From assembly GCA_053919585.1 (NCBI GenBank), contig CM132818.1: a stretch of DNA of 64,000 nucleotides; one strand, 5' to 3'. How positions within the stretch are numbered: the first letter of the stretch is position 1; each line of letters begins with the position of its first letter. Below, in pieces: positions 1 through 64,000 of the stretch. The position numbers and the translations under genes are program-made. The notes under the pieces are model-generated. The model saw nothing but the letters and a program-made list of their open reading frames with translations, searched no databases and had not been told where the DNA came from. This DNA is from Euprymna scolopes. Taxonomy: Eukaryota.

Positions 1-460
1 CTTAGTCATTATTATTTTTGTAGGACACTTGACTTGCACAAACAGTTTCGGAAAATTGAATTGCTTATGAATGTCACACAGATTTGAAGTTTTTCTGACA
101 AGCCTTTCATGTATGGTATACAAACTGTTATGAGATTTTGAGTGGTGTCCTTTGGTGTCCAAATTTCTTGGAGCTGATGCTCTCTGAATAGTTGTTTCGG
201 TGGAAGGTTTCTCTTACACTGTTTATCTTGACATGCATTGCTGTTACTACTTGTTGCTTTTGCTCAGCGTTGAAGGCAACGGACGATTCCTTTCTTTACG
301 GATGATGAGAGTTGAAGTTTAGGTAATGTCTAATGAAAGTTGGCTTTCAGTATATTATGAAGCAGCAGAAGTCAGCTTATCCCATACCACTGTCAGAGTC
401 TCATCAGTGGGTACTTTCATGAACAGACTCACTACATCTAGACTCACCATCTGGTTAAAA
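1..460 (-). mobile_element. Penelope-like element (PLE) fragment, degenerate and internally deleted
   Basis: Minus strand ~460-370 reads FNQMVSLDVVSLFMKVPTDETLTVVWDKL (PLE RT motif MVSFDVxSLFTNVP). Minus strand ~130-80 reads ITVCIPYMKGLSEKLQ (PLE post-RT motif IPYxxGLSEKI). Confidence 0.7.
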
Positions 461-544
461 TGAGTCGGAGCATTGTTTATTATTTCCACAAAGTAGTTGA
501 ATTCTTGACGTATGCCAGAGCAAAGTTCTTAGGACAGCAGCAGA

Positions 545-1698
545 TGGAGAACGCTGTGCTAACCATTGACAACGTGAAGGCTGGCATTCAAAGGATGATG
601 AACTGGAAGACATCTGGGCTGAATAGAGTGTGGGATTTCTGGTTTAAGCAGTTCTGTCTTTATTCCCCATTAGTTGCTGCCCTACAAGGGGTGGTTGACT
701 TGGGGGACGTTCTTGAGTGGCTTGATAGGGGATGGACAACAGTAATAACAGACCGATCGCATGTCTATCACTAATGTAGAACCTGTTAACCGGAATCTTC
801 ACATTCAAGGTTTATGGCCATCTTTTGAGCGATGAACAGAAAGGGTGCCGACGTAGATCGAGGAGTACCAAAGTTCAATTAATGGTTGATAAGGCAGTGT
901 TACAGGATGTAAAGAAGATAAATTTGAGTGTAGCATGAATTTATTATAGAATGGATTCGTGAAAATGTCGATGATGAAGGTTACTGGAAATGTTATCAGG
1001 CTTCTGGAAACAAGTATGGCTCAATGGAAAACGATTTATGAAAGAGAAAGGAAGGAATAACTTGGGTGAAGCTAATTGTGAAGTCAAAGTCGTATGGAGG
1101 AAATCTGATTAAGGTAGTGAATGGTTGTCAGTGTTTTGAGGTACAGTGCAGGAATTTTAGTTTGATAAGGAGTTACATGCCATGGACATCAAGACAAGAA
1201 AAATTTTGGCAATGTTTGATATATTCCATATTAGAAGTAGCAAAATTAGGTTGTATCAGAAGAGGAAAGATGATGGGAGAGGCTGGATAAGCGTGAAAGA
1301 TTGATTTGAGGAGATATCATTGAAGAAGTGTATGGTTAGAAGTAAAGAGAGGATGTTCAAGGTGATGGCCAATGAAGTTAAAATGGATGAAACCAAGGCT
1401 GAGTATGTGAAACGTTTGGGCCAAGGAAGGACACAGAAATTGGTTGGGAAGAAGATGCATTGAAAAGTTCTTCCAGGAGATAGCAGATGTCGCAGATGAA
1501 AGATCATGGCAATGGCTTAGAACTGTCTATCTAGCTAAAAGCAATGAAGTCTTTGTTTGTGCAGCACAAGAGCAGGCACTAGGAACACGACTGTTCAAGA
1601 AAATGATTCAAGGAGAGAATGTTGCTGCAGAATGCTGAATTTGTGCAAAGTTTTCTGAGTCAGTTGTGCACGTTGCAGCAGAGTGTAGTAGATTGGCT

Positions 1699-1734
<36 letters not shown>

Positions 1735-2150
1735 CACAAAAGGCATAACCATGTGGGACTTAGTATATACTTGGAGGTTTGTAGGAAGTTTGGGGTGAGG
1801 TGTGTTGGAAAGTAGTTTGAGGAGATACTTGATGAAATGGAAACAAATGAGAATGGCAATATAAAGGCATGGTGGGACAATCAAATGAAACATAATCAAA
1901 GTGCTCAGGGTCAAAAATGTGATAGAGAAGGAGAACAAGAAGTGTACAATTATGCTCTGTTAGCCTTGGAAGTAAGACGTATACATGGGGTTAAAAACCA
2001 AGTAATCACAGTTGTAGTTGATATGCAAGGTGTAGTATTAAGTTGTCTGGAAAGACATTTGAAAAAACTATAAATCCCCGATGAGTTGGGCGACCTTCAG
2101 ATCTCTGCAGTAGTAGGTACTACCAATATCCTAGAAAGACCCTTGATCTT
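545..2150 (+). mobile_element. Degenerate non-LTR retrotransposon with C-terminal CCHC/RLE region (R4/Dong-like)
   Basis: Broken-frame peptides KTSGLNRVWDFWFKQF, RPIACLSL, EQKGCRRRSRSTKVQLMVDKAVLQD, SWQWLR..FVCAAQEQAL, C*IC..ESVVHVAAEC (CCHC), RHNHV, WWD and LQISAVVGTTNIL occur in the order typical of R4/Dong ORFs. Many stops, frameshifts and deletions. Confidence 0.7.
1700..1732. repeat. (GA)n microsatellite inside the R4/Dong remnant
   Basis: Directly visible, ~16 GA units. Confidence 0.95.
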
Positions 2151-2704
2151 TGTAGTTCCTGGTTTGGAGGCGGTATTGATGGAAAGTCCTCTAAGAATGA
2201 ATTCCATCTCTTCGGGGAGACGTTATTAAATGAAATTGGGATTATTATTACACTGGTCAACAACAAATTTGTCTGCATTTTTTTCAGCTGATGTAGGATG
2301 AATTTGATGCGCTGAATCCAAAAATCATATTGGTTTTGCTCAATCAGGTCGAGGTTTTGAGCTATGACTACATGTTTTTGCCGTTTTTGATCATATGTAC
2401 GCATGTGTGGAGCATTTTAGAAGTTGGTTTGGATAAAATGTCAAGTTGAATAATTGTTTTGATTGGAAATTTGATTGGAAATTTTGATTGGAAATGATTA
2501 TTTTCATGACAAGAAGTATTCAGGTCTTATAGTTCTGTGTGATTATGCCGAAAAGAGATCAGTTTAAAGTCATAAAATCTCAAAATCTTCCAAACATTGG
2601 TGCTCAGCATCACACAAATAAGGACTGGCTTGTGTAAGAGGAATTGGTGCCTTGCAAAGAAAAGAACACCATCAATGATCCTCTGGTGGACAGAGACAGA
2701 ATAC

Positions 2705-3150
2705 AGCAAGCAGTTCATGAAGGACAAGGATGGTGACTGCTTCACTTACTTGTGCCACACTTTTTCAAGATTGACTATGAAGTTGAAAGCTGGCATCTTT
2801 GATGGTCCTCAGATCTGGCAGTTTGTCAGAGATCAGGAGTTCAAAAACTCAATGAACGAAGTGGAATTAAAAGCATGGAAAGCATTTGTTCTGGTATAAG
2901 GAATTTGCTTGCCAGAAACTATGCAGAACTTGCCAACAACATGCTGCTTTCAGAAACCTGGACTGCAACATAAGCATCAAGATGCACTACCTATTTTCAC
3001 CAGGGTTCAATGAGTGACGAACAGGGGAAGAGATTTCATCAGGACCTGAAAGAGATGGAGACCAGGTATCAGGGTTACTGGGATGCAGTCATGTTCGCTG
3101 ACTACTGTTGGAATCTAAACAGAGATCTCCCTGCCGCTGAGCATTGAGGA
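2705..3150 (+). pseudogene. Chapaev3-type transposase C-terminal remnant
   Basis: KQFMKDKDGDCFTYLC..KLKAGIFDGPQI..MNEVELKAWKAF, then frameshifted SIKMHYLFSH and SMSDEQGKRFHQDLKEMETRYQGYWDAVMFADYCWNL. Confidence 0.75.
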
Positions 3151-3225
3151 AATGGAAGTTTAAGCCCTGAAGTTTGAACACTGGTGAAACAACATGCAAT
3201 TTACATGTGTTTACCTTTATCAATG

Positions 3226-3713
3226 TAAAGCCGTTTCACAAGTAAGTCGGATTCTACCTTTTTAGGCGACTACATGTGAAAAGAAAGAAAAGGCTTGAAG
3301 TTTTGTTCCAAGTTCTGCAGAAGGGCAGGTCCTGTAGAATCAGCAGAAAAGAAAGTCCTGTAAAGTCAGCAGACGAGCAAGTCCCAAAAAATCACACACA
3401 CACTAAAGTGCTCTTAAAGCTGCAGCAGTTCACCGATACGATCACACTGACGTCGATCCTAGAAAAGACCCCGCCATGTTCCAAACACACTCCCTTTATC
3501 CTTCTGGCGTTCGTCCTCGGCCAATCAGCAGCCAAAGAACGGTCACGTGGGGCCCAGTGATGATCGCACAATCTACAAGATGAGGACGGCGCCATTTTGG
3601 AATTTCTTTCATGTTTCGGCCATGCACATACGCACACCATAGGAGCGTTCCAAGGTAAGGCATGACGCGCAGACACGTGGGCGCTTCCTCCCTTCATTTT
3701 CTTCGACTCTACA
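3226..3713 (-). repeat. 3' LTR (488 bp)
   Basis: Matches 7344-7829 with ~12 substitutions and one CA-unit indel by manual alignment (~97%). Confidence 0.95.
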
Positions 3714-3721
3714 CCCCTCCT
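3714..3721 (-). other. Polypurine tract
   Basis: Minus strand AGGAGGGG immediately precedes TGTAGAG at the start of the 3' LTR. Confidence 0.75.
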
Positions 3722-3757
3722 GGTCTCAAGATCACACATGCGGCATTGCGGCCGGGG

Positions 3758-6636
3758 TCATTTGATGCGGGCGCTCCTACGGAGGGGGATTAGCTGGGCT
3801 TCTTCACCTCCACCAGTGCCACCCGGGTCAGTGTCCACAGTCCTACCATCCGGCTGCGCTTCATCTTCATCTTCATCCGAGCTCTCAGAAGTGGTGCTGG
3901 AGCTATCGCCATCCGTGCTGAGGTTCTCAACCATAGGCCGGATCCACATTTCATCACTGGATGATTCATTACTTTCACTGTTCACCATTTGGTTTATATC
4001 ACCATCAACCAGCACAGCCTGCTTACCAATTATGCCGGTGATCCGTCCCTGTCTGAACCTGGTCGTACATCGGTTATTGGGAGGCCTTACCCAGACGGTG
4101 TCCCCTGACTTGTACCGTCCTTGCGTCTTCTTCTGATTAGGCGGGCAGGCGTCAATGCCCTTAACACGCACTTGATAGCGATGTATCGCATTAGCAGGTG
4201 CACTTTCAGCAGTCGCGTTATCCTTTGGCGTTGTATTGTACCTATATACCACCTCCGCAATCGTGCATTGCTTCCTTGCTGCTATCCGTTTCACACTTCG
4301 GTGGCTACGCTCTGCTATACCGTTGCCACTCGGCACATACGCACACCTGTGTCTAAGCCGGGTCCCCCACTCGTCCATGAAATGCCTGAATTCCCCGCTG
4401 CAAAAGGCTGTGTCGTTGTCCGTGAGAATCTCTTCGGGTGGCCCCCGCTCGTAAAATATAGACTCTAATTGGCGGATGACACTAGCCGAGTCCTGTCTTG
4501 TTAACAGTCGCCAGATCGCAAACCTCGTCGGTCCGCAATCGATTAGTGTGAGGAAGTGCTGACCACCATAGTGGGTTATGTCCATGCCCAGCCGGCTCCA
4601 AGTCCTGTCGACTTCCAGCCGAACTTTCTGCCATTTGGTGGGAGCCGGGTCGATTGACTGGCATATTTGGCATTCCTTGACCACTGATTCTACTCTGTTT
4701 TTGGACACTGACGGGTTGGTTAAGTGTGCGAAATAATATGTCCGTCTCACTCCGGGGTGTCCAGTGTCGTGGTGTACCCTCTTGATTTCATCCGTCTCCT
4801 CAATAGAGGCAGCACATAACGATCCTGGTTCGGCTTCTTTCTACATTGCGTCGAACCACCTCTGGGGCACACGGGTGAGTTTATCTGCAAGATTGCGGGT
4901 GGAAGCGACAAGCACCGCGTTCACCGATAGGTTGTACTCTTCCACCAACTTCCTTAGTGTCTCCAACCTTCGTCTGATTAGCATTTCGGTAGCCGCCTTG
5001 GTGCGCACTCTCGCAATCTGTGTGTAAGCACAATTCTTTAACCTTCCACTGGAGTGCCATATTTACTCCCTTTATCGCCGCATCCAACTCCGCTAGGTTG
5101 ATGTGAGCGGCATCATCCAGTGGTCGCAACCAGCAGGCGTCCTCAATCACAGACCCATTCATCTCCAATAGTGCCCCGATCGCGAGGGAGCTCGCATCCA
5201 CCCACACATTTAGTCTGTCTCCCTGGACGCACCAATCTCCTTTAGCGGGGTCCTCCTGCTTGACTCTTGTGATGGTTTCTTTTACCATGCGAAGCAACAG
5301 ATTGTCCACTGTCTCGTCATCCCAGCCTTTGGTAACTGCACTCGCCCTCCTCTTCATGCTGGCTGTTGCGACCCGGGTCCATCCACATACTGGCAAGTGT
5401 CCTACCAGTTTTCCACACAGGGAAAATATGACCCGCCTCGTGAGGATATGGGGCACTTCGGGGACTGCAGTTCCGTGCCCCCACCTCAAGGTCCCTCGCT
5501 CCTGTTGAACGTTCAACCCCAAAACACGAGCGCCATCCTCCAAGCATTCTGGATCCTTACAAATCAGTCCAAGTTCGGCAAGCTTAGCCCTCACACGTGA
5601 TGATGGCACAACGTCTTCATTCACGTATATGTCGTCAAGGTATGCTGATGACCCCTCTTTTACGGCTTATCCTGTGACAATACAGCATTGACGATCGTCT
5701 TCATGATTTGGGGCGCAACGTTCAGCCCAAAGCCCAGTCGCGTGAGGCAATACCTCCTACCGGAAAACACTATCGTCTGAAATGGCCACAGTGTCTCGCT
5801 AACCCGGACCTGCAGATATGCCCTTCTAAGGTTCAACAGGGACACATTAGAACCCAGCTGGCGCCATTCTCGCAGTTTGCTAGCACACACGTCGGCATCG
5901 CCTGTGAACGCATCAACATATGAGTTCAGTTCTCGGTAATCCATCACCGGCCTGACTTTTGCTTTGTTCTGTTGAGCAACTGCCATTAATGGGATCAGAC
6001 CCTTGGGGGGGGTCCAAGTTTTTTGTAGGGGTAGGGAATCAACCAGCCATCCTCGATCCATCAGCGAAGTTCTTCTTCGTACGCGGGCCTCATGTGGTCG
6101 GGCACATGGTATTCCGTTATGCCATTTTGCAGTTTGGCCGGTTCTCGGTCTTCCGACCACTTCCATGAGGCAGTCCAGGCCCTCTTTTGCTCGTCAAATG
6201 CGACGCTGAAGTCCGGTTGGTCGATCTTTAGTGCAGCACACACTGGGGCTTTCTCCTGAAAATGTACCGCCCCCGTCGCCGTTATGTAGACGCCACCAAG
6301 AGCTCTGATGGCATCATATCCTAGGAGCAGGTCAAAACTCAGGGGTTTTTCTGGTACCACCAGTGCCTCTAGGTTAGCGGAGATTCCATTTTTTGTCCGA
6401 ATGTTTATGCTGCCCACCCCGCAACATGTGCGCGTCTCTCCACTGATGGTAGTCACTCGGACGTTCTTCTTTCTCCAAGTGTGGCAAAGATCTGCACATA
6501 TGATAGTGCGGGAGCACCTGGAGTCGAGGAGTGCTGAGCGCAGTGTTTCGTTGACATATATCGAAACGATCGGCAGCGTCTCATTTAATTTCTGCATGGG
6601 GAAGAGGTTGACGCTGACACCTTGTCCCCGGTTCCG
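3758..6636 (-). pseudogene. pol: Gypsy pol (protease, RT, RNase H, integrase), disrupted
   Basis: PR ALLDS(R)CS; RT VRPVMDYRELN, TRLGFGLNVAP and AYLDDIYV (~5625-5645); RNase H VWVDASS..INLAELDA; IN HDTGHPG..CQIC with MDITH/LTDND-35-GIAER. Split over ORFs 6061-6597, 5660-6166, 4881-5624 and 3758-4750 by a stop at ~6061 and several frameshifts. Confidence 0.92.
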
Positions 6637-6642
6637 TTTCCC
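6574..6642 (-). promoter_or_regulatory. -1 programmed ribosomal frameshift signal (G GGA AAC plus predicted pseudoknot)
   Basis: In-frame slippery heptamer at 6642-6636; the -1 frame runs open (RNRGQGVSVNLFPMQK) into the protease ORF; 6-nt spacer; stem GGGGA..AGGT/ACCT..TCCCC; loop CAGCGTC complementary to downstream GACGCTG. Confidence 0.75.
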
Positions 6643-7328
6643 GGACAGTCTTGGGCTATATGGCCGGCTTCCTTACACCAGTAGCAGCGAACGGCCGTTG
6701 GTTGCTGCCAGCAGTTCCTTGCAATATGGCCCTGTCCATTGCATTTGTAGCATATGATTCCGCCACGTGGACCGGGTCCCTGATACGGTTTCTTATCATT
6801 CGGCGTGGACCGGGCAGCAGCAATTACCGGTTCCCTCATCTCGGAATAATTCTTCATTACAGTCCTGGCCCGATCCACTAGGTCATTAAGGGGCAACGAA
6901 TCCGCACTTGAGCTGGCTCGTAATAGTCGCTTTGCTTCTGTCGGGAGTCCTGCTAGGAATTTGCATGCTAAGGCCCGCTCGGGCAGTCCACCAAACAAGA
7001 CCGTTAACTTGGTCAGTTCTGCCAAGTATACATCAACCGTTTCGCCCGGACGTAGGGTCCTTGCCTCAAGTTGCTCCCAAGCAGTGGCGGGGTCAATCGC
7101 AAATGCCTTGAACAGCGCCGCCTTAATTGTCTCGTAGTCCTGTTTGCCCTCATAGCTGAGCTGTTGATATACGGCAAAGGCGCCGGCGGAAAAGCGCAGA
7201 GGGACAACACGTTCAAAGTTCTTTGCGCCAGACAAAACACAATGTAACTCCAACTTTTCCACCCAGTCAAGTACCGGGGTTGATCCATCGAACTCCGGTA
7301 TTAATTTGAGGTCAATTTTTTCCCCCAT
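6585..7328 (-). CDS. gag: Gypsy Gag, 247 aa, intact, with two CCHC zinc knuckles
   Basis: CYKCNGQGHIARNC and CYWCKEAGHIAQDC; N-terminal IPEFDG motif; ATG lies 15 nt after the 5' LTR. Confidence 0.92.
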   Translation of the reverse strand: MGEKIDLKLIPEFDGSTPVLDWVEKLELHCVLSGAKNFERVVPLRFSAGAFAVYQQLSYEGKQDYETIKAALFKAFAIDPATAWEQLEARTLRPGETVDVYLAELTKLTVLFGGLPERALACKFLAGLPTEAKRLLRASSSADSLPLNDLVDRARTVMKNYSEMREPVIAAARSTPNDKKPYQGPGPRGGIICYKCNGQGHIARNCWQQPTAVRCYWCKEAGHIAQDCPGNGTGDKVSASTSSPCRN

Positions 7329-7343
7329 TTCGCCAAAATAGCT

Positions 7344-7829
7344 TAAAGCCGTTTCACAAGTAAGACGGATTCTACCTTTTTAGGCGACTACGTGTGAAAA
7401 GAAAGAAAAGGCTTGAAGTTTTGTTCCAAGTTCTGCAGAAGGACAGGTCCTGTAGAATCAGCAGAAAAGAAAGTCCTGTAAAGTCAGCAGACGAGCAAGT
7501 CCCAAAAAATCACACACACTAAAGTGCTCTTAAAGCTGCAGCAGTTCACCGATACGATCACACTGACGTCGATCCTAGAAAAGACCCCCCCATGTTCCAA
7601 ACACACTCCCTTTATCCTTGCGGTGTTCGTCCTCGGCCAATCAGCAGCCAAAGAACGGTCACGTGGGGCCCAGTGATGATCGCACAATCTACAAGATGAG
7701 GACGGCGCCATTTTGGAATTTCTTTCATGTTTTGGCCATGCACGTACGCACACCGTAGGAGCGTTCCAAGGTAAGGCATGACGCGTAGACACGTAGGCGC
7801 TTCCTCCCTTCATTTTCTTCGACTCTACA
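7344..7829 (-). repeat. 5' LTR (486 bp)
   Basis: Direct repeat of 3226-3713; on the minus strand it runs TGTAGAG...GGCTTTA. Confidence 0.95.
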
Positions 7830-8122
7830 CAATGCATACTATTCAGTTTACAGTAATCGATATATGTTGTTGGAAAATCATATTTTTTCTTTTAAAAGTA
7901 TTTTTAGGATGATATGTGTTGACAAAATCAGCTGATAATACCATAAAAATGTAATCAATTTTGTCACAAGATTTACTTTTTTTATTTTAAATCAACTTAG
8001 TACAAAAATCTGATCTAATACAGAAAAATGGAAGCCATTTCCTTATTCAGCAAAAGTACCCTAAATCAGTTGTAGAAATCTAGACAACATTCAAAAAGTA
8101 AAAAAAAAATTGTTGCCCAGCA

Positions 8123-8145
8123 TTATTATTGTTATTATCATTATT

Positions 8146-8177
<32 letters not shown>

Positions 8178-8178
8178 C
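8123..8178. repeat. (TTA/TCA)n microsatellite
   Basis: Directly visible. TTA repeats also precede 2251, so the Chapaev3-like element appears to have inserted into this tract. Confidence 0.9.
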
Positions 8179-8704
8179 TGTATCTTGTTTTTCTTTTTAC
8201 AGTAAATCAATCAAATAACTGACCAAATTTTTATCATTGGGAGAAAAAATATAAACACACTTTCATAGAGGGAAAACGGAAAATAGTTACAAAAGCTCCC
8301 CAAATCCCCATCTAAATAGTAACAGGAACGTTATGTATGCTCTCTTATTTTGCATAACAATCACCATTTGCTTTTTCATTTTTAATGTAAATGTTCTTAA
8401 GTTTGTTTTTATTTGTATATCCTTACATTTGTATAATGCCGGGTCTTCTTCTTTTCTCATAAGAAGCATTGAACTTTGAAATACATTGGCCTGAAGAAGT
8501 TGTTTCCTACTCTCTTCTCATTTTCTGTTCTTATTGATCTAATAATAAAGTAAAGTACTATGTAAATTTATCCCTCATTTTTTTAATTTCATATATGAAT
8601 TGCTCCTCTTAACTGTGTAGAGCTTCTATCCTGATAGTTTTGCTTTATTAAAAGTAATATATTTATTATTATAGATCCATTTATTATATACATATATATA
8701 CACA

Positions 8705-9460
8705 CAGTAAAACTCCTTTAATTTTAACTTCCTCTAAAGTTGGACTTCCTCTCATTTGGACTTCTTCTAAACCTGGACTTTCTCTAAACTTGAACTGTCT
8801 CGTCATTGAAATTGTATTAGCATTTTTGATGTGGAGTTGCAGTAAAACTGTTTACATGGTTTAGTCAGATATTGCGCAGAAATGTTAATATTAGTACTAT
8901 GTAATTAATGTAGATTAGCTATTGATAATTAATTTACACTAACTGTAAATTTTTTTTTTCAGATTGCTATATTTAAAATAGTGTAAAACAACCCATCACA
9001 ATGGTTGCACCTCTAAAAGAAAACAAGTAACACTGACTTTACTTGAAAAACATTAAATTATAGAAAAATTAGATGCTGGGGTTGAAAATAGCGTTACATT
9101 GAGAGATTATAAGATTGGAAGAAGTACGCTGTTTTACATCAAAAAGAAAAAGGAGGAAATAGTGAAGACTGCTTCTTTCTCTCCAAATAAAAGACATGTC
9201 AAAAGAAGGACTCTTTGCAGACCAAAGCAAGTTGAATTCGATCGAATATTGCATGTGGTTTGTAGCAAAACGGAATGAAGGTGTAGCAATATCTGGGTCC
9301 ATGTTAATTGCTAAAGCAAAATCTCTTAAGGAAGAGTTGAATATCACAGAAGATATGAAATTCAGTGAAGGCTGGCTTAGGAGCTTTAAGAGTAGACATG
9401 GTATAAGACAATTAACAATGTCAGGCGAACAACGGTCTGCGGATACACACGCAGCATGCA
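8705..9460 (+). mobile_element. Tigger/pogo-like transposon 5' fragment (HTH_psq and CENP-B-type HTH)
   Basis: CAGT start followed by repeated TGGACTT(C/T) motifs (~8740-8782); KRKQVTLTLLEK..IIEKLDAG then WFVAKRNEGVAISGSMLIAKAK..FSEGWLRSFKSRHGIRQLTMSGE; truncated before the DDE domain. Confidence 0.8.
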
Positions 9461-9841
9461 AACGCACATATTCAGTATATCAAATACAATGTGTCGTATA
9501 CATTATTGCATATATGCATAAAAGAACACATTAAACCAAGGCATCCTCATTCCATAAATACTTGTCTAACAATTACACCAAAAACAAATAAAGATATTAG
9601 CCACTGAAAGAAACCAAGTGAAAGAATCGCTGTTAAAAAAGAAACTTAAGTCCAAAATAAACAACAGAGCAGAACTAAACTCCTTATATAAATACAGGAA
9701 CACCTACGCATAACATGCATTCACTACTTAACAAACAACTAATTCTATCACGTCGTTGACTACTATAAATAATAATATATTATAAATAATAATATATTAT
9801 AAATAAACAAGATGAAACACAAAATAATAATAAATAACATA

Positions 9842-11134
9842 CGAGGGGTGTGCAATAAGTAATGCCCCTGACCCACTTCCAGTTGTCTGATCTAGCTGAA
9901 ATTTTGCATGTGCAATTATTTATATCTCTACGGGTTATGTGGCAAATCACAGCTCTGAACTAATTGTGGTTTCTGTTTTACAAGTGTTTGAATTTAGTCA
10001 GGTGTGAAATGGAGCCTGTTGAATGTCGAGCAGTGATCCGGTTTTTGTATTTGAAAGGACACACACCACAGGAGACTTTTGATGAAATGAAAGAAACTTA
10101 TGGTGATAATGCCCCGTCATATGACCTTGTAAAACACTGGCATCGTGAATTCAAACATGGCTGGAAGTCTGTGGAAACAGCTCCCAGACCTGGTCACCCC
10201 CCCACACACACACACACTTCTGCTATTGATGAGGCATCTGTCCGTCAAGTTGAGGCTGCCATTTTGGAAAATCGGTGCATTACTATTTGCCAAATAGCCC
10301 AAGATGTCAAGATTAGTACAGGGTCTGTGGAAACTATCATTCGTGACCATTTGCATATGCATAAAGTGTCTGCCAGACGGATTCCCAGGTTGCTCACACC
10401 ATTCCAGAAGCGAGAACGTGTCGAGTGCTCGAGCATGAATTTGGAGATGTGCCAAGATGAGTCAAAGTTTTTCAAAAGACTGATTACACAAGATGAGACC
10501 TGGGTCCATCACTATGATCCAAAGACCAAAGCCCAGTCAATGCAATGGAAGCACTTGGACCTACTACCTCCAAAGGAGGCAAGGGTGCAGCCCTCCGCTG
10601 GCAAGGTCATGCTCACAGTCTTCTGGAACCAGGACGGAGTAGTGATGACAGATTTCCTGGCAAAGAGTACCACAATTATAGGAGCCTATTATGCTTCACT
10701 TTTGAGGAAATTAAAGGAAGCTATCAAAATCAAGAGGCGGGGCAAAATCAGCAAAGGTACCCTCCTTCTGCAGGACAACGCTCCGGTCCACAACTCGCAT
10801 GTCACCAGATCACAAGCACGGGCCTGTGATTATGAAATCCTCCCCCATCCTCCCTACTCTCCTGACCTTGCACCCTCTGACTTTCACCTCTTCCTAGCCA
10901 TGAAGTTGTTTTTGAAAGGAAAGCGTTTCCCCAGATGATTTCTCAAGTCACGTCGTGGTTGGAGACAAACCTGGGGTGTTTACAAAAACAGTCTTCAGAG
11001 CTGCATCAAACGATGGGAGAAATGCATAACTTTGGATGGTTCCTATGTAGAGAAAGACTAATAACTGTGCCAAGTTACGTTGCTCTACTGCTATGGGAAG
11101 TGGGTCAGGGGCATAATTTATTGCACGCCCCTCG
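9842..11134 (+). mobile_element. Mariner element (DD34D), near full length, 1293 bp
   Basis: ~39-bp TIRs CGAGGGG(T/C)GTGCAATAA..ATGCCCCTGACCCACTTCC (3 mismatches) with TA on both sides. Confidence 0.95.
10009..11061 (+). pseudogene. Mariner transposase, C-terminus frameshifted
   Basis: MEPVECRAVIRFL start, QDETWVHHY, LLQDNAPVH-34-YSPDLAPSDF. Frame breaks at ~10930, and RWEKCITLDGSYVEKD* continues in another frame. Confidence 0.9.
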
Positions 11135-11804
11135 TACATAGATAAACTAAAAAATACATATAAAAATGTAATAAAAAATAAATAAATTAATAAAATATAT
11201 GCATATATGAGTATGTGTATGCATGTATATGTGTATGCATATATGTGCATATGTATGTATACGAGCGTACATATATTGACCTATACACTTAAGCAAGGGA
11301 ATCAACTGACTAAACATGTAGTTTCCTCTCTTAGAGCATTCTCATTACCCAAGACGGATACAAGCATAGCAAACATAACACTCCTAACTACACAATTATA
11401 ACTAATCATTAATAGACATTGAAAACAAAAAAATGCTATAATAATTCCTAATATTACTTAATACTTATCACAATGTGTATCCTGAAAATTGATTTGAGAG
11501 CTTGCCTCACTTCCGATCACAAATACAAAAAAAAAAAAATTACTAAAAAATAAATAAAAAGACAAAGGAAAGCCAAACAATTGTACACATTACTTTTTGG
11601 CAAAAAAAATTTTATTCTCAAAAATTTTTTGATATCAACATCTACATCCTGTACGACACATCATGTTGGTAAATCCCTTCAATATTGCCATTCTTTTATA
11701 CACTGACTTGTGTCCATAGTGTTTCCCACATTGCAATGGCCTTCAAACACAACTCTTTTCAATGCAAATATTATTTTAAAATCTTTTTTTGCCAATAAAA
11801 TAAA

Positions 11805-13220
11805 TAAGAATTCAGGTGATCAGTCATCTCCCTCTCAGTACAGGCCAATAAGTCTCCTGTGCGTCATGAGTAAGTTGCTGGAATCTGTGTTTAATAGAGA
11901 AGTAGTCAACCATCTCAGCAAAAATAACCTTCTTAGTAACATGCAATATGGTTTCCGTTCTGCTAAATTTACAGCAGATGTTTTTACAGTTATATCTCAT
12001 AGGATTAGTAAATCTCTCGTTGAGGCTTCCTTTCTAGGGCAATTGCTCAAAGGCCTTTGATAGGGTGTGGCATAAAGGTTTACTTCACAAGATCTCCAGC
12101 TATGGTGTAGCTGGAAATGTCTTCTCAATTATTAAATCATTTCTCTCTGATAGGTTCATAAGAGTAGTGGTTGATGGGCTAAAATCAGAAGCTCACAGTA
12201 TTAATGCTGGAGTCCCTCAGGAGTCCATCCTGGGCTCAACTCTTGCTCTACATTAATGATCTTCCAAATCACATCCTTACATCATTCACAGACATTTATA
12301 CTGATGACACTACCATCTATGGTAGCACATTAAAAACCGTAAATGACCAAGTTCTCTCTGATTCTCTCTCCTCTGATCTTGAGCATGTGGTACAAGGGGG
12401 AAAGAGGTGGCTGGTTACTTTTAATACATCTAAAACCAAGCTTCTATCTTTACATCATCATCACTCTGATCTCCATCTGGCATCAATTAAAATGAATGGC
12501 TCTCGTCTTGGGGAGGCTTCATGTTTTGACAAGCTTCTTGACATTTATTCCTGATCTGAAATGGAACACATACATCAAATCCGTTGCCAAGATCACTGGA
12601 AAAATGGTGAGATACTTCTATCATTAGATATCTCACTGCTGATGCAATTCTCTACTCGTATAAGAGTCAGGTATGTCCAAGGATGGAATACTGTTGCCAC
12701 ATCTGGCCAGAATCTGCTGGAAAGGACTTATCCTGCCTTGATAGAGTTCAAAATAGACTTTGTAGCCTAGTAGGGGATGCCCTTTTCTCTTCCCTGCAAC
12801 CTCTTTCTCACAGAAGAGATGTTGCGAGTCTGTCTCTGCTTTATTATTTTCATGATAAGTGCTCGTCTGAGCTCCAGTCTATGGTCCCTCCTTGCCAAAC
12901 TTTCACGAGAAACACTCGTCTAGCTGAAAACACTATCAATAATTTCCCCCACTCTTTATCTGTGCCTAAACCTAAATGTAGATTCCATGAACAAAGTTTC
13001 TTTCTCCTCACTGCACGCCTTTGGAACTGAGTACAATATGGTTGTCTTCAAGTCCGACGTAAACAAGTTCTTGATGAGCCGTTCCACTTAAATTAACAAA
13101 TTTCCATTACTAACAATTACTATATTGTCCAATTGAACACTGTACACTCTTTAACCCTTGTCCTCGAGTGGCCTCTGGGCCTTGATAAGTGGTGATGCCT
13201 ATGTAAAAAAAAAAAAAAAA
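11805..13220 (+). mobile_element. CR1/L2-group LINE, 5'-truncated ORF2 RT with 3' UTR and poly(A)
   Basis: QYRPISLLCVMSKLLE, QYGFRS, KAFDRVWHKGLLHKI, GVPQESILG, YINDL, YTDDTT, FNTSKTK, MEYCCHIW, LSHRRDVASLSL; A-tract at 13205-13220; several frameshifts. Confidence 0.9.
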
Positions 13221-13819
13221 TAATAATAAACGCTCTCATCAGAGACATGAATATTGTTTCATGCAATTTTTTTTTAATTGCACTAGTTGCATTTCAAACA
13301 CAACTCCTTTCACACTATGCACAATGTTTCAAGCAAACTACATCCTCCTCATATATATATATATATATAAAAAACATAATATAATATATTAAATAAAAGA
13401 GATATATAGAAGAAATAAAAAACTATAGACAAAATATATAGGACGAAAAATATAACAAAAATAACATGTAAAAATAATAAAATAGAGAAAAATGGAATAA
13501 AAAAATAAAAATATTGCTGTCCAACAAGTCAGCACAGTAATGTCTGTACGAATATTTCGGAAGCCAAATGGTAATCCAGTAAATCTCTATCACAAATCAC
13601 CAAATCCAAGATGAGGAGTAAAAAAGTCTGCAGTAAATTCTTGCAGAAAAGTAATTGAACCAAGTGAAGTGCATTTGCTACATGACAATGTGAAAATATG
13701 AAGATAAAAATCAAATAGCTGAGAAAAAAAAACAAGGCCGATAGCCATTAGTCGTGTGCTCTCGTGTAATGAATGAATGCCTGAATGTAGGATTGATATG
13801 AAATTCTTAAAGATAAACT

Positions 13820-13995
13820 AAAATGACCGAAAAATGGGCTGAAATGACTTAAATAAATAAAAAGTAAATGACTTAGAATGACTTTAATGAACTTAAGGAT
13901 GAATTGAATGACCTTAAGAATGACTTGAATGCTTAAAAAATGACTGGAATCCTTCAAAAATAACTTGAATGATCTGGAGAATGACTTGAATGGTT
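13820..13995. repeat. Degenerate short tandem repeats (AATGACTT core)
   Basis: Repeated aatgactt/aatgacc motifs at roughly 10-21 bp spacing. Confidence 0.7.
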
Positions 13996-14160
13996 TTGAG
14001 ACTGATTGGTTGTAAAGTGGGTGATCATTTTACATTAAATTAATACAGAAGTGATCCTCCACTTTATATCACAAAAATTATTTGATTTAGGGAATTTGAA
14101 ACGTTATATTAGGTATGTGGCCAAGGTAAAGTTACAAACATAAGTACAGCATGTAGTAAG

Positions 14161-14662
14161 AACAGATACTACACTTTGATCTTGGCCAAAAGGCTAAGAA
14201 AAGGGTATTTATTTGCTCCCCCACTGAGCAAATTAGGCACAAGGCCGATTTTTAATGTGAGCAGTGAAGGGGAAATGGGGACCAACTCCCCGGGGAGTAG
14301 GGGAGCTGAATAGTGATAATTGGTATGAAGAGTTGCCCCTACATTGACCAAGGTCTTATATGTGAGGTTGCCCCCACATATGGTCTTTGCTTGTAGTATC
14401 TGCCGGAACAGATACTAAACTTTGATCTTGGCCAAAAGGCTAAGAAAAAGGTATTTATTTGCTCCCCTACCGAGCAAATTAGGCACAAGGCCGATTTTTA
14501 ATGTGAATAGTGAAGGGGAAATGGGGACCAAGTCCCCGGGGGCTAGGGGAGCTGGATAGTGGCAATTGGTATGAAGGGTTGCCCTTACATTGACTAAGGT
14601 CTTATATGTGGGGTTGCACCCACATATGGTCTTTGCTTGCAGTATCTGCCAGAAGAGATACC
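14161..14662. repeat. 246-bp tandem duplication (2 copies plus start of a third)
   Basis: AACAGATACT..TTTGATCTTGGCCAAAAGG at 14161 and 14407; paralogous ORFs 14169-14351 and 14415-14681. Confidence 0.92.
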
Positions 14663-15109
14663 ACACTCCAATCCCAGCCAAAAGGCCAAGAAAAGCTTAA
14701 AAAGCTAAGAACAGCATCTATTAACAACAGACCTTCGATCTTAACCAAAAAGTCCAAGCACAAAAGTGTTACGGACAGACCGACCGCGTTACTTATAGTC
14801 GCTTGCACGCGACTAAAAACAGTTTTCATCAAATGGAAATGGAATCATCTCATCTTTTCTAGTGCGACAATTTTAATGTTCCACCCTATACATATAGATG
14901 TTATTTATTTGCTTTTGTTTTGCGATACTTTTTGAATGAATTTAATTATTTATACGAAAGTGCATTTTTACCTAAATGCGTGTTGGGAATGATTTTCCTT
15001 TTTACCAATTTCGTAACCCCAAATGGGGAGTGGCATATATATTGTTTTTAAAATATAATTATCCACTGAGATGTGTTTTGTCATTTATGACTCAACAGAT
15101 TCGATTCAG

Positions 15110-15150
15110 CCACTCTGATGAGTCCCAGATGACGAAACACGTGCCAGTGG
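15110..15150 (+). ncRNA. Degenerate minimal type I hammerhead ribozyme (PLE-type)
   Basis: CCACT-CTGATGA-GTC(ccagat)GAC-GAAA-CACGTG-CC-AGTGG: 5-bp stem I, conserved core, 3-bp stem II, palindromic stem III. Cleavage triplet is GCC rather than GUC. Confidence 0.65.
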
Positions 15151-15152
15151 AT

Positions 15153-15155
<3 letters not shown>

Positions 15156-15213
<58 letters not shown>
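15156..15213. repeat. (TA)n microsatellite
   Basis: Directly visible. Confidence 0.95.
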
Positions 15214-15217
<4 letters not shown>

Positions 15218-15244
15218 AGATTTGCTTATGCATCATATGGAAAA

Positions 15245-15810
15245 CTGTAATAAAGGGCTGACACACTCTGCCAAGCTCATGACCTACAAACCTGCTGTAT
15301 GCCGATATGACTTGGGTGCTCTATAGAAAAGACCTGAGAAAGTTTGAACATTTTCACCAAGCAAAGCTGCGTAATATCTTACACATAAAGTGACAAGACT
15401 TAATCACAAACACCGAAGTTCTCCTCCACTCAGGAATGGAAAGCATAGAAACCACAATAATAAGACACTGTCTACGCTGGGCTGGACACCTTTCCCAAAT
15501 GCCTGATAACCACCTACTCAAGCAAGTTCTTTATTCAGAACTTGACACTGGATCCAAACCTTGTGGAGCATCAATCAGCTGAAATCTACGGCGACCAAAA
15601 TTGACACAAACAACTGGGAAGTCAATGCAGCCAACAGGGAGAGCTGGAGAAGAAACACCAAAATTTTCAAAAACAACAGAAGACAAAAAGAGCTGGAAGA
15701 AAAGCTGGAGATCAACAACCTGTGAACCCTCCTACTATCCCCCGTGGCGACTGCGGCTGCTTTTTCCATGCACAAATAGGTCTTGTTTTAGGTCGTATTA
15801 AGTGCCAATG
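15245..15810 (+). mobile_element. RTE-clade LINE 3' fragment
   Basis: KLMTYK..WVLYRKDLRKFEHFHQAKLRNILHIK*QD.ITNTEVL..LRWAGHLSQMPDNHLLKQVLYSEL..WEVNAANRESWR, plus a CxxC remnant. Confidence 0.85.
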
Positions 15811-15924
15811 AGAAAAATGTATACTTGTATCGGAGTTCTGCCAATGACGATATATATATAAGGTTGGTGGGAGATAACCCCAGCAAAATGCTGCATGAGT
15901 AAGAGAATTCAAAACTTATTTCTT

Positions 15925-16449
15925 TGATGTATGTTCCAAAAGTAATGACCATTTTTATTCCACCTGAATGGATCAGAGGGAACTGCAAATTGCATTGTTA
16001 TAATGACTGAACTTATGAATTCATGATCTGAAACTTTCATCTCTCTGTTGCAGATATTGATGGTGTGAGACTCTAATGAAGCAACCCTTGTCATCGATGT
16101 GCGTCAAAAGCAGAGATGCGTCATTGAATTCCTCCATGCAGGAAAAATTGAATCGATCAACATTTACTGATGCTTGTTGAACGTTTATGAAGCAGTTAGG
16201 AGATGGGTTCATCGATTTCAGGGTGGCGACAGAGATGCAAGCGACAAGGTGCTCTCTGAACTTTTATGATCAAGGTATCAAAAGAGGTTGACAAAAGTGC
16301 ATTGAGAATGGTGGTGACTATGTACTAAAATAAATTCTGAAACTCAAAAGGTTGCTCGTTTTAATGGTACCAACTCCCGTCTTTGTAGCTCTTCAACATT
16401 TTAGTTTTTTAGTTAAAAAATAGATTTTACTTCTGAAACGACACTCATA
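15925..16449 (+). mobile_element. Internally deleted old mariner remnant
   Basis: DVRQKQRCVIEFLHA..LLNVY..VRRWVHRFQGGD joined to FYDQGI..QKCIENGGDYVLK*; TIR-like end TTACTTCTGAAACGACACTCATA. The left boundary is uncertain. Confidence 0.7.
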
Positions 16450-16814
16450 TGTATTACAGAAGATCATGACAACATCGGTGTCATCAGGGTTTCAAATCCA
16501 AACAAAGGAACCCATAAGTGGTCTCCTTGGAGGAGGCAATTACAAACAGTGCTAATTTTATTTATCTTAATCTTTTTTTATATAGATATATATAAGACGG
16601 TAATGTAGTTTACTTGAAACATTGTTTAGCATGTATATATTGGTAATTTATAGAAGATAGATACAAACTGAAGCAAATTAAGAAATATGAGAGTGAAGGA
16701 AAGTTTTTGTGTCACACATGTGCATGTCCATAAATTGAGATTAGTTACAGCTGCCAATCATGTGTGCACATAAATAATTAAAGAAATAGCAAACTTCTAT
16801 TAAGAAGAGGCAAT

Positions 16815-16819
<5 letters not shown>

Positions 16820-16848
<29 letters not shown>

Positions 16849-17490
16849 AACTTTGTCATTGTGTCAGTGATTTTGTTCCCTAGAGACTCAAAAATGGCTG
16901 GCCCAATTTTTTATGAAATCTCACATACAAGTTCTTTATGTGCTTGGCAGTGTTCTTAGATAGGTTTCGATAAGTATCGATAATCAAAATAATCTGACGA
17001 AAGAAAGAACAGGCGATTTTGACCAAAGTTAACACTTTACACAGCCTCACATCACAAGTGCACTTGAGAAGTTTTATTATCACACAAACCAAAAGGCTCG
17101 ATATATAAAATATACAGTAGGTTCTTTGATATGACAGGGGCGCATTCGAAATGAATGTTTCTTTTTAGAGCACAATTGAAGCATGATACTTGACTTTTGC
17201 ATTTTAAACTTTAATTCAAGCTATTATACATAAAAAATAATTTTATAAAATTAACAGCAAGTTCTCTACAGTGCAATGTAGACTACAATGTATTGTGGAC
17301 TAAGTCACTGTGTGAAGGCATGTGAGCTTTCTCCCGGTGCACCATGATGAGTCCCCAACTAGAGTAGACAATCAATCAATTTAATTGAAAAATGGGCGAT
17401 TTTACTGATTTCGATGACAATAAAAATATGACATATGAAACATTCATTGATCATCATTCAATCCCAGGTAACGTCGAGTCACACTGCTAG
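16820..17490 (+). mobile_element. Probable non-autonomous Helitron
   Basis: Starts in a (TA)n tract and ends CCCAGGTAACGTCGAGTCACACTGCTAG|T, a decayed CCCGGGCAACGCCGGG-type hairpin followed by the CTAG terminus. Confidence 0.5.
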
Positions 17491-17937
17491 TATATATTTA
17501 AAAAGAAAAAAAGTTTAGTCCAATAACTATAACTCTGGTATAACACCATTTTTTTTTATACAAAATAAAATATAAATCTTGAGAATACAAATAAATACTG
17601 AAAGTAAAATTTAGCTCAATGGTTTACACACAGTCAAACAGAGCTTATATATTATGCCTCCGTAGAATTCAAAATTTGACATAATTAATATTTTGTAATG
17701 ATACTTTTCAAAATTCAAAGCATCAACAATATTTATCCTCGTGTGCAATTGTGCATATGTTTAAGAAATTTTAATTTATCATTTTTACAACAGTGTAAAA
17801 AATTGACAATTAATCTGTATATCATTGTCAGCACATTATTTATCAATTCAATATTGGTAATATTCAATTGAAATGTTCAATTAATACAAAAATAAAACAA
17901 AGTCTGGAATCTTTTTTTATGACAGGTTAAATAATAC

Positions 17938-19230
17938 TTTTTTATGGAAATCGTGTAAGACAAGGCATAAAGCCAATAAATGTAAGGAAAATGAAAGATG
18001 ATTATTGCAAAGTCAAGAGATGCATTAGTTTTGAAAAGACTAAGGCTGTGGGTAGAAGGAAAACAATGAGCAGGAAGAGAGTTCCACAACCTTGCAATCC
18101 TTGGAAAGAAGTTACTGAAATAAGAAACCATATTATTTACGATAACAAATTGATGAAGAGATCTAAACTAAGTCAAACAGGCTGAACAAAAGAAGCAATG
18201 AGTAGATCAGACAATTCTGAGGAACACACGCCATAATAGAATTTGTAGAAAAGACTGAGACTAGCAACATCACGTTTGTGAAAGAGAGGTTGCAGTGAAA
18301 AAGAAAGGGTGGGGGGGCCAATTAAATTACAGATACGTTTTTGCACCCTTAAATGGGACACAGATTCACTAGCTCAAATATGACAACAGAACGCCATACA
18401 TGGATAGATTTGTAGAGATAGAGAATTGCCTCTGGTGTGAGAAAATGTTAAGAATGATAGAGAGAACCGATTTTACGAGAAGCAAAAATGGATTTAATAT
18501 ATAGACTCCAAAAAAGATTTGATGAGAAAGAACGATCAAAAAGTTTTAGAGTCGATTTCTCATTACGCCATACTTGTTTCCAGAAGTCCAATAACATTTC
18601 CAGTAACCTTCACCATCGACAGTATTTCACAAATATATGAGGGAGGGACCATGTCGTATGCCTTCCTGTAATAGATCCATACTACACTCAAATTCCTCTT
18701 CTTCTTTCCATCCTGCAACACTGCCTTATCAACCATTAGTTGAAGTTTGTTACTCTTGATTTTGCCGGCAGTCTTTTCTGTTCATTAAGGAGAACACCAT
18801 TACTCAAAAGATGGCGATAAACCTTGAAAGACCAAAAAGTTTCAGAGTTGATTTCTTGTTGAATACAGAGCCATCCATAAAACTCTCCGGAAGAAAAGGG
18901 GCATCCCTGAGATTGAAGGACAATAGTTGAGTCTTAACAGGATTAAACGAAACAAGCTTTTTGTTACCCCAATTCATAACTGAACCCAGATCAACTTCTA
19001 AATCAACTGCATATTTGAACTGATCCAAGGAAGATGGGTGAGAAGTAATACCAGAACATTGGGGGGTGTTATCAGCAGAAATGGTGATTCTTTGAATAAT
19101 ATTCTTTGAAAGGTCATTTAGGTAAAGAAGAAATAATGTTGGATCTTGAATAGAGCCCTGGGAAAAAGAAAATGAAGATACTCCATCAAGAGTTACTCAT
19201 AAACTTTGATCAGAAAGAAAAAAAAAACTA
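17938..19230 (-). mobile_element. CR1/L2-group LINE, heavily decayed RT 3' part, running directly into the satellite
   Basis: Minus strand from 19230: FLSDQSL*VTLDGVSS, QGSIQDPTLFLLYLNDL, ISADNT, WGNKKLVSFNPVKTQ, LQPLFHKRDVASLSLFYKFY, FFPRIARLWNSLP; short A-tail at ~17938. Confidence 0.88.
18561..18828 (-). mobile_element. Internal R4/Dong RT fragment inserted into the CR1 copy
   Basis: Reverse complement aligns by eye with 806-1025 (TCAAGGTTTAT..CCATCTTTTGAG..ATGGTTGATAAGGCAGTGTT..GAAGGTTACTGGAAATGTTAT..CTTCTGGAAACAAGTATGGC) and encodes VWIYYRKAYDMVP. Confidence 0.88.
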
Positions 19231-22200
19231 AAGATTATGTAGAAAACCAGGATGTGACACTGTAAAACACTAGTGAAATGTCAAGAACAAATACCATAGC
19301 TTCAAAGATTATGTAGAAAACCAGGATGTGACACTGTAAAACACTAGTGAAATGTCAAGAACAAATACCATAGCTTCAAAGATTATGTAGAAAACCAGGA
19401 TGTGACACTGTAAAACACTAGTGAAATGTCAAGAACAAATACCATAGCCTCAAAAATTATGTAGAAAACCAGGATGTGACACTGTAAAACACTAGTGAAA
19501 TGTCAAGAACAAATACCATAGCTTCAAAGATTATGTAGAAAACCAGGATGTGACACTGTAAAACACTAGTGAAATGTCAAGAACAAATACCATAGCTTCA
19601 AAGATTATGTAGAAAACCAGGATGTGACACTGTAAAACACTAGTGAAATGTCAAGAACAAATACCATAGCCTCAAAGATTATGTAGAAAACCAGGATGTG
19701 ACACTGTAAAACACTAGTGAAATGTCAAGAACAAATACCATAGCCTCAAAAATTATGTAGAAAACCAGGATGTGACACTGTAAAACACTAGTGAAATGTC
19801 AAGAACAAATACCATAGCCTCAAAAATTATGTAGAAAACCAGGATGTGACACTGTAAAACACTAGTGAAATGTCAAGAACAAATACCATAGCTTAAAAGA
19901 TTATGTAGAAAACCAGGATGTGACACTGTAAAACACTAGTGAAATGTCAAGAACAAATACCATAGCCTCAAAAATTATGTAGAAAACCAGGATGTGACAC
20001 TGTAAAACACTAGTGAAATGTCAAGAACAAATACCATAGCCTCAAAAATTATGTAGAAAACCAGGATGTGACACTGTAAAACACTAGTGAAATGTCAAGA
20101 ACAAATACCATAGCCTCAAAAATTATGTAGAAAACCAGGATGTGACACTGTAAAACACTAGTGAAATGTCAAGAACAAATACCATAGCCTCAAAGATTAT
20201 GTAGAAAACCAGGATGTGACACTGTAAAACACTAGTGAAATGTCAAGAACAAATACCATAGCCTCAAAAATTATGTAGAAAACCAGGATGTGACACTGTA
20301 AAACACTAGTGAAATGTCAAGAACAAATACCATAGCCTCAAAAATTATGTAGAAAACCAGGAATTGACACTGTAAAACACTAGTGAAATGTCAAGAACAA
20401 ATACCATAGCCTCAAAAATTATGTAGAAAACCAGGATGTGACATTGTAAAACACTAGTGAAATGTCAAGAACAAATACCATAGCCTCAAAAATTATGTAG
20501 AAAACCAGGATGTGACACTGTAAAACACTAGTGAAATGTCAAGAACAAATACCATAGCTTCAAAGATTATGTAGAAAACCAGGATGTGACACTGTAAAAC
20601 ACTAGTGAAATGTCAAGAACAAATACCATAGCCTCAAAAATTATGTAGAAAACCAGGATGTGACACTGTAAAACACTAGTGAAATGTCAAGAACAAATAC
20701 CATAGCCTCAAAAATTATGTAGAAAACCAGGATGTGACACTGTAAAACACTAGTGAAATGTCAAGAACAAATACCATAGCCTCAAAAATTATGTAGAAAA
20801 CCAGGATGTGACACTGTAAAACACTAGTGAAATGTCAAGAACAAATACCATAGCTTCAAAGATTATGTAGAAAACCAGGATGTGACACTGTAAAACACTA
20901 GTGAAATGTCAAGAACAAATACCATAGCCTCAAAAATTATGTAGAAAACCAGGATGTGACACTGTAAAACACTAGTGAAATGTCAAGAACAAATACCATA
21001 GCCTCAAAAATTATGTAGAAAACCAGGATGTGACACTGTAAAACACTAGTGAAATGTCAAGAACAAATACCATAGCTTCAAAGATTATGTAGAAAACCAG
21101 GATGTGACACTGTAAAACACTAGTGAAATGTCAAGAACAAATACCATAGCCTCAAAAATTATGTAGAAAACCAGGATGTGACACTGTAAAACACTAGTGA
21201 AATGTCAAGAACAAATACCATAGCCTCAAAGATTATGTAGAAAACCAGGATGTGACACTGTAAAACACTAGTGAAATGTCAAGAACAAATACCATAGCCT
21301 CAAAAATTATGTAGAAAACCAGGATGTGACACTGTAAAACACTAGTGAAATGTCAAGAACAAATACCATAGCCTCAAAAATTATGTAGAAAACCAGGATG
21401 TGACACTGTAAAACACTAGTGAAATGTCAAGAACAAATACCATAGCCTCAAAAATTATGTAGAAAACCAGGATGTGACACTGTAAAACACTAGTGAAATG
21501 TCAAGAACAAATACCATAGCCTCAAAAATTATGTAGAAAACCAGGATGTGACACTGTAAAACACTAGTGAAATGTCAAGAACAAATACCATAGCTTCAAA
21601 GATTATGTAGAAAACCAGGATGTGACACTGTAAAACACTAGTGAAATGTCAAGAACAAATACCATAGCCTCAAAAATTATGTAGAAAACCAGGATGTGAC
21701 ACTGTAATACACTAGTGAAATGTCAAGAACAAATACCATAGCCTCAAAAATTATGTAGAAAACCAGGATGTGACACTGTAAAACACTAGTGAAATGTCAA
21801 GAACAAATACCATAGCCTCAAAAATTATGTAGAAAACCAGGATGTGACACTGTAAAACACTAGTGAAATGTCAAGAACAAATACCATAGCTTCAAAGATT
21901 ATGTAGAAAACCAGGATGTGACACTGTAAAACACTAGTGAAATGTCAAGAACAAATACCATAGCCTCAAAAATTATGTAGAAAACCAGGATGTGACACTG
22001 TAAAACACTAGTGAAATGTCAAGAACAAATACCATAGCCTCAAAAATTATGTAGAAAACCAGGATGTGACACTGTAAAACACTAGTGAAATGTCAAGAAC
22101 AAATACCATAGCCTCAAAGATTATGTAGAAAACCAGGATGTGACACTGTAAAACACTAGTGAAATGTCAAGAACAAATACCATAGCCTCAAAAATTATGT

Positions 22201-25200
22201 AGAAAACCAGGATGTGACACTGTAAAACACTAGTGAAATGTCAAGAACAAATACCATAGCCTCAAAGATTATGTAGAAAACCAGGATGTGACACTGTAAA
22301 ACACTAGTGAAATGTCAAGAACAAATACCATAGCCTCAAAAATTATGTAGAAAACCAGGATGTGACACTGTAAAACACTAGTGAAATGTCAAGAACAAAT
22401 ACCATAGCCTCAAAAATTATGTAGAAAACCAGGATGTGACACTGTAAAACACTAGTGAAATGTCAAGAACAAATACCATAGCCTCAAAAATTATGTAGAA
22501 AACCAGGATGTGACACTGTAAAACACTAGTGAAATGTCAAGAACAAATACCATAGCCTCAAAAATTATGTAGAAAACCAGGATGTGACACTGTAAAACAC
22601 TAGTGAAATGTCAAGAACAAATACCATAGCTTCAAAGATTATGTAGAAAACCAGGATGTGACACTGTAAAACACTAGTGAAATGTCAAGAACAAATACCA
22701 TAGCCTCAAAAATTATGTAGAAAACCAGGATGTGACACTGTAAAACACTAGTGAAATGTCAAGAACAAATACCATAGCCTCAAAAATTATGTAGAAAACC
22801 AGGATGTGACACTGTAAAACACTAGTGAAATGTCAAGAACAAATACCATAGCTTCAAAGATTATGTAGAAAACCAGGATGTGACACTGTAAAACACTAGT
22901 GAAATGTCAAGAACAAATACCATAGCCTCAAAGATTATGTAGAAAACCAGGATGTGACACTGTAAAACACTAGTGAAATGTCAAGAACAAATACCATAGC
23001 CTCAAAAATTATGTAGAAAACCAGGATGTGACACTGTAAAACACTAGTGAAATGTCAAGAACAAATACCATAGCCTCAAAAATTATGTAGAAAACCAGGA
23101 TGTGACACTGTAAAACACTAGTGAAATGTCAAGAACAAATACCATAGCTTAAAAGATTATGTAGAAAACCAGGATGTGACACTGTAAAACACTAGTGAAA
23201 TGTCAAGAACAAATACCATAGCCTCAAAGATTATGTAGAAAACCAGGATGTGACACTGTAAAACACTAGTGAAATGTCAAGAACAAATACCATAGCCTCA
23301 AAAATTATGTAGAAAACCAGGATGTGACACTGTAAAACACTAGTGAAATGTCAAGAACAAATACCATAGCTTCAAAGATTATGTAGAAAACCAGGATGTG
23401 ACACTGTAAAACACTAGTGAAATGTCAAGAACAAATACCATAGCCTCAAAAATTATGTAGAAAACCAGGATGTGACACTGTAAAACACTAGTGAAATGTC
23501 AAGAACAAATACCATAGCCTCAAAAATTATGTAGAAAACCAGGATGTGACACTGTAAAACACTAGTGAAATGTCAAGAACAAATACCATAGCTTCAAAGA
23601 TTATGTAGAAAACCAGGATGTGACACTGTAAAACACTAGTGAAATGTCAAGAACAAATACCATAGCCTCAAAAATTATGTAGAAAACCAGGATGTGACAC
23701 TGTAAAACACTAGTGAAATGTCAAGAACAAATACCATAGCCTCAAAAATTATGTAGAAAACCAGGATGTGACACTGTAAAACACTAGTGAAATGTCAAGA
23801 ACAAATACCATAGCCTCAAAAATTATGTAGAAAACCAGGATGTGACACTGTAAAACACTAGTGAAATGTCAAGAACAAATACCATAGCCTCAAAAATTAT
23901 GTAGAAAACCAGGATGTGACACTGTAAAACACTAGTGAAATGTCAAGAAAAAATATCATAGCCTCAAAGATTATGTAGAAAACCAGGATGTGACACTGTA
24001 AAACACTAGTGAAATGTCAAGAACAAATACCATAGCCTCAAAAATTATGTAGAAAACCAGGATGTGACACTGTAAAACACTAGTGAAATGTCAAGAACAA
24101 ATACCATAGCCTCAAAAATTATGTAGAAAACCAGGATGTGACACTGTAAAACACTAGTGAAATGTCAAGAACAAATACCATAGCCTCAAAAATTATGTAG
24201 AAAACCAGGATGTGACACTGTAAAACACTAGTGAAATGTCAAGAACAAATACCATAGCCTCAAAAATTATGTAGAAAACCAGGATGTGACACTGTAAAAC
24301 ACTAGTGAAATGTCAAGAACAAATACCATAGCCTCAAAAATTATGTAGAAAACCAGGATGTGACACTGTAAAACACTAGTGAAATGTCAAGAACAAATAC
24401 CATAGCCTCAAAAATTATGTAGAAAACCAGGATGTGACACTGTAAAACACTAGTGAAATGTCAAGAACAAATACCATAGCCTCAAAAATTATGTAGAAAA
24501 CCAGGATGTGACACTGTAAAACACTAGTGAAATGTCAAGAACAAATACCATAGCCTCAAAAATTATGTAGAAAACCAGGATGTGACACTGTAAAACACTA
24601 GTGAAATGTCAAGAACAAATACCATAGCCTCAAAAATTATGTAGAAAACCAGGATGTGACACTGTAAAACACTAGTGAAATGTCAAGAACAAATACCATA
24701 GCCTCAAAAATTATGTAGAAAACCAGGATGTGACACTGTAAAACACTAGTGAAATGTCAAGAACAAATACCATAGCCTCAAAGATTATGTAGAAAACCAG
24801 GATGTGACACTGTAAAACACTAGTGAAATGTCAAGAACAAATACCATAGCCTCAAAGATTATGTAGAAAACCAGGATGTGACACTGTAAAACACTAGTGA
24901 AATGTCAAGAACAAATACCATAGCCTCAAAGATTATGTAGAAAACCAGGATGTGACACTGTAAAACACTAGTGAAATGTCAAGAACAAATACCATAGCCT
25001 CAAAAATTATGTAGAAAACCAGGATGTGACACTGTAAAACACTAGTGAAATGTCAAGAACAAATACCATAGCCTCAAAAATTATGTAGAAAACCAGGATG
25101 TGACACTGTAAAACACTAGTGAAATGTCAAGAACAAATACCATAGCCTCAAAAATTATGTAGAAAACCAGGATGTGACACTGTAAAACACTAGTGAAATG

Positions 25201-28200
25201 TCAAGAACAAATACCATAGCCTCAAAAATTATGTAGAAAACCAGGATGTGACACTGTAAAACACTAGTGAAATGTCAAGAACAAATACCATAGCCTCAAA
25301 AATTATGTAGAAAACCAGGATGTGACACTGTAAAACACTAGTGAAATGTCAAGAACAAATACCATAGCCTCAAAAATTATGTAGAAAACCAGGATGTGAC
25401 ACTGTAAAACACTAGTGAAATGTCAAGAACAAATACCATAGCCTCAAAAATTATGTAGAAAACCAGGATGTGACACTGTAAAACACTAGTGAAATGTCAA
25501 GAACAAATACCATAGCCTCAAAAATTATGTAGAAAACCAGGATGTGACACTGTAAAACACTAGTAAATGTCAAGAACAAATACCATAGCCTCAAAAATTA
25601 TGTAGAAAACCAGGATGTGACACTGTAAAACACTAGTGAAATGTCAAGAACAAATACCATAGCCTCAAAAATTATGTAGAAAACCAGGATGTGACACTGT
25701 AAAACACTAGTGAAATGTCAAGAACAAATACCATAGCCTCAAAAATTATGTAGAAAACCAGGATGTGACACTGTAAAACACTAGTGAAATGTCAAGAACA
25801 AATACCATAGCCTCAAAGATTATGTAGAAAACCAGGATGTGACACTGTAAAACACTAGTGAAATGTCAAGAACAAATACCATAGCCTAAAAGATTATGTA
25901 GAAAACCAGGATGTGACACTGTAAAACACTAGTGAAATGTCAAGAACAAATACCATAGCCTCAAAAATTATGTAGAAAACCAGGATGTGACACTGTAAAA
26001 CACTAGTGAAATGTCAAGAACAAATACCATAGCCTCAAAAATTATGTAGAAAACCAGGATGTGACACTGTAAAACACTAGTGAAATGTCAAGAACAAATA
26101 CCATAGCCTCAAAAATTATGTAGAAAACCAGGATGTGACACTGTAAAACACTAGTGAAATGTCAAGAACAAATACCATAGCCTCAAAAATTATGTAGAAA
26201 ACCAGGATGTGACACTGTAAAACACTAGTGAAATGTCAAGAACAAATACCATAGCCTCAAAAATTATGTAGAAAACCAGGATGTGACACTGTAAAACACT
26301 AGTGAAATGTCAAGAACAAATACCATAGCCTCAAAAATTATGTAGAAAACCAGGATGTGACACTGTAAAACACTAGTGAAATGTCAAGAACAAATACCAT
26401 AGCCTCAAAAATTATGTAGAAAACCAGGATGTGACACTGTAAAACACTAGTGAAATGTCAAGAACAAATACCATAGCCTCAAAGATTATGTAGAAAACCA
26501 GGATGTGACACTGTAAAACACTAGTGAAATGTCAAGAACAAATACCATAGCTTCAAAGATTATGTAGAAAACCAGGATGTGACACTGTAAAACACTAGTG
26601 AAATGTCAAGAACAAATACCATAGCCTCAAAGATTATGTAGAAAACCAGGATGTGACACTGTAAAACACTAGTGAAATGTCAAGAACAAATACCATAGCC
26701 TCAAAAATTATGTAGAAAACCAGGATGTGACACTGTAAAACACTAGTGAAATGTCAAGAACAAATACCATAGCCTAAAAAATTATGTAGAAAACCAGGAT
26801 GTGACACTGTAAAACACTAGTGAAATGTCAAGAACAAATACCATAGCTTCAAAGATTATGTAGAAAACCAGGATGTGACACTGTAAAACACTAGTGAAAT
26901 GTCAAGAACAAATACCATAGCCTCAAAAATTATGTAGAAAACCAGGATGTGACACTGTAAAACACGAGTGAAATGTCAAGAACAAATACCATAGCCTCAA
27001 AGATTATGTAGAAAACCAGGATGTGACACTGTAAAACACTAGTGAAATGTCAAGAACAAATACCATAGCCTCAAAGATTATGTAGAAAACCAGGATGTGA
27101 CACTGTAAAACACTAGTGAAATGTCAAGAACAAATACCATAGCCTCAAAGATTATGTAGAAAACCAGGATGTGACACTGTAAAACACTAGTGAAATGTCA
27201 AGAACAAATACCATAGCCTCAAAAATTATGTAGAAAACCAGGATGTGACACTGTAAAACACTAGTGAAATGTCAAGAACAAATACCATAGCCTCAAAAAT
27301 TATGTAGAAAACCAGGATGTGACACTGTAAAACACTAGTGAAATGTCAAGAACAAATACCATAGCCTCAAAAATTATGTAGAAAACCAGGATGTGACACT
27401 GTAAAACACTAGTGAAATGTCAAGAACAAATACCATAGCCTCAAAAATTATGTAGAAAACCAGGATGTGACACTGTAAAACACTAGTGAAATGTCAAGAA
27501 CAAATACCATAGCCTCAAAAATTATGTAGAAAACCAGGATGTGACACTGTAAAACACTAGTGAAATGTCAAGAACAAATACCATAGCCTCAAAAATTATG
27601 TAGAAAACCAGGATGTGACACTGTAAAACACTAGTGAAATGTCAAGAACAAATACCATAGCCTCAAAAATTATGTAGAAAACCAGGATGTGACACTGTAA
27701 AACACTAGTGAAATGTCAAGAACAAATACCATAGCCTCAAAAATTATGTAGAAAACCAGGATGTGACACTGTAAAACACTAGTAAATGTCAAGAACAAAT
27801 ACCATAGCCTCAAAAATTATGTAGAAAACCAGGATGTGACACTGTAAAACACTAGTGAAATGTCAAGAACAAATACCATAGCCTCAAAAATTATGTAGAA
27901 AACCAGGATGTGACACTGTAAAACACTAGTGAAATGTCAAGAACAAATACCATAGCCTCAAAAATTATGTAGAAAACCAGGATGTGACACTGTAAAACAC
28001 TAGTGAAATGTCAAGAACAAATACCATAGCCTCAAAGATTATGTAGAAAACCAGGATGTGACACTGTAAAACACTAGTGAAATGTCAAGAACAAATACCA
28101 TAGCCTAAAAGATTATGTAGAAAACCAGGATGTGACACTGTAAAACACTAGTGAAATGTCAAGAACAAATACCATAGCCTCAAAAATTATGTAGAAAACC

Positions 28201-31200
28201 AGGATGTGACACTGTAAAACACTAGTGAAATGTCAAGAACAAATACCATAGCCTCAAAAATTATGTAGAAAACCAGGATGTGACACTGTAAAACACTAGT
28301 GAAATGTCAAGAACAAATACCATAGCCTCAAAAATTATGTAGAAAACCAGGATGTGACACTGTAAAACACTAGTGAAATGTCAAGAACAAATACCATAGC
28401 CTCAAAAATTATGTAGAAAACCAGGATGTGACACTGTAAAACACTAGTGAAATGTCAAGAACAAATACCATAGCCTCAAAAATTATGTAGAAAACCAGGA
28501 TGTGACACTGTAAAACACTAGTGAAATGTCAAGAACAAATACCATAGCCTCAAAAATTATGTAGAAAACCAGGATGTGACACTGTAAAACACTAGTGAAA
28601 TGTCAAGAACAAATACCATAGCCTCAAAAATTATGTAGAAAACCAGGATGTGACACTGTAAAACACTAGTGAAATGTCAAGAACAAATACCATAGCCTCA
28701 AAGATTATGTAGAAAACCAGGATGTGACACTGTAAAACACTAGTGAAATGTCAAGAACAAATACCATAGCTTCAAAGATTATGTAGAAAACCAGGATGTG
28801 ACACTGTAAAACACTAGTGAAATGTCAAGAACAAATACCATAGCCTCAAAGATTATGTAGAAAACCAGGATGTGACACTGTAAAACACTAGTGAAATGTC
28901 AAGAACAAATACCATAGCCTCAAAAATTATGTAGAAAACCAGGATGTGACACTGTAAAACACTAGTGAAATGTCAAGAACAAATACCATAGCCTCAAAAA
29001 TTATGTAGAAAACCAGGATGTGACACTGTAAAACACTAGTGAAATGTCAAGAACAAATACCATAGCTTCAAAGATTATGTAGAAAACCAGGATGTGACAC
29101 TGTAAAACACTAGTGAAATGTCAAGAACAAATACCATAGCCTCAAAAATTATGTAGAAAACCAGGATGTGACACTGTAAAACACGAGTGAAATGTCAAGA
29201 ACAAATACCATAGCCTCAAAGATTATGTAGAAAACCAGGATGTGACACTGTAAAACACTAGTGAAATGTCAAGAACAAATACCATAGCCTCAAAAATTAT
29301 GTAGAAAACCAGGATGTGACACTGTAAAACACTAGTGAAATGTCAAGAACAAATACCATAGCCTCAAAGATTATGTAGAAAACCAGGATGTGACACTGTA
29401 AAACACTAGTGAAATGTCAAGAACAAATACCATAGCCTCAAAAATTATGTAGAAAACCAGGATGTGACACTGTAAAACACTAGTGAAATGTCAAGAACAA
29501 ATACCATAGCCTCAAAGATTATGTAGAAAACCAGGATGTGACACTGTAAAACACTAGTGAAATGTCAAGAACAAATACCATAGCCTCAAAAATTATGTAG
29601 AAAACCAGGATGTGACACTGTAAAACACTAGTGAAATGTCAAGAACAAATACCATAGCCTCAAAGATTATGTAGAAAACCAGGATGTGACACTGTAAAAC
29701 ACTAGTGAAATGTCAAGAACAAATACCATAGCCTCAAAAATTATGTAGAAAACCAGGATGTGACACTGTAAAACACTAGTGAAATGTCAAGAACAAATAC
29801 CATAGCTTCAAAGATTATGTAGAAAACCAGGATGTGACACTGTAAAACACTAGTGAAATGTCAAGAACAAATACCATAGCCTCAAAGATTATGTAGAAAA
29901 CCAGGATGTGACACTGTAAAACACTAGTGAAATGTCAAGAACAAATACCATAGCCTCAAAAATTATGTAGAAAACCAGGATGTGACACTGTAAAACACTA
30001 GTGAAATGTCAAGAACAAATACCATAGCCTCAAAGATTATGTAGAAAACCAGGATGTGACACTGTAAAACACTAGTGAAATGTCAAGAACAAATACCATA
30101 GCCTCAAAAATTATGTAGAAAACCAGGATGTGACACTGTAAAACACTAGTGAAATGTCAAGAACAAATACCATAGCCTCAAAGATTATGTAGAAAACCAG
30201 GATGTGACACTGTAAAACACTAGTGAAATGTCAAGAACAAATACCATAGCCTCAAAAATTATGTAGAAAACCAGGATGTGACACTGTAAAACACGAGTGA
30301 AATGTCAAGAACAAATACCATAGCCTCAAAGATTATGTAGAAAACCAGGATGTGACACTGTAAAACACTAGTGAAATGTCAAGAACAAATACCATAGCCT
30401 CAAAAATTATGTAGAAAACCAGGATGTGACACTGTAAAACACTAGTGAAATGTCAAGAACAAATACCATAGCCTCAAAGATTATGTAGAAAACCAGGATG
30501 TGACACTGTAAAACACTAGTGAAATGTCAAGAACAAATACCATAGCCTCAAAAATTATGTAGAAAACCAGGATGTGACACTGTAAAACACTAGTGAAATG
30601 TCAAGAACAAATACCATAGCTTCAAAGATTATGTAGAAAACCAGGATGTGACACTGTAAAACACTAGTGAAATGTCAAGAACAAATACCATAGCCTCAAA
30701 GATTATGTAGAAAACCAGGATGTGACACTGTAAAACACTAGTGAAATGTCAAGAACAAATACCATAGCCTCAAAAATTATGTAGAAAACCAGGATGTGAC
30801 ACTGTAAAACACTAGTGAAATGTCAAGAACAAATACCATAGCCTCAAAAATTATGTAGAAAACCAAGATGTGACACTGTAAAACACTAGTGAAATGTCAA
30901 GAACAAATACCATAGCCTCAAAAATTATGTAGAAAACCAGGATGTGACACTGTAAAACACTAGTGAAATGTCAAGAACAAATACCATAGCCTCAAAAATT
31001 ATGTAGAAAACCAGGATGTGACACTGTAAAACACTAGTGAAATGTCAAGAACAAATACCATAGCCTCAAAAATTATGTAGAAAACCAGGATGTGACACTG
31101 TAAAACACTAGTGAAATGTCAAGAACAAATACCATAGCCTCAAAAATTATGTAGAAAACCAGGATGTGACACTGTAAAACACTAGTGAAATGTCAAGAAC

Positions 31201-34200
31201 AAATACCATAGCCTCAAAAATTATGTAGAAAACCAGGATGTGACACTGTAAAACACTAGTGAAATGTCAAGAACAAATACCATAGCCTCAAAGATTATGT
31301 AGAAAACCAGGATGTGACACTGTAAAACACTAGTGAAATGTCAAGAACAAATACCATAGCCTCAAAAATTATGTAGAAAACCAGGATGTGACACTGTAAA
31401 ACACTAGTGAAATGTCAAGAACAAATACCATAGCCTCAAAAATTATGTAGAAAACCAGGATGTGACACTGTAAAACACTAGTGAAATGCCAAGAACAAAT
31501 ACCATAGCCTCAAAAATTATGTAGAAAACCAGGATGTGACACTGTAAAACACTAGTGAAATGTCAAGAACAAATACCATAGCCTCAAAGATTATGTAGAA
31601 AACCAGGATGTGACACTGTAAAACACTAGTGAAATGTCAAGAACAAATACCATAGCTTCAAAGATTATGTAGAAAACCAGGATGTGACACTGTAAAACAC
31701 TAGTGAAATGTCAAGAACAAATACCATAGCTTCAAAAATTATGTAGAAAACCAGGATGTGACACTGTAAAACACTAGTGAAATGTCAAGAACAAATACCA
31801 TAGCCTCAAAAATTATGTAGAAAACCAGGATGTGACACTGTAAAACACTAGTGAAATGTCAAGAACAAATACCATAGCTTCAAAGATTATGTAGAAAACC
31901 AGGATGTGACACTGTAAAACACTAGTGAAATGTCAAGAACAAATACCATAGCCTCAAAGATTATGTAGAAAACCAGGATGTGACACTGTAAAACACTAGT
32001 GAAATGTCAAGAACAAATACCATAGCCTCAAAAATTATGTAGAAAACCAGGATGTGACACTGTAAAACACTAGTGAAATGTCAAGAACAAATACCATAGC
32101 CTCAAAAATTATGTAGAAAACCAGGATGTGACACTGTAAAACACTAGTGAAATGTCAAGAACAAATACCATAGCTTCAAAAATTATGTAGAAAACCAGGA
32201 TGTGACACTGTAAAACACTAGTGAAATGTCAAGAACAAATACCATAGCCTCAAAGATTATGTAGAAAACCAGGATGTGACACTGTAAAACACTAGTGAAA
32301 TGTCAAGAACAAATACCATAGCCTCAAAAATTATGTAGAAAACCAGGATGTGACACTGTAAAACACTAGTGAAATGTCAAGAACAAATACCATAGCTTCA
32401 AAGATTATGTAGAAAACCAGGATGTGACACTGTAAAACACTAGTGAAATGTCAAGAACAAATACCATAGCCTCAAAGATTATGTAGAAAACCAGGATGTG
32501 ACACTGTAAAACACTAGTGAAATGTCAAGAACAAATACCATAGCCTCAAAAATTATGTAGAAAACCAGGATGTGACACTGTAAAACACTAGTGAAATGTC
32601 AAGAACAAATACCATAGCCTCAAAAATTATGTAGAAAACCAGGATGTGACACTGTAAAACACTAGTGAAATGTCAAGAACAAATACCATAGCTTCAAAAA
32701 TTATGTAGAAAACCAGGATGTGACACTGTAAAACACTAGTGAAATGTCAAGAACAAATACCATAGCCTCAAAGATTATGTAGAAAACCAGGATGTGACAC
32801 TGTAAAACACTAGTGAAATGTCAAGAACAAATACCATAGCCTCAAAAATTATGTAGAAAACCAGGATGTGACACTGTAAAACACTAGTGAAATGTCAAGA
32901 ACAATACCATAGCTTCAAAGATTATGTAGAAAACCAGGATGTGACACTGTAAAACACTAGTGAAATGTCAAGAACAAATACCATAGCCTCAAAGATTATG
33001 TAGAAACCAGGATGTGACACTGTAAAACACTAGTGAAATGTCAAGAACAAATACCATAGCCTCAAAAATTATGTAGAAAACCAGGATGTGACACTGTAAA
33101 ACACTAGTGAAATGTCAAGAACAAATACCATAGCCTCAAAAATTATGTAGAAAACCAGGATGTGACACTGTAAAACACTAGTGAAATGTCAAGAACAAAT
33201 ACCATAGCTTCAAAAATTATGTAGAAAACCAGGATGTGACACTGTAAAACACTAGTGAAATGTCAAGAACAAATACCATAGCCTCAAAGATTATGTAGAA
33301 AACCAGGATGTGACACTGTAAAACACTAGTGAAATGTCAAGAACAAATACCATAGCCTCAAAAATTATGTAGAAAACCAGGATGTGACACTGTAAAACAC
33401 TAGTGAAATGTCAAGAACAAATACCATAGCCTCAAAAATTATGTAGAAAACCAGGATGTGACACTGTAAAACACTAGTGAAATGTCAAGAACAAATACCA
33501 TAGCCTCAAAAATTATGTAGAAAACCAGGATGTGACACTGTAAAACACTAGTGAAATGTCAAGAACAAATACCATAGCTTCAAAGATTATGTAGAAAACC
33601 AGGATGTGACACTGTAAAACACTAGTGAAATGTCAAGAACAAATACCATAGCCTCAAAAATTATGTAGAAAACCAGGATGTGACACTGTAAAACACTAGT
33701 GAAATGTCAAGAACAAATACCATAGCCTCAAAAATTATGTAGAAAACCAGGATGTGACACTGTAAAACACTAGTGAAATGTCAAGAACAAATACCATAGC
33801 CTCAAAAATTATGTAGAAAACCAGGATGTGACACTGTAAAACACTAGTGAAATGTCAAGAACAAATACCATAGCCTCAAAGATTATGTAGAAAACCAGGA
33901 TGTGACACTGTAAAACACTAGTGAAATGTCAAGAACAAATACCATAGCCTCAAAAATTATGTAGAAAACCAGGATGTGACACTGTAAAACACTAGTGAAA
34001 TGTCAAGAACAAATACCATAGCCTCAAAAATTATGTAGAAAACCAGGATGTGACACTGTAAAACACTAGTGAAATGTCAAGAACAAATACCATAGCCTCA
34101 AAAATTATGTAGAAAACCAGGATGTGACACTGTAAAACACTAGTGAAATGTCAAGTACAAATACCATAGCCTCAAAGATTATGTAGAAAACCAGGATGTG

Positions 34201-37200
34201 ACACTGTAAAACACTAGTGAAATGTCAAGAACAAATACCATAGCCTCAAAGATTATGTAGAAAACCAGGATGTGACACTGTAAAACACTAGTGAAATGTC
34301 AAGAACAAATACCATAGCCTCAAAAATTATGTAGAAAACCAGGATGTGACACTGTAAAACACTAGTGAAATGTCAAGAACAAATACCATAGCTTCAAAGA
34401 TTATGTAGAAAACCAGGATGTGACACTGTAAAACACTAGTGAAATGTCAAGAACAAATACCATAGCCTCAAAAATTATGTAGAAAACCAGGATGTGACAC
34501 TGTAAAACACTAGTGAAATGTCAAGAACAAATACCATAGCCTCAAAAATTATGTAGAAAACCAGGATGTGACACTGTAGAACACTAGTGAAATGTCAAGA
34601 ACAAATACCATAGCCTCAAAAATTATGTAGAAAACCAGGATGTGACACTGTAAAACACTAGTGAAATGTCAAGAATAAATACCATAGCCTCAAAGATTAT
34701 GTAGAAAACCAGGATGTGACACTGTAAAACACTAGTGAAATGTCAAGAACAAATACCATAGCCTCAAAAATTATGTAGAAAACCAGGATGTGACACTGTA
34801 AAACACTAGTGAAATGTCAAGAACAAATACCATAGCCTCAAAAATTATGTAGAAAACCAGGATGTGACACTGTAAAACACTAGTGAAATGTCAAGAACAA
34901 ATACCATAGCCTCAAAAATTATGTAGAAAACCAGGATGTGACACTGTAAAACACTAGTGAAATGTCAAGAACAAATACCATAGCCTCAAAAATTATGTAG
35001 AAAACCAGGATGTGACACTGTAAAACACTAGTGAAATGTCAAGAACAAATACCATAGCTTCAAAGATTATGTAGAAAACCAGGATGTGACACTGTAAAAC
35101 ACTAGTGAAATGTCAAGAACAAATACCATAGCCTCAAAAATTATGTAGAAAACCAGGATGTGACACTGTAAAACACTAGTGAAATGTCAAGAACAAATAC
35201 CATAGCTTCAAAAATTATGTAGAAAACCAGGATGTGACACTGTAAAACACTAGTGAAATGTCAAGAACAAATACCATAGCTTCAAAGATTATGTAGAAAA
35301 CCAGGATGTTACACTGTAAAACACTAGTGAAATGTCAAGAACAAATACCATAGCTTCAAAGATTATGTAGAAAACCAGGATGTGACACTGTAAAACACTA
35401 GTGAAATGTCAAGAACAAATACCATAGCTTCAAAGATTATGTAGAAAACCAGGATGTGACACTGTAAAACACTAGTGAAATGTCAAGAACAAATACCATA
35501 GCTTCAAAGATTATGTAGAAAACCAGGATGTGACACTGTAAAACACTAGTGAAATGTCAAGAACAAATACCATAGCTTCAAAAATTATGTAGAAAACCAG
35601 GATGTGACACTGTAAAACACTAGTGAAATGTCAAGAACAAATACCATAGCCTCAAAGATTATGTAGAAAACCAGGATGTGACACTGTAAAACACTAGTGA
35701 AATGTCAAGAACAAATACCATAGCCTCAAAGATTATGTAGAAAACCAGGATGTGACACTGTAAAACACTAGTGAAATGTCAAGAACAAATACCATAGCCT
35801 CAAAAATTATGTAGAAAACCAGGATGTGACACTGTAAAACACTAGTGAAATGCCAAGAACAAATACCATAGCCTCAAAAATTATGTAGAAAACCAGGATG
35901 TGACACTGTAAAACACTAGTGAAATGTCAAGAACAAATACCATAGCCTCAAAAATTATGTAGAAAACCAGGATGTGACACTGTAAAACACTAGTGAAATG
36001 TCAAGAACAAATACCATAGCCTCAAAATTATGTAGAAAACCAGGATGTGACACTGTAAAACACTAGTGAAATGTCAAGAACAAATACCATAGCCTCAAAA
36101 ATTATGTAGAAAACCAGGATGTGACACTGTAAAACACTAGTGAAATGTCAAGAACAAATACCATAGCTTCAAAGATTATGTAGAAAACCAGGATGTGACA
36201 CTGTAAAACACTAGTGAAATGTCAAGAACAAATACCATAGCCTCAAAAATTATGTAGAAAACCAGGATGTGACACTGTAAAACACTAGTGAAATGTCAAG
36301 AACAAATACCATAGCTTCAAAGATTATGTAGAAAACCAGGATGTGACACTGTAAAACACTAGTGAAATGTCAAGAACAAATACCATAGCCTCAAAAATTA
36401 TGTAGAAAACCAGGATGTGACACTGTAAAACACTAGTGAAATGTCAAGAACAAATACCATAGCCTCAAAAATTATGTAGAAAACCAGGATGTGACACTGT
36501 AAAACACTAGTGAAATGTCAAGAACAAATACCACAGCCTCAAAAATTATGTAGAAAACCAGGATGTGACACTGTAAAACACTAGTGAAATGTCAAGAACA
36601 AATACCATAGCCTCAAAAATTATGTAGAAAACCAGGATGTGACACTGTAAAACACTAGTGAAATGTCAAGAACAAATACCATAGCCTCAAAAATTATGTA
36701 GAAAACCAGGATGTGACACTGTAAAACACTAGTGAAATGTCAAGAACAAATACCATAGCCTCAAAAATTATGTAGAAAACCAGGATGTGACACTGTAAAA
36801 CACTAGTGAAATGTCAAGAACAAATACCATAGCCTCAAAAATTATGTAGAAAACCAGGATGTGACACTGTAAAACACTAGTGAAATGTCAAGAACAAATA
36901 CCATAGCCTCAAAAATTATGTAGAAAACCAGGATGTGACACTGTAAAACACTAGTGAAATGTCAAGAACAAATACCATAGCCTCAAAAATTATGTAGAAA
37001 ACCAGGATGTGACACTGTAAAACACTAGTGAAATGTCAAGAACAAATACCATAGCCTCAAAGATTATGTAGAAAACCAGGATGTGACACTGTAAAACACT
37101 AGTGAAATGTCAAGAACAAATACCATAGCCTCAAAGATTATGTAGAAAACCAGGATGTGACACTGTAAAACACTAGTGAAATGTCAAGAACAAATACCAT

Positions 37201-40200
37201 AGCCTCAAAAATTATGTAGAAAACCAGGATGTGACACTGTAAAACACTAGTGAAATGTCAAGAACAAATACCATAGCTTCAAAGATTATGTAGAAAACCA
37301 GGATGTGACACTGTAAAACACTAGTGAAATGTCAAGAACAAATACCATAGCCTCAAAAATTATGTAGAAAACCAGGATGTGACACTGTAAAACACTAGTG
37401 AAATGTCAAGAACAAATACCATAGCCTCAAAATTATGTAGAAAACCAGGATGTGACACTGTAAAACACTAGTGAAATGTCAAGAACAAATACCATAGCCT
37501 CAAAAATTATGTAGAAAACCAGGATGTGACACTGTAAAACACTAGTGAAATGTCAAGAACAAATACCATAGCCTCAAAGATTATGTAGAAAACCAGGATG
37601 TGACACTGTAAACACTAGTGAAATGTCAAGAACAAATACCATAGCCTCAAAAATTATGTAGAAACCAGGATGTGACACTGTAAAACACTAGTGAAATGTC
37701 AAGAACAAATACCATAGCCTCAAAAATTATGTAGAAAACCAGGATGTGACACTGTAAAACACTAGTGAAATGTCAAGAACAAATACCATAGCCTCAAAAA
37801 TTATGTAGAAAACCAGGATGTGACACTGTAAAACACTAGTGAAATGTCAAGAACAAATACCATAGCCTCAAAAATTATGTAGAAAACCAGGATGTGACAC
37901 TGTAAAACACTAGTGAAATGTCAAGAACAAATACCATAGCTTCAAAGATTATGTAGAAAACCAGGATGTGACACTGTAAAACACTAGTGAAATGTCAAGA
38001 ACAAATACCATAGCCTCAAAAATTATGTAGAAAACCAGGATGTGACACTGTAAAACACTAGTGAAATGTCAAGAACAAATACCATAGCTTCAAAAATTAT
38101 GTAGAAAACCAGGATGTGACACTGTAAAACACTAGTGAAATGTCAAGAACAAATACCATAGCTTCAAAGATTATGTAGAAAACCAGGATGTGACACTGTA
38201 AAACACTAGTGAAATGTCAAGAACAAATACCATAGCTTCAAAGATTATGTAGAAAACCAGGATGTGACACTGTAAAACACTAGTGAAATGTCAAGAACAA
38301 ATACCATAGCTTCAAAGATTATGTAGAAAACCAGGATGTGACACTGTAAAACACTAGTGAAATGTCAAGAACAAATACCATAGCTTCAAAGATTATGTAG
38401 AAAACCAGGATGTGACACTGTAAAACACTAGTGAAATGTCAAGAACAAATACCATAGCTTCAAAAATTATGTAGAAAACCAGGATGTGACACTGTAAAAC
38501 ACTAGTGAAATGTCAAGAACAAATACCATAGCCTCAATGATTATGTAGAAAACCAGGATGTGACACTGTAAAACACTAGTGAAATGTCAAGAACAAATAC
38601 CATAGCCTCAAAGATTATGTAGAAAACCAGGATGTGACACTGTAAAACACTAGTGAAATGTCAAGAACAAATACCATAGCCTCAAAAATTATGTAGAAAA
38701 CCAGGATGTGACACTGTAAAACACTAGTGAAATGCCAAGAACAAATACCATAGCCTCAAAAATTATGTAGAAAACCAGGATGTGACACTGTAAAACACTA
38801 GTGAAATGTCAAGAACAAATACCATAGCCTCAAAAATTATGTAGAAAACCAGGATGTGACACTGTAAAACACTAGTGAAATGTCAAGAACAAATACCATA
38901 GCCTCAAAAATTATGTAGAAAACCAGGATGTGACACTGTAAAACACTAGTGAAATGTCAAGAACAAATACCATAGCCTCAAAAATTATGTAGAAAACCAG
39001 GATGTGACACTGTAAAACACTAGTGAAATGTCAAGAACAAATACCATAGCTTCAAAGATTATGTAGAAAACCAGGATGTGACACTGTAAAACACTAGTGA
39101 AATGTCAAGAACAAATACCATAGCCTCAAAAATTATGTAGAAAACCAGGATGTGACACTGTAAAACACTAGTGAAATGTCAAGAACAAATACCATAGCTT
39201 CAAAGATTATGTAGAAAACCAGGATGTGACACTGTAAAACACTAGTGAAATGTCAAGAACAAATACCATAGCCTCAAAAATTATGTAGAAAACCAGGATG
39301 TGACACTGTAAAACACTAGTGAAATGTCAAGAACAAATACCATAGCCTCAAAAATTATGTAGAAAACCAGGATGTGACACTGTAAAACACTAGTGAAATG
39401 TCAAGAACAAATACCATAGCCTCAAAAATTATGTAGAAAACCAGGATGTGACACTGTAAAACACTAGTGAAATGTCAAGAACAAATACCATAGCCTCAAA
39501 AATTATGTAGAAAACCAGGATGTGACACTGTAAAACACTAGTGAAATGTCAAGAACAAATACCATAGCCTCAAAAATTATGTAGAAAACCAGGATGTGAC
39601 ACTGTAAAACACTAGTGAAATGTCAAGAACAAATACCATAGCCTCAAAAATTATGTAGAAAACCAGGATGTGACACTGTAAAACACTAGTGAAATGTCAA
39701 GAACAAATACCATAGCCTCAAAAATTATGTAGAAAACCAGGATGTGACACTGTAAAACACTAGTGAAATGTCAAGAACAAATACCATAGCCTCAAAAATT
39801 ATGTAGAAAACCAGGATGTGACACTGTAAAACACTAGTGAAATGTCAAGAACAAATACCATAGCCTCAAAAATTATGTAGAAAACCAGGATGTGACACTG
39901 TAAAACACTAGTGAAATGTCAAGAACAAATACCATAGCCTCAAAAATTATGTAGAAAACCAGGATGTGACACTGTAAAACACTAGTGAAATGTCAAGAAC
40001 AAATACCATAGCCTCAAAAATTATGTAGAAAACCAGGATGTGACACTGTAAAACACTAGTGAAATGTCAAGAACAAATACCATAGCCTCAAAGATTATGT
40101 AGAAAACCAGGATGTGACACTGTAAAACACTAGTGAAATGTCAAGAACAAATACCATAGCCTCAAAGATTATGTAGAAAACCAGGATGTGACACTGTAAA

Positions 40201-43200
40201 ACACTAGTGAAATGTCAAGAACAAATACCATAGCCTCAAAAATTATGTAGAAAACCAGGATGTGACACTGTAAAACACTAGTGAAATGTCAAGAACAAAT
40301 ACCATAGCCTCAAAAATTATGTAGAAAACCAGGATGTGACACTGTAAAACACTAGTGAAATGTCAAGAACAAATACCATAGCCTCAAAAATTATGTAGAA
40401 AACCAGGATGTGACACTGTAAAACACTAGTGAAATGTCAAGAACAAATACCATAGCTTAAAAGATTATGTAGAAAACCAGGATGTGACACTGTAAAACAC
40501 TAGTGAAATGTCAAGAACAAATACCATAGCCTCAAAAATTATGTAGAAAACCAGGATGTGACACTGTAAAACACTAGTGAAATGTCAACAAATACCATAG
40601 CCTCAAAAATGATGTAGAAAACCAGGATGTGACACTGTAAAACACTAGTGAAATGTCAAGAACAAATACCATAGCCTCAAAAATTATGTAGAAAACCAGG
40701 ATGTGACACTGTAAAACACTAGTGAAATGTCAAGAACAAATACCATAGCCTCAAAAATTATGTAGAAAACCAGGATGTGACACTGTAAAACACTAGTGAA
40801 ATGTCAAGAACAAATACCATAGCCTCAAAAATTATGTAGAAAACCAGGATGTGACACTGTAAAACACTAGTGAAATGTCAAGAACAAATACCATAGCTTC
40901 AAAGATTATGTAGAAAACCAGGATGTGACACTGTAAAACACTAGTGAAATGTCAAGAACAAATACCATAGCCTCAAAAATTATGTAGAAAACCAGGATGT
41001 GACACTGTAAAACACTAGTGAAATGTCAAGAACAAATACCATAGCCTCAAAAATTATGTAGAAAACCAGGATGTGACACTGTAAAACACTAGTGAAATGT
41101 CAAGAACAAATACCATAGCCTCAAAAATTATGTAGAAAACCAGGATGTGACACTGTAAAACACTAGTGAAATGTCAAGAACAAATACCATAGCTTCAAAG
41201 ATTATGTAGAAAACCAGGATGTGACACTGTAAAACACTAGTGAAATGTCAAGAACAAATACCATAGCCTCAAAAATTATGTAGAAAACCAGGATGTGACA
41301 CTGTAAAACACTAGTGAAATGTCAAGAACAAATACCATAGCCTCAAAAATTATGTAGAAAACCAGGATGTGACACTGTAAAACACTAGTGAAATGTCAAG
41401 AACAAATACCATAGCCTCAAAAATTATGTAGAAAACCAGGATGTGACACTGTAAAACACTAGTGAAATGTCAAGAACAAATACCATAGCTTCAAAGATTA
41501 TGTAGAAAACCAGGATGTGACACTGTAAAACACTAGTGAAATGTCAAGAACAAATACCATAGCCTCCAAAATTATGTAGAAAACCAGGATGTGACACTGT
41601 AAAACACTAGTGAAATGTCAAGAACAAATACCATAGCCTCAAAAATTATGTAGAAAACCAGGATGTGACACTGTAAAACACTAGTGAAATGTCAAGAACA
41701 AATACCATAGCCTCAAAAATTATGTAGAAAACCAGGATGTGACACTGTAAAACACTAGTGAAATGTCAAGAACAAATACCATAGCCTCAAAAATTATGTA
41801 GAAAACCAGGATGTGACACTGTAAAACACTAGTGAAATGTCAAGAACAAATACCATAGCCTCAAAAATTATGTAGAAAACCAGGATGTGACACTGTAAAA
41901 CACTAGTGAAATGTCAAGAACAAATACCATAGCCTCAAAAATTATGTAGAAAACCAGGATGTGACACTGTAAAACACTAGTGAAATGTCAAGAACAAATA
42001 CCATAGCTTAAAAGATTATGTAGAAAACCAGGATGTGACACTGTAAAACACTAGTGAAATGTCAAGAACAAATACCATAGCCTCAAAAATTATGTAGAAA
42101 ACCAGGATGTGACACTGTAAAACACTAGTGAAATGTCAACAAATACCATAGCCTCAAAAATGATGTAGAAAACCAGGATGTGACACTGTAAAACACTAGT
42201 GAAATGTCAAGAACAAATACCATAGCCTCAAAAATTATGTAGAAAACCAGGATGTGACACTGTAAAACACTAGTGAAATGTCAAGAACAAATACCATAGC
42301 CTCAAAAATTATGTAGAAAACCAGGATGTGACACTGTAAAACACTAGTGAAATGTCAAGAACAAATACCATAGCCTCAAAAATTATGTAGAAAACCAGGA
42401 TGTGACACTGTAAAACACTAGTGAAATGTCAAGAACAAATACCATAGCTTCAAAGATTATGTAGAAAACCAGGATGTGACACTGTAAAACACTAGTGAAA
42501 TGTCAAGAACAAATACCATAGCCTCAAAAATTATGTAGAAAACCAGGATGTGACACTGTAAAACACTAGTGAAATGTCAAGAACAAATACCATAGCCTCA
42601 AAAATTATGTAGAAAACCAGGATGTGACACTGTAAAACACTAGTGAAATGTCAAGAACAAATACCATAGCCTCAAAAATTATGTAGAAAACCAGGATGTG
42701 ACACTGTAAAACACTAGTGAAATGTCAAGAACAAATACCATAGCCTCAAAGATTATGTAGAAAACCAGGATGTGACACTGTAAAACACTAGTGAAATGTC
42801 AAGAACAAATACCATAGCCTCAAAAATTATGTAGAAAACCAGGATGTGACACTGTAAAACACTAGTGAAATGTCAAGAACAAATACCATAGCCTCAAAAA
42901 TTATGTAGAAAACCAGGATGTGACACTGTAAAACACTAGTGAAATGTCAAGAACAAATACCATAGCCTCAAAAATTATGTAGAAAACCAGGATGTGACAC
43001 TGTAAAACGCTAGTGAAATGTCAAGAACAAATACCATAGCTTCAAAGATTATGTAGAAAACCAGGATGTGACACTGTAAAACACTAGTGAAATGTCAAGA
43101 ACAAATACCATAGCCTCAAAAATTATGTAGAAAACCAGGATGTGACACTGTAAAACACTAGTGAAATGTCAAGAACAAATACCATAGCCTCAAAAATTAT

Positions 43201-46200
43201 GTAGAAAACCAGGATGTGACACTGTAAAACACTAGTGAAATGTCAAGAACAAATACCATAGCCTCAAAAATTATGTAGAAAACCAGGATGTGACACTGTA
43301 AAACACTAGTGAAATGTCAAGAACAAATACCATAGCCTCAAAAATTATGTAGAAAACCAGGATGTGACACTGTAAAACACTAGTGAAATGTCAAGAACAA
43401 ATACCATAGCCTCAAAAATTATGTAGAAAACCAGGATGTGACACTGTAAAACACTAGTGAAATGTCAAGAACAAATACCATAGCCTCAAAAATTATGTAG
43501 AAAACCAGGATGTGACACTGTAAAACACTAGTGAAATGTCAAGAACAAATACCATAGCCTCAAAAATTATGTAGAAAACCAGGATGTGACACTGTAAAAC
43601 ACTAGTGAAATGTCAAGAACAAATACCATAGCCTCAAAAATTATGTAGAAAACCAGGATGTGACACTGTAAAACACTAGTGAAATGTCAAGAACAAATAC
43701 CATAGCCTCAAAAATTATGTAGAAAACCAGGATGTGACACTGTAAAACACTAGTGAAATGTCAAGAACAAATACCATAGCCTCAAAAATTATGTAGAAAA
43801 CCAGGATGTGACACTGTAAAACACTAGTGAAATGTCAAGAACAAATACCATAGCCTCAAAAATTATGTAGAAAACCAGGATGTGACACTGTAAAACACTA
43901 GTGAAATGTCAAGAACAAATACCATAGCCTCAAAAATTATGTAGAAAACCAGGATGTGACACTGTAAAACACTAGTGAAATGTCAAGAACAAATACCATA
44001 GCTTCAAAGATTATGTAGAAAACCAGGATGTGACACTGTAAAACACTAGTGAAATGTCAAGAACAAATACCATAGCTTCAAAGATTATGTAGAAAATCAG
44101 GATGTGACACTGTAAAACACTAGTGAAATGTCAAGAACAAATACCATAGCCTCAAAAATCATGTAGAAAACCAGGATGTGACACTGTAAAACACTAGTGA
44201 AATGTCAAGAACAAATACCATAGCCTCAAAAATTATGTAGAAAACCAGGATGTGACACTGTAAAACACTAGTGAAATGTCAAGAACAAATACCATAGCCT
44301 CAAAAATTATGTAGAAAACCAGGATGTGACACTGTAAAACACTAGTGAAATGTCAAGAACAAATACCATAGCCTCAAAAATTATGTAGAAAACCAGGATG
44401 TGACACTGTAAAACACTAGTGAAATGTCAAGAACAAATACCATAGCCTCAAAAATTATGTAGAAAACCAGGATGTGACACTGTAAAACACTAGTGAAATG
44501 TCAAGAACAAATACCATAGCCTCAAAAATTATGTAGAAAACCAGGATGTGACACTGTAAAACACTAGTGAAATGTCAAGAACAAATACCATAGCCTCAAA
44601 GATTATGTAGAAAACCAGGATGTGACACTGTAAAACACTAGTGAAATGTCAAGAACAAATACCATAGCCTCAAAAATTATGTAGAAAACCAGGATGTGAC
44701 ACTGTAAAACACTAGTGAAATGTCAAGAACAAATACCATAGCCTCAAAAATTATGTAGAAAACCAGGATGTGACACTGTAAAACACTAGTGAAATGTCAA
44801 GAACAAATACCATAGCCTCAAAAATTATGTAGAAAACCAGGATGTGACACTGTAAAACACTAGTGAAATGTCAAGAACAAATACCATAGCCTCAAAAATT
44901 ATGTAGAAAACCAGGATGTGACACTGTAAAACACTAGTGAAATGTCAAGAACAAATACCATAGCCTCAAAAATTATGTAGAAAACCAGGATGTGACACTG
45001 TAAAACACTAGTGAAATGTCAAGAACAAATACCATAGCCTCAAAAATTATGTAGAAAACCAGGATGTGACACTGTAAAACACTAGTGAAATGTCAAGAAC
45101 AAATACCATAGCCTCAAAAATTATGTAGAAAACCAGGATGTGACACTGTAAAACACTAGTGAAATGTCAAGAACAAATACCATAGCCTCAAAAATTATGT
45201 AGAAAACCAGGATGTGACACTGTAAAACACTAGTGAAATGTCAAGAACAAATACCATAGCCTCAAAAATTATGTAGAAAACCAGGATGTGACACTGTAAA
45301 ACACTAGTGAAATGTCAAGAACAAATACCATAGCCTCAAAAATTATGTAGAAAACCAGGATGTGACACTGTAAAACACTAGTGAAATGTCAAGAACAAAT
45401 ACCATAGCCTCAAAAATTATGTAGAAAACCAGGATGTGACACTGTAAAACACTAGTGAAATGTCAAGAACAAATACCATAGCTTCAAAGATTATGTAGAA
45501 AACCAGGATGTGACACTGTAAAACACTAGTGAAATGTCAAGAACAAATACCATAGCCTCAAAAATTATGTAGAAAACCAGGATGTGACACTGTAAAACAC
45601 TAGTGAAATGTCAAGAACAAATACCATAGCCTCAAAGATTATGTAGAAAACCAGGATGTGACACTGTAAAACACTAGTGAAATGTCAAGAACAAATACCA
45701 TAGCCTCAAAAATTATGTAGAAAACCAGGATGTGACACTGTAAAACACTAGTGAAATGTCAAGAACAAATACCATAGCCTCAAAAATTATGTAGAAAACC
45801 AGGATGTGACACTGTAAAACACTAGTGAAATGTCAAGAACAAATACCATAGCCTCAAAAATTATGTAGAAAACCAGGATGTGACACTGTAAAACACTAGT
45901 GAAATGTCAAGAACAAATACCATAGCTTCAAAGATTATGTAGAAAACCAGGATGTGACACTGTAAAACACTAGTGAAATGTCAAGAACAAATACCATAGC
46001 CTCAAAAATTATGTAGAAAACCAGGATGTGACACTGTAAAACACTAGTGAAATGTCAAGAACAAATACCATAGCCTCAAAAATTATGTAGAAAACCAGGA
46101 TGTGACACTGTAAAACACTAGTGAAATGTCAAGAACAAATACCATAGCTTCAAAGATTATGTAGAAAAACAGGATGTGACACTGTAAAACACTAGTGAAA

Positions 46201-49200
46201 TGTCAAGAACAAATACCATAGCTTCAAAAATTATGTAGAAAACCAGGATGTGACACTGTAAAACACTAGTGAAATGTCAAGAACAAATACCATAGCTTCA
46301 AAAATTATGTAGAAAACCAGGATGTGACACTGTAAAACACTAGTGAAATGTCAAGAACAAATACCATAGCCTCAAAAATTATGTAGAAAACCAGGATGTG
46401 ACACTGTAAAACACTAGTGAAATGTCAAGAACAAATACCATAGCCTCAAAAATTATGTAGAAAACCAGGATGTGACACTGTAAAACACTAGTGAAATGTC
46501 AAGAACAAATACCATAGCTTTAAAGATTATGTAGAAAACCAGGATGTGACACTGTAAAACACTAGTGAAATGTCAAGAACAAATACCATAGCTTCAAAAA
46601 TTATGTAGAAAACCAGGATGTGACACTGTAAAACACTAGTGAAATGTCAAGAACAAATACCATAGCTTCAAAGATTATGTAGAAAACCAGGATGTGACAC
46701 TGTAAAACACTAGTGAAATGTCAAGAACAAATACCATAGCTTCAAAGATTATGTAGAAAACCAGGATGTGACACTGTAAAACACTAGTGAAATGTCAAGA
46801 ACAAATACCATAGCTTAAAAAATTATGTAGAAAACCAGGATGTGACACTGTAAAACACTAGTGAAATGTCAAGAACAAATACCATAGCTTCAAAGATTAT
46901 GTAGAAAACCAGGATGTGACACTGTAAAACACTAGTGAAATGTCAAGAACAAATACCATAGCTTCAAAGATTATGTAGAAAACCAGGATGTGACACTGTA
47001 AAACACTAGTGAAATGTCAAGAACAAATACCATAGCTTCAAAGATTATGTAGAAAACCAGGATGTGACACTGTAAAACACTAGTGAAATGTCAAGAACAA
47101 ATACCATAGCTTCAAAAATTATGTAGAAAACCAGGATGTGACACTGTAAAACACTAGTGAAATGTCAAGAACAAATACCATAGCTTCAAAGATTATGTAG
47201 AAAACCAGGATGTGACACTGTAAAACACTAGTGAAATGTCAAGAACAAATACCATAGCTTCAAAGATTATGTAGAAAACCAGGATGTGACACTGTAAAAC
47301 ACTAGTGAAATGTCAAGAACAAATACCATAGCTTCAAAGATTATGTAGAAAACCAGGATGTGACACTGTAAAACACTAGTGAAATGTCAAGAACAAATAC
47401 CATAGCTTCAAAGATTATGTAGAAAACCAGGATGTGACACTGTAAAACACTAGTGAAATGTCAAGAACAAATACCATAGCTTCAAAGATTATGTAGAAAA
47501 CCAGGATGTGACACTGTAAAACACTAGTGAAATGTCAAGAACAAATACCATAGCTTCAAATATTATGTAGAAAACCAGGATGTGACACTGTAAAACACTA
47601 GTGAAATGTCAAGAACAAATACCATAGCTTCAAAGATTATGTAGAAAACCAGGATGTGACACTGTAAAACACTAGTGAAATGTCAAGAACAAATACCATA
47701 GCTTCAAAGATTATGTAGAAAACCAGGATGTGACACTGTAAAACACTAGTGAAATGTCAAGAACAAATACCATAGCTTCAAAGATTATGTAGAAAACAAG
47801 GATGTGACACTGTAAAACACTAGTGAAATGTCAAGAACAAATACCATAGCTTCAAAAATTATGTAGAAAACCAGGATGTGACACTGTAAAACACTAGTGA
47901 AATGTCAAGAACAAATACCATAGCTTCAAAGATTATGTAGAAAACCAGGATGTGACACTGTAAAACACTAGTGAAATGTCAAGAACAAATACCATAGCTT
48001 CAAAGATTATGTAGAAAACCAGGATGTGACACTGTAAAACACTAGTGAAATGTCAAGAACAAATACCATAGCTTCAAAGATTATGTAGAAAACCAGGATG
48101 TGACACTGTAAAACACTAGTGAAATGTCAAGAACAAATACCATAGCTTCAAAAATTATGTAGAAAACCAGGATGTGACACTGTAAAACACTAGTGAAATG
48201 TCAAGAACAAATACCATAGCTTCAAAGATTATGTAGAAAACCAGGATGTGACACTGTAAAACACTAGTGAAATGTCAAGAACAAATACCATAGCTTCAAA
48301 GATTATGTAGAAAACCAGGATGTGACACTGTAAAACACTAGTGAAATGTCAAGAACAAATACCATAACTTCAAAGATTATGTAGAAAACCAGGATGTGAC
48401 ACTGTAAAACACTAGTGAAATGTCAAGAACAAATACCATAGCTTCAAAGATTATGTAGAAAACCAGGATGTGACACTGTAAAACACTAGTGAAATGTCAA
48501 GAACAAATACCATAGCCTCAAAAATTATGTAGAAAACCAGGATGTGACACTGTAAAACACTAGTGAAATGTCAAGAACAAATACCATAGCCTCAAAAATT
48601 ATGTAGAAAACCAGGATGTGACACTGTAAAACACTAGTGAAATGTCAAGAACAAATACCATAGCCTCAAAGATTATGTAGAAAACCAGGATGTGACACTG
48701 TAAAACACTAGTGAAATGTCAAGAACAAATACCATAGCCTCAAAAATTATGTAGAAAACCAGGATGTGACACTGTAAAACACTAGTGAAATGTCAAGAAC
48801 AAATACCATAGCCTCAAAAATTATGTAGAAAACCAGGATGTGACACTGTAAAACACTAGTGAAATGTCAAGAACAAATACCATAGCCTCAAAAATTATGT
48901 AGAAAACCAGGATGTGACACTGTAAAACACTAGTGAAATGTCAAGAACAAATACCATAGCCTCAAAGATTATGTAGAAAACCAGGATGTGACACTGTAAA
49001 ACACTAGTGAAATGTCAAGAACAAATACCATAGCCTCAAAAATTATGTAGAAAACCAGGATGTGACACTGTAAAACACTAGTGAAATGTCAAGAACAAAT
49101 ACCATAGCCTCAAAAATTATGTAGAAAACCAGGATGTGACACTGTAAAACACTAGTGAAACGTCAAGAACAAATACCATAGCCTCAAAAATTATGTAGAA

Positions 49201-52200
49201 AACCAGGATGTGACACTGTAAAACACTAGTGAAATGTCAAGAACAAATACCATAGCCTCAAAGATTATGTAGAAAACCAGGATGTGACACTGTAAAACAC
49301 TAGTGAAATGTCAAGAACAAATACCATAGCTTCAAAAATTATGTAGAAAACCAGGATGTGACACTGTAAAACACTAGTGAAATGTCAAGAACAAATACCA
49401 TAGCCTCAAAAATTATGTAGAAAACCAGGATGTGACACTGTAAAACACTAGTGAAATGTCAAGAACAAATACCATAGCTTCAAAGATTATGTAGAAAACC
49501 AGGATGTGACACTGTAAAACACTAGTGAAATGTCAAGAACAAATACCATAGCCTCAAAAATTATGTAGAAAACCAGGATGTGACACTGTAAAACACTAGT
49601 GAAATGTCAAGAACAAATACCATAGCCTCAAAAATTATGTAGAAAACCAGGATGTGACACTGTAAAACACTAGTGAAATGTCAAGAACAAATACCATAGC
49701 CTCAAAAATTATGTAGAAAACCAGGATGTGACACTGTAAAACACTAGTGAAATGTCAAGAACAAATACCATAGCCTCAAAAATTATGTAGAAAACCAGGA
49801 TGTGACACTGTAAAACACTAGTGAAATGTCAAGAACAAATACCATAGCCTCAAAAATTATGTAGAAAACCAGGATGTGACACTGTAAAACACTAGTGAAA
49901 TGTCAAGAACAAATACCATAGCTTCAAAGATTATGTAGAAAACCAGGATGTGACACTGTAAAACACTAGTGAAATGTCAAGAACAAATACCATAGCCTCA
50001 AAAATTATGTAGAAAACCAGGATGTGACACTGTAAAACACTAGTGAAATGTCAAGAACAAATACCATAGCCTCAAAAATTATGTAGAAAACCAGGATGTG
50101 ACACTGTAAAACACTAGTGAAATGTCAAGAACAAATACCATAGCCTCAAAAATTATGTAGAAAACCAGGATGTGACACTGTAAAACACTAGTGAAATGTC
50201 AAGAACAAATACCATAGCCTCAAAAATTATGTAGAAAACCAGGATGTGACACTGTAAAACACTAGTGAAATGTCAAGAACAAATACCATAGCCTCAAAAA
50301 TTATGTAGAAAACCAGGATGTGACACTGTAAAACACTAGTGAAATGTCAAGAACAAATACCATAGCCTCAAAGATTATGTAGAAAACCAGGATGTGACAC
50401 TGTAAAACACTAGTGAAATGTCAAGAACAAATACCATAGCCTCAAAAATTATGTAGAAAACCAGGATGTGACACTGTAAAACACTAGTGAAATGTCAAGA
50501 ACAAATACCATAGCCTCAAAAATTATGTAGAAAACCAGGATGTGACACTGTAAAACACTAGTGAAATGTCAAGAACAAATACCATAGCCTCAAAAATTAT
50601 GTAGAAAACCAGGATGTGACACTGTAAAACACTAGTGAAATGTCAAGAACAAATACCATAGCTTCAAAGATTATGTAGAAAACCAGGATGTGACACTGTA
50701 CAACACTAGTGAAATGTCAAGAACAAATACCATAGCCTCAAAAATTATGTAGAAAACCAGGATGTGACACTGTAAAACACTAGTGAAATGTCAAGAACAA
50801 ATACCATAGCCTCAAAAATTATGTAGAAAACCAGGATGTGACACTGTAAAACACTAGTGAAATGTCAAGAACAAATACCATAGCTTCAAAGATTATGTAG
50901 AAAACCAGGATGTGACACTGTAAAACACTAGTGAAATGTCAAGAACAAATACCATAGCTTCAAAAATTATGTAGAAAACCAGGATGTGACACTGTAAAAC
51001 ACTAGTGAAATGTCAAGAACAAATACCATAGCTTCAAAAATTATGTAGAAAACCAGGATGTGACACTGTAAAACACTAGTGAAATGTCAAGAACAAATAC
51101 CATAGCCTCAAAAATTATGTAGAAAACCAGGATGTGACACTGTAAAACACTAGTGAAATGTAAAGAACAAATACCATAGCCTCAAAAATTATGTAGAAAA
51201 CCAGGATGTGACACTGTAAAACACTAGTGAAATGTCAAGAACAAATACCATAGCTTCAAAGATTATGTAGAAAACCAGGATGTGACACTGTAAAACACTA
51301 GTGAAATGTCAAGAACAAATACCATAGCTTCAAAAATTATGTAGAAAACCAGGATGTGACACTGTAAAACACTAGTGAAATGTCAAGAACAAATACCATA
51401 GCTTCAAAGATTATGTAGAAAACCAGGATGTGACACTGTAAAACACTAGTGAAATGTCAAGAACAAATACCATAGCTTCAAAAATTATGTAGAAAACCAG
51501 GATGTGACACTGTAAAACACTAGTGAAATGTCAAGAACAAATACCATAGCTTCAAAGATTATGTAGAAAACCAGGATGTGACACTGTAAAACACTAGTGA
51601 AATGTCAAGAACAAATACCATAGCTTCAAAGATTATGTAGAAAACCAGGATGTGACACTGTAAAACACTAGTGAAATGTCAAGAACAAATACCATAGCTT
51701 CAAAGATTATGTAGAAAACCAGGATGTGACACTGTAAAACACTAGTGAAATGTCAAGAACAAATACCATAGCTTCAAAAATTATGTAGAAAACCAGGATG
51801 TGACACTGTAAAACACTAGTGAAATGTCAAGAACAAATACCATAGCTTCAAAGATTATGTAGAAAACCAGGATGTGACACTGTAAAACACTAGTGAAATG
51901 TCAAGAACAAATACCATAGCTTCAAAGATTATGTAGAAAACCAGGATGTGACACTGTAAAACACTAGTGAAATGTCAAGAACAAATAACATAGCTTCAAA
52001 GATTATGTAGAAAACCAGGATGTGACACTGTAAAACACTAGTGAAATGTCAAGAACAAATACCATAGCTTCAAAGATTATGTAGAAAACCAGGATGTGAC
52101 ACTGTAAAACACTAGTGAAATGTCAAGAACAAATACCATAGCTTCAGAGATTATGTAGAAAACCAGGATGTGACACTGTAAAACACTAGTGAAATGTACA

Positions 52201-55200
52201 GAACAAATACCATAGCTTCAAATATTATGTAGAAAACCAGGATGTGACACTGTAAAACACTAGTGAAATGTCAAGAACAAATACCATAGCTTCAAAGATT
52301 ATGTAGAAAACCAGGATGTGACACTGTAAAACACTAGTGAAATGTCAAGAACAAATACCATAGCTTCAAAGATTATGTAGAAAACCAGGATGTGACACTG
52401 TAAAACACTAGTGAAATGTCAAGAACAAATACCATAGCTTCAAAGATTATGTAGAAAACCAGGATGTGACACTGTAAAACACTAGTGAAATGTCAAGAAC
52501 AAATACCATAGCTTCAAAAATTATGTAGAAAACCAGGATGTGACACTGTAAAACACTAGTGAAATGTCAAGAACAAATACCATAGCTTCAAAGATTATGT
52601 AGAAAACCAGGATGTGACACTGTAAAACACTAGTGAAATGTCAAGAACAAATACCATAGCTTCAAAGATTATGTAGAAAACCAGGATGTGACACTGTAAA
52701 ACACTAGTGAAATGTCAAGAACAAATACCATAGCTTCAAAGATTATGTAGAAAACCAGGATGTGACACTGTAAAACACTAGTGAAATGTCAAGAACAAAT
52801 ACCATAGCTTCAAAAATTATGTAGAAAACCAGGATGTGACACTGTAAAACACTAGTGAAATGTCAAGAACAAATACCATAGCTTCAAAGATTATGTAGAA
52901 AACCAGGATGTGACACTGTAAAACACTAGTGAAATGTCAAGAACAAATACCATAGCTTCAAAAATTATGTAGAAAACCAGGATGTGACACTGTAAAACAC
53001 TAGTGAAATGTCAAGAACAAATACCATAGCTTCAAAGATTATGTAGAAAACCAGGATGTGACACTGTAAAACACTAGTGAAATGTCAAGAACAAATACCA
53101 TAGCTTCAAAGATTATGTAGAAAACCAGGATGTGACACTGTAAAACACTAGTGAAATGTCAAGAACAAATACCATAGCTTCAAAGATTATGTAGAAAACC
53201 AGGATGTGACACTGTAAAACACTAGTGAAATGTCAAGAACAAATACCATAGCTTCAAAGATTATGTAGAAAACCAGGATGTGACACTGTAAAACACTAGT
53301 GAAATGTCAAGAACAAATACCATAGCTTCAGAGATTATGTAGAAAACCAGGATGTGACACTGTAAAACACTAGTGAAATGTACAGAACAAATACCATAGC
53401 TTCAAATATTATGTAGAAAACCAGGATGTGACACTGTAAAACACTAGTGAAATGTCAAGAACAAATACCATAGCTTCAAAGATTATGTAGAAAACCAGGA
53501 TGTGACACTGTAAAACACTAGTGAAATGTGAAGAACAAATACCATAGCTTCAAAGATTATGTAGAAAACCAGGATGTGACACTGTAAAACACTAGTGAAA
53601 TGTCAAGAACAAATACCATAGCTTCAAAGATTATGTAGAAAACCAGGATGTGACACTGTAAAACACTAGTGAAATGTCAAGAACAAATACCATAGCTTCA
53701 AAAATTATGTAGAAAACCAGGATGTGACACTGTAAAACACTAGTGAAATGTCAAGAACAAATACCATAGCTTCAAAGATTATGTAGAAAACCAGGATGTG
53801 ACACTGTAAAACACTAGTGAAATGTCAAGAACAAATACCATAGCTTCAAAGATTATGTAGAAAACCAGGATGTGACACTGTAAAACACTAGTGAAATGTC
53901 AAGAACAAATACCATAGCTTCAAAGATTATGTAGAAAACCAGGATGTGACACTGTAAAACACTAGTGAAATGTCAAGAACAAATACCATAGCTTCAAAAA
54001 TTATGTAGAAAACCAGGATGTGACACTGTAAAACACTAGTGAAATGTCAAGAACAAATACCATAGCTTCAAAGATTATGTAGAAAACCAGGATGTGACAC
54101 TGTAAAACACTAGTGAAATGTCAAGAACAAATACCATAGCTTCAAAGATTATGTAGAAAACCAGGATGTGACACTGTAAAACACTAGTGAAATGTCAAGA
54201 ACAAATACCATAGCTTCAAAGATTATGTAGAAAACCAGGATGTGACACTGTAAAACACTAGTGAAATGTCAAGAACAAATACCATAGCTTCAAAGATTAT
54301 GTAGAAAACCAGGATGTGACACTGTAAAACACTAGTGAAATGTCAAGAACAAATACCATAGCCTCAAAAATTATGTAGAAAACCAGGATGTGACACTGTA
54401 AAACACTAGTGAAATGTCAAGAACAAATACCATAGCCTCAAAAATTATGTAGAAAACCAGGATGTGACACTGTAAAACACTAGTGAAATGTCAAGAACAA
54501 ATACCATAGCCTCAAAAATTATGTAGAAAACCAGGATGTGACACTGTAAAACACTAGTGAAATGTCAAGAACAAATACCATAGCCTCAAAAATTATGTAG
54601 AAAACCAGGATGTGACACTGTAAAACACTAGTGAAATGTCAAGAACAAATACCATAGCCTCAAAAATTATGTAGAAAACCAGGATGTGACACTGTAAAAC
54701 ACTAGTGAAATGTCAAGAACAAATACCATAGCCTCAAAAATTATGTAGAAAACCAGGATGTGACACTGTAAAACACTAGTGAAATGTCAAGAACAAATAC
54801 CATAGCCTCAAAGATTATGTAGAAAACCAGGATGTGACACTGTAAAACACTAGTGAAATGTCAAGAACAAATACCATAGCCTCAAAAATTATGTAGAAAA
54901 CCAGGATGTGACACTGTAAAACACTAGTGAAATGTCAAGAACAAATACCATAGCCTCAAAAATTATGTAGAAAACCAGGATGTGACACTGTAAAACACTA
55001 GTGAAATGTCAAGAACAAATACCATAGCCTCAAAAATTATGTAGAAAACCAGGATGTGACACTGTAAAACACTAGTGAAATGTCAAGAACACATACCATA
55101 GCCTCAAAAATTATGTAGAAAACCAGGATGTGACACTGTAAAACACTAGTGAAATGTCAAGAACAAATACCATAGCCTCAAAGATTATGTAGAAAACCAG

Positions 55201-58200
55201 GATGTGACACTGTAAAACACTAGTGAAATGTCAAGAACAAATACCATAGCTTCAAAAATTATGTAGAAAACCAGGATGTGACACTGTAAAACACTAGTGA
55301 AATGTCAAGAACAAATACCATAGCCTCAAAAATTATGTAGAAAACCAGGATGTGACACTGTAAAACACTAGTGAAATGTCAAGAACAAATACCATAGCTT
55401 CAAAGATTATGTAGAAAACCAGGATGTGACACTGTAAAACACTAGTGAAATGTCAAGAACAAATACCATAGCCTCAAAAATTATGTAGAAAACCAGGATG
55501 TGACACTGTAAAACACTAGTGAAATGTCAAGAACAAATACCATAGCCTCAAAAATTATGTAGAAAACCAGGATGTGACACTGTAAAACACTAGTGAAATG
55601 TCAAGAACAAATACCATAGCCTCAAAAATTATGTAGAAAACCAGGATGTGACACTGTAAAACACTAGTGAAATGTCAAGAACAAATACCATAGCCTCAAA
55701 AATTATGTAGAAAACCAGGATGTGACACTGTAAAACACTAGTGAAATGTCAAGAACAAATACCATAGCCTCAAAAATTATGTAGAAAACCAGGATGTGAC
55801 ACTGTAAAACACTAGTGAAATGTCAAGAACAAATACCATAGCTTCAAAGATTATGTAGAAAACCAGGATGTGACACTGTAAAACACTAGTGAAATGTCAA
55901 GAACAAATACCATAGCCTCAAAAATTATGTAGAAAACCAGGATGTGACACTGTAAAACACTAGTGAAATGTCAAGAACAAATACCATAGCCTCAAAAATT
56001 ATGTAGAAAACCAGGATGTGACACTGTAAAACACTAGTGAAATGTCAAGAACAAATACCATAGCCTCAAAAATTATGTAGAAAACCAGGATGTGACACTG
56101 TAAAACACTAGTGAAATGTCAAGAACAAATACCATAGCCTCAAAAATTATGTAGAAAACCAGGATGTGACACTGTAAAACACTAGTGAAATGTCAAGAAC
56201 AAATACCATAGCCTCAAAAATTATGTAGAAAACCAGGATGTGACACTGTAAAACACTAGTGAAATGTCAAGAACAAATACCATAGCCTCAAAAATTATGT
56301 AGAAAACCAGGATGTGACACTGTAAAACACTAGTGAAATGTCAAGAACAAATACCATAGCCTCAAAAATTATGTAGAAAACCAGGATGTGACACTGTAAA
56401 ACACTAGTGAAATGTCAAGAACAAATACCATAGCTTCAAAGATTATGTAGAAAACCAGGATGTGACACTGTAAAACACTAGTGAAATGTCAAGAACAAAT
56501 ACCATAGCCTCAAAAATTATGTAGAAAACCAGGATGTGACACTGTAAAACACTAGTGAAATGTCAAGAACAAATACCATAGCCTCAAAAATTATGTAGAA
56601 AACCAGGATGTGACACTGTAAAACACTAGTGAAATGTCAAGAACAAATACCATAGCCTCAAAAATTATGTAGAAAACCAGGATGTGACACTGTAAAACAC
56701 TAGTGCAATGTCAAGAACAAATACCATAGCTTCAAAGATTATGTAGAAAACCAGGATGTGACACTGTAAAACACTAGTGAAATGTCAAGAACAAATACCA
56801 TAGCCTCAAAAATTATGTAGAAAACCAGGATGTGACACTGTAAAACACTAGTGAAATGTCAAGAACAAATACCATAGCCTCAAAAATTATGTAGAAAACC
56901 AGGATGTGACACTGTAAAACACTAGTGAAATGTCAAGAACAAATACCATATCCTCAAAAATTATGTAGAAAACCAGGATGTGACACTGTAAAACACTAGT
57001 GAAATGTCAAGAACAAATACCATAGCCTCAAAAATTATGTAGAAAACCAGGATGTGACACTGTAAAACACTAGTGAAATGTCAAGAACAAATACCATAGC
57101 CTCAAAAATTATGTAGAAAACCAGGATGTGACACTGTAAAACACTAGTGAAATGTCAAGAACAAATACCATAGCTTCAAAGATTATGTAGAAAACCAGGA
57201 TGTGACACTGTAAAACACTAGTGAAATGTCAAGAACAAATACCATAGCCTCAAAAATTATGTAGAAAACCAGGATGTGACACTGTAAAACACTAGTGAAA
57301 TGTCAAGAACAAATACCATAGCCTCAAAAATTATGTAGAAAACCAGGATGTGACACTGTAAAACACTAGTGAAATGTCAAGAACAAATACCATAGCCTCA
57401 AAAATTATGTAGAAAACCAGGATGTGACACTGTAAAACACTAGTGAAATGTCAAGAACAAATACCAAAGCTTCAAAGATTATGTAGAAAACCAGGATGTG
57501 ACACTGTAAAACACTAGTGAAATGTCAAGAACAAATACCATAGCCTCAAAAATTATGTAGAAAACCAGGATGTGACACTGTAAAACACTAGTGAAATGTC
57601 AAGAACAAATACCATAGCCTCAAAAATTATGTAGAAAACCAGGATGTGACACTGTAAAACACTAGTGAACTGTCAAGAACAAATACCATATCCTCAAAAA
57701 TTATGTAGAAAACCAGGATGTGACACTGTAAAACACTAGTGAAATGTCAAGAACAAATACCATAGCCTCAAAAATTATGTAGAAAACCAGGATGTGACAC
57801 TGTAAAACACTAGTGAAATGTCAAGAACAAATACCATAGCCTCAAAAATTATGTAGAAAACCAGGATGTGACACTGTAAAACACTAGTGAAATGTCAAGA
57901 ACAAATACCATAGCCTCAAAAATTATGTAGAAAACCAGGATGTGACACTGTAAAACACTAGTGAAATGTCAAGAACAAATACCATAGCTTCAAAGATTAT
58001 GTAGAAAACCAGGATGTGACACTGTAAAACACTAGTGAAATGTCAAGAACAAATACCATAGCTTCAAAGATTATGTAGAAAACCAGGATGTGACACTGTA
58101 AAACACTAGTGAAATGTCAAGAACAAATACCATAGCTTCAAAGATTATGTAGAAAACCAGGATGTGACACTGTAAAACACTAGTGAAATGTCAAGAACAA

Positions 58201-61200
58201 ATACCATAGCCTCAAAAATTATGTAGAAAACCAGGATGTGACACTGTAAAACACTAGTGAAATGTCAAGAACAAATACCATAGCCTCAAAAATTATGTAG
58301 AAAACCAGGATGTGACACTGTAAAACACTAGTGAAATGTCAAGAACAAATACCATAGCCTCAAAAATTATGTAGAAAACCAGGATGTGACACTGTAAAAC
58401 ACTAGTGAAATGTCAAGAACAAATACCATAGCCTCAAAAATTATGTAGAAAACCAGGATGTGACACTGTAAAACACTAGTGAAATGTCAAGAACAAATAC
58501 CATAGCCTCAAAAATTATGTAGAAAACCAGGATGTGACACTGTAAAACACTAGTGAAATGTCAAGAACAAATACCATATCCTCAAAAATTATGTAGAAAA
58601 CCAGGATGTGACACTGTAAAACACTAGTGAAATGTCAAGAACAAATACCATAGCTTCAAAGATTATGTAGAAAACCAGGATGTGACACTGTAAAACACTA
58701 GTGAAATGTCAAGAACAAATACCATAGCTTCAAAGATTATGTAGAAAACCAGGATGTGACACTGTAAAACACTAGTGAAATGTCAAGAACAAATACCATA
58801 GCCTCAAAAATTATGTAGAAAACCAGGATGTGACACTGTAAAACACTAGTGAAATGTCAAGAACAAATACCATAGCCTCAAAAATTATGTAGAAAACCAG
58901 GATGTGACACTGTAAAACACTAGTGAAATGTCAAGAACAAATACCATAGCCTCAAAAATTATGTAGAAAACCAGGATGTGACACTGTAAAACACTAGTGA
59001 AATGTCAAGAACAAATACCATAGCTTCAAAGATTATGTAGAAAACCAGGATGTGACACTGTAAAACACTAGTGAAATGTCAAGAACAAATACCATAGCTT
59101 CAAAGATTATGTAGAAAACCAGGATGTGACACTGTAAAACACTAGTGAAATGTCAAGAACAAATACCATAGCCTCAAAAATTATGTAGAAAACCAGGATG
59201 TGACACTGTAAAACACTAGTGAAATGTCAAGAACAAATACCATAGCCTCAAAAATTATGTAGAAAACCAGGATGTGACACTGTAAAACACTAGTGAAATG
59301 TCAAGAACAAATACCATAGCTTCAAAGATTATGTAGAAAACCAGGATGTGACACTGTAAAACACTAGTGAAATGTCAAGAACAAATACCATAGCCTCAAA
59401 AATTATGTAGAAAACCAGGATGTGACACTGTAAAACACTAGTGAAATGTCAAGAACAAATACCATAGCCTCAAAAATTATGTAGAAAACCAGGATGTGAC
59501 ACTGTAAAACACTAGTGAAATGTCAAGAACAAATACCATAGCCTCAAAAATTATGTAGAAAACCAGGATGTGACACTGTAAAACACTAGTGCAATGTCAA
59601 GAACAAATACCAAAGCTTCAAAGATTATGTAGAAAACCAGGATGTGACACTGTAAAACACTAGTGAAATGTCAAGAACAAATACCATAGCCTCAAAAATT
59701 ATGTAGAAAACCAGGATGTGACACTGTAAAATACTAGTGAAATGTCAAGAACAAATACCATAGCCTCAAAAATTATGTAGAAAACCAGGATGTGACACTG
59801 TAAAACACTAGTGAACTGTCAAGAACAAATACCATATCCTCAAAAATTATGTAGAAAACCAGGATGTGACACTGTAAAACACTAGTGAAATGTCAAGAAC
59901 AAATACCATAGCCTCAAAAATTATGTAGAAAACGAGGATGTGACACTGTAAAACACTAGTGAAATGTCAAGAACAAATACCATAGCCTCAAAAATTATGT
60001 AGAAAACCAGGATGTGACACTGTAAAACACTAGTGAAATGTCAAGAACAAATACCATAGCCTCAAAAATTATGTAGAAAACCAGGATGTGACACTGTAAA
60101 ACACTAGTGAAATGTCAAGAACAAATACCATAGCTTCAAAGATTATGTAGAAAACCAGGATGTGACACTGTAAAACACTAGTGAAATGTCAAGAACAAAT
60201 ACCATAGCCTCAAAAATTATGTAGAAAACCAGGATGTGACACTGTAAAACACTAGTGAAATGTCAAGAACAAATACCATAGCCTCAAAAATTATGTAGAA
60301 AACCAGGATGTGACACTGTAAAACACTAGTGAAATGTCAAGAACAAATACCATATCCTCAAAAATTATGTAGAAAACCAGGATGTGACACTGTAAAACAC
60401 TAGTGAAATGTCAAGAACAAATACCATAGCTTCAAAGATTATGTAGAAAACCAGGATGTGACACTGTAAAACACTAGTGAAATGTCAAGAACAAATACCA
60501 TAGCTTCAAAGATTATGTAGAAAACCAGGATGTGACACTGTAAAACACTAGTGAAATGTCAAGAACAAATACCATAGCCTCAAAAATTATGTAGAAAACC
60601 AGGATGTGACACTGTAAAACACTAGTGAAATGTCAAGAACAAATACCATAGCCTCAAAAATTATGTAGAAAACCAGGATGTGACACTGTAAAACACTAGT
60701 GAAATGTCAAGAACAAATACCATAGCCTCAAAAATTATGTAGAAAACCAGGATGTGACACTGTAAAACACTAGTGAAATGTCAAGAACAAATACCATAGC
60801 CTCAAAAATTATGTAGAAAACCAGGATGTGACACTGTAAAACACTAGTGAAATGTCAAGAACAAATACCATAGCCTCAAAAATTATGTAGAAAACCAGGA
60901 TGTGACACTGTAAAACACTAGTGAAATGTCAAGAACAAATACCATATCCTCAAAAATTATGTAGAAAACCAGGATGTGACACTGTAAAACACTAGTGAAA
61001 TGTCAAGAACAAATACCATAGCTTCAAAGATTATGTAGAAAACCAGGATGTGACACTGTAAAACACTAGTGAAATGTCAAGAACAAATACCATAGCTTCA
61101 AAGATTATGTAGAAAACCAGGATGTGACACTGTAAAACACTAGTGAAATGTCAAGAACAAATACCATAGCCTCAAAAATTATGTAGAAAACCAGGATGTG

Positions 61201-64000
61201 ACACTGTAAAACACTAGTGAAATGTCAAGAACAAATACCATAGCCTCAAAAATTATGTAGAAAACCAGGATGTGACACTGTAAAACACTAGTGAAATGTC
61301 AAGAACAAATACCATAGCCTCAAAAATTATGTAGAAAACCAGGATGTGACACTGTAAAACACTAGTGAAATGTCAAGAACAAATACCATAGCCTCAAACA
61401 TTATGTAGAAAACCAGGATGTGACCCTGTAAAACACTAGTGAAATGTCAAGAACAAATACCATAGCTTCAAAGATTATGTAGAAAACCAGGATGTGACAC
61501 TGTAAAACACTAGTGAAATGTCAAGAACAAATACCATAGCTTCAAAGATTATGTAGAAAACCAGGATGTGACACTGTAAAACACTAGTGAAATGTCAAGA
61601 ACAAATACCATAGCCTCAAAAATTATGTAGAAAACCAGGATGTGACACTGTAAAACACTAGTGAAATGTCAAGAACAAATACCATAGCCTCAAAAATTAT
61701 GTAGAAAACCAGGATGTGACACTGTAAAACACTAGTGAAATGTCAAGAACAAATACCATAGCCTCAAAAATTATGTAGAAAACCAGGATGTGACACTGTA
61801 AAACACTAGTGAAATGTCAAGAACAAATACCATAGCCTCAAAAATTATGTAGAAAACCAGGATGTGACACTGTAAAACACTAGTGAAATGTCAAGAACAA
61901 ATACCATAGCCTCAAAAATTATGTAGAAAACCAGGATGTGACACTGTAAAACACTAGTGAAATGTCAAGAACAAATACCATATCCTCAAAAATTATGTAG
62001 AAAACCAGGATGTGACACTGTAAAACACTAGTGAAATGTCAAGAACAAATACCATAGCTTCAAAGATTATGTAGAAAACCAGGATGTGACACTGTAAAAC
62101 ACCAGTGAAATGTCAAGAACAAATACCATAGCTTCAAAGATTATGTAGAAAACCAGGATGTGACACTGTAAAACACTAGTGAAATGTCAAGAACAAATAC
62201 CATACCCTCAAAAATTATGTAGAAAACCAGGATGTGACACTGTAAAACACTAGTGAAATGTCAAGAACAAATACCATAGCCTCAAAAATTATGTAGAAAA
62301 CCAGGATGTGACACTGTAAAACACTAGTGAAATGTCAAGAACAAATACCATATCCTCAAAAATTATGTAGAAAACCAGGATGTGACACTGTAAAACACTA
62401 GTGAAATGTCAAGAACAAATACCATAGCTTCAAAGATTATGTAGAAAACCAGGATGTGACACTGTAAAACACTAGTGAAATGTCAAGAACAAATACCATA
62501 GCTTCAAAGATTATGTAGAAAACCAGGATGTGACACTGTAAAACACTAGTGAAATGTCAAGAACAAATACCATAGCCTCAAAAATTATGTAGAAAACCAG
62601 GATGTGACACTGTAAAACACTAGTGAAATGTCAAGAACAAATACCATAGCCTCAAAAATTATGTAGAAAACCAGGATGTGACACTGTAAAACACTAGTGA
62701 AATGTCAAGAACAAATACCATAGCCTCAAAAATTATGTAGAAAACCAGGATGTGACACTGTAAAACACTAGTGAAATGTCAAGAACAAATACCATAGCTT
62801 CAAAGATTATGTAGAAAACCAGGATGTGACACTGTAAAACACTAGTGAAATGTCAAGAACAAATACCATAGCTTCAAAGATTATGTAGAAAACCAGGATG
62901 TGACACTGTAAAACACTAGTGAAATGTCAAGAACAAATACCATAGCCTCAAAAATTATGTAGAAAACCAGGATGTGACACTGTAAAACACTAGTGAAATG
63001 TCAAGAACAAATACCATAGCCTCAAAAATTATGTAGAAAACCAGGATGTGACACTGTAAAACACTAGTGAAATGTCAAGAACAAATACCATATCCTCAAA
63101 AATTATGTAGAAAACCAGGATGTGACACTGTAAAACACTAGTGAAATGTCAAGAACAAATACCATAGCTTCAAAGATTATGTAGAAAACCAGGATGTGAC
63201 ACTGTAAAACACTAGTGAAATGTCAAGAACAAATACCATAGCTTCAAAGATTATGTAGAAAACCAGGATGTGACACTGTAAAACACTAGTGAAATGTCAA
63301 GAACAAATACCATAGCCTCAAAAATTATGTAGAAAACCAGGATGTGACACTGTAAAACACTAGTGAAATGTCAAGAACAAATACCATAGCCTCAAAAATT
63401 ATGTAGAAAACCAGGATGTGACACTGTAAAACACTAGTGAAATGTCAAGAACAAATACCATATCCTCAAAAATTATGTAGAAAACCAGGATGTGACACTG
63501 TAAAACACTAGTGAAATGTCAAGAACAAATACCATAGCTTCAAAGATTATGTAGAAAACCAGGATGTGACACTGTAAAACACTAGTGAAATGTCAAGAAC
63601 AAATACCATAGCTTCAAAGATTATGTAGAAAACCAGGATGTGACACTGTAAAACACTAGTGAAATGTCAAGAACAAATACCATAGCCTCAAAAATTATGT
63701 AGAAAACCAGGATGTGACACTGTAAAACACTAGTGAAATGTCAAGAACAAATACCATAGCCTCAAAAATTATGTAGAAAACCAGGATGTGACACTGTAAA
63801 ACACTAGTGAAATGTCAAGTACAAATACCATAGCTTCAGAGATTATGTAGAAAACCAGGATGTGACACTGTAAAACACTAGTGAAATATCAAGAACAAAT
63901 ACCATAGCCTCAAAAATTATGTAGAAAACCAGGATGTGACACTGTAAAACACTAGTGAAATGTCAAGAACAAATACCATAGCCTCAAAAATTATGTAGAA
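19230..64000. repeat. 74-bp tandem satellite array, ~605 copies, continuing past the window end
   Basis: Consensus AA[A/G]ATTATGTAGAAAACCAGGATGTGACACTGTAAAACACTAGTGAAATGTCAAGAACAAATACCATAGC[C/T]TCA; head-to-tail, one orientation, no insertions seen; ~34% GC, ~45% A, no CpG in the consensus. Confidence 0.99.

What the first reader, a model, noticed from the sequence alone, without database searches (positions are those of the whole stretch)
17938..64000. A >44-kb satellite amplified from inside a LINE reverse-transcriptase ORF, with the parent LINE still attached
Seen: the monomer reverse complement reads GAA GCT ATG GTA TTT GTT CTT GAC ATT TCA CTA GTG TTT TAC AGT GTC a CAT CCT GGT TTT CTA CAT AAT CTT, i.e. 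EAMVFVLDISLVFYSV/HPGFLHNL with one frameshift. Known: CR1/L2-group RTs carry ExxxVALDISKAFDRVWHxGLLHKL just before SFLSDR..V.VDG..PQGS..LFLLYINDL..YADD. The related copy at ~12050-12180 in this window reads KAFDRVWHKGLLHKISSYG..SFLSDRFIRVVVDG. The sequence just left of 19230 continues on the same strand with FLSDQSL*VTLDG..QGS..LFLLYLNDL. Inference: the array arose in place by tandem amplification of 74 bp of this dead LINE copy, so this is the birth site of a satellite derived from RT coding sequence rather than from an LTR or UTR.
Basis: partly seen in the sequence, partly recalled or inferred. Interest (0 to 1): 0.88.

Follow-up and report, generated by a model that had tools for sequence, protein, structure and literature searches.

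The report
Satellite born inside one dead LINE
A 62.6-kb block of about 846 near-identical 74-base repeats grew in place out of a short piece of the reverse-transcriptase gene of one old, broken jumping element, whose two halves still flank it; this is an unusually clean example of a known way that satellite DNA arises.

Summary

- **Array.** A 74-bp array starts at 19230 and runs past the window end to extended coordinate 81875. That is 62.6 kb and about 846 units.
- **Host element.** The array lies inside one 5'-truncated copy of an abundant CR1-like LINE on the minus strand.
- **Origin of the unit.** The unit matches the RT motif-A region (LDISKAFDRVWHPGLLHKLRGYGI) of 31 paralogous copies at a median 79% identity. 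The two flanks are about as diverged (82% and 77%).
- **Junctions.** Both flanks are collinear LINE sequence. The near junction lacks about 30-38 bp.
- **Single locus.** All 841 genome-wide matches to the unit's wrap-around junction lie in this one array, out of a 5.9-Gb assembly.
- **Unit boundaries.** The unit probably spans two CTTGACATT direct repeats of the ORF.
- **Age.** Units differ by 0.5-1.7%, against about 20% between LINE copies, so the expansion is recent or homogenised.
- **Function.** No coding capacity, no poly(A) RNA reads and no evidence of function were found.

LINE-ORF2-derived satellites are already described, so this is a new member of a known kind. Its value is the preserved birth site.

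The parts
19230..64000 (-). The part of the 74-bp tandem array that lies in the window. The array continues to extended coordinate 81875 (L022:7875; G000:C36:63507230-63569875), for a total of 62.6 kb and about 846 units. In LINE sense each unit reads from the LDIS codons to the YGI codons of the RT.
   Evidence: TRF; k-mer walk and far end; unit segmentation into 834 units of 74 bp and 82 distinct unit sequences.
18826..19229 (-). LINE RT segment immediately downstream of the array (FLSDQSL*VTLDG, QGS, LFLLYLNDL; degenerate, with stops). Between the last unit and FLSDQ it lacks about 30-38 bp that the paralogs have.
   Evidence: Translation; 75-82% identity to 40 scored genomic copies; alignment; paralog coverage profile.
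18565..18825 (.). 261-bp foreign insertion splitting the LINE 3' part. It is absent from all paralogs and is flanked by a duplication of about 30-35 bp of LINE sequence.
   Evidence: Paralog coverage drops to zero over 18575-18825, and the two LINE halves overlap by about 35 bp in paralog coordinates; sequence.
17938..18564 (-). 3' part of the same LINE copy, down to its 3' end (..FFPRIARLWNSLP.., ending in CCATAAAAAA).
   Evidence: Many paralog alignments end at 17938; the 3' ends of 14 paralogs stop at the same short A-run; ORF 17877..18131.

Best explanation
An old, 5'-truncated copy of an abundant CR1-like LINE inserted here on the minus strand. It is about 1.2 kb without the array, with its 3' end at 17938 and its 5' end at extended coordinate 81986. 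Much later, a short internal piece of its decayed reverse-transcriptase ORF was duplicated in tandem and then expanded in place to about 846 units (62.6 kb). That piece covers RT motif A through the YGI codons. The first duplication most likely joined two copies of the 9-mer CTTGACATT that the ORF carries 84 bp apart (the codons of A-LDI-S and V-LDI-I), by slipped-strand mispairing or unequal exchange. Small deletions of 2 bp and 8 bp then gave the 74-bp unit. This first step is inferred. Later growth was by unequal exchange of multi-unit blocks, which is shown by duplicated blocks inside the array. The array no longer codes for anything and shows no sign of function. It is a young, single-locus satellite caught at its birth site.
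For: - **Flanks and order.** Both flanks are LINE sequence, on the same strand and in the right order. In the paralogs the order is distal flank, unit homologue, proximal flank, abutting one another.
- **Distal junction.** It is exactly in register, with HSPs crossing it at 81-82% over about 180 bp.
- **Wrap-around point.** The unit's CTTTGAGGCTATGGTATT matches the parental sequence that follows LHKL. GTT+CTTGACATT then matches the downstream site, while the distal flank keeps the upstream GCA+CTTGACATT.
- **Ancestral 9-mer.** Most paralogs carry CTTGACATT at both sites.
- **Equal divergence.** The unit is about as diverged from paralogs (median 0.79) as the flanks are (0.82 and 0.77).
- **RT identity.** Paralog pieces covering the region hit Pfam RVT_1 above the gathering score (37.6-43.4 bits against 29.6), which places the unit at about profile positions 68-95.
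- **Single locus.** All 841 of 841 and 806 of 806 diagnostic matches are inside this array.
- **Low unit diversity.** Mean pairwise difference is 1.67%, or 0.47% without two dimorphic sites.
- **Block duplications.** One run of 26 units is identical at lag 29 and one of 17 units at lag 22. Patterns of about 100 units also recur.
- **Slippage-prone spot.** The same place in the ORF is expanded in other copies, to a 335-bp minisatellite in L008 and to 42 bp in L003.
- **Independent data.** Contigs from runs in at least two other studies of the same organism hold the satellite words. One 104-bp contig spans more than one unit without a difference.
Against: - The near junction is not perfectly collinear. 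About 30-38 bp are missing between the last unit and FLSDQ, so a second event must be assumed.
- The exact breakpoints of the first duplication are ambiguous. A boundary at the imperfect microhomology GGT(C)ATTG needs about as many extra changes as the CTTGACATT model.
- Array length and continuity rest on the assembly alone. The read-laying run could not measure copy number, because satellite contigs were largely filtered.
- No allele or related species with a single unit could be examined.
- Low unit divergence could reflect homogenisation rather than youth.
Confidence: 0.9

Rival explanations
1. The first tandem duplication arose during retrotransposition, when the LINE reverse transcriptase switched template at the CTTGACATT microhomology. 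The copy would then have inserted already carrying two or more units, and only the later expansion happened at the DNA level.
For: Other copies of the family carry short tandem expansions at the same spot. A 9-bp direct repeat is a plausible site for template switching.
Against: No other genomic copy carries the diagnostic recombinant junction, so no master copy carried it. Units are 10-40 times less diverged from each other than the LINE copy is from its relatives, so the bulk of the growth came long after insertion. The expansions in L008 and L003 have different periods and fit DNA slippage equally well.
Confidence: 0.08
2. The satellite arose elsewhere, or is carried by a mobile element, and was inserted into or next to a LINE copy here.
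For: None found. TE-borne satellite-like arrays are known in molluscs (PMC7492417).
Against: The unit itself is LINE sequence from exactly the gap between the two flanks. The distal junction is in register. No other locus in 5.9 Gb holds the unit junction.
Confidence: 0.02
3. The array is real, but its size or internal order is partly an assembly artefact (collapsed or inflated).
For: Homogeneous 74-bp arrays are hard to assemble. Array length was not checked against raw long reads. Laid contigs gave no usable depth over the array.
Against: The array has 82 distinct unit sequences in a non-random long-range order, with domains and block duplications. There are no gaps (N = 0), and both junctions are clean.
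Confidence: 0.1
4. The array is a functional satellite (centromeric, or a regulatory or piRNA source) and not a neutral by-product.
For: None direct. Its size and homogeneity are compatible with either view.
Against: It occupies a single locus on one chromosome, at 63.5 of 97.8 Mb. No reads fell on the array in the poly(A) RNA run that was laid. The surroundings are ordinary TE-rich sequence on both sides.
Confidence: 0.05

Closest known systems
PROsat of Phodopus roborovskii and Pvc20 of the harbour seal (satellites related to LINE-1 ORF2), as listed in the review PMC9659126
   Same: The satellite monomer derives from the ORF2 (RT-containing) coding region of a LINE, not from an LTR, TIR or UTR.
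   Different: Those are L1-derived in mammals. Here the source is a CR1-like LINE in a mollusc, the array is single-locus, and the donor copy is still attached on both sides.
Chicken HinfI repeat with an embedded CR1 (Li & Leung 2006, cited in PMC9659126)
   Same: CR1-group LINE sequence, including part of ORF2, forms part of a tandem repeat.
   Different: There a CR1 fragment (3' UTR plus partial ORF2) is embedded in a larger repeat unit. Here the whole 74-bp unit is a piece of the RT ORF and the parent copy flanks the array.
Sobo satellite of potato (Tek et al. 2005, cited in PMC9659126)
   Same: A young, single-locus satellite partly derived from a retrotransposon, used as a model for satellite birth (my own knowledge for the single-locus detail).
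   Different: Sobo has a 4.7-kb unit with LTR-related sequence in a plant. Here a 74-bp unit comes from coding sequence.
Common cetacean satellite and Drosophila 18HT/HeT-A-derived satellites (PMC9659126)
   Same: Satellites derived from non-LTR retrotransposons.
   Different: Those derive from 3'-terminal or non-coding parts and are multi-locus or centromeric.

Membership tests
Satellite DNA (long homogeneous head-to-tail array) | Tandem head-to-tail units, tens of kb long, with high inter-unit identity | tested here: met
   Period 74 with 98% matches; 62.6 kb and about 846 units; mean pairwise difference 1.67%.
Satellite DNA (long homogeneous head-to-tail array) | Presence at many loci or chromosomes (usual for classical satellites, not obligatory) | tested here: not met
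   All genome-wide matches to the diagnostic junction patterns lie in this one array.
Transposable-element-derived satellite | The unit is significantly homologous to a defined part of a TE family | tested here: met
   Identity of 0.71-0.89 to 31 paralogs; 27 of 31 beat all shuffles; E = 6e-12 in the whole-genome search.
Transposable-element-derived satellite | In-situ origin: both flanks continue the donor TE collinearly | tested here: met
   The distal junction is in register. The proximal flank is collinear after a 30-38-bp deletion.
LINE reverse-transcriptase coding sequence | The region matches the Pfam RVT_1 profile | tested here: met
   The attached copy is too decayed (0 families). Paralog pieces covering the same region score 37.6-43.4 bits against a cut-off of 29.6, and the unit maps to about profile positions 68-95.
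CR1 clade of LINEs | Phylogenetic placement of the RT within the CR1 clade; apurinic-type endonuclease; clade-typical 3' end | not tested
   Only motif-level resemblance was seen (ALDISKAFD..WH.GLL.KL, SFLSDR, FFPR..RLWNSLP), judged from my own knowledge. The family ends in a short A-run, CCATAAAAAA, not the octamer microsatellite of vertebrate CR1. No tree was built and no endonuclease was examined.
Centromeric satellite | Shared by the centromeres of most chromosomes; bound by CENP-A | tested here: not met
   Single locus. CENP-A binding is not testable with these tools.

The most novel reading that the evidence does not exclude
In this very large mollusc (probably cephalopod) genome, decayed LINE reverse-transcriptase ORFs are a recurrent seed of large single-locus satellites. 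Short direct repeats inside conserved RT motifs, together with a slippage-prone YGIGG-coding stretch, would act as a built-in hotspot. This locus would then be one of several independent births. That would allow the rate and mechanism of satellite origin to be measured from many caught-in-the-act loci.
Probability: 0.25. Interest if true: 0.6.

Novelty: new member of a known kind. Interest (0 to 1): 0.4.

Why it matters
Satellite birth is usually inferred long after the event, when the donor and the junctions are gone. Here the donor copy, both junctions, the probable 9-bp direct repeats that seeded the first duplication, and the block-wise growth pattern can all be read in one locus. The satellite also exists nowhere else in a 5.9-Gb assembly. 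That makes it a clean natural example for models of how tandem arrays start and grow. It also adds to the short list of satellites derived from TE coding sequence; according to the review PMC9659126, most TE-derived satellites come from LTRs, TIRs or UTRs. It does not change the concept, and no function is indicated.

Tried and rejected
- **Pfam on the attached copy.** The pieces of the attached LINE copy gave nothing (one search failed on stop codons). The paralogs had to be used instead.
- **Read laying.** This was meant to test presence, copy number and transcription.
  - The LINE part is swamped by paralogous contigs.
  - The main satellite contigs were evidently filtered, so no copy number could be derived.
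  - The only usable results are a 104-bp contig spanning more than one unit, near-identical unique-flank contigs in organisms A and B, and zero poly(A) RNA reads on the array in 12% of one run.
- **Satellite in organism B.** This is unresolved. B showed low depth and is not listed as a holder.
- **BLAST of the array against its own genome.** The search did not return the array itself, because common words are skipped.
- **Target-site duplication.** None could be recognised for the LINE copy, by inspection.
- **Earlier notes of the scan.** Nothing was recorded near this place and the word search was blank.
- **Literature.** A search for named 'LINE-derived satellite' phrases found nothing. A search on cephalopod satellites found nothing specific.
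- **LINE clade.** It was not tested, and the large protein searches were not spent on it.
- **Coding potential.** The array has stops in all three frames, and 74 is not a multiple of 3, so a coding reading was rejected.

Full report
**1. The observation**

Tandem Repeats Finder reports a single array from 19230 to the window end, with period 74, 605 copies and 98% matches. Base composition is flat across it.

- The reverse-complemented unit reads EAMVFVLDISLVFYSV and, one frame over, SHPGFLHNL.
- The sequence left of 19230 reads FLSDQSL*VTLDG..SQGS..LFLLYLNDL on the minus strand.
- A second, better-preserved LINE at 12041-12211(+) reads SKAFDRVWHKGLLHKISSYGVAGNVFSIIKSFLSDRFIRVVVDG.

**2. The donor family**

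The window is G000:C36:63488001-63552000 of a 5.9-Gb assembly. Metagenome labels among the run hits and earlier notes point to a mollusc, probably a cephalopod. The organism itself is coded.

The 400 bp next to the array belong to a very abundant LINE family. The first look gave 2520 candidates, and the 40 that were scored are 75-82% identical to this copy. This copy's 3' end is at 17938, where many paralog alignments stop. The family ends in a short A-run.

A 261-bp foreign piece (18565-18825), flanked by a duplication of about 30-35 bp, splits the 3' part. The attached copy is too decayed for Pfam. Stop-free pieces of paralogs covering the same region hit RVT_1 above the gathering score (37.6-43.4 bits against 29.6). 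That places the unit at roughly profile positions 68-95, which is RT motif A (xLDISKAFD) and the following WHPGLLHKL.

**3. The unit is LINE sequence**

BLAST of the last units plus flank against 19 paralog loci places the unit directly upstream of the FLSDQ-homologous region, on the same strand. A MAFFT alignment shows it column by column.

Against 31 paralogs the unit is 0.71-0.89 identical (median about 0.79). The distal flank is about 0.82 identical and the proximal flank about 0.77. The unit is therefore as old as its flanks.

In the paralogs the three pieces lie in the order distal, unit, proximal, abutting one another. Shuffled units score 22.3 +/- 2.5 (maximum 36) against an observed median of 63, and 27 of 31 paralogs exceed every shuffle.

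**4. The far end**

I fetched 100 kb beyond the window. The array ends at extended coordinate 81875, which is L022:7875 or G000:C36:63569875.

The next 111 bp are the upstream RT of the same LINE on the same strand. These are decayed QYGF..ST.DLLT..GRVIA codons, and they run exactly in register into the first unit at CTTGACATT.

Single HSPs of about 180 bp at 81-82% identity (E down to 2e-44) cross the junction, and alignment A1 shows it. Similarity to the paralogs stops at 81986, so the copy is 5'-truncated there. This explains why YRPISLL is absent.

**5. Unit boundaries and first step**

In the family, LHKL is followed by GAGGTTATGGTATT GGTGGTAAAGTT CTTGACATT ATTAGG..TTTCTGATCAA. The unit wraps from ..CTTTGAGGCTATGGTATT through TGTT into CTTGACATTTCAC.

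The unit therefore runs from the upstream CTTGACATT (A-LDI-S) to just before the downstream CTTGACATT (V-LDI-I). These two sites are 84 bp apart in the paralogs. The distal flank keeps the upstream context (GCA before the 9-mer), while the units carry the downstream context (GTT).

An 8-bp loss and a 2-bp loss bring 84 bp down to 74 bp. The 2-bp loss (AGAG to AG) also occurs in some paralogs.

An alternative breakpoint at the imperfect microhomology GGT(C)ATTG costs about as many changes, so the breakpoint is inferred and not shown.

The near junction lacks about 30-38 bp relative to the family, which requires a later deletion.

Two paralogs carry independent short expansions at the same TATGGTATT spot: 335 bp in L008 and 42 bp in L003. 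This suggests a slippage-prone stretch.

**6. Single locus**

The wrap-around junction (28-mer, up to 2 mismatches) occurs 841 times in the genome, and all 841 are in this array. A looser gapped pattern, which would detect any recombinant between the two sites, occurs 806 times, again all of them here. BLAST with the array finds only ordinary LINE copies elsewhere.

**7. Internal structure and age**

There are 834 units of exactly 74 bp and 82 distinct unit sequences.

| Type | State at the two dimorphic sites | Units |
|---|---|---|
| A | T,G | 474 |
| B | C,A | 206 |
| C | C,G | 116 |
| D | T,A | 28 |

Type C matches the family state at both sites and is also the first distal unit.

The types form domains and repeated multi-unit patterns. 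One run of 26 units is exactly identical at lag 29 and one of 17 units at lag 22. Patterns of about 100 units recur near the distal end. This indicates growth by unequal exchange of blocks.

Mean pairwise difference is 1.67%, or 0.47% without the two dimorphic sites. LINE copies differ from one another by about 20%. The edges are no more diverged than the centre. The expansion is therefore recent or strongly homogenised.

**8. Function and context**

- All three frames of the unit carry stops, and 74 is not a multiple of three.
- In the one read-laying run, a poly(A) RNA run (12% read) gave no reads on the array.
- A 104-bp contig from another run spans more than one unit without a difference.
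- Satellite words occur in runs from at least two other studies of the same organism.
- Copy number could not be derived from that call.
- Both sides of the locus are ordinary TE-rich sequence with no other large array within 82 kb. The elements seen are an LTR retrotransposon, a mariner, other LINEs and a U2-like sequence.

**9. Comparison with what is known**

The review PMC9659126 states that TE-derived satellites come mostly from LTRs, TIRs and UTRs. It also lists ORF-derived cases: PROsat and Pvc20 (L1 ORF2) and the chicken HinfI repeat (CR1 3' UTR plus partial ORF2).

This locus is therefore a new member of a known kind. Its distinguishing features are the intact birth site, the single-locus status and the readable seeding repeats.

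First-stage notes of this scan claim several other LINE-born satellites in the same genome. I could not locate or test them. They motivate the more novel reading that such births are recurrent here.

**Verdict**

Confidence in in-situ origin is 0.9, and confidence in the specific first-step mechanism is about 0.5. Interest is moderate.

Noticed in passing
window 18565-18825: A 261-bp insertion inside the LINE 3' part. It is absent from all 19+ paralogs and is flanked by a duplication of about 30-35 bp of LINE sequence (18532-18564 against 18826-18860, imperfect). Its minus-strand translation resembles another RT fragment (..KAYDMVP..). The unusually long target duplication is unexplained.
   Followed up: partly
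L008:1933-2267 and L003:1437-1478: Other copies of the same LINE family carry independent short tandem expansions at the same TATGGTATT (YGIGG-coding) spot of the RT ORF where the 74-bp unit wraps. They have periods of 8, 17 and 42, reaching 335 bp in L008.
   Followed up: partly
window 14049-14206 (-) and 14159-14694: A U2 snRNA-like sequence just above the Rfam gathering score (49.6 against 46 bits). It overlaps a 246-bp tandem repeat of 2.2 copies, so it may be a U2 pseudogene or a U2-derived repeat.
   Followed up: partly
window about 3300-7840 (-): An LTR retrotransposon with gag (zf-CCHC), a DUF7047 domain and an integrase (rve). An identical 56-bp TRF hit at 3329-3384 and at 7447-7502 marks the two LTRs.
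   Followed up: partly
window 9964-10938 (+): A mariner-type transposase ORF of 324 aa (Transposase_1, HTH_48).
   Followed up: partly
window 11710-13100 (+) and L025:3362-5959 (-): Two copies of a second, better-preserved CR1-like LINE subfamily (SKAFDRVWHKGLLHKISSYG..), distinct from the satellite's donor family.
   Followed up: no
same genome, other windows (notes s1-272059, s1-244933, s1-272099, s1-244858): First-stage notes claim other satellites of 9-37 kb born from LINE RT ORFs or LINE 3' ends in this genome. If verified, LINE-seeded satellite birth would be recurrent here.
   Followed up: no
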